Source: Bilabrum cf. latius
Taxonomy: Eukaryota
Length of the DNA stretch: 64,000 nucleotides
Assembly (NCBI GenBank): GCA_965178125.1
Contig: OZ237747.1
Location: 620,001-684,000, forward strand
Direction of reading: 5' to 3'
The position numbers and the translations under genes were made by a program. Below the pieces are notes generated by a model. The model saw nothing but the letters and a program-made list of their open reading frames with translations, was not told the origin of the DNA and did not search any database. How positions within the stretch are numbered: position 1 is the stretch's first letter; the number at the start of each line of letters is the position of its first letter. Shown in pieces: positions 1 through 64,000 of the stretch.

Positions 1-3000
1 TCTGCAATTCGATCGAGATCTCGCGTTCCTGCAAAGCCCGGGCGTTTCGAGCCTTGCCGAATCGCGGCTTTGGTAGCTTTGCGATCGCATCTCGGGCCCT
101 GGCTGCAGCCCTGACGGCTTTGACCGCGCCTGGGTCGGGCACGGGGCATCGCTCAAGCCTTGTAGCCACATCCTCCGAACCGGATTGCACGAAAACAGGA
201 ACCGAGGGCAGCTCCGTTTCCGCTACCACTGCGCCGCTCGGGCCATCGTCGCAGCGCTGCAAGGTCCTGGACCCATTGGGTGCCGTCACAATCCAGAAGC
301 CCCCAGTACCGCTGCTTGCCGCGGGCTCAGAGCCCGGTGCAGCGCTATCTGGCAGCCACCAGCTTGTCGCTCCGGACCGGTAGAGCACGCATCGTAGGCC
401 ACCAGCGAACGAACGGACGCACGTGTTCCCGCTACCCTGCAAAGGGAAGCGCACGGACGTCTCCACAAGCCACTAGGGCCACCGGCACGACCTTGCGTCA
501 ACAGCCTAGGACAGCTCAGGGGATGGCTGCGCTGCCGCCTCGGCCGCATGCTCCATGGCTCTTGCCGTTTGCTTGCGGCCGATCACAGACCGCAGGGTGC
601 TTTCCAAGGCCTCGCCGCGCCGAGCCGCGAGCAAGTGCTGTTGCAGGCGCTGCCGAGCGGTCAGACTAGATGCATCTGCGACCGACCGGGGTACCCACGC
701 GATGCTCCCATTCGCATCCATGTGTATGCGACAGCCGCCGCCGTACTGCAGAGACAGGTCCCAGCTGCCATCTGCCCTCCGTCTCGTGCTGGGCGTCTTG
801 CCAGACGCCTTGACGCGCCCAAGGAAGTCCCTTCGGCTTGCTTGGCTGCTCACAGACAGCAGTGCCGGCGGCCTGCCGAGCCCCATGGTTGCCCCTGCCG
901 GCGCCCTGGCTATCGCAGCCAGCTCGATTTCGCCGCGCAACCGTCGGCCGGGGTGCTGGCTGTAAGTGCGCCTGATGGCGTGTTCCGTCTCGAGAGTGCC
1001 GGCCTCGCCGTCGCCGGGCCTGAACAGCGTCAGCTATGTCCTGTTTTCACTGTCCCTGACACCGGGGCTTGTGCCGCCCTGGCTGTTTCTGCGACGGAAT
1101 CCGAGCACACCGAAGGGGGCGCTCATGGTTACATTGCGGCCGATGAGCCCGCCTTGCCTGCCCTCGGTGCATTCGATCTGCACGCTTCCTGCAGCGTGCA
1201 TCCGCCACTGCTGCTGCTCCAAGCCCTAGATTGCCTCGGATGGCAGAGATGACACCAGCAAGCAGGCCGGCGACGGATTTGATGCCTCGGGCGTCGCGGG
1301 TCCACGACTGCGAGCACTCTCGCTTGGCTCACCGCTGGCTACTGAAGGTCGCACGCGCTGCCACACAAGAGCCTCGAGAACACGCTTGTACTGCTCAGCA
1401 GCAGCTGCCAGCCTCTTCTCAAGCTCTGGGTCAGTCTTCTCTGCAACCGCCTTGCCCTTTCCTTTGCCTTTCCCCTTTCCTTTAGGTTTGTCAGCCTCTG
1501 CCCTTTCCTGCAGCTCCGCAGCACCGGGCAGCCCGGCAGCTTCATTTGCATCCTCCTTGGCCTTAGCAGCAGCCTCCAGCAATGCATCCACTCCCTCTAT
1601 GGATCCAAGCTGCTACAGAAATACTCTGTCTTGCTCTAACGTCTCTTGCGCAAACGCGCTCGCGGATGTAGCCATGCCTCGAAGGAGAACAGCGGAACTG
1701 CCGGGACCGCCGCGCCTTTCCACGCGGGCGCGTGGCACCGGCTTGTTCGCTACCACAATCGCGCTGCCGGTCAGCGGCTCGCGACCCACATCGATTCGCC
1801 ATCCCTGCGATCTCAGCGCCGCGATCTCCGACAGTACCCCCCTGCGGGTCAGCCTACGTCGGTGGGACCGGAGGCACAGAGGCACCTGAAAGGCAGGCGC
1901 ATCCTTCGCAGCCTTGGCCTGGTGCGCTACCTGCCGCGCAGCAGCTGCGTTGGCGTCGAGTGGGATGATGCCCCACGGCCGAATCCTCCGGGGCCCCATT
2001 GGAACGGACACCATCGTTGAGGCTGGAGTGACCTGGAGAGATTCCACGGACTAGGCGGGCCACGCGATGGCTGTGGCAGCCGCATGGGCGATGGCTGCAG
2101 CCTCGCTCTCTGCCTCGGGGTCCTGCGCGGCAACCTCGTCGTCCTCAATGGCCACCATGCCAGACTACTCTTCTGACACACCTATTGTCCAGCCGTCTAG
2201 AGCACCAAATGCGCCCTCCCGCAGCGAGCTAGCCTAGCCCGCGAACTTCACTAGGTCTGCTGCAGCCCCTACCAAAGCCTACTCGAGAGCTCTGGCGCTC
2301 AGCCGCGGCGCTAGAGCAGTCAGCTCATTCCGCCTCACTTGCATCTCACCCTATCTCGGCAAAATCACTGCTGCAAGTTCACTTCCACTGCTCTTGCTCC
2401 CACCTACATCGCTTGTTTCGTCCTCCACCCCGGGCACCGAAGTAGCCTATATAGTAGCGGCAAACCCGACAGCAACGGCAAGCTCCATGGCTGCAGTCGC
2501 ACCACCGTCTTTGGCAGCCTGTGCCACCGCGGCGTGCATATTTCGGGCCCGAGTAGAGGGCTCTGACCCGGGCACGGAGCATGCGGCTTCCAGCACCGCT
2601 GTTTCTGCGTGCAGGAGTGCGTGGGTCTGGGCAGCAGTCCCGCCCATCCTCTTGGCCCTCGTGAGAGGTGTATCTGCAGCGCCGACCACCGCGGCGCCAT
2701 GCACAGTCGGCACACTTGCAGACATAGCCTGCAATTGCGTTGGAAGTAGCGAACCTCCTGTTCGGCCAGCTCCAGCCGCTGTTTCTTCCGCACTCTGCAA
2801 AGCAGCATCGAGCGCGGCTGTCATCGTCCCAAAGCCGGACCCTTTACCATGCAAGGAGGTGGTATTTCTCGCAGTGTGTAAGCCACTCTGTTCCTCTAGG
2901 TCGACCTCTTCAGAAATTCCGTCAGCCTCAGCCGCTGCAGCACCGAGAAGAGCTCCTAGGAAGGCCGCTGGCGAGCAGCTGGCCGCTCCCAGAGGCATCG

Positions 3001-4849
3001 CATCGAGCCGACAGTCGAGGCGACGTCGCATCCTCGCCACATGGCTGCCCCCACTCGAGTCAGGGACCACTATCACTGGTAGGGCGGCTCCTGCAGCCCT
3101 ACTGTCCGTGCGGTTTCCACCTCTGGCCTCCACATCACTGGGTGCCTCGTTTGCGGGTACCTGCTGGCTTGCGATCCGCCCCAGTCGCTCGTCCCAAAGC
3201 TATGCCTGGGAGAGAACCTGGCCAAAGCAGCGGGATAGGCTGCAGCTGACTGCCGCCAGTGCCCGTGCCGCCAGTCCGACCTGGTCATCAAGCTGCTCCA
3301 CGGCTTCGTGCGAGCTGTACAGACCCACGATCGCGTCGCACACGGCAGGTGACAAGGGCAGCCTGGCGTGCACGACGGATCCGCAAGGACCCAAGGCCGA
3401 AGCGGGATCATCATTGCCAGCTGCAGGCCCCAATATTGATTCTACGACGGCCTTTGCGGCTGAATTGCCACTCGCAGCTCCTGCGAGAGTCTCCCAAACC
3501 CACTCTCCGCCTGCAGCAGAGAGCAGCTGGACACGCCTTGCTTCCTCCTACAATGCCGCTTGCTGCGCCTGCCTAGCAAGTTCTTCGGGGTCTGACCCTT
3601 TGCCTTTCTTCCCCTTGGCCTTAACCTTGTCTTTTCCCTTCCCTTTGTCCTTACCCTTCCCCTTGGCAGCCTATTCCTCGACTTCGTCTGCTGACTACTC
3701 CTGGGCCGTTTCAGGCTCAACAGCTGGCGTGCCGATTGAGACCACACCACGCACTGCTACTGCAGTCAAGCTTGCCTGGGCTTTCTCAGTATGGGCCTGT
3801 TCTTCTTTCAGTGCAGCTTCGCACGCTTCCTGGATCCATTCATCTTCTTCCTGCAGATCAACGAGCCAAGGGGTAGCCTCACCGGCACCAGCTCCAGATG
3901 CAGCCTCTTGTGCAGCATCAGCACCACCGTCCTAGGCCTGTCGAGTTTCTCCTGTGAACGAACGGGACGGAAGGCCAATGCCCTGTGGCAGTGCCAAGAA
4001 CCCAGCGACGGCCGGCGACACGCCCCTCGAAGGCACCTGCATGGCCGGCTCGGCGCTCCCACAAGCAGCCCCGGGCACCATTGCCGCACGCGCCTCCTGC
4101 GGTGTCCTGGGCCAGCCTACTAAAATGATTGTCGGTGCATCAATTGATTGGACTGATTGTCTGGCTATTGATGCGGCTTCAGTGGATAGCACGGCAGCAT
4201 CAACGCTGCGCTGCGTTGCGAGCGGGTCGTCGGTCTCCCCACCCTTGCCCTTCTTCGGCTTTGGCTTGCCCTTTCCTTTGGTCTTTGACTTGTCTTTGCC
4301 CTTGCCCTTCTGTGCACTAGCAATTGCGTCGCTTTCGGTCTCAAACTTGGGTGCAAGCGCTGGATCACAGCCGTGCAGCGCGTGGGCAGCTCGTCGACGA
4401 AACGCAGCGGCCAACTCGTCTACAACAGGCATGTCAATAGCCTCCGAGCTGCTCTCATCAACACCGCTGACGGCATGAGATGCTAAGCGCTGCTAGATCA
4501 TGCGCCTAGCATCGCACTCTAGCTGCTCCCTGCTAATGCAGATGTAGCCTCGAGAACCCTTTGACTGGGCGTAACTGATAGCCGACTACGTCCAAGCTTC
4601 CTCGCTGGCATTTAGTTGATTATCGGCAGAATCTTGAAGCTGCGCTGTCTTGGCCACTTCAGAATACAGTCGCAGCACAGCCTTGCTTCGAGCTTCAGTG
4701 TCGATTTCGTGCGGCTCAGACCCAGGAGGTACGGAAGACTGCCCGATCAAAACGATATGAGGCATCGAACTTGAACAATCAAACAGTCGGTAAATAGGGT
4801 CGTGCAAATCCTGGGTAATCCCCTGCCCACGCTTGATACCATCGGCCAT
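1..4849 (-). CDS. Large SPAG17/PF6-like (flagellar central-pair) protein, runs off the left edge; single frame read through at least 15 TAG codons
   Basis: Minus ORFs 4586-4849, 3932-4432, 3200-3433, 2447-3133, 1613-2047, 1226-1591, 1034-1222 and 506-940 share one frame and are separated only by TAG. KGKGK tracts, 'IILVGWPRTPQEA' and 'VRSFAGGLRCVLYRSG...FWIVTAPNGSR' resemble SPAG17 segments as I recall them. The family call is tentative. Confidence 0.5.
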
Positions 4850-4961
4850 TGCCCAACGGATTCAGGCGCTAAATATGCACGCAACAATCAACACATCCGT
4901 TCGCCTCTCCGTTGCCGCCTAGCACCAGCACGTGCGCGGGGAACAGCGTGTGTACCACACT

Positions 4962-5282
4962 ATGTACTCACGGGTCATGCAGGACCACTCAAGGATCCTC
5001 GATTTTGTCTCGAAGGGATCGAGGAGGGCTGCAGCGAAGGCCAAACGGGCGCTCGCAAGGGCGGTCCGAGAGGACTTTGCCAGCCTGGCTGTAGGGGCAG
5101 CCGAAAACAACAACCTCGCCGTGGCGATCGCCAACGTCAAGGCAGGGTTGGCTCAGAACGGGCAGCAGGACGGGGTGCCGGCAGCGGGCGCCGGAGGGAA
5201 CGTGAATGCTGACGCTCCCCATGGGGAAATGGGTCCCCAGGGTGGAGCTTAGGTGGTTTAGGCCATTGCAGCTGAAGCGTGA
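4962..5282 (+). CDS. Short hypothetical protein (about 106 aa if two TAG are read as sense; ends TGA)
   Basis: Ala/Gly-rich ORF MYSRVMQDH...GGA*VV*AIAAEA-TGA, divergent from the SPAG17-like gene. No recognisable domain. Confidence 0.3.
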
Positions 5283-6029
5283 AGTCTGGTAGGTCCCGGG
5301 CCCTCGTTCCAGATGTTTCTTCGTGATAGCGTGCGCTTTTGAGTTGAGTCCACAAAATATCAGATCCCCCCGTACCGCGACAGTCGACAGTCCCAGGTGG
5401 AGGCGACCTACGGGGATGAGTTCCAGCACAATATGCCTGCCCTATGGGTAGATGGGGTGCTGGACGTATCAGTGAGGCTGGGGAGTGCCAAGACGTGGGG
5501 GAGCACCGGGAGTGTTCCGCAGGAGGCAGATACCGAAAAGGGTCTGGCAGCTCAGAGGCCGTCGGGACGACACAGGCAGGCAGGGCCAGCCAAGTGTCGA
5601 GTGGCAGCAATGCGTGTTGCCCCCGCCATGGTCTGAGTGGAAGGGTGCCTGTAAGGTCTGTCTTTTCAACATGCATAATCGTGATAGCGTGCACCTTTGA
5701 GTTGAATTACAAACTATTAGAACCCCCGTGCCTCCAGCATCCAGTTGCTTACCTAGGCACGGTGGGCTGACAGGCTTGAGACCAACAACATGGCGATACA
5801 GGGATCCCGCACTCTTGTGACGTTAGCAAGACAGCGCATCGGCGGCCACACCGAGGCCATCGCCGGAGAGCATCTACCGGCATCGAAGACTCCATAGGTG
5901 CACGAGGGGCGGGCCAGGGAGGCATCCGAGGCCAGTGTCCATGTGATACGTTGCTGGCTGCAACACTGCAACATACACAAGAAACAATGCACACACACTA
6001 TCTGCATATTAACCCCTGGGAATATTGCA

Positions 6030-8205
6030 TCAGCCAGGTGCATGCCCCAGCGCCGCCAGCCGAGCCTCCAGCTCCCTCACTCGACCATTGCATGCTTGCA
6101 CTTGATCCTGATATGATTTCACTTGAGCCTCGGCTGCAACACGCTGCTCGGTCTGCGACTCGATCCAGGCCTGCTCCTCGTCCCCCAGCACAGCCCCATG
6201 CTCCTGAAGCACCTTCACACACTCCCTGTGTTTACCCAGCATTGCGGCATGCAGTGGGGACACCAGCTTGCCACCAGAGACTGGCCCCTTCCTCTCCAGC
6301 CCGCCCGCCAGCTTGCCCAGCCCCAGCCGCTTGCCCAGCTCTAGTGGCTTGCCAGTGGCTGCAGCATTGAACACGAGAGCAGCGTCTCTCTGCGCGATGG
6401 CTGCCTGCCTCCATGCAGCTAACTAATGCGCTCTGAGGCTGAACCGCTCTACCAGGCGGACCGTGGCTGTATGCCGTCGCTACCCGGGGATGTATTGTAC
6501 TGTTAGTGGCAGCCGTGCAGGCACCTTACCTGCGTTGTTCTTGATCTCTTTACTTGCGCCTGCATGAAGCAGCAATCTAGCGCATTCGAGTCGTCCATAC
6601 TCAACGGCAGCATGAAGCGGGGTGCTTCCACCATGGCTTCGGACATTGACACCTGCACCAGCCCCGATCAACACTCGCGCGCACTCCAACTGACCGCACT
6701 CACAGGCCAGATACAGAGGCGATGCTCCCCACACATTCAATGCATCCACAGTTGCCCCGGCCTCCACAAGCTCACGCACGCAGTCCACATGCCCGTTCTG
6801 GCCTGCAATATGCAGCGGCACATACCCGCCCGCCATGGCAGCGTTCACATTGCCGCCAGCCCCGATCAACACTCGCGCGCACTCCAACTGACCGCACTCA
6901 CAGGCCAGATACAAAGGCGATGCTCCCTTCGCATTCAATGCATCCACAGTCGCCCCGGCCTCCACAAGCACGCGCACGCAGTCCACATGCCCTTTCTGGC
7001 TTGCTGCATGCAGCGGCACATGCCCGCCCTCCGTGGCAGCGTTCACATTGCCGCCAGCCCCGATCAACACTCGCGCGCATGCCAACTGACCGTACTCACA
7101 GGCCAGATACAAAGGCGATGCTCCCTTCGCAGACCTCGCATCCACACTTGCCCCGGCCTCCACAAGCTCACGCACGCAGTCCACATGCCCTATCTGGCTT
7201 GCTGCATGCAGTGGCACATGCCCGCCCTCCGTGGCAGCGTTCACATTGCCGCCAGCCCCGATCAACACTCGCGCACACTCCAACTGACCGCACTCACAGG
7301 CGATGTACAGAGGCGATGCTCCCTTCGCAGTCCTCGCATCCACAGTCGCCCCGGCCTCCACAAGCTCACGCACGCAGTCCACATGCCCTTTCTGGCCTGC
7401 TGCATGCAGCGGCACATGCCCGCCCTCCGTGGCAGTGTTCACATTGCCGCCAGCCCCGATCAACACTCGCGCGCACTCCAACTGACCGTACTGACAGGCC
7501 AGATACAAAGGCGATGCTCCCTTCGCAGTCCTCGCATCCACAGTCGCCCCGGCCTCCACAAGCTCACGCACGCAGTCCACATGCCCTTTCTGGCCTGCAA
7601 TATGCAGCGGCACAAACCCGCCCTCCGTGGCAGCGTTCACATTGCCGCCAGCCCCGATCAACACTCGCGCGCACTCCAACTGACCGTACTCACAGGCCAG
7701 ATACAGAGGCGATCCTCCCTTCGCATTCATCGCATCCACAGTTGCCCCGGCCTACACAAGCACGCGCACGCAGTCCACATGCCCGTTCTGGCCTGCAGCA
7801 TGTAGCGGCACGAATCCACCTGCTTTTGCTGCATTCACGTCAGCACCAGCGCCAACCACCTGATCTAAGCAGTCAGCATGACCATTCCTCGCAAAGCAGT
7901 ACACAGGAGTCTCTTGATTCCTGTTCCTCTTGTTGATATCCACGCCAGCCTTCAACAAACACTCTACCATCGAAGCATTCCCGCTACCAGCTGCATATGG
8001 TTTGCGGAGCCCAACAGAAAGGAAAGCTTGCAAGCAGTTCGCAAAGGCTCTAACATATCCTGGTCGTGCGAGTACTCTTACCCGCAACATGGAGCAAAGT
8101 ATTTCCGTCAACCTAGCTTTGAGAAGCAAGGCTCGGTTGCTAGTCGAGGAGTTCCAATACCTTGCGGTGATCCCCACATTTCACTGCATCGGTGATGGCG
8201 TCCAT
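6030..8205 (-). CDS. Ankyrin-repeat protein with C-terminal coiled coil, copy A
   Basis: MDAITDAVKCGDHRKVLELLD*QPSLASQS*VDGNTLLHVA, one GT-AG intron (~7990-8080), then tandem 198-nt units (2x33-aa ankyrin repeats, SPLYLAC/VPLHAA). Reads through TAG at 7752, 6480 and 6423 and ends ...LGHAPG-TGA. Confidence 0.88.
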
Positions 8206-8665
8206 ATATCTCTATGGTGGTGTGTGAAGAGAAACTTCGAGACTGTATCGCACTCTCCACTGTCTTGCTATCCCGAAATCTGGATCCACATCATGATGCC
8301 TCACTATGCCAGTTGCCGATCGGAGTATGTGTTTCGCGGCGATCAAGAGGGAGGTTGCTAAAGAGATTACACCCGTTGATTTTCTATGCCAGATGCTCGG
8401 TCTGTGACTCGATCCACACTTGCTCATTGGCCCCTCAGCATGGCGGCATGCACTCCAGGTGCCCTCCCATCATGCCAGTGGCGGCTTGCAGCGGGGACGC
8501 CACCTGGCCATATCGCACTACACTCTTCCTCCCCAGCAGCGTCTCTCTGCGCGATCGCTGATTGCCAAGCAATGCGCTCCGAAGCTGAATCACTCGAGTT
8601 TCACGGACACTAGCCACGCGATCCAGAAGAAACATAGATCCAGTCCACCATTCCCCGAAGCCCCA

Positions 8666-9475
8666 TCACTCAGTATCGGATCCGATCCCAGGTATCCGAC
8701 CATGCGCACCCGTGCCTGCATCCCCTTCGCCCGCGCTGCTCCCGCCGCCTGCCGACGCGTACCCGTCTCCCCCCCTCCAGCCCCCCAGCCCCATGTTCAC
8801 TGCATCCCCCCCGTCCTCGCCGGTGTCGCTGAGCTCCTCCCCACTGCTGCTCAGGTAGCCCCCCGGCTGGCTCGCGTGCCTGCTCCTTCGCCTCCGTGGT
8901 GCTCGCAGCGCGCCGCTCCCACCGGGCCCGGGGCCTGTGCCGCTGCTGCCATACCCGCTCCCCGCCCCTCCTCCACCGGCATCGCTCCCATCTGCTCTGG
9001 CCCCTGCGGCGCCCTCCCTGCGACGAGCAATCCGCCTGGGCGTGCCTGCATCTGCAGTGCCAGCCCTGCCGCGTGACAGGCCTCCGTGCCCTGACTCAGC
9101 ATCCACCAGGTGATCCGCCAACCGAGTGACTGGCGCAGCTGAATCCCGTCCGTTTGTAGCGGCCGCTTCCCCAGACAGCTCTCGGCTGTTCTCTCTCCCA
9201 TGATCGGACTTGCTGACCGAGCCGAGGCCCGCCCCACCTGCCCTACCGCCCTCCAGCGCCTCCTCGTCCTCGCCCTCGTCGTCCTCTTCATCCACGATCC
9301 CAAACGAATCGTTCCGGTGTGCCACATGAGCCAGCGCCGCGAGCCTGTCCCTCCTCCAGCGCCGGGCCGCCCGCCAAGCCACCTCAGAGTGCCCCTGCGA
9401 GCCGGGACTCGCGCCCAGGGACCCCTGCTGCAGGGCGGCGCGAGAGGGCTGCGGCGCGCTGGTGGACATGAGCTG
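8666..9475 (-). pseudogene. Duplicated 3' fragment (STSAPQPS...GSDTE-TGA) of the acyltransferase-like gene
   Basis: Near-identical to 12687-13495; similarity to the parent gene stops at ~9475. Confidence 0.75.
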
Positions 9476-10016
9476 GTCGATGTGCCGCTGAATGTGCTGG
9501 GCGCCGTGGCTCATGAATGAGTCCTCACGGGGAAGGCGCAATCTGACGGCATCGAGCTGACAGTGAGTGCACCGGGGCGAGAAGATACCGAGGTGCCTGA
9601 CGGGCTGTTCCACGCCCCCACCAGGCTGATTGGGGGCCTGAGATACAGTGGAAGCTGAAATGCAGTGCAAGCGCAGCTGTCGCTGGCAGGCCTCAAACAG
9701 CGAGCCAAACCTGGACACCAGCGGCCGTTGACCTCGAGACCAGAGACGTGGTGACCCACGGAGATCCCGCACTCTGGTGACGATAGCAAGACAGCGCATC
9801 AGTGGCCACACCGAGGTCATCGACGGAGAGCATCTACCGGCATCGATAACTCCATAGGCGCAAGAGGGGCGGGCCAGGGAGGCATCCGAGGCCAACATCC
9901 AAGTACTGCGTTGCTCGCTGCTCATTGCAATTCTGCGGCGGAACGATTGGATACAGTCACCACGCACTGTACACTACACATGCACGATCTGCATCACACG
10001 CTCTGGTAGTCTTGCA

Positions 10017-12189
10017 TCAGCCAGGTGCATGCCCCAACGCCGCCAGCCGAGCCTCCAGCTCCCTCACTCGATCATTGCATGCTTGCACTTGATCCTGATA
10101 TGATTTCACTTGAGCCTCGGCTGCAACACGCCGCTCGGTCTGCGACTCGATCCAGGCCTGCTCCTCGTCCCCCAGCACAGCCCCATGCTCCTGAAGCACC
10201 TTCACGCACTCCCTGTGTTTACCCAGCATGGCTGCATGCAGCGGCGACACCAGCTTGCCACCAGAGACTGGCCCCTTCCTCTCCAGCCCGCCCGCCAGCT
10301 TGCCCAGCCCCAGCCGCTTGCCCAGCTCTAGTGGCCTGCCAGTGGCTGCAGCATTGAACACGAGAGCAGCGTCTCTCTGCGCGATGGCTGCCTGCCTCCA
10401 TGCCGCTAACTAATGCGCCCTGAGGCTGAACCGCTCTACCAGGCGGACCGTGGCTCTGACCTGTTCAACAATAATGAATCGGCGTGTTGGCAGCAGCTGT
10501 GCAGGCACTTTACCTGCGTCGTTTTTGATCTCTTTGCTTGCGCCTGCATTCAACAGCACTCTAGCGCATTCGAGTCGCCCGTTCGTAACGGCAGCATGAA
10601 GCGGGGTGCTTCCACCATGGCTGCGGACATGGACACCTGCACCAGCCCCGATCAACACTTGCGCGCACTCCAACTGACCGTGCTGACAGGCCAGATACAG
10701 AGGCGATGATCCCTTCGCAGTCCTCGCATCCACAGTTGCCCCGGCCTCCACAAGCTCACGCACGCAGTCCACATGCCCTTTCTGGCCTGCAATATGCAGC
10801 GGCACATACCCGCCCTCCGTGGCAGCGTTCACATTGCCGCCAGCCCCGAGCAACACTCGCGCGCACTCCAACTGACCGTGCTGACAGGCCAGATACAGAG
10901 GCGATCCTCCCTTCGCAGACCCCGCATCCACAGTCGCCCCGGCCTCCACAAGCTCACGCACGCAGTCCACATGCCCGTTCTTGACTGCAATATGCAGCGG
11001 CACATACCCGCCCTCCGTGGCAGCGTTCACATTGCCGCCAGCCCCGAGCAACACTCGCGCGCACTCCAACTGACCGTGCTGACAGGCCAGGAACAAAGGC
11101 GATCCTCCCTTCGCAGTCCTCGCATCCACAGTTGCCCCGGCCTCCACAAGCACACGCACGCAGTCCACATGCCCTTTCCTGACTGCAATATGCAGCGGCA
11201 CATACCTGCCCTCCATGGCAGCGTTCACATTGCCGCCAGCCTCTAGCAACACTTGCGCGCATGCCAACTGACCGCACTGACAGGCGATGTACAAAGGCGA
11301 TGCTCCCTACGCAGTCCTCGCATCCACAGTCGCCCCGGCCTCCACAAGCACACGCACGCAGTCCACATGCCCGTTCTCGCCTGCTGCATGCAGCGGCACA
11401 TACCTGCCCTCCATGGCAGCGTTCACATTGCCGCCAGCCCCTATCAACACTTGCGCGCATGCCATCTGACCGTGCTCACAGGCCAGATACAGAGGCGATG
11501 CTCCCTTCGCAGTCCTCGCATCCACAGTCGCCCCGGCCTCCACAAGCACACGCACGCAGTCCACATGCCCGTTCTGGCTTGCTGCATGCAGCGGCACAAA
11601 CCCGCCCTCCGTGGCAGCGTTCACATTGCCGCCAGCCCCGAGCAACACTCGCGCGCACTCCAACTGACCGTGCTGACAGGCCGCATACAGAGGTGATGCT
11701 CCGTCCGCAGTCCTCGCATCCACAGTCGCCCCGGCCTCCACAAGCACACGCACGCAGTCCACATGCCCGTTCTGGCCTGCTGCATGCAGCGGCACGGATC
11801 CAAATGCTTTTGCTGCATCCACGTCGGCACCAGCGCCAACCACCTGATCTAAGCAGTCAGCATGACCATTCTTCGCAAAGCAGTACACAGGAGTCTCTTG
11901 ATTCCTGTTCCTCTTGTTGATATCCACGCTAGCCTTCAACAAACACTCTACCATCGAAGCATTCCCGCTTACAGCTGCATATGATTTGCGGAGCCCAACA
12001 GAAAGGAAAGCATGCAAGCAGTTCACAAAGGCTCTAACATATCCTGCTCGTGCGAGTAGTCTTACCCGCAACATGGAGCAAAGTATTTCCGTCAACCTAG
12101 CTTTGACAAGCAAGGCTCGGTTGCTAGTCGAGGAGTTCCAATACCTTGCGGTGATCCCCACATTTCACTGCATCGGTGATGGCGTCCAT
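10017..12189 (-). CDS. Ankyrin-repeat protein with C-terminal coiled coil, copy B
   Basis: Near-identical structure to copy A. In-frame TAG at 11307 and 10410 plus two in exon 1; ends TGA. Confidence 0.88.
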
Positions 12190-12686
12190 ATATCTCTATG
12201 GTGGTGTGTGAAGAGAAACTTCGAGACTGTATCGCACTCTCCACTGTCTTGCTATTCCCGATAGGATAGGATAGGAATATTGGTTTAAGATGCCCGAAAT
12301 TTGGATCTACATCATGATGCCTCACTATGCCAGTTGCCGATCGGAGCGTGGGTTTCGCGGCGATCAAGAGGGAGGTTGCTATAGAAATTTCATTCGTTGA
12401 TTTTCTCTGTCAGAAGCTCGGTCTGTGACTCGACCCACACTTACTCCTTGGCCCCTCAGCATGGCGGCATGCACTCCAGGTGCCCTCCCATCATGCCAGT
12501 GGCGGCATGCAGCGGGGACGCCACCTGGCCATATCGCACTACCCTCTTCCTCCCCAGCAACATCCCTCTGCTCGATCGCTGATTGCCAAGCAATGCGCTC
12601 CGAAGCTGAATCACTCGAGTCTCACGGACACTAGCCACGCGATCCAGAAGAAACATAGATCCAGTCCACCATTCCCCGAAGCCCCA

Positions 12687-15600
12687 TCACTCAGTATCGG
12701 ATCCGATCCCAGGTATCCTACCATGTGCACCCGTGCCTGCATCCCCTTCGCCCGCGCTGCTTCCGCCGCCTGCCGACAAGTACCCGTCTCCCCCCCTCCA
12801 GCCCCCCAGCCCCATGTTCACTGCATCCCCCCCGTCCTCGCCGGTGTCGCTGAGCTCCTCCCCACTGCTGCTCAGGTAGCCCCCCGGCTGGCTCGCGTGC
12901 CTGCTCCTTCGCCTCCGTGGTGCTCGCAGAGCGCCGCTCCCACCGGGCCCGGGGCCTGTGCCGCTGCTGCCATACCCGCTCCCCGCCCCTCCTCCACCGG
13001 CATCGCTCCCATCTGCTCTGGCCCCTGCGGCGCCCTCCCTGCGACGAGCAATCCGCCTGGGCGTGCCTGCATCTGCAGTGCCAGCCCTGCCGCGTGACAG
13101 GCCTCCGTGCCCTGACTCAGCATCCACCAGGTGGTCCGCCAACCGAGTGACTGGCGCAGCTGTATCCCGTCCGTTTGTAGCGGCCGCTTCCCCAGACAGC
13201 TCTCGGCTGTTCTCTCTCCCATGATCGGACTTGCTGACCGAGCCGAGGCCCGCCCCACCTGCCCTGCCGCCCTCCAGCGCCTCCTCGTCCTCGCCCTCGT
13301 CGTCCTCTTCATCCACAATCCCAAACGAATCGTTCCGGTGTGCCACATGAGCCAGCGCCGCGAGCCTGTCCCTCCTCCAGCGCCGGGCCGCCCGCCAAGC
13401 CACCTCAGAGTGCCCCTGCGAGCCGGGACTCGCGCCCAGGGACCCCTGCTGTAGGGCAGCGTGAGAGGGCTGCGGCGCGCTGGTGGACATGAGCTTATCT
13501 TCACCCTGCTCCTCGTCGACGGACCCAAGGGCTCTGCTGTCGTCTTGTTCAGGCGGAGCGCCCGCGAGCTGCTGCCTTTGCATCTGCGAAAGGGTCCCAT
13601 GGGTCCCATTGAGGGCCCCATTGCCGACCCCAAGCCGATGGCTCCCCATCTGCAGCGATGCTCCGGCTGATTCTCTTCGCCTGGGAACGCCTGGCCCCGC
13701 CCCGTTCGATGAACTCTCGGATCGAGGCCCACCAGAGCCAGATCGCCCTGGCGGTGCTAGCTCGGTGCCGCTGCCTGACCCGTACCCTTGCGTGCGCAGG
13801 AAACGGCTCCCATTCCCCGCATTGCTGCTCACACCCGTCTGGCCTTGAGCGTCAAAGGAATGTTGCACACCGCTGCCAGACTCAGCAGGTGGGGCTGGGG
13901 CAGCCTGTCGAGCAAGCGGAGGACGGCCACCCCGCGGCCTGGTTGCAATGCCGATGGGAGCAGCAGCACCAAAGGACAGAGCAACCGTTGCTGGGTCCTG
14001 CACTGGAACATACTGACCCCGCCCTGCTTCAGGCATATCGTCCCCCGATCCAGCCGTAGGCAGCGAGTCGCCGGTGAGGTCTCTACCGCTCATGAGACTG
14101 AGGCGGCTGTTCTCTGCCGCAGCACTCCCTGTCGATGCGCTGCGGCTAGCGTGTGTAGATGAATCCTTTCGGCTGGCTTTTTCCGTGCCCAGCTCAGTCG
14201 GCGAATCGGGGCCGCCCTCACCTCCGGTCCAGCCGCCGCAACCAGACGCAACCACCAGCAGGGACCAGAGCGCTGCCGCAGGCGCCTGCACGGCCGCGAA
14301 TACAAGCCACGAGAGCCCAAGCGACCACAGCAGTGATCCTGCCCACCGCCTTGCCTAAAGCAGCGCGCTCACCCTGACGTACTACACGCTGTCGTAGGTA
14401 GATGCCATCGCGACAATGGGGAAGACAAACAGAAGTGGGAGAGCAAGCCGTCCGAGCACTGCCCATACCCTCCACCGGGCGATCTACGACAAAGCTCCAC
14501 CGCCGCCGAGTGCGGCACCGATGGCCACAAGCACGATGCCCAGCCCCCACACGGGCCTTGCGGCTGAAATGTACAGGAGCCTTGCGTGCTTGCTCGACCA
14601 CGTTTCACTGAGGTAGTGGCTGTTCGGCGATCCACTCACGATGCGGCTGCTCTCCTGGCCCGCAACAAGGGAATCGTACTACAGAGGATGCACGTTTGCC
14701 TGATCAACCCACTCGTCGTCCGCGTCGTCGTACGGCATCGCACCGTCGTCATCACCCCATGCATGCCCTGGCCGCGGCCGCCACACTGCAAACACGCTGC
14801 CAGCAGCCTACCGCGGCCTGCCTAGCATGGCAATGCCTGCCAGAAGCACGCCTCCAATGAGCATGAGGCCCGTGCCCCAGACACGCGAAAAGTAAGGCGC
14901 GAGGCCGGGCCGGGCTGTGCGAAGGGGCAGTGGCGCAGGGCAGGCCGCGCCAAAGCAGCAGGAGCACCGACCGTGCGGAAGCCAGCTCTCATCGTCGCAC
15001 GAGGCGTCATCGTGCGCTCCAACGTCGACCGGCGTGAGTCCCAACCTCTGCAGCACTGCATTGAGTTTTGAGCCGGGCCGCTCCGCCTTCATTCGAAGCC
15101 TTTCGAGCCTCCTTGCGTGGGCATCCGAGTGCATGGCAGGTGCGGGCTCCCCGTTCTGATGCCTTGCATTGATGCTGTCAATAGAACCCCGATGATGGTA
15201 GTCTGCGGTCTCGCCGGCTCCATCCGCCAGCGTGGAGCCACGGAGGGCCCTCACATCAGTGCCCCCGAGCTCACCGTCGCGAGGCAGCAGCGCAACGAGG
15301 AGATCCTCCGACTGCTGCGAGCTCTCGGAGCTCAGGGAGTGCGACCTTGATGTCAAGTCACGCTCCGTTCGACTTCCGAATAGCCCGAAGCAGCAGGTCG
15401 ATAGGAAGCTAGCACAGTCGCAGAAGGAACTAGGGCTGCACTGACCACCGCGCGACCGACCGTGTTTCTCGGCGTCGCTGTCATCATCTCCGCACTGATG
15501 TTGGGTGCCCGGCACCCCGAGGATCCCGCACGAACACATGTCTAGAGCTACTAGGTAGCAGTCGGCTGCATTTGCCTGGGAGTTTGCAGAATCTTCGTGG

Positions 15601-18600
15601 TCGCTCGGTGACACGCTCTCTCGCGTCGCAGCGGGGCGGGCCCTTTGTGAGATGCTACGGGATTGGCCTGCAGAAAGCCCGCCGCCCGCTTTCTCGTCTG
15701 CATGGGACGGGGTGGCTACCGGACTGTGGCCGCCCACGTCGTCTGCCGCCATGGCAGAGTCACCGACAACTAGCTGCGAGAGGCCTCGAGCTGCTCTCGA
15801 TGGCTCCATCGTGCCCCGCACGCGCCACGCCCACCGCCCATCCACACCGACGTCCCAGAGGGTCACGCCGATCAGTGCGATGAGAACGGTGGGCAACCTG
15901 GTCCATGGGGCCAGCTAAAACAGCCGCACGTACAGAGACGACGCCCCCGACCCGTCGTGCCCCTCACCCTGGGGCCCCTCCCCCCACGATACGGTTGGTC
16001 CCCACCGCAGACTGTGGGTGGACACGATCGCGACTGACACCACCATGGCGGTGATAAACTGCAGCACAAGCACAAGCACGGCCACACGGCGGCTCCCGAT
16101 CATTGGCAGAATCAGAGCTAGGGGCAGGCACAGAGCAACCAGCTGCATTTCGACGGCTGCGTACCCACCAGAGTACGGAAGGCACTGGTGACTCGCACGC
16201 CCAAACACTGGCATTATATTCGCCAGCCCTGCCAACCCAGGCAGGCCCCACTCGATGCACGTATTGGCGTGGAAGTTCCAAATCTTCCAGTTCGGCCCGA
16301 TGGGGACCAGCGACGGCATCACAAAAGCAACAAAGGAGGCAGCCACAGCGCCAAGGACCCACACCTGGAGCGCCTTACGAGAGCAAACGCAAAGTCCCAG
16401 CTGCCACTTGACCGCCCCGCGACGGATCACCTCGAGCGAAGAAATGCCGGCAAGCGCAGCTGACGTTGCCAGCATTCCCTCCGTGCCGAAATCGGCGGCA
16501 GCTAGCAGAGGCTGCATGGCGGGAGTCGCTAGATCTGAGGCAAGCTGCACCGCGTTAGCGAGGCCTACCTGCCTAGCAAGCTGCAGCGACACGCCGACGG
16601 TAAATGCGATCGCTGACAGCCCTCGCAGGCAAAGCAGAGGCTGCACGAGCGGAGACTCATGCATGTCGCTGCTCTAATCCTAAGACGGCGACAGCGCCAA
16701 ACTCGCCAAGTTGCCTGCAATGCCCTTGTCAAGCAGGCCGCTGCCCGGAATCCCGCTCGCCGCCGCGACAGTCGTGCCCGGGCTACACCCGGCCATCCGC
16801 GCGGCATTCTGACAGGAAAACGCACTCACCACAAGCTCGCACACACCGCAGGGCTACCGTGTAACCAGGCCGCAGAGATAGGTCACTCTGGCTGCGTTGG
16901 ATGCAGATGGGCCGGCGGGCGGATGATTGGCCTGCGAGATTTCCCCGGCACTGGTGTCGGCAGTAGGTGGGGATTCGGAGGAGCCGACGAAACCAAGGGC
17001 TGCAGCTGAGCCGACCGGAGCTGGGGCCACATGGGCTGCAGCCCTGGCCCATGCCGCTCTGGCATTAGCACACTCCAATGCGAGCCTGGGCGCATCGCGT
17101 ACATCGCCGTTCGTCAATGACGCAAAGGATCTTGCCGCTTCACAAGGAGCCTCTTCCCCGCCTTGCACCAATCCTGCGACGAGCAGAGCCTCGCTAGCAG
17201 CTGTGTACGCCGCCTGGGCCGCTACCTCTCTCACGGACGCTTGAGTGCGCCGGAGGCTAAGCGTGGACAAGACGAGAGCCTCTTGCACAGACTTGCTGGA
17301 AGCCAGCCTGCCTATCCTTGAGGACGCTAGGGTCCCTCTGGCCACGCTGCCACCGCTGCTCTCGGCACTGTCGCTCTAGGCTCCATTCGCGGTTGCAGTG
17401 CCCGGGCTGGGGCCAAGGCCATGCACGTGCCTTGTGTGCGGTGCACGAATACGAAGGCCGACAGAAGGCACAGAACTGCCAACGCCATCACTAGCAGGCA
17501 TGCCCAGCCTTCTGCTTGATTCGACACGCACTTGGTGTGTCTTGCCTTGGGAACCGAAGCCACCCACTGTCCCGGGCCGTGGCACCGACACGCTCGCTGC
17601 CGCATCAGCCGCGGACACTCCGCCCACCAGCACTCGTACTGCTCCCTCCAATCGTCGCACCTTCTTGCGGAGGAGCTCCTCCGCCGACCGCCGGCTTGAC
17701 AGCCGTGCAGCCACCACAACTGTGCCGGCAAAGCACAGCACAATGCATACTCCCAGTCCGGTCAACGCAGCCTGTGCCCAGCGCAGCCTCTCCTGCTCGT
17801 GGGGGCCCCTGTCGGGCCCTGTCACGCAGGAGGCCGTCACACCCTCAGCTTCCTGAGTGATGACAAGCAAGGTCGGGATCGTCTCCACCAGCCAGAGTCC
17901 CCAGAGGCCGTTCTGCACGTTTCGGATGGAGCGGGTGCTGCCGCATGCCATTGGCATGCACACTCCAAATGTGACTCCCTGCACCTCAAGCACACAGTAC
18001 GCCGTATCCATGCTGACATTGAGAGTCGCTCGGTATTCCTGGTTTACGCAGCGGTCGTAGTTGCCCAGATCGAACGTGGTCCGGCCGGTGCTGTCTGTCA
18101 GCAAAAACGAGCCGACTGGATCCGCAAAAACATCAGGCGGCTTGCATGTATCCTCAGGTGGCGTTGGCGAGGGTGAAACCGCAGCAAGCCCAGCACTCTC
18201 CTGGCCGGCGCCTCGGAGCGTGGCGCTTGGCTCTTGCCGCTGGCGACCAACTCCGTCACCAACAACCGCCGGTGCAACTCGAGACTCTGAGAGATGCACA
18301 CTTTGTTTCGTTCTTATTTTCTGTGCACGTTGCCAAAACATCATCAGTTCCTGCTGTGAACTCGATGCTGACGCAAGAAGCTCTCGGGCTTGATTGCTCA
18401 CAGCAAGCCAAGCTTGCCCAACCTCAGTTTGGTTGGAAGCAAACGCCCTACGCTAGGCATCATCGGACTATTTCTATGCTATCCTTATGGTAGATTTTGA
18501 AGCCATCCAAGCTCGCATGCTAGCAGCATACAGCAATGGTGAGCTCGAGGTTTCGGCCTACACCGTTCCCCCTAAAATAAGGGAGCAAACAAGGATTGCG

Positions 18601-18638
18601 AGCGCGTAAACGCACGACACATGTAAACGTACTCCCAT
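12687..18638 (-). CDS. NRF (nose-resistant-to-fluoxetine) domain / acyltransferase-3-like membrane protein, ~1,983 aa, intronless, 14 in-frame TAG
   Basis: Signal peptide MGVRLHVSCVYALAILVCSLILGGTV*A-ETSS; NRF-like 'DLGNYDRC...YCVL...GVCMPMAC'; 'LF*LAPWTRLP'; C-terminal 'YISAARPVWGLG...GGG...LGRL...VQAP'. ORFs 17376-18401, 16854-17345, 15915-16664, 14808-15896 and 12687-14291 share one frame; ends TGA. Confidence 0.75.
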
Positions 18639-18800
18639 AAGTACGATAAAGACACGATCTACCGCTAAATTTTCGGCAAAACCGGCCCTGACTTGAATCT
18701 ATCGACAAACCAGGCAAACTAATTATAAGGTGTAGTTTTGCCCATTCCGTATTTCCGGAGTGCAACCCGTTGATCCAAAACATCAAATTTCCGATATAGC

Positions 18801-19615
18801 ATGGCTGGTGTAGGCAGTGAAGCAGGTAGTAAAGTGCCACAAGCACTAGTAGCCGCTTTAGAGAAAGCCTCGTCTGATGTTGATAGTTTTGTTGCGAAGC
18901 AGAGATAGCAAATCGATCGAGCAGTTGCAGCTGCGTCGTCTCGCTTAACCGCTTTGGAGGACGAAGTGGCACGATTACGACAGGATGGGGCCGGGGTTGG
19001 TGCTAAAGCAGAAGCAATTGCAAAGCGTGAGCGTTCCTTACGTGTCGATGCCTCGGATGGTCGCGAAGATGTTTAGTACACGCTTCGTCAATCCCTTTGA
19101 ATGTCATGGTCGCAGAAATCAAGGAGCGACGACAAGAGTTGGAACAATTGAAACAATAGCAGGAAGAGCTAGCAAGGTCGGTCGCAGCTGCTCCAGCGGA
19201 TCGCGAAGCCGCGATGCGAGAGGCAGACTCTGCTGCGGCGGACCTGGAGGCGAGCAAGGCAGCTGATGCTAGATCAGAGCGAGACGGTAGCTATACAGTT
19301 GCCCAGCTCACGAGAGGTTTGGAGGCGTTCGCTCCATTGGGTCTGCAGTTTGAGCCGATGGAAGGCGGCAAGCTGCGGATGATGGTGAGCAAGTGCGACC
19401 CGAAGGACCCACGGCGAGCACTGACCTTCTGGGTGTCGGTCGATGCGACCGAGAAATACGACGCAGGTGGGGCATCGCCCCCCATGCCAGCCCTTAACGA
19501 ATTCTTGGAAGAGCTGAACGCCACATAGGACTTCTCGAGGTTCGTGCAGAAGGTTCGGGCCGAGTTCCGAAGGATGTGTGAAGGGGCTCGGGCAGGGGGG
19601 GGAGGTGGCTCGTAA
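18801..19615 (+). CDS. SPC25: Kinetochore Ndc80-complex subunit Spc25
   Basis: Coiled coil followed by 'LGLQF...CDPKDPRRALTFWV...PPMPALNEFLEELNAT*DFSRFVQKVRAEF'. Intron 19027-19115 (GTGAG...CGCAG). TAG at 18906, 19157 (KQ*QEE) and 19526; ends TAA 19613-19615. Confidence 0.8.
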
Positions 19616-19692
19616 GCCTGCACTGCACTGCTGCACGGAGTCTATCAATTATTTGTACGCATCCTCTCAGTATATCATGTATCAAGCGTGCA

Positions 19693-19830
19693 AACGACTG
19701 CCTCAAGATCCCAGCGTTGCCTTCGCTTCGTCACGGCTAACGACTGCCTCAAGATCCCAGCGTTGCCTTCGCTTCGTCACGGCTAACGACTGCCTCAAGA
19801 TCCCAGCGTTGCTTTCGCTTCGTCACGGCT
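19693..19830. repeat. Three tandem copies of a 46-bp unit
   Basis: (AA)CGACTGCCTCAAGATCCCAGCGTTGCCTTCGCTTCGTCACGGCT starting at 19695, 19741 and 19787, with no spacers. Confidence 0.95.
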
Positions 19831-20646
19831 GGCAGGCAGCCCATCACCTGGCTGTGGCTGCGCAACCATCTCGCGCACCATCGCCAAGGCCTCTTCTCTG
19901 GGGACCCCGGTGTCCACGAGCAAATCGACTTGCTCCTTCTCTTCAGCGGTGAGGACTAAAGCACCATCAGCGCCATCGTCTGCGCGAGCTTTCTTGTGAG
20001 GGGGCTCCTCGCTGGCTGCCGCTGCTGTTGATGTTGCCACCCTGTCTGGGGTGCTAGGAGACGCTTCCCCCGCGCCAGTGCTGCTGCTACTGCTGCCAGT
20101 ACTGCTGGAGGTCTTGGTGCCATTGCCTAGCAGGAAATCGTACGATTCCTCTTCTTCTTGTTTGTCAGCATCGCCCTCGGAACGCGGGCGCTTGCTTCCA
20201 GCAATTGCCGAGGCCGGCAGACTCGGCCCACAGCTCGAACCAGCTCCCGAGGCAGGTCCGAGCTCAAGTTTCTCCTCTTTTGCAACAATTGAGGCTGCTT
20301 TTTGCCTAAGCTTTCTGCGCATCCGCTTCGCTCTTCGCTTCTCTGCGGCTGCTTCGAGACGCTGCGCCTCGCTCATTTTCTTTTCAGTCCACTCTTTGTC
20401 CTGCGCTGCCTCCTTCTGCTTGCGCTCTACGGCATCGAGTCTTTCTTGCTCGATGCGCTTGTCAATACGATACCGATGAAACGTCGTGGAAGAGGCTCCA
20501 GCGGTGCTGCCAGGGTTCTCGCGAAGTTTCGGGGCAGCCACACCATACCCGGCAGACTTTCCGGCCGCCTTTGCATCGGAGTGCGCAACTTTGGCAAGTC
20601 TTGGATTCGTATCAGAGTAAGTCTACACAGATGTATATCTTCCCAT
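19795..20646 (-). CDS. PRKRIP1: PRKR-interacting protein 1 (DUF1168) homologue
   Basis: 'NPGSTAGASSTTFHRYRIDKRIEQERL' matches the GSSAGAGSGEFHVYR-type motif. ATG at 20646 gives MGRYTSV*TYSD, with TAG at 20623-20625 in frame; ends TGA. Confidence 0.8.
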
Positions 20647-20767
20647 GGCTGTGAAGCCAAAAAATGTCCGGGCTCGCCCGGGCAGGCATTGTCGGTTCCG
20701 CAGTTGCCACAAGTGCGCGGCGCCTCGATTTGCGAGCCGTTGGCAGTATTATCGTTCCTTTCGAAAA

Positions 20768-23700
20768 ATGAGCGACGGAAAAGAGCAAGTAGCCACCGAG
20801 CCTATGTCTGAAGCCAAGGATAGGATCGCAGTATGCCTGCGGATGCGTCCGATGAACTCATCCGAGAGGCGACGAGGATGCCACGACTCGTGGAGGCCAC
20901 ACCCGGATGCGCCTTTGCAAGCCGTGGAGCACGTTGGTCAAGACGGAAGCGCCATCAAAGGAGAAAAGTCGTATGCATTTGGTTAGTTGTTACGCGCCTT
21001 ACTGCCGCACAATGCTCACGAGTGTTGATGCCATGCTGTCTTTCACGTTCCAGCTCCACTCTGAACGCAGACCGCGTGTTTGGCCAGAAATCAGACACTA
21101 ACTCTGTGTACGAATACTCTGGCAAGCCTCTTGTGCAGTCTGTACTTCAAGGATTTAACGGAACAGTCTTCTGCTACGGACAAACTGCCGCCGGCAAGAC
21201 GTACACAATGACTGGAGACGAGGCGTCCCCGGGTTTCCTGCCTCTGGCCCTGAGGCAGCTGTTCGACACGATTCTTGGACCTGAAGGTGAAGATCGTGAG
21301 TGGTTGGTCCGCGTTGGCATGGTCGAGGTGTACTGCGAGGAGGTGCGCGACCTGCTGGAGGACGGGTGCCCGGAGGTGCGGGTGCGGGAGGACAGGAAGA
21401 GGGGCGTGTACGTGGAGGGCAGAGAGGACTGCGTCACGATGGAGGAGGAAGCGCTGGAAATCGTGGGGAAGGGCCAGGCGCGCCGTGCCGTAGGCTCAAC
21501 GGACATGAACGCGAGGTCCTCCCGCAGCCACACCATCATCCGCATCGTGGTGGAGAGCAGGCCCAAGGAGGACGCGGCCGCAGAGGGAAGCTCCGTGGAA
21601 GTGGTCACTGAAAAGGCATCGACCACGTCGGAGACGAGTACGCCCGCCTCATCTAAGGGCAGCCCAACCTCTGCCTCTGCCTCTGCTACTGCAGCCGCGG
21701 GCGACGAGGACGACGAGGACGACGACATCGAGTTCAAGCCCTCGAAGCGGCGCAGGAAGCGGAAGGGCAGGGAGGCAGGGCCACCAAAGGACGCCGCCTC
21801 ACCCACTCCGTCTTCCGCCCGGCTCAGCGCGCTCAAGCCAGGAGCGGGTGACAGGGTCGGCGTCCTGTCACTTGTTGACCTAGCAGGGTCTGAGAGCGCG
21901 AGATACACGGGCGCCACGGGGCAGCGGCTGCGAGAGGCCGGCAACATCAACAAGAGCCTCCTGGCCCTGTCTCGGTGCATCAAGGAGCTGGCTAGGCAAA
22001 ACTAGCACCAGCACCAGAAGGAGGGACAGGAAGCGAAAGGCGGTACATCGTCGTCGGAGGACGGCGGGGCAGCGGCTCCTGCGCCTGCTCCCACAAGCCT
22101 CGGGGCTCACGTGAACTTCCGCGACTCGAAGCTGACCCGAATCTTGCAGCCTTCTCTGGCAGGATCCTGCCGCACGGCCGTGGTGTGCTGCGTGTCTCCG
22201 GCAAGCGCGTTCTTGGAAGAGACGAGGAGCACCCTCCAGTTCGCGCAGAGCGCAAAGGCCGTGAGGATCGTGGCGAAGAGGAACGACGCTGCCAACGGGG
22301 CGGGTGCCGCGCTCCGCCGCATGCGCGCAGAGATCGAGAGGCTTAAGGAGCTGCTGGCAGCAGCCAACAAGCAGCAAGCAGACGCAGCAGCTCGCGCGGA
22401 AATGACCCTGTCGGCTAGCACGAGGGTCAAGAGCGGCAAGCCGAGCAGGGAGAGGGGCGCAGAGGGCGGGTCTGGGACCGACGGAGACACCACGGACGAA
22501 GACGACGAGGAGCATACGGGAGAATTCAACGGCGAGGGCCTGGAAGGCATACTCAAGGCCCAGCAGGAGGCCCAGGCCGCGGCTGGTGACGCCGCTGCTC
22601 GCCTCGCTGCCCTCAGGCAATCCATCCTGGTGGGGGGCCGCAGACCGGTACCTCGTGCCACGGCCTCCTCCATCGCCAGGCGAGCTTCCATGGCTGCCTC
22701 TGCGGCAGCGCGAAGGCGCCGGAGTTCCGTCGGGATAGGCGGCGGCGGGCACGGCGCCCTGGCCGCGTCGTGCGGTCCAGGCACGACAGGTCGGACAGCC
22801 GGGCTGGGGGCCAGCCTGGGCCCATCCCCTGTTGCCGGAGGTTTGAAGGATGGGGCTATGGACAGCGTGGAGGCCGCATTGGAGGAGGCTGCCGAGGGCG
22901 GGGACATCGTTGACGTTGAGGAGGATGGTGCTGCGGATGCTGGCGACATCGCCATCGATGAGGAGATGGGCGGGCCAGGTGGCCTTGACGTTGGCCTGGA
23001 CGATGAAATGGGCGAGTTTGGACCCGTGTCTGCCCTGGGGGCGCATGGCAGGGTCTCCTTCGGTGCCGGTCTTCGGCTCCAGCTGCACCTCCCTACAGAC
23101 ATCGAAGGCGCCCTCTCCGCGGCCGTGGCTGCCGGGGTCGGATCCCGAGCCGGATACTCTCACGAAGCTCCTGTTGGTGCCGGGTCGTCCTCCCTGCCGG
23201 GCCTCACGGATGCCTCTGCTCGCCTCAAGACGGCGCAGGGATCAGTGAGGCACGGCGCCCTGGGGCGAGGCCGGAGGCACAGGGAGACCTTCTGCCCTTC
23301 TCTGCTAGGGGGCGGCGTGGGCTCGCTCCTGCCTGCCGTCGGTGAGGTGGACGAGTCGGCAGCGGTGGCCAAGGCGGGCAGCGTGGGAGGCCGCAGCGTG
23401 AACGGGGGTCGGTACAGCCGGGGCTCAAGGGCCTCTTCTGCCGCATCAACCCCGAGGGGAGGCGGCAGCGCCGCCCGCAAGAGCACCGGAAGCAGCAGGT
23501 CTTCCATCGGGGTCGGCAAGGGAAGAGGCACGCCCTCGTCTGCTGCGAGCCGTCCCCGTGCGCTGCTGCCACCCTCGGAGCTTGCAGCCGCGGAGCTTGA
23601 AGCCACCTCGGCAGCAACCGACGAGCTTCGTGCCCAGCTGGCGGGAGCAGTCGCGGAGAAAGAGTCCGCCATGCGCAGAGCAGAAGAGGCCGAGGCGGCA

Positions 23701-26451
23701 GCCGCCTCTGCCTCCAAGTAGCTGCAGGACTCGCAGGCGGAGCAGCAGTGCCTGAGGTCGGAAGCCGAGGCAGCCGACGGCGCGGCCCAGCAGCTGGGAG
23801 AGGCCCTCGCGGCCAAGGAGGAGCTATCACGCCGCCTGACAGACGCCGAGGAGGAGCTGCGGGCGGCCAAGGCCGAGGCCCAGGCCAAAGAAGAGGAGGC
23901 TGAGGCAGCCGCAGAGATGGTGCAGGAGGCGGACGAGGCGCGCGTGCAGGCAGAGGCCCGGGCAGACAAGGCCGACGAGGAGGCGCGCGAGGCCGTGCGG
24001 GAGGAGATCGAAGCCGCGTAGGCCCGAGCGCAGGAGGAGGCCAAGGCCCGGGCAGAGGCGGAGAGCAAGATTGTCGACCTGTCGGTGCAGCTGAAGGAAG
24101 CCACCGCCTGCAAGCACCGAGGGGATGATGAGGCGGAGAGCGCAAGGGCGACTGAAGCTGCCAGCGCGGCTGCCAAGCTAGCAGAGAGAGCGGAAGAGCT
24201 CGCCAAGACGCGCGTCATGCTGCAAGAGGCGCAGGACGGGCAGCGAGCGGCAGTGAACGAGCTCGAGAAGTTCCGAGCGGCGCTGGATGGGCAGGATGCC
24301 GCCGATGTCGTGGTGCGTGCGGAACGCGCTGAGTCTGCGGCCGCCAGAGCGTCGGAGGAGCTAGAGGCCGCGCGCCTTGAAGCCACCCGGTCGAGCGAAA
24401 GGCTCCAGCAGCAGCTGCAAGACGCTATGCACCGAGCAGACGCTGCCGAGGAGAGGACAGCCGAGCTGCAGGCCAGCCTCGGAGCCCTGCGCGAGTCGCA
24501 GGCGGGCGAGGAAGAGGCTGCATCGGCCGCCAAGGAGGCCGCTGCAGCGGCCTCAAAGGAGAAGAACGATGCGATGGCTCTCGCAAACGACCTTCAGGAG
24601 CAGCTCAGAGAGGCCTCTGTTCAGAGAGACGAGGCTATCGCGGCCGCGAGGGCGGCAGAGACCGCCGTCGCAGAGGCCAGGGAGGACGCAGAGTAGGCCA
24701 GGGGGCAGAGAGACGCGGCCGCGGCAGCGGCCTCGAGGCACCGGCACGAGGCCCAGGAACTGCGAGCGGGTAAGGAGAGGGACGCCGCTGAGATCGAGAG
24801 GCTGGCCGCGAGGGTGGCCAAACTGGACCGCGTCAAGATGACCAAGGGCCAGATCGCCCAGGTGCAGCGGGCCTTCAAGGAGAGGGACGAGCTCAGGAAG
24901 CAGGTCAAGGAGATGAAGGAGGCCGAGGGGAAGGCCGGATCTTCCACGAGAAGGGGCAAGGCGGCGGCAGAGGAGGCGGTTTCGCTGAGGGCACAGCTGC
25001 AGGCTGCCGCAGATGCCGCGGAATCCGCTCGCAAGGAGGCAGACGATGCAGCGGGAGAGGCCTCCGATGCACGGGCCGAGGCCGACAGGCTAGCAGAGGA
25101 GGTGGAGGCCGTGGGCCACGCCGCCCAGCAGGCTCGCAGGAGGGTGGCTGCCGCAGAGAGTGCCCTGGCCGTCATCGCCTCAGCGTGCGCGGGATCCATC
25201 GGTGTGCACGGAGGGGGATCTGCGGAAGAAGACTCGAACGACCTGTTCGGGCTGCCCTCGATCGATGAGACGGCAGATGCGGCGGGAAGGGACGCAGATG
25301 TGGTCAGGCGCGCCCACGCAGCGCTCACCCAGGCTCCTGCGGATGAAAACCAGGAGCCGCCCGCGCCACCCTCGCCAGAGGCCGTGGCAGCACTTGCGGC
25401 TGCTGTGCTGCGCGTGCAGCGCCGCAGGGCCGAAGCGGCCTCAGCAGAAGCAGGCAAGGTCCAGCGCAGGGTGGACGCCCTCAGCCGGCGAGCGGTGGCA
25501 GCGGCAGATGCCGCCAAGGAGGCGGAGGCAGCGCGTGCCGAGGCCCAGTCCGCCCTGAGCACTGCTCGTGAGGAGGCCTCCCGCGGCTCTCGGGAGGAGG
25601 CACAGGCAGCCATGCAGGGCAAGGCCGCCGCGGAGGAGGCGCTGGCGGAGGCGAGGTCGAGGGCGGCGGCAGCGGAGGCCGCGCGGGACGCCCTAGAGGC
25701 CAGGATCCAGCGGGCGGAAGAGGCGGCCAACTCGGCGGATGCTGCGGCCCGACAGGCCCGTCGTGCCGCTGAGGAGGCGGGCAAGCAGGCAGCCACCATG
25801 GCGGCCAAAGCAGAGGCAGCAGAAGCCGCCAAGGAGGCAGCGGAGGACGCCAGGCGGTCCGGCGAGGTTGACGCGAGGGCGAGCGTGCGGTATTTGGAGA
25901 AGGAGAACCTGGACCTTCTTGTGGAGATCAGGGCGCTCCGAGCGGCAGCTGCGGACGCGAGGTACCAAGCCAACACGGCCAAGGGGATGGCGGCGGCTGC
26001 CGCACGCAGGCGGGCGCCGGCCAGCAAGCCCAAGCCAGAGAGTGCCGTCGCCCCCATTGCCAAAGAGGTAGAGCAAGAAGACGACCAGGAGGAAGTGGAG
26101 TGCGGCGAGGAGCTCGAGGAGCTGGCGGCACTGGGTGGGGGCGATGCCGAGGACGAAGGGGGGTCTGGGCGAGAGTCGCTCGAGGTAGCCAGGCCGATGC
26201 TGCCGCTGGACGATGAGGAGGAAGAGGACGGTGATGATGAGGACCAGCAGTGCAATAGTGATGCTGATGGTGGTGATGGGACGTTTGGCGGAAGGCCGAG
26301 TCGGTTGCGAGTCAGAGACGTGAATGCCGATGCCCACGGTAGCGCGGGCCGAAAGGGGGTTGATTCCAGCGGGCAGGCCGCTGTCGTCGCGGAGGAGGCC
26401 GCAGCTGTGCTCGGTGACGACGATGGACCCGGGGAGTGCCAGCAGCAGTAA
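20768..26451 (+). CDS. Kinesin-7/CENP-E-like motor with long coiled-coil tail
   Basis: IAVCLRMRP; intron 20982-21070 restores YAFDRVFG; YGQTAAGKT, SSRSH, LVDLAGSE, INKSLLAL, then after TAG 22003 HVNFRDSKLTRILQ. Further TAG at 23719, 24019 and 24694. Ends GECQQQ-TAA, a CaaX-like terminus as in CENP-E. Confidence 0.88.
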
Positions 26452-27255
26452 TAGTTGAGGTGCGTTGATGTTCTCTTTCTGGTATCCATGCTTCTTGAAT
26501 TCCGCTTGCTGTATGACAGCTCCCAAACTTTACGGAGAAGCAACACAAATGGCAGATCCTACGGGTAAGCTTACTGGAGGGGTTCCCTCCCGTGGCTCGC
26601 CGCGGAAAACCAGAATACCAGAATAATTTGTAGGTTAAAATACAGAAATACAGAAATACATTGTTGGGTAAAGATTCCGTAAGCACCCAGATGCACCGTC
26701 GCCCCCGAGGGGGTTTGAGTGATCACCTAGATCCAGAGGAGCCCTAAAACAAAGGACTACAAGACCCCCGACCCTTTCAGGCCAAAGGCCCCCCGTTCTC
26801 AGCCTATGCCGCCGAGTTCCCATTCTTCGCCATCAGTGTGGTCCCCCACAGGCCCCCAGCCTGTTGCCTTCACAAGGAGAAAGCGTACAGGTGCGGAGCG
26901 TGTGCCCGGCACAAGGCGCGGTCCAGTCCCACATCAGGGTCCCCGGTCGAGACCCACCATTTCCTCCTCCATGACCGTCTCTGCGTCTCACGGTAAAGAA
27001 ACCACACAAAGTTATGTGCAGTGCAACCACGAATGGCTGTCACACCCCCAAGGTGGGGCCATCAAAGATGACCTCAGAGAACAACGCGATCAAAAGACCC
27101 GCAGCCCCCCCCTAGAGCAAAGGCCAAAGTCGCGGTGCCTGCCAGTTTTTGTAGCGTGTACTAGTAGCTAATCACTGAATCCGTAATCGGATCACATGAA
27201 CAGCATCCAGGCTAACTGGTGTGCCTGACAGCTCCTGCTAGATCGATAGTCTAGC

Positions 27256-30200
27256 ATGGGCAGTCTTTGCCTGCTAGTATTAGCGCTTATTGCTTGTATC
27301 TCTAGTGAGAGCTGGTATTTACCGAACTTGAATGAGTTACCGCGCTGCTTGCCAAGGCTGCCTCGATCCCGCCGTTGCTTCGGCGATTTTCGCCTGACAA
27401 ACGGTTCTCTAATCGGCCTCGAAAAATTTCTCACGTAGGTACTCATGCATCGTGCACAAACAACCGCAAAGACACTTCTGGTGAGCAAGAATCTGTGCCA
27501 TGGCCCATGACTCAAGGGCACGGTGTTTCCACCCACGGCCGACCACATGGCTGGACTCTTCCTATTCATGGCCCCACATCGGTAGTATGGCTTCCATGGT
27601 GCTGCGCTGGCTGATATACTGCTAATAATTTGGTCAGCTGCTAGCGGGCGACTCCTGGGTAGGCCCGGATCCAAGCACTCGGGGCCCAACAGCAAGTTTT
27701 AGTTTCACCCGTCCACATCCATTGTCGCGTCCTGCCAGTACTGCAACTTTTTTGTCTTTACGTGCTTCTCAACGTGCATGTGTACTTGCTTTGGTCTGCA
27801 GAGTACGGCGTGGACTGCGGCGGCTCGTGCGCGGCTGCGTGCTCCGAGAGCGCCCTGACCATCAAGGACGACTACTCGCAATCGAACGTCATGGACGACG
27901 GGAAGGTTGTCGAGATCAGAACCAATGGCGGCGAATGTCCTGGCCGCTGGTCCATCAATTCCAGCCATATCTATCAGTCAGCCAACTGCTACGGGGAATC
28001 ATGGCCGGGAACCACCCTGAACGGCAACAAGAGGTGCACCCAGTAGGTGGGAGGCACCTACTACATCATGCAGCGGCTGGGGGCCCTAGGAGACTTTGAA
28101 GCCTAGCTATCGCTACGATCAAACGACGTCGATGGTTTTGGAATCGTCTGGTCGTACTCGGATGCCGAGGGCGATCACAACATGTACCAGATCATGCTTG
28201 ACCACACGAACCAGTGCGCGGACCTGATGCGAAGGCAGCACGGTGTCACGAACTACATCGTCAAGACCCCCAAGGCGACCAAGTGGAGGTACCCGAGAAG
28301 CACTTTTTTCAAGGCCCGCCTCACGTACATTCAAGGCCACATCAAGTTCGAGGTCATGTTCACCGGGACGACGTACGTGAAGGTGTTCGAGCACACCGAC
28401 CCGAACCCTCTCCCAGCGGGCAACGTCGGCTTAGCGAGTTTCGCCAGCACGGGGGCTTACTACCGCATTGACTCGCTCAAGCTGCTCTCCAATACGTGCG
28501 ATCGCAACCTGCCCTCGGCCTCGTCCTCACTCAAGCTGCACCTGACCGCTGACTCGTTCGCCCAGTCGGCAGCAGGCACAGCCGTGAAGCAGTGGAACGA
28601 CGTGAGTGGGTACAGCAACCACGCCTGGATCGGGTCGGACGCCCAAGCTCCCAACGTCTTCAAGAGCAGGTGGACGGGCCGCAACGCCGTGAGCTTCACG
28701 TCGGCCGACACGCTCCAGCTGTGGGGGGCCGCGTACCTGGACCCTCGCGCCTCGGGTATGACGCTCTTCATGGTCGTGGACCCGACCAGCGCAGGGAGCC
28801 TGCTCGAGGGACCCGGCGTAAAGCGCATGCCGCGCCAAACCCTCCTGCGAGAGGACTTCTCTGGAATATCAACTAACGACCGGATCGGGTACTACGGATC
28901 GTGTTCTTTAAAAGAAACAGGTGCAAGCAAGGCCAGGTTCTCGATCAGCAGATCTGGAAGTTGCTACATGTACGGCGGCGACTTTGCCTACGTGGATGGC
29001 GGACGATTCCACAGCAAAGACACGAGCAGTTGGATTTTTCTTACCATGCGAAGCATTTAGGTGGCCATCTTTGAAAACATCAAGGTGTCGTTTCGCCTTC
29101 GCCGGTACGGGTGAGATCGATCCATGCATGAACGAGCCACAGGAGGATCCCGCTGCTATCGATCCAGCCCATCTCTGCTTGCAGTGTGCTGTTCCTGTGC
29201 CATTCCGTTGCCCTCCAATACTGTTTCCCAAGCTAAATATCGCAGCGTCAATGATGCGGGTGACTGCGTCGAGATGCACTACTCATATAACGAAGGCAGT
29301 TCATACACAAGAATGTTTAGGGGATGCCGCGATTAGGGCTGGACGACCCACAACTTTGACCTTCCTAATCCACCAATTGGCTCTTCCAAGCTGCTGGTGC
29401 AGTTCCGCATGTACCATTCCTTTGGTCCAGAGGGATCGCAGCTGGACAACATCATCATCACAGGAATAAATACGATAGTCCCAGTTACGATGGTCAAGGC
29501 GGAGGCGACCACTGGCAGCCGTTTGTCTGCCCATGCTGTGAATCCATCTGATGACATATACTCCATCTCCCAGAATTTGAACTACTGGACCTATTATCAG
29601 GTCGACAAACCCGCTGTCGTGGCCATGCGGGTAAATGGGGCTACTTCCAAGCTTACTTTTGTGGCCGGTGGTTACCTCCAGTCAGTGGCCATGTCGGGTG
29701 TCACAGACGCGGGCACGCTCATGACGGCCGTCACTAAGCTGTTCAAGAGCACGCAGTCGGGGTTGCTGTACGAACTACAGGTGTACGATAGAGCCTTGGG
29801 CGATGAAGACGTTCTGAAAGTCAGGAAGGTATTGACCAGGAAGTACGACGCTGTCCTTGCATACAGGGACAGCACCTGGCAATCAAGCAGGTGCGAAGTC
29901 CTTGGAGACGGAGCTGCTGCCGGGTACGTGGGGAGCACCATCGTGAATGCAAACAATTACTATTGCAGATACGGGTACATGCGGCTAAGAAATCAGCAAT
30001 CGGTGGATTATGCCACGTGCCCCTTCGAGTGCAACACGGGCATGGTACCGGTCCGGGGGCAGGCCAAGCGGTTCTGCATGTACAGTCAAAGTTATAGCGG
30101 GGCCCCTCTCGCCTGCGCCCCGAAGTGTCCCCGCCTCAGGGCCGAGAAGACGGATGGATGCGCGCTGGGCCGCATCCACGATACGTTCGGGGCGTCCTCT

Positions 30201-33200
30201 GGCCGTTGGCGCGGCAGCAAGACAGATCGCCTGGTGGCCCTCCCGTGGCTGGCAGGCTCCGAGTACGAGATGTGGTGGGAACAAGACGGCTATGTAACCC
30301 TCAAGCGGGACGACTCGTGCAGCTCTGCATAGAAGCAGAACAACTACCTTGTGACGATGGACCGGGGCTGGGAGCTCGATTTCCTGCCACTGAACGTGTC
30401 TGTGGATGTCTATGGCAGCAGCGGGCAGGCGGGCGTTGTGCTGCGGACCCAGAGCGACGTCTTTGATCCGCATCAGCTGGCCATGGACGGGCACTACGTG
30501 GCCATGCTGGACTGGGACGAGGGCCGTATGAAGGTGCATCGAAGGGCTGATGGTGCCCTCCGAACCCCACTGTGCAACGTTCAGCTGAGCATCATGAAGA
30601 AGAACTCGTGGCACACGCTGCAGGTGCTGTCCAACGGCACCAGCATCAAGGCGTACCTAGACGGCGTGCTGCGCTGCGATGCCGAAGACTTGGCGTCCGA
30701 CGCGCTAGCAAACGGTGGTGCTGGGCTGTACACGGACTCTCCGGGCAACCCTGCGAGATTTCGCAACTGGAGGGTGGAGCAAATAGACAGTCTGTGCTCC
30801 GAATGGTGCAATGACATGGCAGAGGGCGAAACGTGCACCTTCCAGTGCAAGGCACCCTTTGTGCCCAAGGGAGATGCCACCCGTACATGTGGATCCACAG
30901 GGTTGTGGGGCGGATCTAGTGTCAACTGCGGATACCCTGCACCCGTCATGGCGGATCAGACTCGCGAGGTGCTGGAGGAGAGCGACGAGAACACCGCCGT
31001 GGGGGATCCTCTCGAGCACAACGTGCCTGGACAGTTCGAGGTGCACTACAAGATCATCTCCGGCAACACCGGCAATGCGTTTAGGGTGTCGACGTGCTCG
31101 GGCCAGCTACGAGTGCAAACTCCCAGTGCCACGGACTACGAGCAGGGCGTGCGCACGATTACACTCACCATGGAGGCGGCCACTGAGGGGGCCGCGGATG
31201 CAATCGCCACGTTTACCGTGACCGTTACCATTCTGGACAGGAACGAACCACCACTGTTTGAGGCCCAGAGCCGCACCGTGGACGAGAATGCCCCCGAAGG
31301 AACCAGCGTTGGTGCTGCGCTGGCCGCTACGGACCCTGAAGGTGACGACATCGTTTGGTCGATCGAGCTGGGCAACGCCAGGGATGCCTTCTCTATTGCC
31401 TCTACTACTGGTCAGCTTATGGCTGGTGCCACGTTTCCCAGCCCTTTGGACTTCGAGACCGTCCCAAGCTGGAGGATCGTGGTACGGGCGGCCAACGTGG
31501 AGCAGCAAGATGGAGAGGACGTAGTGGTGGCGTACACGGACGCCACGGTGACCATCACTCTGAACGACGTGAACGAGGCGCCGACCGCAGACAACATCAC
31601 GGCTAGGCTGGCCGAGGGATTCGGATAGAACGGAGAGGCTGGGGCAGCGAGGGACGTGGCGGTGCTGCAAAGCTATGATTAGGACGCAGGGCAGACGGTC
31701 GAGTTGACAGCGCAGTCGGGGTATCAGGCGAGACTGTTCACGGTGTTTGCCAACGGCACGGTACGTCTGGCTGACGGGGTAGTGCTGGACTACGAGACGC
31801 AGCCCAAGCTGCTGCTACCGTTCGTAGCCACGGACGATCACTCGCCCCCGCTGTCTTCGAGGGCCTTCATGGTACTCGAGGTCACGGACGTGAACGAGGC
31901 ACCCGTAGTGACATGGCCGGGCGAAGGGAGCGCCCCTGCCTTGAGCGTGTTGGAGGACAAGAAAGAAGGGGATGTGGTAGGTCGCATTGTAGCCACGGAC
32001 CCAGACAAAGGACAGGAGGCCAGGTTTCGCATTGATTCGCAGATCCCCGAGGGCAAGCTGAGCATCGACGTGGAGACCGGGGTCATCACGCTGGCACCAC
32101 GGTCTGCTGATGCTGAATCCACTGGCAGCATTCTGGACACCGAGACGCAGCCGCAGTTGCGTGCAAATATCACCGTGTACGACACGGAGTTTGAGGTATC
32201 GAAGGAGGTCACCATCGCGGTGGATGACGTGGACGAGCCGCCTGTATTCACCACCGCAGTATCTGGTGCTTTGACGGTACAAGAGAATCGCGAATCTGCT
32301 TCGGCTGGGACTCGGGTGCCTGTGGGTACGGTGCGGGCAGTCAACCCCGAGAGTGGGACGGCGGCTGGCATCACGTACAGCATCGTGTCTCAGGATGCCA
32401 CCAAAGACGGGCACACGGCCCCGTTTGTGCTGGATTCGGCCACAGGCGTGCTGTCCATCAGCGAGTCCGAGCAAGGCGGAGAGAAGCCAGACCTGGATCA
32501 CGAATTCCAGGGCGGATTTATGGCTCTCAATGTCAGCGCCTCAGACGGCACCTCTCCTGCCGGTGCCACAGTCGTTGAGTACCTCATAACGGTGTAGAAC
32601 GTCAACGAGGCGCCTTCCATTGATGCAAGCGGGGAGGATTTCTTCGCCGCCGCATCGAGGGCGGGAACCATCGGCACCCCGCTAGAGTAGTTCGTTTCGG
32701 ACGAGGATCTGCAGAGCACCACAGCCACGGAGAGCTTCAACTTCACCATCACGAGCGGGGATGACGACGGCATCTTTAGCGTGCAGCAGGGAACTGGGCA
32801 GCTCTTCGTCACCGAGACGAACGCGCAGAAGCCGGGCTTTGCGTACTCCGAGGCAGGTGGGCAGGGGGTGAACGAGTTCATGCTGCGGATTGAGGCCAAG
32901 GACAGGGGGGGGCTCACAGGAACCGGCACGGTGAAGGTGACGCTGACGAAGACCAACGTTGCTCCCGAGTTTTCTCAGTAGGAACACACGATGGACGTGG
33001 ATGAAAACTCCGCGGACAGCACTGAGGTCGGTCGGGTAGATGCCACGGACATCAACGAAGGCCAGAGCGTCACGTTCTCCCTGGCACCCACTGGTGCATC
33101 CGCCAACGCGCCCTTCCCATTCGTGGTGCAGTCACTCACGGGAAGTCAGGCCAGCTCAGGGGCTGACGGCACGGCCGTTATCTCGGTGGCTCCTGGGTCC

Positions 33201-36200
33201 GGAGGAGCAGCACCCGGGCTGCTGGATTTTGAGGGTGGGGCACAGAGCTTTGAGGCCGTGCTGACGGCGACAGACTCTGACAGTGCCACCCCTCTGAGTT
33301 CCACATCCAAGGTAGTCATCACGGTGAATGAAGTGGCCGAGGCGCCATTCTTTGATGCTGACCAGCGAACGCCCAACTCGGTCCGGTACGATGTCACCAT
33401 CGAAGAGCGAGCGGCAAGTGGAACGGCCGTACGCATGGCCGATGCGTCTGAGGAGGCTACCCCGGGGCAAGGAGCGGTTGCAGTGCTCACTGCCGGCGAA
33501 GATGACGTTGTGGATGCTGGCACCGTTACGTATGTCATTCGAGCTCCTGATGGGTCATCGGCACAGTCACAGAGCGTGCGAGCTTGCGGAGCTTCCATCA
33601 CGGCCAACAGCACAACAGGCGCTCTATTCATCGACTAGTGGGGCCTGCTTGATTTCGAGGAGAATCCCAGTTTTAGGTGCACCATCGTGGCGACGGATGG
33701 TCGAGGAAGCACCGACACGGCTGACGTGGTGGTGGCTCTGATCGATTCGAACGACGCACCATCGGTGCCGGAGGGACAGCTGCTGACCGTGTCAGAAGAC
33801 GCCGCCGGTGGCGCTGCCGTGGGCACTGTGTCAGTGTCGGATCCAGACTCGAAGGAGTAGTGGAGGAGTTTCACCATTATGTTGATTGGTGACCCGAATC
33901 TTGGACCTGCAGATCCTGTCAACGACTAGTATGCATCATTCGGTAACACGGGGAGTGCAGGGAATCAGGGGACAGGCCAAGAGGACAGCGGAGACCAACA
34001 GCAGGACAGCGGAGACCAAGAGCAGGACAGTGGAGATCAAGAGCAGGACAGTGGAGACCAAGAGCAGGACAGCGGGAGCCCTGGCAGTGCTAACGACACT
34101 GCGAACGCTACCTTTTCCTTTTCTAGCAACTCCAATCTAGAGGTGTACCGTTTATTCGAGATGGACCCTGCCTCGGGCAGCCTCAAGCTGCGCCCAGGAC
34201 AGCAACTCGACTGGGAGCGTAAGGCCTCGTACGAGGTGCAATTTGCCGTAACTGACGGAGGGGGGCTGCGTACTACGGCAAGCGTGACCGTCTCTGTAGT
34301 GGATGTGCCCGATGCAGCCATCACGGGGTACCGGACGCTAGATGATACGGCCCAAGCCATCGGATAGGATGGACTGACCGATGCGCAGAGACAGCAGCAG
34401 CAGCAACAGGGCAGTACAGTCAACAGTACAGGCACCTCTGGACCCGCGGACGGCACCGTGGTAGTAAGCAACGTGCAGTACGGCACTGCCGGTGGGGACT
34501 GGGTGGTGCTGCAAGGCTCGGGATTCTCGCCTGCCCAGGTGCGAGTTGACGCAGAGGGGCTCGACCTCTCTGGGTACGCCATATCGGCCACGTACGGCCC
34601 TGTGGAGGAGCCCGCCAAGTACACGGCCACAGGCTGCTACATAGTGCAGCCGGGGTACGAAGTGGCTTGCAAAGCGCAAGAAGGGGCGGGCAGAGGACAC
34701 GCGTGGTCGCTTCGACTCATTGAGGCGTCGTCCGGCAGAGACCATACGGCTGCATCGCAGGGAGTTTTCACGGGATACATGCCGCCGTCCATCGCAAGTG
34801 TGGCTGGCCTTGGAGGCATGGGCAGTGTGCTGTCTACCCGCGGTTCTCCCCCGGACAACTCGGTCTCCCTGATCGTGGACGGGTCCAATTTCGGGCCCGT
34901 CGGCACTCGCGTTCAGCTGTCGTACGGACCAGACCTTACTTTCTCCGAAGCGGGTTCAGTGGGCGTGTTCGCGGCGAGGAATTGCCGTGTAAGTACCGCC
35001 CACGTGCAGATGACATGTCATCCCGTGGCCGGATTCGGCGCCGACATGGTCTTTGTAGCCACGGTTGCGGGGCAGCAGTCGTCGTCCCACTTGAGCGGGC
35101 TTTCCTATGCGCCCCCGGAGATCGACGAGGTGATTGTGCTGCGGCAGCAGGACGTGCAAAATACCCGGGCAGCCGCTCTCGAAGCCGGCGAAAACGCCTA
35201 GTTGGCTGTGGAAGCCCTGGCCATGGGTATGGACGTTTCACAGACCAACGCACTGCTATCCACGCACGGCATCGACACAGTGTACATCAAGGGCAACTAC
35301 TTCGGCCCGGGAGTCGACGCACTCGAGGGTGCCGGCGTGTCTGCGTGCTACGGTCCCGGGACCGAGCCCGAGCGGTACTGTGTGGACAGGTGCATCAACA
35401 TGCCCACAGACCCGCACACGGGAGTGCTGTGCCAGGCGCAGGCAGGTGTGGGCTCAGGACACGCGTGGCAGGTCACGATGGGCGCACAGACGGTGGACAG
35501 CCGCTCCACCGACACGACCTCCTACCTCGCTCCCGCGCCCTCCGCAGTCACGGGCCAAGGAGCGGCGGACGCAAAAACGGACGGCTGCGAGATCGTCATC
35601 CTGGAGGGAGACCAGTTCGGGCCAAGGACGGTGCTGGATGACTCGGTGCAAGAGGCTTGCTCCCGGGCGCTGGACAACGTGGCAAGGGTCACCAACGCGA
35701 CCCGCCCCGATGGGTACGTCCCAATGCCCAGGCCCAAGGTGACCTACTGGTCCAAGTGGGCTGCAGAGGCTAACCCGACTGGATACACTGTCTTTGAGGC
35801 AACGGACTGCTTCGTGTCCTCTGCAAGTACCAGGATCACCTGCAGAACAGCGCCGGGCATCGGAGATGAGCTGGTGTGGAAGGTGGAGATCGACGAGCAA
35901 GAGAGTCCCGTGCTCGAGGCCATGACCAACTACCATCCACCCGTGATTACTAGCTACGACGGGCCTGGATCGTCGCTTGCCCGCACGGAGGGCGAGCAAG
36001 CCGTGTTGATCCACGGCCGGCACTTTGGCCCGATGGGTTCGGAAGTAGCGCAGGCTGTTTACACGAGGAACGAGGTAGAAGAGGGGTATCTGCAGGAACT
36101 GGAGGACCAGGTAGAGGCCAGGCGAGCTCTCCTGCAGCACGCTGTGGACTCTTCCAGGGCAAGCGGCAAGCGAGTGCTCGAGAGCGAAGATCTTGCCCCC

Positions 36201-39200
36201 ATCTTCACCGCCACGAACTGCACCGTGGTAGATGCGCACATGAAGGTGCGGTGCGAGACCACCGAGGGAGCAGGAGCCAACCTGCAGTGGTTCCTGCTGA
36301 TCGGCAACTAGATTTCCGAATCTCCTAGCACGGATTACGCACCCCCGGAGGTCCATGCAGTTACAGGACTCGGTAGCACGGACGCCTCCACCGAGGGGCA
36401 GCAAGCCGTGGTGCTGGCTGGGAGCCACTTCGGGCCCTTGTCGGAATACCTGGACTTTGTCACGTATGGGCCCACGGGGGGGGAGTACACTGCCAGCGGG
36501 TGCGAGGTGCTCAACCACACGGCCATTCGGTGTGAGACTGTGCCGGGGGTGGGTCGGCAGCTTCTGTGGGTAGTGTCCGTGGAAGACCAGCAGTCGCAGT
36601 TGGAGAACAGCCCCGTCACGACGTATGCAGCCCCTAGCGTGCAGGAGGTGATCCTACCTCGGGAGGGCACTTCTACCAGGGGCGGAGGCACGGTGGCAGT
36701 GCGAGTAATGGATGCGGGCTTCGCGGCCCGGGCTGATGTCGCACTTTTCCTCAATCACCGTGGGGCTCCACGGCCAGAGGACCTCAACGTGAGCTGGGCA
36801 GGAATGATGGCCGGACGGCCGCTGGATTCCACAGCTACTGGGTGGCTTTCGCAGCTTGCAGCAGTTCCCGTGACTAACGGTGGGGGCGCTCTGGAGCAGG
36901 ACGGACTGACGGCCCGGTTCGAATTCGAGCTGCCGCCTGGGTACGGCGAGGATCGTGAGTTGCTAGTGCGGGTGGATGCATCCGACGGCGCGGGGGAGGC
37001 CGTTTACTCAGCTCTCGAGGGGCTCCTGACCTATGATCCGCCGTAGCTTTCCCGCGTCTCGCCGGATCGCAACGCCACGATGGGCAATTCATGGTTGCGT
37101 GTGTTTGTGCAGGGAGAAAACTTGTGCAACGGGAAAGACGGCTGCGGGCAGCTGCTGGTCGCAGGCTAGCCCGTGGGATTCAGGGCAGACCTGGATGCCG
37201 TCGGCGACATGCTGTCCCCCCGAATCATGCAGTGGACCGATGACGAGATCGAGTTCGAGATTGTGGATCCTGCGGGCACTGGAGACACCACGGTCCGCGT
37301 GCGTGTGGGAGACCGTTTGTCCGACGAGGCAGTGTTCAACCGCCCCGTGCCTTTCTTTGACGCCCTGCAGGACCAGCCCGAATGGCCCGCTCTGGATCCC
37401 GCTGGAGGAGAGGAGTTCTATCTGGCCAAGGTGCAGGGGCTCGAGGGAACAGATCCGGATCGCATTTCGATGACCATTGGGGGCAGGCAGTGTGCGGACC
37501 TGACGGTCATCACGCCTGACCCAGACAGCCCCGATGCATCGTGTTCTCTGAGCTTCGCTGGGCCCTGTGAGAAGCGGCTCAAGTGCAAGACACCCCCTGG
37601 AGTGGGCAGCCACAACGAAGTCATCATCAACGTAGGCAGCGGGGACACAGTCGAAGCGGCGTCCAGAGGCAATTGGATGGTGCTATCCTATCGCGCCCCG
37701 GCTGTGAACGCGGTCTACGCTGACTTGCCCCCGCTTGACGCCAGTCCCACCTCCACAACGAATCTCGCCTTCCACCAAATGAGCATTCAGCCGGATGCTG
37801 GTGCAGAGGCGTCGGATGGTATGTCTGACTTCGCTGGCATTCCTACGACTGGTGGAGTGATGGAGCTTCGTGGGTCTGGCTTTGGCACGGAAGCCTACGG
37901 TGTCCTTCAGGCCAGCATCCCTGCCCTGAGTATCGAGCTGCAGCCGGCTTCCCAGCGGACCGAGGACGGGGTACTGAGACTGCAGGTGCCTGCAGGGGTA
38001 GGACACGGCCACGTGGTGCAGGTGCTGGTGGGCAGCTCATACACGGACCTGCAGGCCGCCAACAGCTTCACCATTCGATATGCCAGGCCCAGGGTCCGTG
38101 TCGCTAGCCCCTAGCCCGTGGGCACTGCCGGTGGTGAGGTGCTGGTGCTGACAGGCAGGGACTTCGGGTCCAAGTTGGAGGACCTGGACGTGACCAACGT
38201 GACCATCGGGGACAGGCCATGCGAGATCGTGCGGGCTGCAGGTGGCAGCACCGGCACACCGATGGACTAGGAGCTGCGATGCCTGACCCCTGTGCACAGC
38301 GGGCGGCAATTGTACCTCGAGGTGACGGTGGCCGGGCTCTCGAGCGACTCCAGGGAGAGGGGCGTGAGTGCTGCTGATGTCGCGGTGAGCTACCGGCCGC
38401 CCGTGCTTATGGCCGCCGGGCCTTTAAGCGGGCCCACGTCCGGCCAGACACCCGATGGCAGCCCCTACGTTATGGTGCTGCATGGGGCGGATTTCGGCAA
38501 CGGGGAGCAGGGGCGAGTGATCCTTCGACCATCGGAGCTGCAGTCGCTGGGCAGCGCGGCCACGGAGGACGAGCGGCTTCAGCTAGAGTCGCGGCAAGTG
38601 ATCGTGGCCCACGATAGCCCGCTGATCCAGTCTTGGAACCACACGACCATCGTGATGAATATGCCCGAAGGAGGCGGCAGGGACCTGGATGTGGTGGTGG
38701 ATGTGTCGGGGCAGGAGAGCGCCATCGTGGACGGGCTCCAGTTCACGTACGACCCGCCCGTGGTGTACGGGTGGAGGCGCGCCGTGGACCGCAGCCCCGA
38801 GGAATGCATGCCCAGGGAGAGATGCAAGACATTCGAGGGACAGCAGTACTGCAGGACCATCGCGGCGGGATGCTACCCCACGGCTGGTGGGTATTTCATC
38901 GAGATCGAGGGCGAGTCGTTCGGACGATCGGGAGCAGACGTGCAGCTTGGGCCACATGTATGCAGCCCCGTGGATCCCTTCGAGGACCCCCTTAACGCTT
39001 AGAACCACAACCGGATCGTGTGCGAGGTGCCCCAGGGCTTTGGTGACCAGCTGGCTCTGGTGGTGACGGTGGATGGCCGCAGAAGCGACGACCCCGAGGC
39101 TGTGTCCCTGGCGCAGTCCCGCCTTGGTGCCTTGGTAGAGGCCAAGCTGGCGCGGTTGGCGGCCGAAGACCAGGAGCTGCAGAGGCTGGAACAGGAGGCC

Positions 39201-42200
39201 AGGGATGCACTGGTAGGCGGCCGGCGTCTAGGTGCACCCCTTGAGGCCAATGTGGCATCGCTTGTGTTCGCTGGTCTGGAGATCAAGCCGAGCGCGCAGC
39301 TGGCGCTAGCACGAGTCGGACATCTCACTTCGTCACCGGGCAGGACGAACAGCCGGCGGCTCGAGGTGGCCGGTCTTCCTTTGACAGTGCAGGAGGCCAT
39401 GGATGCGGCCTACGTGTTTCAATATGACCCGCCTTTCGTGGAGGCAGTCGTGTCCAATACTCCCGATGCGAGAGGAGAGGAGGTGCAGATACGAGGCCTG
39501 AACTTTGGGTGGGTCAATAACCCCGTGGAAATTTCGGTCGGGGGCAAAGAGTGCCTGGACGCCGCGTGGCAGAACGACGGTCTGCTGCGGTGCACCAAGC
39601 AACAAGACGTGGTGGGGCCCAAGAACGTGAGTGTCCTGGCCGCCAACCGAACAGAGCCATTTGTGTTCGAGGCATGGGAGGAGCTGCTGGTGAGCGAGTG
39701 CCAGAGGGGCGTGTACGAGGGCATCCGTGGGGAGCTGTGCCTCCACTGCGAGGACGAGCACCCGGGCGCCAACTGCACCAACTCGCATTTGCAGGTATTT
39801 GACCCCATCGTGTCTCTCCCTGGCTGGTGGCGCTTCAACCGCAGCCTGGATGACCCCGAGTGCCACCCGCTCCGCACTACCCCTGTGCGTGCCGTCAACG
39901 CCTCAAGGGGTACCGGCGGTTGCCCCGTGTACAAGCCCTGCGAGCCGGTGGAAGCATGCGTGGGCGAGAACCTGTGCGCCTACGGGTACGAAGGAGACCG
40001 CTGCTCGCAGTGCCTGTACGGAGAATTCCATCGGGTCAACGGCTAGTGCGTCAAGTGTCCCGACCGTCCGTGGCTGCAGTATGTGCTCATCGGAGTGGGT
40101 GCAATGTGCGCTGCTGCCTTTGGGTACCTGCTTCGGTCCAAGGGCATCATCGATGTGAGCATTTTGGCCATTGTGGGGATCGACTATCTCTAGGTGCTGG
40201 CCATCTTTGCTTCCACGCGGGTCGAGTGGCCCGAGCTTCTGACCCAGGTGCTGGCGGTGCTGTCCGCCTTCAACCTCAATATCAACGTACTGTTCGTGCC
40301 TGAGTGTATCGCTCCTGACATCGGCTTCGAGGTGAAGTTCATCGTTACGCTGGCAATGCCCATCCTCGTGGGGGTCGTCTTCATGACCGTGGTACTTGCG
40401 CGGTACTTGTACAAGCTGCTGTGCACGAACTACAAGGCCAAGCCCAAGGGATACCTGTGCTCGGACTCCAATGCCACCATCAGCGCCTTCATCGTGCTGG
40501 CCCGGTTCGCCTACCTCTTCGTGACCATGATGGCGCTCACACCGGCCGCCTGCCTGCAGACCACGCCCCCCGACGGGAGGACGTACATGGACGGCATGGT
40601 GGACCACCCGTGCTGGGAGGCTGGTAGCCTGCAGGTGAAGCTGTTCCCCGTGGGACTGATCGCGTTCGGCATCTTCAGCGTGGGTCTTCCTGCGTGGGTG
40701 TACTACTTCCTGCGCCGCAACGCAGACCAGGTCAAGGAGGATCAGATCTTGAGGGCAGCGGGCGCAGGCAACGACCCGGCGACCAACAACAACCTGGCCT
40801 TCCGCGAGCGCTACTACCAGCTGTACTTTATGATGAAGCCGGGCAAGATCACGTGGCAGCTGGTCATCACGGCCCGCAAGTTCTTTATCGCCTTCGTGTC
40901 TCTGGTGGTGCGCACCTCACCCTCGTACCAGCTGGCCCTGGTGCTACTCGTGCTGTTCGCGGCCTACGTGCTGCACCTCAACCACATGCCGTACATGACC
41001 AGGGCTAATAAGCCTGACGTGGTCAAGGAACACTTGAACAAGGTGCGTGGTGGTGATAAGGCGCACGTCAAGATCCAGGGCAAGATCGACCTAATCGCCA
41101 AGCGCCGGGAGAAGGACAACACCGCCAAGCGGACCTCAGGCACCGGGTACATGGTGGCCCAGGAACAAGCCAGGCGGGAGCGTGCAGCGAACGAGTTCCT
41201 AGCTAGCAACCAGGTGCTCACCACCATCGTGGACTACAACACGGTGGAGGCGGTGCTGCTGGGCAGCGGCGTGCTCGTGTGCCTGAGCGGGCTCATCTTC
41301 GCGTCGGAGCGGTTTGCATCTCCGCAGCTGAGGGAGGTGTACAAGGCCGAGTACGACTCTCTGGCCTTTGCAGTTCTGGCCATCATCTTCCTGTCGCTGA
41401 CCTACTTCATGACCTGCGTGATGCTTGACCTCATGATCTCACTGGCGCCCGATGCAACCCGCCAGTGCCTCAGCGTGTGCATCTCGGACAAGAAGAAGGC
41501 CATCGCTACTGCCAAGGCATCCAAGATCCGGGCACATGATGCAACGGATCCAGAGGGCGGCATGACAGACTCGGAGAAGCTGCTGTAGGCCAGCAAGTCC
41601 AAGCTGAGCAGACGAAACATTGCAAACCCACTCATGCTGCAAAGTGGCCCCCGAGAGGGCGAGACCAAGGCCGAGGCGGCGGCGAGGGCCGCCCGCTCCC
41701 TGGGCTAGGGGGCCATCCAGGACCTGCTGGAGGCGACTTCTCCCCCGAGCAACGAGGGCTGGCCCGCGGTCAGGTCCTACATGCAGAGCCTGATCGTGGC
41801 CAACGAGGAGATGAGCAAGGAAAAGCACGATATGGAACGCAAGCAAGAGCGCGCGTTGGCCCTCCAGGGCTCCAGCGGGGCTTTCATGAATGCACTGCAC
41901 TCCTTCAAGGCCGCCGGAGCTCGATCCCGCGGCGGGTCACTGATGGTATCATCAGCTGGTGGTGCATCACTCCTTAACCCGATGGGGTCTGTTCGTGGAA
42001 AAGGATCTGCTGTTGCCTCCAAGAAGACGTTTGGGGCTCTAAAGGTGGGCGGACGGTTGTCCGTGGAAGGGAGCCAGATGGCAGGTGGTGAACGGGGTGC
42101 CGGTGGCCCTGCGGCTGGGAAGGGATCTTAGGCGAGCAGTCGCAGACTACTGAAGAGGAAGAGCAGCCGACGCCTGACGTCCTTCGGGGAGGGACTCCGA

Positions 42201-42284
42201 GCCAAGGCGGGCGGCAGCGCTGAGCCTGTGTCGGATGGAACTTCGGTGGGTGGCGCCGGGAAGGCGTTCGAGCAGGATGCCTGA
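27256..42284 (+). CDS. Giant (~4,800 aa) cell-surface protein: signal peptide, DCGG Cys motif, TSP-C/lectin-like and sushi-like domains, multiple cadherin repeats, multiple IPT/TIG repeats, Cys-rich region, multi-TM C-terminus
   Basis: Exons 27256-27304, 27439-27480, 27802-29110 and 29246-42284 (GT-AG introns). Splicing gives SCTNNRKDTSEYGVDCGGSC. Cadherin motifs LDFE, DxNExP and ATDPD; IPT motifs 'GxNFGP' and 'YxPP'. All main plus-strand ORFs from 27762 to 42131 share one frame, joined by 26 TAG; ends TGA 42282-42284. Confidence 0.88.
33984..34075 (+). repeat. Coding minisatellite, ~4.5 x 21 bp (DSGDQEQ), inside the cadherin region
   Basis: GACAGYGGAGAYCAASAGCAG units in frame. Confidence 0.85.
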
Positions 42285-42958
42285 TCAACGGCGTGCGCAA
42301 GTGCCCGAAAGTGGGTGTGGGAGATGTTTTTGAGTGAAACTTTTTGTGGTGACCTTATGGTCATTTGACTACTGAGCCGTTGGATACATGTGCGGCCAGT
42401 GATTTGCTTTGCGAGGCAGGGGAGCTGGGCATTGAGCCAACCCAAAGGACTACATTCGACAGCAGTCTGTCAGCCTACCGAGGCCCAACTGCTGTTGTTG
42501 TCCTATCTGGCGTTTGCTCCCCTCCAAGTTGTAGAAAACTTTTTGCTGCTTAGTTTCGTAGTAGGGTCGTGGCGCCTCGGACCACGGCGCACACCTGCAC
42601 ATTTACTAGCATGATAAGCGGGTCGTCTCGCCGCCTCCACCTGTAGCACCATCACAGCCGCCGTGTTGTCCGGCTAAAGCGGCACGCTCTTCGCGCCCAT
42701 ACCACTCGTTGGTCCATTCAGGTTCCATGGAGGCCTTTCTGGGGGAAAGGTTTTTGTCCCACAATTTCACTTGCGGTCGTGTCTGTGCACAGCTCGCGGT
42801 GCCGAGAGTCCACTAGATTACTAGTTATTCCCGGCAGCTGTGCATTGTGCAGCGGCAGGTCAGGAGTGGCTTTCTGGTGCGGCATAAGGAGTGGGGGCGG
42901 CCCATCTCCGGTCGCGACCATCGGAGGATCGGGAGCCGAGAACAACAGGGTTGCATCA

Positions 42959-43475
42959 CGAGCGGCAGCTGCAGACACGAGGTACCAAGCAAACACGGCC
43001 AAGGGGATGGCGGCGGCTGCCGCTCGCAGGCGGGCGCCGGCCAGCAAGCTCAAGCCGGAGAGTGCCGTCGCCCCCATTGCTAAAGAGGTAGAGCAAGAAG
43101 ACGACCTGGAGGAAGTGGAGTGCGACGAGGAGCTCGAGGAGCTGGCGGCACTGGGTGGGGGCGATGCCGAGCACGAAGGGGGGTCTGGGCGAGATGGGCT
43201 CGAGGTAGCCAGGCCGATGCTGCCGCTGGACGATGAAGAGGAGGGGGGCGATGATGAGGACCAGCAGTGCAATGGTGATGCTGATGGTGGTGATGGTACG
43301 TTTGGCGGAAGGCCGAGTCGGTTGCGAGTCAGAGACGTGAATGCCGGTGCCCACGGTAGCGCGGGACGAAAGGGGGGTGATTCCAGCGGGCAGGCCGCTG
43401 TCGTCGCGGAGGAGGCCACAGCCGTGCTCGGTGACGACGATGGACCCGGAGAGTGCCAGCAGCAGTAAGAGTTGA
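42959..43475 (+). pseudogene. Duplicated 3' tail of the kinesin gene
   Basis: Near-identical direct copy of 25939-26458, including GECQQQ-TAA; no motor-domain sequence upstream. Confidence 0.85.
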
Positions 43476-43635
43476 CGTGCATATATTTCTGATAATTGGA
43501 GGTTAAACTCGTAGGGTCTCGACCCACCGCTCAGATGTTTATCCACCCCCCACCCACTGGCAGTGTTGCAACCGCCAGCATCCGGATCGAATCACCCGGA
43601 TCAGAGTTTTCCACACTACAATAGGCGCAAGTCCA

Positions 43636-46317
43636 ATGCAGGATCAACGCAGGGAGATGTTGAATAATGAACCAAGGGAAGATGGGCAGGAGCTGGGCGG
43701 CAATCATCGGCAGAGTTGCCGTGGATGCTCGCCACCGGTAGCGATTGGCATTTCCGTGCTGATTGGAGCCGTTCTGGTCTCGCTGGCCATTACTCTCCCT
43801 ATTGAATTCAGATACCGCGCAGAATCCAAGGCTGCAAGTGGCCTGACAGTTGTAAATCCGGCAACAGGGAGCCTGGATGTTGCGGGACACGTCTAGATCC
43901 AGTTCAATGCCACTGCGAACTACTTGGCGAATGGTGCGTCGTTCGCATGGACATTTTCGGATACAACGACAAAATTTTACGGAAATTCTGTTAATCGAAT
44001 CTTCTCGAATGCGACCGTCTTCCCCGTGAGCGCCTAGGTGACAGTGACAAGCCCTGGGCACCGGAGGGTGCGAGCGAACGGGCAAGTCAAGGGGTACTAC
44101 AGGCTCAACAACCGCACGAGGTAGCATTCGTACAATACAATTTTCGGTTGCACAGCCAACACGGTCTCTTTTGTGCACGGAGCGGCGCATTCCGGACTCG
44201 TGGCGAGCGACATGGTATCAGCAGTGTCGCTGGACGCGGCTGGCAACGCTGACCCATCACAGCTCAGCGGGCAGCCGGGCATCCAGGCTACTACACCCGC
44301 TAGCGACTGCGTTGCCATTCTGCGACGCGTACTAAACGTGACCACCCGCTCCATCGACCCTTCGAACCCGGCTCAGATGGCCGCCGTCGGAGCATCGGAC
44401 TGGTACCCCGCGGCCCGAAAGGCTGTGCAGGGAGGAGCATCCTCAGTCCAGATCACATACGTGCATTGCATTCCAGTGCAGTGGTACGAGGCGATAGATG
44501 AGGTGTCGTTCACCAGCAACGATACGCTTGGGGCTGTCGCGCCCGCGCAGCCCCCCCCAATACCTCCCGGTGAGGCCAACGCGACTACCGCAGACGCTGC
44601 AGCGGATAGCACTGGCAATCTGGATGGTACCAGCCTGCGCAGCGGGCAGATGCCCTCCACCAACTCGCAACACTCAGGACAACTCAGTAGTACCTCATCT
44701 ACGTAGCTCACTTTGACGCTATCAATTCCATTCGAGCTAACGTATGGTCCAGCAACGGTCACCATCAACCCCGAAGTCTCGTTCTCGCCCACTATGCAGC
44801 TGCAGTTCGAGAAGAAAGCCTGGTCCGTTCTGCCTACGCTAATGGATGCCCGGCTTGTCGGCTCCGTAGCTGCGGGGTTTGACGTCAGGGGCACGCTGGG
44901 AGCCGGCCAGGACGTGCAGTTTACCAAAACGCTCTGGTCCCACCAATTTTCGTGCGGTCCCGCCGGCACACCATGCGTAATTTACGTCGGTGTTCCCATT
45001 ATCTACGCGCCTAGTATCAACGTGGACATGAAGTTCGGCATGCAGAGGTCAGTGGAGGTGGACTTTGAGGCGGGGTACCGCCTGAAAAACGAAGGGAGCA
45101 CTATGGGGGTGAGGTACACGCCCGAGGAAGGGCTGCAGACCATCGTGAGCGCAGGCGCAATGACGAGCACGGTGCAGCCACCGACATTTCAGACCAAGTG
45201 CAGCGCCAGTGTTAGCATTGGTATCGAGGCCACGTTCGACGTGGAGCTGTACGAAACTGCAAATGTGGGAGTGACCGCGGGGTACGAACTCGAGACGGTG
45301 CAACAGATCCCCGCCCCTGCAGAGTGGAAAGGACAGCCCACCGAGTGCACTTGCACGCGCACGTCGGCGGGCTCGGATGCCATCAACGGGCTCTCAGGGC
45401 AGGGAGACATCAAGCTATCCGCAGGAATCTGGTGGCTTCCAATCGGCCCAAAGGTAGTACCTGTGGCCGAGACAAGCCCAGCCACTAGGATACGGTGCGA
45501 GCACCTTGATTTTGAGGTGAGTGGGTGCCCCGCCGCCCCATAGTATCGCATGTCCGGGTCTCTGACGGATGCTGCCAATGCAAACCCCATCGAGGGCGCA
45601 ACGGTGCGCCTGGTGGACTTGGATCGTACCGCTACCACTACCTCGCAAGGCGTCTTCACCTTCGAGTCGGTACCCCAGGGCGTGTACACGCTGGATGCAG
45701 AGGCATCGGGGTACTCAGAGACGCAACACAGCGTGTGCTTCAACAGAGACACGTCTCCGGGCGGCAACGCAGACTTCACACTTACGAGATCTCTAGATGG
45801 TGACACCAGGCAGTTCGTGCTCACCTGGGGTCTGGCACCTCGAGACCTGGACATCCACGGTTTCTCCTCCTCCTGCCACGTGTACTTCGCGAGAAAAGAC
45901 TGCTCGAGCGCTGGGGGCTGGAACATGGACCTGGATAGAGACGACACCACCAGCTACGGGCCCGAGACGCTGACCATTGCGGGGATGGACAGCGAAGGCT
46001 GCGGGAGCGACTGCAGCGTGGATGTGCGCATCTTCGATTACTCAGGCGAGGTGCCCAGTACCTTCCGCGTGGCCCGCGCCCTCGTCAAGTACTTTGACGA
46101 GGACGGACTTGAACAGAGGATGCAGCCTGACCTGGAGTTAATGCCGGATGGCTGCCGCTGGTGGACCGTCGGGGTGCTCTCAATTAGCCGAGGCACCTTC
46201 ACGGCCGCCTCGGCCGAGCAGCAATGGGAGTACTGCGGGGAAGCAGGCGATGATGATGATCGACAGCTGTTTGATGATGATCAGCCACCGACTGATGATG
46301 ACCAGCAGCTATCATGA
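43636..46317 (+). CDS. Type II membrane protein with PKD-like, carboxypeptidase-regulatory-like and YfaP/DUF2135-like domains (~893 aa)
   Basis: N-terminal TM (VAIGISVLIGAVLVSLAITLP); 'FAWTFSD'; 'GSLTDAANANPIEGATVRL...GVYTLDAEASGY'; 'VLTWG..PRDLDIH...DLDRDDTTSYGPETLTI'. One frame through TAG at 43894, 44035, 44122, 44704 and 45541; ends TGA. Confidence 0.75.
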
Positions 46318-46702
46318 TATTTATGCAGCCGCGGTGCCGAGAGTCTAAATCACGGCAGCTGCGTCATGCAGCGGCAAGTCTGACGGAGCCTGATTCTTGA
46401 GGTGCTAAGAGGAGTGGTATTCTGGTGCGGCATGAGGAGTGGGGGTGGTCCAGCTCCGGTCGTAACCATCGGAGAATCGGGATCCGAGAACAACCGGGTT
46501 TGCATCATGATTGCGGCGACTCCAAGGAGCCTCGTCAGGTGGCTTGCAGTCAGTCTGGAAGGGGTGCGTGAGAGCTGGCGGCGGGTCAGCACTGCGAGGA
46601 AGGACGATGTCGCCATCCATGGGATGAGACACGCTTTCGGATGATTGTTTGGAGAGGCACAAACGAATAGAATCAGATTTAGCATGTTTCAACATAGCGC
46701 CA

Positions 46703-47760
46703 TCACAGCCCCGTCGTGCCTCCCATGGCGGCAGCATGCTCCTCGTCTTCCTCCTGCAGCAGCACGCAGCCCTCTCCTGTAACACCCGCCGGCTCCACGA
46801 TCATCCTACACGCCCGCTGGGCGCATCCCGGATGCTGTAGCAGCCGCAGCATACGCATGGGGCCGTCTGGCCTGCCGAGCGGGCCAGCCTGCGTGGGCAT
46901 CCCGGGACTGGGGACGGCCACAGGCCCCTACACGATGACCTGTCCACTGGGTTCGGCACCCCCTGTAGCTGCTGCTGCTGTTGCTGCTGCTGCCGTATCC
47001 TTAGTTCTTGGAGTGAGGCAGCCCTCATCTGCCTCTTTCAGCCAAGGCAGTCCCCCACAGGGACCAAGGCAGGGGTCGTCCACCAGCCAGGGAGCTGGGC
47101 ATACCGAGTCCGAGTGCTCTGGAGCTGCGCCTGCGCTTGCGCTTGCGCTTGCGCCTGTGCTCGCCAATAGTTCCGTTGAGCTGGAAGTGGCAGATGACGT
47201 TGTTGTCTCCGCTCCACTTCTATCCTTGGCACTGTCCCCCTGCTCGTTCTGGTCCTTGTCCTATTGATTGTCCTATGGTTTGGCATCAGCAGCTCCACCC
47301 GCAGGTAGCACCCCCAGCACCTCCACCATCGCACCGCTTGGGTGCCAGAGAACACCCACGCCATCGAGTGCCTCTGCCTCCGCAGCCGCCACCTGTTGTA
47401 GCTTAGAGGCGATGGCCAGCGCGGCCGCATCCGCCCCGCCTGTGGAGTCAGCCAGCGTGAGGAGCAGCCTGACGGTGGGGCTGCAGCACCAGGCCAGGCC
47501 AAGGGCGGCCTTGCTCAGCGCCGCGGAACCTCCCGGCGCTGCGCTCCCCGCGACCTCCTTTGCGACCACCGCGGTGGCCTGGTTGGTGACGAGGACGGGC
47601 AGGTTGTGCTCGGCGGCCAGCGCGAGGAGCTCCCTGGACAGGAGGGCCAGGGCGTTGGCGCGGCGCCAGGCGGGGGCCGTGGTCGTATCTCCTCGCGTCA
47701 GGGACGCGACGCTGTACACGTATAGAAATATCTAGGCCATTTGAACCATGAGGCCCAGGC
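46703..47760 (-). pseudogene. C-terminal half of a RAD51 paralogue (RAD51B/XRCC3-like), apparently 5'-truncated
   Basis: 'LAAEHNLPVLVTNQ', 'KAALGLAW...TVRLLL' and 'RMLRLLQHPG...IVEPAGV' in one frame across three TAG; ends TGA 46703. The Walker B position reads VYSVA instead of VDSVA, and no Walker A is visible before a TGA at ~47920. Confidence 0.6.
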
Positions 47761-47937
47761 GGCGGGTGCGGGCCCCGGCGGACCGACACAGCCCTGCGCT
47801 GTGGGTGAAGCACCATGTCGCTGCGCGGCCATGGGCTGTCACGCGGGCCATGCCGTACTGTCCTTGCCCTTTTGCGTCCTTCAGACACCGCACTCGTTTA
47901 TTGGGGGGACATTGTAAAATTCATCCTGTCCACTTCT

Positions 47938-50900
47938 GCACCTATGGAGTTATCGATGCCGGTAGATGCTCTCCGTCGATAGCCTCGGTGTGGCCGCTGA
48001 TGCGCTGTCTTGCTATCGTCACCAGAGTGCGAGATCTCTGTGGGTCACCACGTCTCTTCGAGGTCAACGGCCGCTGGTGTCCAGGTTCGGCTCGCTGTTT
48101 GAGGCCTGCCAGTGGCAGCTGCGCTTGCACTGCATTTCAGCTTGCACGGTATTTCAGGCCCCCAATCAGCCTGGTGGGGGCGTGGAACAGCCCGTCAGGC
48201 ACCTCGGTATCTTCTCGCCCCGGTGCACTCACTGTCAGCTCGATGCCGTCAGATCGCGCCTCCACCGTGAGGACTCATTCATGAGCCATGGCGCCCAGCA
48301 CAATCAGCGGCACATCGACCAGCTCATGTCCACCAGCGCGCCGCAGCCCTCTCACGCAGCCCTGCAGCAGGGGTCCCTGGGCGCGAGTCCCGGCTCGCAG
48401 GGGCACTCTGAGGTGGCTTGGCGGGCGGCCCGGCGCTGGAGGAGGGGCAGGCTAGCGGCGCTGGCTCATGTGGCACACCGGAACGATTCGTCTGGGATCG
48501 TGGATGAAGAAGACGACGAGGGCGAGGACGAGGAGGCGCTGGAGGGCGGCAGGGCAGGTGGGGCGGGCCTCGGCTCGGTCGGCAAGTCCGATCATGGGAG
48601 AGAGAACAGCCGAGAGCTGTCTGGGGAAGCGGCCGCTACAAACGGACGGGATTCAGCTGCGCCAGTCACTCGGTTGGCGGACGACCTGGTGGATGCTGAG
48701 TCAGGGCACGGAGGCCTGTCACGCGGCAGGGCTGGCACTGCAGATGCAGGCGCGCCCAGGCGGATTGCTCGTCGCAGGGAGGGCGCCGCAGGGGCCAGAG
48801 CAGATGGGAGCGATGCCGGTGGAGGAGGGGCGGGGAGTGGGTATGGCAGCAGCGGCACAGGCCCCGGGCCCGGTGGGAGCGGCGCGCTGCGAGCACCACG
48901 GAGGCGAAGGAGCAGGCACGCGAGCCAGCCGGGGGGCTACCTGAGCAGCAGTGGGGAGGAGCTCAGCGACACTGGCGAGGAAGTGGGGGATGCAGTGAAC
49001 ATGGGGCTGGGGGGCTGGAGGGGGGGAGACGGGTACGTGTCGGCAAGCGGCGGGAGCAGCGCGGGCGAAGGGGATGCAGGCACGGGTGCGCATGGTCGGA
49101 TACCTGGGATCGGATCCGATACTGAGTGATGGGGCTTCGGGGAATGGTGGACTGGATCTATGTTTCTTCTGGATCGCGTGGCTAGTGTCCGTGAAACTCG
49201 AGTGATTCAGCTTCGGAGCGCATTGCTTGGCAATCAGCGATCGAGCAGAGGGATGTTGCTGGGGAGGAAGAGGGCAGTATGATATGGCCAGGTGGCTTCC
49301 GCTGCATGCCACTGGCATGATGGGAGGGCACCTGGAGTGCAAATGCCGCCATGCTGAGGGGCCAAGGACCAGGGGGTGGATCGAGTCACAGACTGAGCAT
49401 CTGACATAGAAAATCAACGGGTGTAATCTCTTTAGCAACCTCCCCCCCTTTCCCACTGGATCGCCGCGAAACACACGCTCCGATCGGCAACTGGCATAGT
49501 GAGGCATCTTGATGTGGATCCAAATTTCGGGATAGTCTAGCAAGACAGTGGAGAGTGCGATACAGTCTCGAAGTTTCTCTTCACACACCACCATAGAGAT
49601 ACATGGACGCCATCACCGATGCAGTGAAATGTGGGGATCACCGCAAGGTATGGGAACTCCTCGACTAGCAACCGAGCCTTGCTTCTCAAAGCTAGGTTGA
49701 CGGAAATACTTTGCTCCATGTTGCGGGTAAGAGTACTCGCACAACCCCGATGCGTTAGAAGCCTTGTGAACTGCTTGCAAGCTTTCCTTTCTGTTGGGCT
49801 CAGCAAACCATATGCAGCTGTAAGCGGGAATGCTTCGATGGTAGAGTGTTTGTTGAAGGCTGGCGTGGATATCAACAAGAGGAACAGGAATCAAGAGACT
49901 CCTGTGTACTGCTTTGCGAGGAATGGTCATGCTGACTGCTTAGATCAGGTGGTTGGCGCTGGTGCTGACGTGAATGCAGCAAAAGCAGGTGGATCCGTGC
50001 CGCTGCATATTGCAGTCAAGAACGGGCATGTGGACTGCGCGCGTGTGTTGGTGGAGGCCGGGGCGACAGTGGATGCAATGACTGCGAAGGGAGCATCGCC
50101 TCTGTACATCGCCTGTCAGGAAGGTCAGTTGGAGTGCGCGCGTGTGTTGATCGGGGCTGGCTGCAATGTGAACGCTGCCATCGAGGGCGGGTATGTGCCG
50201 CTGCATATTGCAGTCAAGAACGGGCATGTGGACTGCGTGCGTGTGCTGGCGGAGGCCGGGGCGACAGTGGATGCGAAGACTATGAAGGGAGCATCGCCAC
50301 TGTATCTGGCCTGCCAGCACGGTCAGTTGGAGTGCGCGCGTGTGTTGATCGGGGCTGGCGGCAATGTGAATGCTGCCATGGAGGGCGGGTATGTGCCTCT
50401 ATATGCAGCAGGCCAGAAAGGGCATGTGGACTGCGTGCGTGTGCTTGTGGAGGCCGGCGCGACAGTGGATGCGAGGAGTATGAGGGGAGCATCGCCTTTG
50501 TACATCGCATGTCAGCACGGTCAGATGGAGTGCGCGCGTGTGTTGATCGGGGCTGGCTGCAATGTGAACGCTGCCATGAAGGGCGGGTATGTGCCGCTGC
50601 ATATTGCAGTCAAGAACGGGCATGTGGACTGCGTGCGTGTGTTGGTGGAGGCCGGGGCGACAGTAGATGCAATGACTTCGAAGGGAGCATCGCCACTGTA
50701 CAAGTCCTGTGAGCACGGTCAGATGGCATGCGTGCGTGTGTTGATCGGGGCTGGCTGTAATGTGAACGCTGCCATGAAGGGCGGGTATGTGCCGCTGCAT
50801 ATTGCAGTCAAGAACGGGCATGTGGACTGCGTGCGTGTGTTGGTGGAGGCCGGAGCGACAGTGGATGCGAGGACTGCGAAGGGAGCATCGCCTCTGTATC

Positions 50901-51758
50901 TGGCATGTCAGCACGGTCAGATGGCATGCGCGCGAGTGTTGATAGGGGCTGGCTGCAATGTGAACGCTGCCATGGAGGATGGGTATGTGCCGCTGCATGC
51001 AGCAGGCCAGAAAGGGCATGCGGACTGCGTGCGTGTGCTTGTGTAGGCCGGCGCGACAGTGGATGCGAGGATTGCGGACGGAGCATCGCCTCTGTATCTG
51101 GCATGTCAGCACGGTCAGATGGCATGCGCGCGAGTGTTGGTAGAGGCGGGGTCGAATGTCAACGCCCAAGGCCAAGGCGGCAACACACCGCTTCATGCTG
51201 CCGTTGAGTGTGGACGACTCGAATGCGCTAGAGTGCTGCTTCATGCAGGCGCAAGTAAAGAGATCAAGAACGACGCAGGTAAAGTGCCTGCACGGCTGCT
51301 GCCAACACGCCGATTAATTATTGTTGAACAGGTCAGTGCCACAGTCCGCCTGGTAGAGCGCTTCAGCCTCAGAGCGCATTAGCTGGCGGCATGGAGGCAG
51401 GCAGCCATCGCGCAGAGAGATGCTGCTCTCGTGTTTAATGCTGCAGCCACTGGCAGGCCACTAGAGCTGGGCAAGCGGCTGGGGCTGGGCAAGCTGGCGG
51501 GCGGGCTGGAGAGGAAGGGGCCAGTCTCTGGTGGCAAGCTGGTGTCTCCGCTGCATGCAGCCATGCTGGGTCAACACAGGGAGTGTGTGAAGGTGCTGCA
51601 GGAGTATGGGGCTTTGCTGGGGGACGAGGAGCAGGCCTGGATCGAGCGGCTTGTTGCGGCATAGACGTAGGTGAAATCGTATCAGGATCGAGTGCGGGAG
51701 CTGGAGGCTCGGCTGGCGGCGTTGGGGCATGCACCTGGCTGATGCAAGACTACCAGAT
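47938..51758 (+). repeat. Inverted dispersed third copy of the ~4 kb ankyrin module
   Basis: Reverse complement of ~9860 down through the acyltransferase 3' fragment (48325-49129), spacer and ankyrin gene. The 3' flank matches 10001-10020. Confidence 0.9.
49603..51742 (+). CDS. Ankyrin-repeat protein with C-terminal coiled coil, copy C
   Basis: ATG 49603; TAG at 49666 and 49693 within a canonical first ankyrin repeat; intron 49727-49817; TAG at 51044, 51380, 51662 and 51668; ends LGHAPG-TGA. Confidence 0.88.
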
Positions 51759-51861
51759 GGTGTGGTGTGACTTCTTCGTGGCGCCGCACTCGTCATCCTG
51801 TGGCAAACCATTCCAATACAACGGCCGTCGCTATTACGATAGGTATAGCAGTTATCGTAGC

Positions 51862-53919
51862 ATGGGGAAAATACGAGGATCTTTATATGCTGCGACGAAG
51901 CCCGCTTCGAATCTGCTTCAGCTGGTTCATGGCATGCTTTTCGACTGGTAGTACTTCGGATGGACGATGGCAGCTTTGCTGGCATTTGAAGCGATTGTTT
52001 CAGCGGTTATCATTTTGAAGGTACCATGTAAGATAATTTGTATTATTCGTGATGGGTTCTCTGTTGCTTCGTACACTGCAGCGGGAACAGTTTTGGATTG
52101 TACGCTCTTTGAACCTGCGCAGATACCGAGATCGACTGGAAGGCCTACATGCAAGAAGTAGAAGGCGTATTTGTGCAAGTAAGTCGAACTAGTTGCAGAA
52201 TACTTTGAACGACCTACATCATGCTACATTATGTCTGCTCTGACCGCGATCCACAATTCACTGCAGGGCGACTTCGACTACTTGAACCTGCGAGGGGATA
52301 CCGGGCCGCTCGTGTATCCAGGTTTCTTTGTCTGGTTTTATGGATTGCTTTGGAAAATAACTGACAACGGGACCAACATAGCTCGGGCGCAGTGGATCTT
52401 CTGGGGGATTTACCTGGTGTTCCAGTTCGTGGTGCTGTCCGTGTACAAGAAGACGCGCCCGCACGCGCCATGGCTAGCCGTCATTCTGTGCCTCAGCAAG
52501 CGCATGCACTCTATATTTGTGCTTCGCCTCTTCAACGACCCAGTGGCCATGCTGTTCGCGCACGGCGCTGTATGGTGCTTCTCCAGCCACCGCTGGCTGG
52601 TTGGCTCGCTGCTGTACTCGCTAGGGGTCGGCATGAAAATGAACGTCCTGCTGTTCGCCCCGGCGCTGCTCCTCCTGTTCCTGCGTAACACGGGCATCTG
52701 GGGAACTTTCTTGAACCTCTCTGTGTGTGCGGGGGTGCAGATCATCGTAGGTGCGCCCTTTTTGGCGACCTACCCGGTGAGCTACCTCAAGAAAGCGTTC
52801 GAGCTCTCGAGGGTTTTTTTCTACAAGTGGACCGTAAACTTCAGGTTCCTGCCCGAAAACATCTTTGTTTCCAAGCAGCTGGCACTCCTACTGCTTGCGC
52901 TGCACCTGGGCGTGCTGGCGGTGGTGATTGCTTCGTGGACCTGGAGGCTCGTGAGGGCGAGCGAGCACCTAGCGGTGGCTGCAACCGACGATGATTCGGA
53001 ATCAAAGAAGAGGTCGTTATCCGGCGGGGGGCGATCCGCCTTATCTCTCGAGCTGGCCGTCGGCAAGGTGTCGCCGAGATTGCCATCGGGACCCACCTCT
53101 GCGCTCCTCCCCCAAGCAGGTGGCAGCTCGAGCTCGAGCTCGTGGTTCGGTTGGATGCTGGCGCCCTCTCCCGCGCTGAGCGCGCACTCATTCGACGCAT
53201 TGGCAGCTGCTTCTGACCGCGGTGGGGCTGCCCCATTGGCGGTCGCCCTGCGTGCATCAGAAGCTGACCTGAAGTCAATCGAGAAGGGCCTGTGCAAGGA
53301 CTCGCCGCTGTTCATCGCTGCATTGCTGTACGCCAGCAACCTCGTTGGCGTGGCCTTCGCGCGCACGCTGCACTACCAGTTCTACTCATGGTACGTGTCT
53401 AGCGTGCCCCTGCTGCTCGGTGCATCGGGCGCACCGGCATACGTAGTTGTGGTCGCCTCCGGTTTGCTCGAACTGGCTTTCCTGACGTTCCCCTCGACGA
53501 GCGAGAGCTCCATTGCCTTGCACCTGGGACACCTGCTCGTGCTGGGCGCAGTGCTGAGCGCCGATGCAGGTTCCTTTGCCCTGCCATGGTCATGGGGAGT
53601 GCCTAGACGATTGGCGGGCGACAGGGCAAGGGCTGGTCAAGATGAATCTGGCTCGAGCGGTGGAGGTGTGGGTGTGTGGCTCCTTGCTTGCATTGGGTGG
53701 ATCGACGGCGTGCTGCGAGGGTTGGGTGCGGGTACTGGTGCGGCATGGGAGGCCGGGGAGGGGCAGGAGGGGTGGTTGCTGCGGGTGTCGGGCAAGGAAC
53801 ATGGCGGTGAGGAAGGAGGTGCGCCTGAGGTAGAGGGAGCCAAAGCGGCCTCCAAGGGCCGGGGTCCAAGCCGGTCAGGTGGGAGGGGCAGACAGGGGAA
53901 GGCTGGCAGCAGGGGGTGA
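51862..53919 (+). CDS. ALG3: Dol-P-Man:Man5GlcNAc2-PP-Dol alpha-1,3-mannosyltransferase
   Basis: Introns 52028-52122 and 52179-52266 give KVPYTEIDWKAYMQEV...LRGDTGPLVYP; SKRMHSIFVLRLFND, KWTVNFRF and ARTLHYQFYSWY are present. One TAG (51949) in the N-terminus; ends TGA. Confidence 0.92.
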
Positions 53920-54058
53920 AAGATACGCATCCACACGGATGGTTGGTTTCGAGTTGCTGGACAATCGTTTCGTTTGTAAGCTCCAGTTTACACTCAAGAA
54001 TCACGTGCAACCCTATATTTAGGCAGGGTCAAGGCCTCGGTATTATATATCGGCAGGG

Positions 54059-55159
54059 TCAAGGCCTCATGGTAGCCGCCACCGCTAGTGCTGCAGATAC
54101 ACCCGCTGCCAATCCGAGCGTTCTGGCGAGGCTTGACTCGCGCTAACTCGCCCCGCTTCCGAACAGGACGAACGGGTGCGGCGACGCGGCGGCCTCCTCA
54201 GTTCCCTTGCTGCCCCCCTCCTGCTCCTCCTGCTCCTCTTCTCCTCCCGCTTCCTCTTGCTCCTCCTCCTCGGGGCCCCCTTCGGCATTGTGCCCGGTGG
54301 AGCCCACCTGGCTCTCCTGCTCGCTGCCCTACTCAGCGGCAATGGCACCCGCCGAAAGACTGGCCTATGCCTTGGACGTCCCCTTCCTATCGGCGGACTA
54401 CTCTTTGCTCGCTTCACTCCCGGGAGCGTCGCTGGCCTCCTCCTTGGTATCATCGTTCTTGGATTCGTCATTCTTCTTGCCGTCCTTTGACGCCTAATCT
54501 TCCGCATCTAACGCCTGACTACCACCGATGGCTGTGCCTGCAGCCTTCATCGTCTCGTAGCTGTCCATGACTTTGCCTCCGACAACTGCAGCAGCCGAAC
54601 TGGATGCCTGGTCGCTCTCAGCAGCTTGAGGGTCAACAACCCCCGCGGGTTTGGACGCAGCATCCTGCTATGCTTGTGCACGAACCCGTTTCGCTTCAGA
54701 CTCTTCTACTACAAGCGTTCCACTGCCGTCGCCGTCGCCATTCGCGCTCGGTCGAAGCTAGCCGTGCACAACTGCCGCTTTGCCATCGCCATGAGCCCCA
54801 GTCACGATGACGTCCACATCCTGAGGTTTTTTGCTAGGTGATACGTCCGATTGGCCCGAGCCTGCAATCGCATCTGCAAGTGTGGCGTGGGTGTCGGCCT
54901 TCTTGCTCTCTGAAGTACCAGTAGAACTGTCCAGCGCTGCCTCGGCCTTGTCGAGGCGGTCCGATAGGGATTTTACCAAATTATACTTCGCATCTGAAAG
55001 AACTCCTGCTACCTCGGGCTTCTTGGAGCCATCCAGTGCAGTTCCCGCTTCTATGGATGGCCTTAGGGCGGCAGACCCCGATTTGTGCGAGACTCTCGCA
55101 TGAAGTGCGGCGTCACCCAGGCCCAAAATAGAAGCCATGACAAGTATATTGAATAGCAT
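54059..55159 (-). CDS. Secreted acidic low-complexity protein with hydrophobic C-terminus (possible GPI anchor), ~366 aa
   Basis: Signal peptide MLFNILVMASILGLGDA; frame continues through 7 TAG to ...RTLGLAAGVSAALAVAATMRP-TGA. Confidence 0.65.
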
Positions 55160-55321
55160 ATCAGAAACTCCGAAAGAGTGTAGATCGATTGATGGATGGG
55201 CGCTCTACACGGTCAGAGTTGTATTAAACCTCTGGCTCTATGGTATTAGCACTGCACAATTGATTTAATCGGATTCCGTTCGCCCGGAGTTGATATTTCG
55301 AAACCGATCCTCGGCGACCGA

Positions 55322-58300
55322 ATGAGCAGCTCAACACTTCGTAGCAGAATGAACAACTTGCAGGACTCCAAGCTGCAAGTAGCGGCACCCAGCAGCCAAT
55401 CAATCGAGCACGAAGAGTTCGGTCCGAACCGGCACGCCCCAGAGCAGTACAGGGTCTCCCTATGCGACACCCGAGTTGCCGTCTCGAGCCGGGTGGCCCA
55501 GGCAGCAGTGGCATACCCATGCGTGAGAGTAGGATTCCGTGGGCGCAAACTGAACAAAATAGACTGTTCATGCATGCCTCGCGCATGGCACGCTTCGCCA
55601 AGCCGCTTGGAATGGCTTGCAGCACCCCTTCTGCTCCCATCGCCGCTGCGGGTTTGCCTGCGGCTATGCTGCCGTGCTGCCCATGCAGGCCCTGCGCACG
55701 CCCCACTGCACGCTCCCGCGTCTACTCGCCCCGTCCCCTTTAAGTTGCAGTGCATAGTATTATCCGTGCTGGGATTCTTCATCTTCTGCATGGTGGTCCT
55801 GGTGGCCACAGGACAGGCAGCGTTCTCCCAGGTCTCCGACTACGACCTCATGCTGAGAGACAAAGGTGAGCAGCATTCTGAAAATCGAGTTGGGAAGCGC
55901 GTTCATTGTACTGTTTATGCTCACATGCCGCTGCATGTACTCGTGACTGTCGCTTGATCTGCTTGGATCTGACATGCGATGCGCGTGCACACGGCCAGCA
56001 CTCACTGGCACCGTTTGGGCTCGGCAACCAGTGCCGAGACCTCTTTTCCGCACCTACTGCCCGTTCGCCCGTTCTTTACAAGGAAACCAACACCGCAGCT
56101 GATGTGCAACAGATGCAGGCGGTTGACCGAGCGATCGCCCAGCTTACTGGCGGCGACGGAGGAGCAGTGCTGGAACAGCCCCAGCAAACTGCGGACCCCG
56201 TCTCACTGGACGTGCTGCTGCTTGCCAAGGGCAGCGGCAGCGACGTGCTGCTCGATGGTAACAAGCGCAGGGAAATTGCAGCGGCGATTGCATCTTTGAT
56301 CCTGGATGCAGACTTTCCCAGAACCTGCCACGTTCTCAACTCCACCACTGGAGTATGCTCCGCGCCTCTGTCCCCCTTCATGCTCGACTACGACGCAAGG
56401 ACCCTACCAGATGATATCGTAGCCTTAGACTAGGATCCGCAAGTCGCGTGGGCCGGCGGAACTTCCCCTGTGCCAAGGGTACGTCTGGCATCCAGCCCGG
56501 TGCCAGGGAGCAGCCTGCTCGGCCCCGACACGAACGCAAGCACAGCAAGGCAGATCCTGTTCCGGTACGCCAACCCCGAGGAGGCTGCCTCCAGGGGCAT
56601 GATCCTCGAGGCAGAGGTGCCGCTCTACTCGTCCCTCCGCACTCTCTTCTTCGACCGTGATTTTGGCCGGGTGCTGGAGGAGGGCGAGGGCGAGCTAGAG
56701 GAGCAGCGGGCCAGGGGAGAGGACTACGGCGTGTCGCTGAAATCGCGCTTTCTGCGGCTGAGGATGGCGCAGGGTATGCCGCTCGAAGGGTTTGCGAACG
56801 AGGAGGACCGCCCCAGGGAGCAGCAGCTCGAATGGGGCGAGCTGATGGGGGAGACGGCAGACGAGACAAACATGGATCGCTTCAAGCAGGACCCAGCTCC
56901 AGAGGGAGTCGAGCTGGTCCTCTTCAGCGGAGCGATCATGGAGCGCGAGTTTGAGCGCCGCGCCATCGAGGACATGTATTGGGCGGGCGCCTCCATGCTC
57001 TTCGTGTTCCTGTACACGTGGTTCCATACGGGGTCCATCGTGCTGGCAGCTGCCGGTCTCTTCATCATCTTCAGCGCAATGCCCATCGGGATCTTTATCT
57101 ACAGGCTGGTGTTCCAGATCCCGTACGTCTAGACGCTTCACGGCATGAGCATCTTCATCCTGCTGGGCCTCTCGGCAGATGCGGTCTTCCTGGTGCAGGA
57201 CTCGTACCAGCAGGCCCCTGATGTCACTCCCGCAAAGATCTACCAGATTCTCTTCCGCATGGACCAGGAGGCGTGGGCAACCGGTGGTGCATCACCCGAG
57301 CAAGCCCACGGCAGCAACAGAGCTAGTATCCCGTCGAGGCAGGGCAGCCAAGGCGCCAAACGAGCAGACGATGACAGCTTTACCGAACGGGACGAGATAG
57401 CAGACGCCCGTCAATCGCGCGCAGAAGAAGAGGCCCTCGTTGCTCGCATTGCATACACGTGGAGCCGGGCCTCTACCAGCCTTACCGTCACCACGCTGAC
57501 CACCATCGTGGCCTTCCTCGCCACGGCCGGCTCGAGGATCATGCCGGTGTCAACCTTCGGGATCTTCGCTGCCACGATCGTGTTCGCCAACTACTGCCTG
57601 GCGCTGTCTCTATACCCCGCTGCCATCGTGCTATGGGAGCAAAACATGCGCCCGTGCGAGGCAGCCTGCGCTCGCGTGCTGTGCGGTTGCTGCTGCGCTG
57701 GCGCAAGCTCACAAGAGGCAGCAGAGCTGCAAACGTCGGGCTCCGTCGACAGCATCCCCAGCGCTAATGCTAGCAGCACAGTGGTCTCCCAGTCGCCCAT
57801 GCAGTCTTCCAGCGGTATCACGACTGCAAGCAGCAGGGAACAGCAGAAGGAGAGACAGGGCCAGGAGCCCCAATCGCTGCCGATGCCGGGCTAGCAGGCA
57901 GGGCTGTTTCTTCTGAGCACGAGTGAGAAAGATGGGCATGCGGAGCCCAAAGTAGAGCGGCCCATCGAAATCTTCTTCCGGGACTACTGGAGCGAGTGGA
58001 TCTATGTGGCTCGGTTCCCCATCCTCGCCGCGTTTGCCGTGCTGCTGGGCGTGTTTGCCTATTTGGCCACGCAGCTGGAACCGCTGACCCAGCAGGAGCA
58101 GTGGTTCCCCGAGAGCTTTTATGCCGGTGCAGCGCTGGCTTGGCTCGACGATGAGTTCCAAGTCACCGAGCGAGACAGCACGGTGGAAGCTGACATCACC
58201 TGGGGAGTCGCTGGCATCAACCGAGACGGGACCAGCAGGTACAAGCCCGCCAACCCAGGGCGCGCCGAGTGGGACGAGTCATTCGACATGTCTTCCCCAG

Positions 58301-59623
58301 CGGCACAGCAGGCCATTTTGGACACGTGCTTCCTCGCCCCCGCTGCTCTGGGCCGCGTGCCCAAGAACGAGGAGCTGCCATTATACAAGGCCAACGTGTC
58401 GTGCTTCATGCAGGACTACGCCGACTGGCTCAGGGACGAGCAGGGGATCAGCTTCCCATTCGTGGCATCGGACACGAGTGGTGCAGCAACTGCAGAGCAA
58501 TAGCGCGATCAGTTCATGAGTTCACTGCAGACATTCACCACGTCGTCGACTCGGGGCAAACAGCTTCGAGCTACGCATCGCATCGGCTTCAACGCGGATG
58601 GGCAGCTGCGCATGGCCCAGGTTGCAATTAGCCTCAACCTGTTACACTTTGAGCCGTACGACATCAACAAGCCCATTCGAGACAGGATGCAGGCATTTGT
58701 TGACGCGCGGAATGCCGTGTCACCACCTGGTGTTGATGGGGCAATCCAAACGGCTGGAGTGGCGTGGGGCTGGATGCATACCGAGCGGGAGCTGCTGCGC
58801 ACCGCCCTCCAAGGCATTGGCATATCGCTAGCCGTAGCCACGTTGGTGCTGGTCTTTTCCACAACCAACGTGATCGTCGGGGGACTGGCGGCACTGTCCA
58901 TGGGTGGGATCCTGGTGGTGGTGCTGGGCACATTCAGCGCCCTCGGTTGGCAGATGGGGCTTACCGAGAGCATCGGGTCCATCATCCTGCTGGGCTTCAG
59001 CGTGGACTACACGGTGCACAGCGCGGTGCACTTCGTCACCTCGAACAAGCCCAAGGCTCACCTCCGCGTCAAGGACTCACTGAGGGACATGGGCGTGTCT
59101 ATCGTGGCTGGCGCAATCACCACGGGTGGCGCAGGCCTGTTCTTGTGGGGTGGAATCATCATCTTCTTCACCAAAGTGAGTCGCCTGTGTGTTTTTGCAT
59201 GTCTGGGAACCGCTTGATCCACCGAGAGCCTCTCGTTCACGTCGAGCGGTAGCAGCTACCCTCACGTGTTGATTGATGCTGTTGCGCACGTCTTGACCCG
59301 CCCTTCCTTGCATTTCCCGCTCCTCGCAGTTTGCCACCACTCTCACGGTCGCAATAGCCGTGTCTTTGCTGTTCTCGCTTGCCTTCCTACCGGCTGCACT
59401 CTGCGTCCTGGGTCCGGACGGTGACACTGGCAGTATATTGCCGGCGATGCAGGCACTCGGGCTGGGATTCTTGTGTGGGCTGCACAGCGAAATTGACAGC
59501 GACAAGGGTCGACGTGGCCGTAGAAGCGGAGCAGTCGCTGTGGTCGGAGCCGAAGCACAGAATGACGCGCCCGTGCAGGGACAGTCGCCCCGCACGAGTA
59601 CTACTGCTGCAGCGGCTGTGTGA
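55322..59623 (+). CDS. Dispatched/Patched (RND, sterol-sensing domain) family membrane protein
   Basis: 'IFILLGLSADAVFL', 'TTLTTIVAFLA...IMPVSTFGIF' and 'GFSVDYTVH...GAITT'. TAG at 56431, 57130, 57892 and 58501; intron 59176-59329; ends TGA. The 5' exon structure (~55500-56080) is unresolved. Confidence 0.85.
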
Positions 59624-59790
59624 CGGGTACCTGCAGGACAGGGTACGCGGCTTGACCAGGGCTAGTGGACGATGCGTTGAACCCGGCAATTCAAACGTTC
59701 GTGTGACAAATAAAAAGCAATGTCCGTCTCGTGTGTCTCACATGCAATATCGAGTCGTACAGGGTACATGCAGCGCGGTGTACCTCACAA

Positions 59791-61059
59791 TCACAACCGC
59801 TTTTGCGTGCCTGTCTCATGCACCCTGCCCCTTCCTTCGCTCTCCTCTGACGTCGTCTAGTCCACCCAGTCGTCCTGGTGCACGCCGCAATCAAATAGGC
59901 TCTCGTCCTCGTCCCCTACCCTTGGAAGATGAATGAAAGCGTCAGTGCCGTAGCCTTCCATCGATACGATGTTCAAGTCGCCTCCGAAATATCGAGCGTA
60001 CAGCCTGGACAGAGGCAGGCCGTACCCAAGGCCGGCCATGGGCGTGGAGGTGCTGAAGTCTCCCCCCTCCATCACCCGGTCCAGCACACTGCCCTCCTTC
60101 TCGTCTTGTGCCCAGGTCGTGTAGAAGTACGAAAACATGCGAGAGACCCCCTTCCTGTGGATGCCCCCGCCCTCGTCGGCCACCTTGATCACGATGTCTT
60201 CGTTCTCTGGCCCCGCTGCCACGATGATTCTCACGGGAGGCATAGTGGAGAAGTCCTCTCCGTGCCTCTCCCACACTGCCCGCAGCGAGTTCTTGACCAG
60301 CTCGAACACGATGAGCCTCAGGTGCGAGGGGATGTAGCTGAACCGGAACTCTTCGTCGCCAATGATTTGCACCTCTGGCACGTCCCCGAACTCTCTCTCA
60401 GCCATGTACTGGGCGTCTTCTGCCGCCATCCTGCACACTTGGACTGGCGATAGCTTCGTGTTAATAATGCCGACGTAGCCCTCCATCACGTCGTGCAGGG
60501 CCAGGTGCTGCTCGATCAGGGTACGAATGCCTATCCGTGCGGAGAAGAATGCATCTAGAAACTTGTGAACCCTCTTTTCCATGTGCTGAGGCATGCCGTC
60601 CGACCGGGGGTCCGCGTATCCCTGCTCCCTCCTAAACTGCTAGATCCCAGCTGCCATGGTGACCAGGGTGGAATTGTGGCGCTCGTATATCGACTGTATC
60701 AGCTCCTTGACCTTAGCTTCGTCTTCTATGGATACGGGGGCATCACACTCCCTCAATTCCTTGAAGCTGGAGCGGTACCAAGCAGCAACCTGATGCACGC
60801 TCTGCGTTTCGCTGAGCCCGAACGGGAGGCTCTCTAGCTCAACTATTCGATGTGCGAATCGAATCGGCAGCTCCTTGTGTAAAAACTGAGCGGCACGCAA
60901 CAAAGTCAAACCTCGCTTCTCTTCCACATGTTTCGGGTCCGTTGGCAAAGGCTGCGCGCCGTCTGCCACCCCTGTCTGTCCGAACACCTCTAGCATTCGC
61001 AAGGATATGCTGGATTGCTTGACTTTGCTTGCCTGCCAAATATCTCGATCTAAATCGTC
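59791..61059 (-). CDS. Mitochondrial pyruvate dehydrogenase kinase / BCKD kinase family protein (upstream exons unresolved, probably up to ~61400)
   Basis: AQFLHKELPIRFAHRI, RIGIRTLIEQH, FELVKNSLRA, KVADEGGG, AGLGYGLPLSRLYARYFGG and EGYGTDA. TAG at 60640 (AGI*QF) and 59857; first TGA at 59791; acceptor CTGCAG at 61060-61065. Confidence 0.9.
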
Positions 61060-61977
61060 CTGCAGTGAAGGGCTTACGGCTGAGACGCGGCAATGTGGGA
61101 ATCGCTGATGATCGCAGCACGCGGCAAGCTTCGAAACGGAGCAGTATGCGAGAACACTTGGCACTGTGAGCCCGTGCCCAAGTGTATACCAAAATTATGA
61201 TGCCCAAACCAAACAAAGCTTTTATAATTTCCCGAGGGACGCTCTTATGTCTCAAAGCATGGTTCTGCTAACTACAATCGACGACAGTCAACCAGCAATC
61301 AAGCACGAGCTCACCGATGAAGTCCAGGCTGATGCACTAGCTCTTCTCATCCCCACCTGCCTGCGACGCAAACATGTTGAAATCAATCTCCTTGACACTG
61401 TCCTCGATACCAAATTCTACATCTAATCTTTAAAAGTGGGCGAGTGACTGGAAGATAGTTCTGCCGGTAGGGTGAAGGTTCGTCAATCCGGACTGGAGCC
61501 GCCGAACTTCGAGCGGGAAATCTGGCCGAGAACACCATGTCATATGTTTCCGTTTTTCTAGATGAATTCTACACCGATTGAAGTTCCAAAAAGTGCATCT
61601 TGTTTCGGAAATCTTTGAGTATGTGACTAGTAACCTTGACGTGAAGTTAGTGCTCTGTGCACCCCAAAAATCGGTGGCTCATCAATCCGGAACGCTGCAA
61701 CTACACCACGAGCAATGAGTTCGGTATTTTGCCGCCGCGCACATGCTGTTGCTGAAGTGTTAGCTTTATGGTGTGGTAAATATCTTTCGATGGCTGGCAT
61801 GCTAAGAACGGATATCATCGCGGAATGGCGAGTCCGGCCACGATTCGGACCGCTGTGCCGAACTGCAACTTGTCGATTTACTCTCGGAAAAATTAGGTAT
61901 AGGCAAAGAGAACCGCATGATTGGGATAAAACAAAGTTTTAAATCATGCTTCTAGTTGCTTGGAAAAAATAGCGAGC

Positions 61978-64000
61978 TCAGGAGCTTCCACCTGTGGCCT
62001 CATCTTCGATCTGCAGCGGGCGTGGCTTCTGCTCGCTGGCAGCTGCCCGGGCCTTCTCCAGTTCATCACATGCAGATGATGCGGTCGCCGAGACAGACTC
62101 CATCATGCTTATTTGGTCCGTCAGAGCCATGAAAGCGTTGTCATTATCTTCCTCGGTTGCATCCTTGGAACTGGTGACCTCCATAAAGGTACCGAGAGCC
62201 CCAACGACCTTGCCAACTGAGGCAAGCACGGATCGCGTGGCTCCAATTGAAGTACCTGCAGCTGCAATCATAGCTGATACCTTTGTCTTTGCCCACGTGT
62301 CCAGCTGCTTTGAGTTCCAGTACACGCGCGTGTCCTGCGGTCGCCCTTGCCGCTCCTGCTCCAGGGGGTCTCGGCGGCCCCCCGGCTGGGTGGATCGCAG
62401 GCGTTTGGTAGCTCGCTCCACTGCATCGTTCTTGACCTTCTCGAACTGCTCCCCCGCATGTTTCTTTCCCCTCGACGACGCAATCAAAGTCTGCTTCCCG
62501 ATGTCTGACCCATCCATGGCTTCTAGGACTTTTCCGCTCTCCTCCTCGCGTGCCTCCCAGTGCCTCTGCGCCGGCTGGCGCTTCCTCTTCCGACCCAGCT
62601 TCATGTGTTCTTCACGGCCCTTACACTCCGCAATGCGCTTCTTGATGTTAATTTCATGCAGAGGGGTGTCTGAATCGTAGTCCCACAGGCCGCAGTGCGC
62701 GAAGCCACTGTGTACGACATGCCCGGCGGGCTTGTCCCCACTTGGTCGCAAGATGTTGGCGAGGGCGTACGCCACTGCCCTTGGCGTCCAGTCCTTGTTC
62801 GTGTACGTGGTCACCAGCTTTCGAAACTCTGTCTTGAGCGGCTTGAATACCGAAACGTCCTCTACCTGCAGTTCTGCCTGCCGAGGAGTGAGGGGGGATC
62901 GTCACAATGATGAGGCGGTGGGCAAAGGCCCAGGCGATGGTGTCCAAGTCGTAATGTGCCGAGTGTCCGTCTGTGATTAGGATGGACCATTCGTTTGCCT
63001 ACCGCCCCTAGTGGTTGTCAAGATTCCACACCAACTTCTCGATGAAGTCGCGCCAGAGCTTGCTGTTGATGAACGCCTTGGGTGACGAGCGGAGGAGGTC
63101 GCGCCCATGCCGGAGCACCTCCGGGTCCTTCTTGGAGATCTCGCTCACAGTGGGAGGGGGAATGGCGTCACGGTGTTTGCCCTTTGTGATGTAGATGCTA
63201 CACACATGCTTGCCGTCTGCATCCAACGCACACAGCAGCGTGGTGGTGTGCCTCGTTCCGTACTCGACGGCGTTGCAATCCTTGGCAGTTGGCCTCCAAG
63301 CGCTAGCCTCGGGGTGATTTGATGCTCCCCCGGAAGCAGCCGAGCTACTGCTTGATGATGATGAAGATGATGGAGCCCCTGTTGAGACAAGACCTGCTGT
63401 AACTGCAGCACAGCACTGGAACCCGGACTCATTGCACACGACCACTTGACGGCGCAGTTGGATCTTGAACGTCTTGAATAGGCGGCGCAGGATGGCGAAC
63501 AGCTCCCTGACGCTGCTAGCCCTAACTAGGAATCGTTCTGGCTAGTAGTTCTCATTACGCCGCGCAGAAATCTTGAACCGCTTCTTGAATCCCTTGAGCC
63601 AGCCACGACACAGCTTGTCGTACTTGCGACGGGGGAACGCTTTCTTCATATACAGGTCTTGCCAATAGTTAGCGAAAGAAATGATGAAGTCTGGATGTGG
63701 ATGAACACCTGATCTATTCAGCTCCGAAATGAGAAGCTCCAGCTATTCCTCTGCTTCCCTAGGCAATGTCGGATTTGAACCGCCTCTCGCACCGACCGTT
63801 TGTCCGGCTGCTGCCTTCTTCACCCAGTCAGAGGCAGTCGAAGATGGAATGTCCAGACCCCGTGCTTTCAGATGGGATAGAGCATCCTATTGACTATTCA
63901 TCTGGCTCAAAACCAGGATAAAAAGCTCGAATTTGGCGCTTTTTTGGGCGTCGCTTGGGAACCACTTGGGGTTCCATCGCCACCTCGCACGCGCGTTTAC
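61978..64000 (-). mobile_element. Pogo/Fot-like (Tc1-mariner superfamily, CENP-B HTH + DDE_1) transposase, probably inactivated; runs off the right edge
   Basis: 'GWLKGFKKRF', 'TTLLCALDADG', 'LITDGHSAH' and 'IPPHSS-AELQVEDVSVFKPLK' (35 residues between the 2nd and 3rd Asp). A 4-nt duplication (TGCC x2, 62875-62882) shifts the frame; the first catalytic site reads CNESG. Five in-frame TAG; ends TGA. TIRs not identified. Confidence 0.8.

Follow-up and report, generated by a model that had tools for sequence, protein, structure and literature searches.

A probable UAG-to-glutamine nuclear code, with UAA and UGA kept as stops, in a GC-rich eukaryote and at least one relative

Can a eukaryote whose reading frames are interrupted many times by TAG, but never by TAA or TGA, be translating a single stop codon as an amino acid, and if so, which one? 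The question is raised by a multi-gene stretch of 64 kb with a GC content of about 60% and spliceosomal introns (called the window here, meaning the whole 64,000 nucleotides of DNA that were analysed). With the standard code, a scan of the window finds a longest stop-to-stop ORF of 645 aa. Reading TAG as sense yields longest ORFs of 4389, 2011, 1879, 1620 and 1111 aa; reading TGA as sense yields a longest ORF of 1518 aa, and reading TAA as sense leaves the maximum at 645 aa. The 13 coding regions, which lie on both strands and total 15,448 codons, contain 87 in-frame TAGs but no TAA and no TGA, and a control count in the remaining two frames of these regions gives about 106 TAG, 278 TGA and 41 TAA per frame. 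Additional TAGs lie in an upstream cadherin exon (three), in ALG3 exon 1 (one), in an unnamed ORF (four) and in a transposase-like ORF (five), which brings the number to the approximately 100 that a sequence-only reading of the window had reported. That reading had also found no exonic in-frame TAA or TGA, and none occurs in the 13 coding regions; the sole in-frame TGA noted, at 29112, sits in the inferred 5′ splice region of the cadherin gene. Joint reassignment of UAA and UAG, as in NCBI table 6, was considered and rejected: the CAA:CAG ratio of 139:487 predicts about 25 in-frame TAAs if TAA also encoded Gln, whereas none is observed, and treating TAA as sense lengthens no ORF.

The TAG-containing genes begin, on the minus strand, with a long ORF that runs off the window edge (2-4849; 1616 codons), for which at least 15 TAGs had been claimed and 18 were counted. 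It is followed by two ankyrin-repeat genes, at 6030-8090 (Pfam Ank_2, E = 4e-114; three TAGs) and 10017-12074 (Ank_2, E = 1.9e-131; two TAGs), by a large multi-pass membrane protein ORF at 12687-18638 (1984 codons and, as claimed, 14 TAGs) and by a DUF1168 protein gene at 19795-20646 (PF06658, E = 1.9e-13; one TAG), all four ending in TGA. The edge ORF and the membrane protein ORF had been labelled SPAG17-like and acyltransferase, labels that are without support, as Pfam assigns neither ORF any family; a PDB search with the final 600 residues of the edge ORF gave no match, and residues of the membrane protein ORF covering 14100-17000 match no family even at E values up to 1. On the plus strand, a kinesin with a long coiled-coil tail (20833-26451; Pfam Kinesin in two stretches, E = 2e-86) ends in TAA and contains the four TAGs attributed to it, at 22003, 23719, 24019 and 24694. 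A PKD and carboxypeptidase-regulatory-domain protein (43636-46317; CarboxypepD_reg, E = 8.6e-13; five TAGs) and a third ankyrin-repeat copy, an inverted duplicate identified by Pfam (49718-51742; four TAGs), are also on the plus strand, as is the ALG3 mannosyltransferase gene (51862-53919; Pfam ALG3, E = 2.4e-110), which has introns at 52028-52122 and 52179-52266 and a single TAG at 51949 in exon 1; all three end in TGA. The minus strand further encodes an acidic protein whose N- and C-terminal segments are hydrophobic (54059-55159; seven TAGs, TGA stop) and, at 61978-64000, transposase-like ORFs from a repeated element, with five TAGs and a weak Pfam DDE_3 match (E = 0.0015) under the cut-off. 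In the DNA run, this element reaches a depth of 449-625, where its neighbours have about 101, and at 62874 it varies in length by 4 nt.

In several genes, homology passes directly across the TAGs, as judged by Pfam for the kinesin, cadherin/TIG, PDK and sterol-sensing domains and by PDB matches for Dispatched-1. In particular, the Dispatched-like sterol-sensing-domain transporter (56113-59217, plus strand; Pfam Sterol-sensing, E = 7.7e-8; TGA stop) has TAGs at 56431, 57130, 57892 and 58501, and the alignment to its best PDB matches, Dispatched homolog 1 (E = 3.7e-29), passes residue 417, which is the TAG at 57130. The pyruvate dehydrogenase kinase (PDK) gene (59791-61434, minus strand; BCDHK_Adom3, E = 5.9e-42) has TAGs at 60640 and 59857, a TGA stop at 59791, an intron at 61059-61313 and, beyond the gene bounds, a 3′-UTR intron at 59629-59739. 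The sequence-only reading had singled out 22003, 60640 and 57130 as positions where conserved motifs continue through a TAG; all three are in-frame TAGs, but the translation places 22003 between the NINKSLLAL and FRDSKLTRIL motor stretches, in a variable loop and not in a motif. The giant cadherin/TIG membrane protein gene (27891-42284, plus strand; Cadherin, E = 5.4e-50, and TIG, E = 9.5e-26; TGA stop) had been credited with 26 TAGs; its main ORF contains 23, and the full number is reached only with a 141-nt intron at 29105-29245, inferred from its GTACGG..CGCAG ends and the restored frame without an RNA check. The spliced reading is 4750 aa long with one terminal stop. A homolog search with this protein returned only six matches, four of them from close relatives, which cover about one third of it, and orthologous fragments (P0121-P0124) are present in relatives.

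If these TAGs were never translated, as in pseudogenes, assembly errors, or sites removed by splicing or RNA editing, the standard code could be retained. Nothing speaks for this except the role of TAG as a stop in that code, and a single stop type in frame (87 TAGs against no TAA and no TGA) speaks against it, as do contigs of four runs from three studies, which match the window at the TAGs. Moreover, contigs from runs X5, X6 and X7 contain four GT..AG joints not present in the DNA run X3; the ALG3 joints are found in X5 and X7 contigs but not in X3, and the spliced PDK contigs from X5, X6 and X7 have no differences from the window. Within 52000-64000, 12 of 13 coding TAG sites lie inside the listed contigs from these runs and are unchanged; the remaining site, 58501 in the Dispatched-like gene, is outside every contig piece among those listed. 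Seven variant positions are reported, and no TAG is among them. The deepest-covered gene of this stretch is the acidic protein gene with its seven TAGs, where X5, X6 and X7 contigs over 53989-55210 have no differences and the X5 depth is 204. That these runs contain RNA or cDNA is an inference from the joints and from gene-wise uneven depth, as they are not on record as RNA; furthermore, rare variants are lost in contigs, which leaves partial editing possible. With the RNA status of the runs inferred in this way, the TAGs are not explained by editing or splicing, because the spliced contigs keep TAG unchanged. TAG positions are also conserved in relatives, and it is scarcely credible that these codons are left untranslated.

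A syntenic relative (L001), whose PDK is 82% identical to the window's, has ORFs that also require TAG to be sense. The TAG at 54758 in the acidic protein gene is a TAG in this relative as well; in codon alignments of PDK, the window's TAG at 60640 corresponds to CAG in the relative, where P0001 and P0002 have Q, and the window's CAG at 60886 corresponds to TAG. Further, relatives' predicted proteins stop exactly at TAG sites 123, 310, 837 and 1212 of the edge ORF, and a relative's predicted PDK stops exactly at the window's TAG site 446. At least two species, with about 80% protein identity, have UAG as a sense codon, and individual UAG codons are conserved between them; because it is common to at least one related species, the code change is a feature of the clade and not a strain oddity.

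Sense decoding within genes could coexist with termination at UAG near some 3′ ends, as in Condylostoma, karyorelicts and Blastocrithidia. Such ambiguous codes are known (PMC5304391), and the evidence here comes from only about 16 gene ends. However, all window ORFs that reach a stop end in TGA or TAA, as the sequence-only reading had stated; TGA is the usual stop, and the rare TAA ends only the kinesin and its 3′ duplicate. No gene among these ends needs TAG as its terminus. The PDK TAG at 59857 lies 21 codons before the TGA, and the protein beyond it still resembles the relative's C-terminus as far as that TGA. In addition, three of three genes in the syntenic relative end in TAA at positions matching the window's stops. 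Ambiguous decoding is accordingly quite improbable, though about 16 gene ends cannot exclude occasional termination at UAG in other parts of the genome, and there is no peptide evidence.

UAG most likely encodes Gln, as judged from aligned residues. In the closest ortholog or paralog, the residue opposite the 19 comparable TAG sites is Q in ten cases, E in six, K in two and S in one; at ortholog sites alone, Q is found at 9 of 14 and E at 3 of 14. This tally leaves out the alignment to P0129, which at 46% identity pairs five TAGs with Q, T, E, A and A, as well as all secondary repeat alignments and the TAG pairings of the acidic protein, whose alignments to L001 are only 38% identical, with the conserved TAG at 54758 being kept as a shared site. 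The likelihood favours Gln over Glu, ranked second, by 8.5 bits across the 19 sites and by 10.8 bits across the 14 ortholog sites alone. For each of the other residues observed, E, K and S, there is a codon that differs from TAG by one base: GAG, AAG and TCG.

Glu comes second, with weaker but genuine support, and is not excluded; the sequence-only reading had left it out of consideration. A sense UAG that specifies Glu, as in the ciliate code with UAG = Glu, or another residue such as Lys, draws on its second rank in likelihood and on the ankyrin paralogs, where three of five copy-specific TAGs are opposite GAG and only one is opposite a Gln codon. In particular, the TAG at 7752 in copy 1 is opposite GAG in both paralogs, those at 51044 and 51662 in copy 3 are opposite GAG, the one at 51668 is opposite CAA, and the one at 11307 in copy 2 is opposite AAG and AGG; the TAG at 6423 is common to all three copies. 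Relatives also have E at cadherin sites 1751 and 2029 and at site 438 of the edge ORF. In contrast, E is outnumbered in both versions of the tally, and the two conserved PDK columns have no E in 118 homologs, with Q in 63 at site 60640 and in 73 at the second; both codon-level exchanges in the well-aligned PDK are between CAG and TAG. Replacements of E by Q are, moreover, expected because GAG is the most frequent codon counted (771 in 15,448) and is one base from TAG. Glu or another residue in place of Gln is unlikely, though less so than ambiguous termination.

Overall, the best explanation, to which we assign a probability of roughly 0.85, is that the window belongs to the nuclear genome of a eukaryote, rich in GC and poor in introns, in which UAG encodes Gln while UAA and UGA are the sole terminators; the pattern is that of NCBI table 15. 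The central claim of the sequence-only reading is upheld in each of its parts: UAG as sense by open frames, domain continuity, TAGs kept in spliced contigs and the same usage in the relative; Gln by the residue tally, the PDK columns and the CAG/TAG exchanges; and UAA and UGA as stops by their absence in frame and the relative's stops at matching positions. Decoding would require a tRNA-Gln with anticodon CUA, which is one mutation from tRNA-Gln(CUG) and pairs with UAG but not with UAA, acting together with an eRF1 in which changes to the GTS, NIKS and YxCxxxF motifs of the N-domain would make recognition of UAG inefficient; the tRNA and the altered eRF1 are both inferred from established knowledge (PMC5304391). 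Scans found no tRNA genes in the window or in L001-L003, and the window does not contain an eRF1 gene.

The lineage in which this happened can be placed only tentatively, near Cafeteria, from one gene tree. In the PDK tree, the window's clade groups with a clade containing Cafeteria roenbergensis (UFBoot 97), a bicosoecid stramenopile that is the closest named relative found and whose PDK shares 58% identity with that of the window. The ALG3 tree has supports of 22-35 and resolves no placement, with Cafeteria or any other lineage; the ALG3 match list likewise places nothing, and an Atlas search with ALG3 as query confirmed the family alone, without lineage signal. The earlier suggestion of a possible stramenopile therefore has the support of one gene, PDK, and none from ALG3. 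The homolog match lists for PDK and ALG3 show no affinity to ciliates, and the window has no rRNA or other standard marker.

The change looks like one in a new lineage. A literature search that did not extend to subscription journals and supplements found no report that any stramenopile or bicosoecid has reassigned UAG in its nuclear code. It is possible, though short of an even bet, that this is the first nuclear code change in stramenopiles and an independent origin of UAG-only reassignment to Gln, in a GC-rich clade of heterotrophic flagellates related to Cafeteria. The organism is possibly cultivable, because sequencing runs of several studies contain it; if this is so and the stramenopile placement is true, it could be used to study by experiment how UAG is released from its usual coupling to UAA. 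UAA and UAG nearly always change together, and nuclear codes that separate the two have been found in only a handful of lineages (PMC11687900 and PMC5304391). Another independent case, from a non-ciliate genome that is rich in GC and has a sequenced relative, would be a data point for codon capture theories, and its conserved and variable UAG sites can be used to study how a code change spreads. Public gene calls in the clade are fragmented at every TAG, and their annotation needs table 15.

Among the systems compared, Cafeteria roenbergensis itself is not known to depart from the standard code, and its PDK record is full-length at 423 aa as annotated by NCBI. Several lineages with the UAG-only variant have been described before, and the cases listed by the sequence-only reading agree with PMC11687900 and PMC5304391. 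The nuclear code of the fornicate Iotanema spirale, in which UAG is Gln while UAA and UGA are stops (PMC5304391), has the same codon table as the window, and the same mechanism of tRNA-Gln(CUA) plus altered eRF1 is expected; the evidence there is a transcriptome, whereas here it is genomic and supplemented by a relative's DNA. Unlike Iotanema, the window is placed with Cafeteria by the PDK tree. The organism type also differs, as the PDK gene implies a mitochondrial pyruvate dehydrogenase complex, which is not expected in an anaerobic fornicate.

Ciliates with UAG alone as Gln include Protocruzia tuzeti and two phyllopharyngean lineages (PMC11687900). They share with the window the same reassignment and the decoupling of UAA from UAG. 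Phyllopharyngean macronuclear chromosomes are gene-sized, unlike the 64-kb window with its multiple genes, GC content of about 60% and spliceosomal introns. Other codes also read UAG differently from UAA, with Leu in the rhizarian exLh, Ser in Scotinosphaera, and Glu for UAG but Lys for UAA in Oligohymenophorea sp. PL0344 (PMC11687900 and PMC5304391); in the window, Gln is the best-supported residue and Glu the runner-up, while Leu (0 of 19 sites) and Ser (1 of 19) are unsupported. Finally, the codes that read both UAA and UAG as Gln (table 6), found in many ciliates, Hexamita, Streblomastix, ulvophytes and Amoeboaphelidium (PMC11687900), have UAG = Gln in common with the window but differ in UAA, which in the window is absent from all 15,448 codons and ends the kinesin, as it does all three genes in the relative.

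With a GC content of 55-65% across the window and no N, the longest stop-to-stop frame in any of the six frames is 645 aa under the standard code. Frames of 4389, 2011, 1879, 1620, 1111 and 936 aa open once TAG is counted as a sense codon. Doing the same for TAA leaves the longest frame at 645 aa, and for TGA the maximum is 1518 aa, an increase expected because TGA is the most frequent stop triplet in GC-rich DNA. Thirteen coding regions on both strands (15,448 codons) contain 87 in-frame TAG, 0 TAA and 0 TGA, whereas the two other frames of the same DNA hold, per frame, about 106 TAG, 278 TGA and 41 TAA. TAG is therefore equally frequent in frame, while TAA and TGA are excluded from it. Judged by the CAA:CAG ratio of 139:487, a TAA with the same meaning as TAG should turn up in frame about 25 times, and none is observed. 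The ORFs that reach a stop are closed by TGA, apart from the kinesin gene and the duplicate of its 3′ end, both of which have TAA.

The frames opened by TAG are, as judged from their domain content, real genes. They encode a kinesin (Pfam E = 2e-86), a giant cadherin/TIG protein (E = 5.4e-50 for Cadherin and 9.5e-26 for TIG), pyruvate dehydrogenase kinase (PDK; 59791-61434, minus strand; E = 5.9e-42), ALG3 (51862-53919, plus strand; E = 2.4e-110) and a Dispatched-like sterol-sensing-domain transporter (E = 7.7e-8), whose best PDB matches are to Dispatched homolog 1 (E = 3.7e-29), together with three ankyrin paralogs, a DUF1168 protein and a PKD/CarboxypepD_reg protein, each with a Pfam match. 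Two labels assigned in the sequence-only reading remain unconfirmed: neither the SPAG17-like ORF (2-4849, minus strand) nor the acyltransferase ORF (12687-18638, minus strand) has a Pfam match, and a PDB search with the last 600 residues of the former returned none. The sole in-frame TGA encountered, at 29112, lies between two same-frame ORFs of the cadherin gene, plausibly within a 141-nt intron (29105-29245, GTACGG..CGCAG) that is inferred and was not seen in RNA; without it, the gene encodes 4750 aa with 26 TAG codons and a single terminal stop.

The window also contains several duplications. A unit of about 4 kb, made up of an ankyrin-repeat gene and the 3′-terminal part of the large membrane-protein gene, is present in three copies that are 85-97% identical (5803-9862, 9763-13495 and, inverted, 47937-51646); only one of these 3′ ends is joined to the full gene (12687-18638). 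The terminal ~525 bases of the kinesin gene, TAA stop included, occur at 25939-26463 and again, 94.5% identical, at 42959-43480, directly downstream of the cadherin gene. Further, the region from 61468 to 64000 looks like a multi-copy mobile element, with transposase-like ORFs that contain in-frame TAG, a weak DDE_3 match below the cut-off, a 4-nt length variant at 62874 and, in a DNA-like sequencing run, a depth about 4-6 times that of neighbouring genes.

Four public sequencing runs were compared, over 52000-64000 only. ALG3 and PDK each show two joints in the contigs from X5, X6 and X7, bounded by GT..AG (read as CT..AC where the gene is on the minus strand); none of the four is present in the DNA-like run X3, and depth in X5-X7 differs from gene to gene, ranging from about 5 to 204 in X5. 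For these reasons, the X5-X7 contigs are taken as cDNA-derived, an inference, as no record lists the runs as RNA and X5 is rated probably DNA. Between 52000 and 64000 there are 13 coding TAG sites, and 12 of them fall inside listed contig pieces of these runs: all 7 in an acidic protein gene (54059-55159, minus strand), both in PDK and, at low depth, 3 of 4 in the Dispatched-like gene. None of the seven reported variant positions falls at a TAG. UAG is thus retained in the predominant transcripts, though contigs cannot exclude rare edited forms. The acidic protein gene has the deepest contig cover of the compared stretch; its product is of low complexity, has hydrophobic segments at both termini and gives no Pfam match that passes the family cut-off, and the 7 TAG among its 367 codons indicate that TAG is not avoided there. 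PDK has an intron (59629-59739) 3′ of its TGA stop, and the final PDK exon overlaps the Dispatched-like gene, which is convergent with it, at the 3′ end of the latter (59028-59740). At least half of the words sampled from 52000-61900 were found in runs under three organism labels from three studies, and most of the aligned contigs are at least 99% alike; the organism may accompany other cultures or appear in the records under more than one name.

The reassignment is common to a relative, represented by a metagenome contig of 7.3 kb (L001). Gene order and orientation there match those of the window for PDK (82% identical), the acidic protein gene and ALG3 (68%); the ORFs of the contig are longer only with TAG as sense, and all three genes end in TAA. 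The Dispatched-like gene, which lies between the acidic protein gene and PDK, is missing there (L001 2098-6787 versus window 51862-61434). In codon-level alignments, TAG at 60640 is CAG in L001, CAG at 60886 is TAG in L001, and TAG at 54758 is present in both. Moreover, predicted proteins from relatives (75-99% identical) end exactly at TAG sites of the window, namely at four sites of the first ORF (2-4849), 123 (two proteins), 310, 837 and 1212, and at site 446 of PDK; these TAG positions are conserved, and gene callers that use the standard code fragment the genes of this clade. In PDK, a TAG precedes the TGA by 21 codons, and the sequence between them still resembles a relative's C-terminus. 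Overall, the opened frames, their domain matches, the retention of TAG in transcript contigs and its use in a relative confirm the earlier observation that UAG is a sense codon, and the absence of TAA and TGA from all counted codons, together with ORF ends at TGA or TAA, confirms that UAA and UGA remain stops. UAG is translated.

The interpretation of UAG as glutamine is likewise supported. With each site scored once, against its closest ortholog (at least 58% identical) or paralog, the residues aligned to TAG at 19 sites are Q (10), E (6), K (2) and S (1); at the 14 ortholog sites alone they are Q (9), E (3), K (1) and S (1). The tally leaves out five sites for which the aligned protein is 46% identical (Q, T, E, A, A), along with secondary repeat alignments and a 38%-identical acidic-protein alignment. 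In a likelihood ranking based on BLOSUM62, Gln leads the runner-up, Glu, by 8.5 bits for all sites and 10.8 bits for orthologs only. At two deeply conserved PDK columns, one holding the window's TAG and the other that of L001, Q is found in 63 and 73 of 118 homologs, respectively, and E in none. That UAG encodes glutamate instead is improbable, and is kept alive mainly by the ankyrin paralogs, where GAG stands opposite 3 of 5 copy-specific TAGs; these three GAG-to-TAG differences (7752, 51044 and 51662) are independent, and two fall on the same ankyrin-repeat position. However, such pairs are read here as Glu-to-Gln replacements, because a single base separates TAG from GAG, the most frequent codon in the counts.

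With glutamine as the assigned residue, the decoding mechanism can be outlined from the literature. According to PMC5304391, UAG can be read without UAA only by a CUA anticodon, and a single mutation converts tRNA-Gln(CUG) to tRNA-Gln(CUA). Such a tRNA-Gln(CUA) would decode UAG and ignore UAA, and changes in eRF1 would be expected, such as a GTS-motif change of the kind seen in Iotanema, whose eRF1 carries T32G; both steps are inferred from that source. No tRNA genes were found in the window, in L001 or in two further loci (L002 and L003).

The closest named sequence in the PDK match list is from Cafeteria roenbergensis (58% identical), in the cluster of the predicted protein P0004. In an unrooted PDK tree (IQ-TREE, 36 sequences, 359 columns), the window's clade groups with the Cafeteria-holding clade (UFBoot 97), apart from oomycetes, ochrophytes, haptophytes and plants; an ALG3 tree of 37 sequences leaves it on a long, unplaced branch (supports 22-35). 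A bicosoecid-related stramenopile is a reasonable single-gene inference with roughly even odds of being correct. A literature search, whose scope excluded subscription journals and supplements, returned no report of a UAG-only change to Gln in stramenopiles. The variant itself is already known: two sources (PMC11687900, PMC5304391) describe UAG-only reassignment to Gln in Iotanema spirale, Protocruzia tuzeti and two phyllopharyngean ciliate lineages, and other UAG-only changes to Leu, Ser and Glu. The code described here probably has an independent origin and, if the stramenopile placement holds, one in a lineage with no nuclear code change reported within the scope of that search.

Follow-up and report, generated by a model that had tools for sequence, protein, structure and literature searches.

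UAG as a probable glutamine codon, with UAA and UGA as stops, in a GC-rich eukaryotic genome segment

Gene content of the window

The window analysed here, a continuous stretch of 64,000 nucleotides, has a GC content of 61% and carries long, intron-poor genes. With TAG treated as a stop, the longest open reading frame (ORF) is 646 aa; reading through TAG yields ORFs of 4390, 2012, 1880, 1620 and 1112 aa, and setting TAA to sense as well leaves ORF lengths nearly unchanged. The read-through ORFs encode kinesin, cadherin/IPT, PDK, ALG3, Spc25, Dispatched and ankyrin domains. The genes discussed below are as follows.

2–4849, minus strand: ORF of 1616 aa with no Pfam family, 18 in-frame TAG codons and an open 3' end.
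6030–8090, minus strand: ankyrin paralogue A (Pfam Ank), three TAG codons, one facing GAG at residue 113.
10017–12074, minus strand: ankyrin paralogue B, two TAG codons, the one at residue 256 opposite AAG in A and AGG in C.
12687–18638, minus strand: gene for a 1983-aa membrane protein, 14 in-frame TAG codons, including 18558–18560.
19106–19615, plus strand: part of an Spc25-like gene, two TAG codons (19157–19159; one in the RWD domain), ending in TAA.
20768–26451, plus strand: kinesin gene, with exon 1 at 20768–20981, an intron at 20982–21070 and exon 2 running to a TAA stop.
29124–42284, plus strand: giant gene for a 4386-aa cadherin and IPT/TIG protein with a C-terminal membrane protein region, 23 in-frame TAG codons, ending in TGA.
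49718–51742, plus strand: ankyrin paralogue C, four TAG codons, including 51662–51664 and 51668–51670.
52231–53919, plus strand: ALG3 gene (Pfam ALG3, 2.3e-110), no TAG codon, ending in TGA.
56113–59217, plus strand: Dispatched-like gene (match to DISP1 in the PDB, E = 2.5e-29), four in-frame TAG codons, ending in TGA.
59791–60996, minus strand: PDK/BCKDK-type kinase gene, two in-frame TAG codons (60640–60642 and 59857–59859), ending in TGA.

Pfam matches include Kinesin (1.1e-86) for the kinesin gene, and Cadherin (9.5e-50) and TIG (4.3e-26) for the giant gene. No tRNA gene was found in the 64 kb with ARAGORN, and an eRF1 gene is absent from the window.

TAG as a sense codon

Codons were counted in 16 gene models comprising 16,131 codons, 15 of the models being complete. 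TAG occurs in frame 94 times, against 146 and 76 times in the other two frames; it is present in 15 of the 16 models, and none of the 16 requires it as a stop. TAA is found in frame twice, both times as the terminal codon, against 38 and 51 times off-frame, and TGA 13 times, always terminal, against 291 and 290. No internal TAA or TGA occurs in any of the 16 models, and about 27 in-frame TAA codons would be expected if TAA were a sense codon like TAG, given a CAA/CAG ratio of 0.29. The complete models end in TGA (13) or TAA (two, kinesin and the Spc25-like gene). In the genes of the window, TAG behaves as a sense codon, and TAA and TGA behave as stops.

Several Pfam domains span TAG codons, namely BCDHK_Adom3, Kinesin, Cadherin, Ank and Spindle_Spc25. 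BCDHK_Adom3 (E = 1.4e-41) covers the first TAG of the PDK gene, at 60640 (residue 119), Spindle_Spc25 (E = 3.3e-12) covers the second TAG of the Spc25-like gene, and the kinesin TAG at 22003–22005 is located in a motor-domain loop. It is highly improbable that UAG goes undecoded here, with the TAGs being pseudogene lesions, parts of unrecognised introns or sites of U-to-C mRNA editing to CAG. The evidence consists of DNA, editing would likewise yield glutamine, and the kinesin gene provides at least one real GT-AG intron, recognised by reading the sequence, with an exon join that gives YAF-D-RVFG; however, so many TAGs in nearly all models, with no internal TAA or TGA, are incompatible with decay, and TAGs stand within Pfam domains and between flanks conserved at 20 of 20 positions, and are kept between lineages about 85% identical. 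U-to-C editing of nuclear mRNA is not known to occur so extensively.

Residues opposite TAG in close relatives

The comparison set consisted of predicted proteins of close relatives, 80–98% identical, that had been called with standard stops. As proteins were available rather than their DNA, the relatives' codons and the code applied by the gene caller were deduced from fragment starts and stops. Genome contig searches with the PDK protein and with a three-sequence alignment as queries found no related locus. The tally omits P0149, a more distant relative (49% identical) in which three N-terminal TAGs, within a region of poor conservation, face A, H and S. Secondary BLAST hits of low identity that pair one repeat of the giant protein with another were likewise omitted.

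Relatives cover 19 of the 94 in-frame TAGs, and a single one occupies a column that is conserved among distant homologues as well. The residue opposite TAG at these sites is Q in 12 cases, E in three, and K, R, S and T in one each; leucine, tryptophan and tyrosine do not occur. Where at least 15 of the 20 flanking residues are identical (15 sites), the counts are Q 11 and E, R, S and K one each. In the 1616-aa ORF, whose relatives P0140, P0141 and P0143 are 83–89% identical, Q stands opposite TAG at 3200, 2051 and 1613, K at 2447 and E at 3548. The 1983-aa membrane protein has Q at 17376, 15915 and 16854 in P0147 (92% identical), P0148 (98%) and P0150 (85%). Nine sites of the giant gene are covered by fragments P0121–P0124 (81–90% identical), with Q at 30330, 32595, 33858, 33927 and 40191, E at 34365 and 35199, R at 40044 and S at 32688. 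For the PDK TAG at 60640, both P0001 (99% identical) and P0002 (80%) have Q; the two almost identical sequences that extend through a window TAG, P0001 and P0148, both have glutamine.

Ordinary codons in the same 3862 aligned columns served as controls. CAG is matched by Q in 98 of 123 cases and CAA in 23 of 31; GAG is matched by E in 142 of 166 cases and GAA in 45 of 55, with Q opposite them in 4 of 166 and 2 of 55, respectively. The log-likelihood of each candidate meaning of TAG is -31.5 for Gln, -64.8 for Glu, -69.4 for Lys, -73.2 for Arg and -90.8 for Trp. These alignments support the reading of UAG as glutamine proposed in the first-pass annotation. At well-aligned sites, the retention of Q matches that of the ordinary glutamine codons CAG and CAA, and over all 19 sites it is 63%, somewhat below the 80% of CAG.

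This lower overall retention, together with the second PDK TAG, which precedes the TGA by only 21 codons and sits in a weakly conserved tail, would fit an ambiguous codon read mostly as glutamine and elsewhere, depending on context, as a stop or as another amino acid. Such ambiguity is quite unlikely, as similar sequence in P0002 continues beyond the second PDK TAG, well-aligned sites hold Q as CAA and CAG do, TAG is as common in frame as off-frame, and every complete model ends in TGA or TAA. A different one-base neighbour of UAG (Lys, Leu, Ser, Trp or Tyr) is a barely credible meaning: K and S are each seen at one aligned site, one ankyrin TAG faces AAG/AGG, and UAG is read as leucine in other eukaryotes (PMC5304391, PMC11687900), but the absence of L, W and Y and the likelihoods of Lys and Trp oppose it.

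The ends of the relatives' fragments are also informative. P0001 terminates exactly at the second PDK TAG, and relatives of the 1616-aa ORF end at its TAG residues 306, 833 and 1208, which indicates that those TAGs are shared. Window codons at the fragment ends are CAG (three), CAA (one), GAG (one), GAA (one) and TAG (three), some of which may mark a contig end rather than a stop codon. Because fragments produced by standard-stop calling end exactly at window TAGs, the Q residues seen in the relatives would represent real CAR codons; and a sister lineage, at about 85% protein identity, shares the code, as its TAG positions coincide in part with those of the window.

Conserved columns, repeats and local contexts

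Eight TAGs had been cited individually in the first-pass annotation; all are present, and seven are in frame. The eighth, at 49666, was rejected as evidence: relative to the conserved start codon of ankyrin C, an ATG at 49718, it is upstream and out of frame (49718 - 49666 = 52), within an intergenic stretch after an ORF that ends at 49129. TAGs within Q-rich runs, offered there as a sign of glutamine, are uninformative and carry no weight. The same applies to the V-x-A signal-peptidase site that TAG 18558 was thought to complete: this codon, number 27 in the gene for the 1983-aa membrane protein, follows a signal-peptide-like N-terminus, and position -2 of a signal-peptidase site is unconstrained.

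Comparison with distant orthologues, by tallying the residue in TAG columns, was informative in one gene. Across 120 PDK homologues, the column of TAG 60640 holds Q in 55, H in 32, A in 13, Y in 8 and F in 4, with E, L and W in none, in keeping with the glutamine expected there from the family consensus. The second TAG of the Spc25-like gene faces N among the vertebrate SPC25 chains shown from the PDB, a neutral result, and the TAGs of the Dispatched-like gene fall opposite P and in a poorly aligned stretch when compared with solved DISP1 structures, so that these columns are uninformative. In the protein alignments, glutamine is the residue that corresponds to TAG, both among close relatives and at this one conserved column of the PDK family.

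Two sites within the giant gene had also been brought forward.

36309–36311, plus strand: IPT-repeat TAG, in the last strand (IGNxIS), residue 2396 of the giant protein, covered by no close relative.
40191–40193, plus strand: TAG in a transmembrane segment (IDYLxVL), residue 3690, with Q in P0122.

At the IPT position, Q is present in 4–5 of the 12 other repeats of the giant gene, the remaining residues being R (two), A, D, G, S and L. The proposed xxQxS strand therefore holds insofar as Q is the modal residue, but Q is not conserved there. At 40191, P0122, 81% identical overall, is identical at 20 of 20 flanking positions; no Pfam family against which to compare the suggested YxQV motif was found for the surrounding region.

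Ankyrin paralogues

The three ankyrin copies offer a comparison at codon level. Alignment confirms that TAG 51668 of copy C (residue 651) is opposite CAA in A and B, and that three ankyrin TAGs are opposite GAG, two of them being TAG 51662 and the residue-443 TAG of copy C; both observations had been made from the sequence at first pass. In total, three ankyrin TAGs face GAG, one a glutamine codon and one AAG/AGG, and the TAG at residue 556 of A (RAHxLAAW) is common to all three copies. Pairwise dN/dS values are 0.94, 0.55 and 0.55, with C at 0.55 against both A and B, which suggests that the paralogues are under relaxed constraint and evolve almost neutrally. TAG/GAG pairs would then be explained by one-base mutation under weak selection, whatever TAG means.

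These pairs are the principal argument for glutamate as the meaning of UAG, similar to UAR in peritrich ciliates, particularly as two of them fall at the conserved LVEAGA position; E is also found at 3 of 19 relative-aligned sites, and two of the nine fragment ends carry glutamate codons. Glutamate is nevertheless very unlikely. True glutamate codons keep E and rarely give Q, whereas TAG gives Q at most sites; the likelihood of Glu is 33 units below that of Gln; E is missing from the PDK column; and the ankyrin signal comes from copies whose dN/dS leads one to expect such single-base changes.

Proposed code and its significance

The explanation that best accounts for these observations, with a probability of roughly 0.88, is that the window derives from a GC-rich, intron-poor eukaryote in which nuclear UAG encodes glutamine and UAA and UGA are stops, UGA being the usual one. 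This corresponds to a table-15-like code. UAG would be decoded by a tRNA-Gln with anticodon CUA, alongside an eRF1 whose competition at UAG has become inefficient. A tRNA with anticodon CUA pairs with UAG and not with UAA, a property that would account for the retention of UAA as a stop. Reassignment of UAG alone to glutamine is a known, though rare, type of code variant.

More tentatively, the window and its sister lineage may represent a GC-rich, intron-poor group of eukaryotes, so far undescribed and belonging neither to ciliates nor to fornicates, that independently separated UAG from UAA, reassigned it to glutamine and uses UGA instead of UAA as its main terminator, a possibility somewhat short of an even chance. 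The sole named affinity is a weak match of one gene to the stramenopile Cafeteria (a C. roenbergensis protein, 31% identity), and a full-text literature search returned no report of nuclear UAG reassignment in stramenopiles or bicosoecids. Of greater consequence in practice, annotation of this genome with the standard code splits genes into fragments, as in the database fragments found; with TAG translated as Q, proteins of up to 4386 aa are recovered.

Comparison with known codes

Codes in which UAG and UAA differ in meaning are described as rare and have been used to argue that the two are mechanistically separable (PMC5304391, PMC11687900). Under NCBI table 6, UAR encodes glutamine in many ciliates, hexamitin diplomonads and some ulvophyte green algae (PMC5304391, PMC2984419). 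The present code resembles it in UAG being glutamine but differs in TAA, which is sense in table 6 and here is never internal, against about 27 expected, and ends two genes; with no internal TAA in 16,131 codons, table 6 does not fit. Peritrich ciliates read UAR as glutamate (PMC11687900), and a glutamate signal is likewise seen in the ankyrin paralogues, but the column statistics reject glutamate and TAA is not sense here, so that a code of the peritrich type does not fit either (E at 3/19 sites and in 0/120 PDK homologues). In Rhizaria sp. exLh and uncultivated phyllopharyngeans, UAG encodes leucine (PMC5304391, PMC11687900); UAG is decoupled from UAA in those organisms as it is here, but leucine is found at 0 of 19 TAG sites.

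Among phyllopharyngean ciliates, Hartmannula sinica and Trochilia petrani read UAG as glutamine with UAA as the preferred stop (PMC11687900). As in the window, UAG alone is reassigned to glutamine and the reassigned codon is widely used; unlike in these ciliates, UAA is not the main stop here, and the window, with its 61% GC and long, intron-poor genes, shows no sign of ciliate origin. The fornicate Iotanema spirale likewise reads UAG as glutamine and terminates with UAA and UGA, UAA being its primary stop (PMC5304391). Both are non-ciliate eukaryotes with UAG alone reassigned, to glutamine, and UAA and UGA kept as stops; the differences are that TGA ends 13 of 15 complete models here and TAA two, and that the organism studied here, unlike the anaerobe I. 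spirale, encodes a mitochondrial-type PDK. One more such code, in a GC-rich genome that terminates mainly with UGA, would give an independent data point on the origin of codes of this kind.

Gene content of the window

The 64 kb window has a G+C content of 61%, and its long open reading frames (ORFs) are real genes, as Pfam matches indicate.

Genes identified in the window, with the basis of identification
6030..8090 (-), 10017..12074 (-) and 49718..51742 (+): three ankyrin paralogues, A, B and C (Pfam)
ATG 20646 (-): DUF1168, named PRKRIP1 in the first-pass annotation (Pfam)
ATG 20768 (+): kinesin with one GT-AG intron (Pfam; intron read from sequence)
29124..42284 (+): cadherin and IPT/TIG protein of 4386 aa, the giant gene (Pfam)
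52231-53919: ALG3 (Pfam)
59791..60996 (-): PDK/BCKDK kinase (Pfam)
Dispatched/Patched-like protein (DISP1 match in PDB, E=2.5e-29)
Spc25 (Pfam)

This gene content, together with the single GT-AG intron in the kinesin gene, identifies the window as nuclear DNA of an intron-poor eukaryote. Genes run leftward up to ~20.7 kb and mostly rightward beyond that. At the strand switch (~20650-20770), near which GC skew flips sign, the DUF1168 and kinesin genes lie head to head, separated by ~120 nt. The kinesin intron (20982-21070, 89 nt) has the 5' site G/GTTAGT, and joining the exons, the first beginning at the ATG, yields the motor motif YAF-D-RVFG. The ORF at 27615-29126, of ~500 codons, ends in TGA (29112-29114), and its 407-aa ATG-started part has no Pfam match at E<=0.01. 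The giant gene's ATG (29124) follows 9 nt past this TGA in the same frame, opening a signal-peptide-like stretch; the intron positions tried for joining the two break the frame, and this is either a pair of genes in very close succession or a single gene that contains TGA in frame. A minus-strand ORF (62654-64000) with five TAG is open at the window end and weakly matches a DDE_3 transposase (E=0.0028, below the Pfam cut-off).

TAG as a sense codon

No ORF is longer than 646 aa when all three standard stops are applied; treating TAG alone as sense gives ORFs of 4390, 2012, 1880, 1620 and 1112 aa, and treating TAA as sense leaves ORF lengths almost unaltered. Across 16 gene models (16,131 codons), TAG occurs 94 times in frame versus 146 and 76 times in the other two frames, so that in-frame avoidance is not seen. 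In-frame TAA is found twice, both times as the terminal codon, versus 38 and 51 off frame, and TGA 13 times, always terminal, versus 291 and 290, ending 13 of the 15 complete models. Sharing the meaning of TAG at a CAA/CAG ratio of 0.29 would give ~27 in-frame TAA. Because TAG is common in frame, internal TAA is absent against this expectation and TGA is only terminal, UAG is reassigned while UAA and UGA still terminate.

TAG accounts for 12.6% of presumed Gln codons. Its density is uneven, from none in ALG3 (563 codons) and four in kinesin (1873 codons) to 18 in a 1616-codon ORF (2-4849) and seven in a 367-codon acidic low-complexity ORF (54059-55159).

Residue specified by UAG

The first-pass annotation read UAG as glutamine, with glutamate as the main alternative, and was largely right, although parts of its evidence did not hold. 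All eight TAGs it cited are present and seven are in frame; that at 49666 lies ahead of the conserved ATG of ankyrin C in a different frame and was set aside. TAGs within Q-rich runs and a putative V-x-A signal-peptidase site carry no information. In the IPT strand, Q is modal at the TAG position (4-5 of 12 other repeats) without being conserved.

Among distant homologues, only one TAG falls in a broadly conserved column, the MAAGIxQF motif of PDK. As the first-pass annotation had anticipated, Q is the most frequent residue there (55 of 120 homologues), followed by H (32), A (13), Y (8), F (4), V, K and S (2 each), and R and N (1 each); E, L and W occur in 0/120. The second PDK TAG lies in a tail absent from 112/120 homologues. 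In the wider orthologue tally that had been proposed, the Spc25 TAG faces N among the SPC25 chains listed, and the DISP1 alignment says nothing about the residue.

Protein databases contain fragments from very close relatives: P0001, P0148 and P0147 are 99%, 98% and 92% identical to window proteins, and P0002, P0121-P0124, P0140, P0141, P0143 and P0150 are 80-90% identical. Genome-contig scans for the relatives' DNA gave no match. Their proteins were called with standard stops, so a residue opposite a window TAG represents an ordinary codon. Relatives appear to use the same code and to have some TAG sites in common with the window, since three fragments stop precisely at window TAGs (residues 306, 833 and 1208 of the 1616-aa ORF) and P0001 terminates at the second PDK TAG. 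Window codons at fragment ends (stop or contig end) are CAG (3), CAA (1), GAG (1), GAA (1) and TAG (3).

At the 19 of 94 in-frame TAGs covered by relatives, the residues are Q 12, E 3, and K, R, S and T 1 each; at the 15 sites where 15 or more of the 20 flanking residues are identical, they are Q 11, and E, R, S and K 1 each. Two near-identical sequences reading across a window TAG both carry Q. In 3862 control columns of the same alignments, Q is kept at 98/123 CAG and 23/31 CAA and E at 142/166 GAG, with Q at GAG only four times. An empirical substitution table from these columns gave a log-likelihood of -31.5 over the 19 sites with UAG as Gln, compared with -64.8 as Glu, -69.4 as Lys and -73.2 as Arg. 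The glutamate reading, which draws on the three E sites and on three ankyrin TAGs facing GAG, fails against this difference and the lack of E in the PDK column; the three E would be accounted for by the usual interchange of Q and E, together with some TAGs having arisen from GAG in a single step. The data show that UAG is translated and corresponds to glutamine, a reading to which we assign a probability of roughly 0.88.

Ankyrin paralogues

The paralogue alignment upheld the reported pairings, with the ankyrin C TAG at 51668 opposite CAA in both other copies and three TAGs opposite GAG; one more faces AAG/AGG. One TAG (RAHxLAAW) is common to all copies (residues A 556, B 555, C 555), and no database fragment from a relative covers it. 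Since constraint is weak (dN/dS 0.94 for A-B, 0.55 for A-C and B-C) and GAG is the commonest codon (49 per 1000 in the 16 models), these paralogues say little about TAG meaning, single-base TAG neighbours being expected roughly from mutation and codon abundance.

The ankyrin genes belong to a segmental duplication of ~3.7 kb (91-97% DNA identity) in three copies, two in tandem on the minus strand (5803-13495) and one inverted (47937-51646). Each unit holds the final ~290 codons of a 1983-aa membrane protein, then the ankyrin gene; the additional copies of this tail, at 8666-10030 and 47966-49129, form ORFs that lack the remainder of the membrane protein gene. The kinesin C-terminal ~170 codons, including the TAA stop (25939-26463), are likewise duplicated at 42959-43480 (94.5% identity), just upstream of an 893-aa CarboxypepD_reg-domain gene.

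Decoding and comparison with known codes

Decoding is probably by a tRNA-Gln whose CUA anticodon would pair with UAG and not with UAA, acting alongside an eRF1 with weakened UAG recognition. Such a tRNA is the explanation offered for other UAG-only codes (PMC11687900). No tRNA genes were found in the 64 kb window, and the eRF1 gene lies outside it.

Among named sequences, the giant protein best matches one from Cafeteria roenbergensis (31% identity), and named PDK matches come from plants, a haptophyte and oomycetes (45-52%). Searches of open-access full text yielded no report of a stramenopile or bicosoecid with a reassigned nuclear UAG, and the lineage carrying UAG->Gln may be new. Among known codes, the common UAR->Gln code is ruled out, TAA not being sense in the window, and a Glu code does not fit the window TAGs. 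UAG-only reassignment to Gln is a kind of code already known, described for Iotanema spirale (PMC5304391) and for Hartmannula sinica and Trochilia petrani (PMC11687900). The window resembles these codes in reading UAG alone as Gln, but differs in its main stop, which in those species is UAA and here is TGA, in 13 of 15 complete models.
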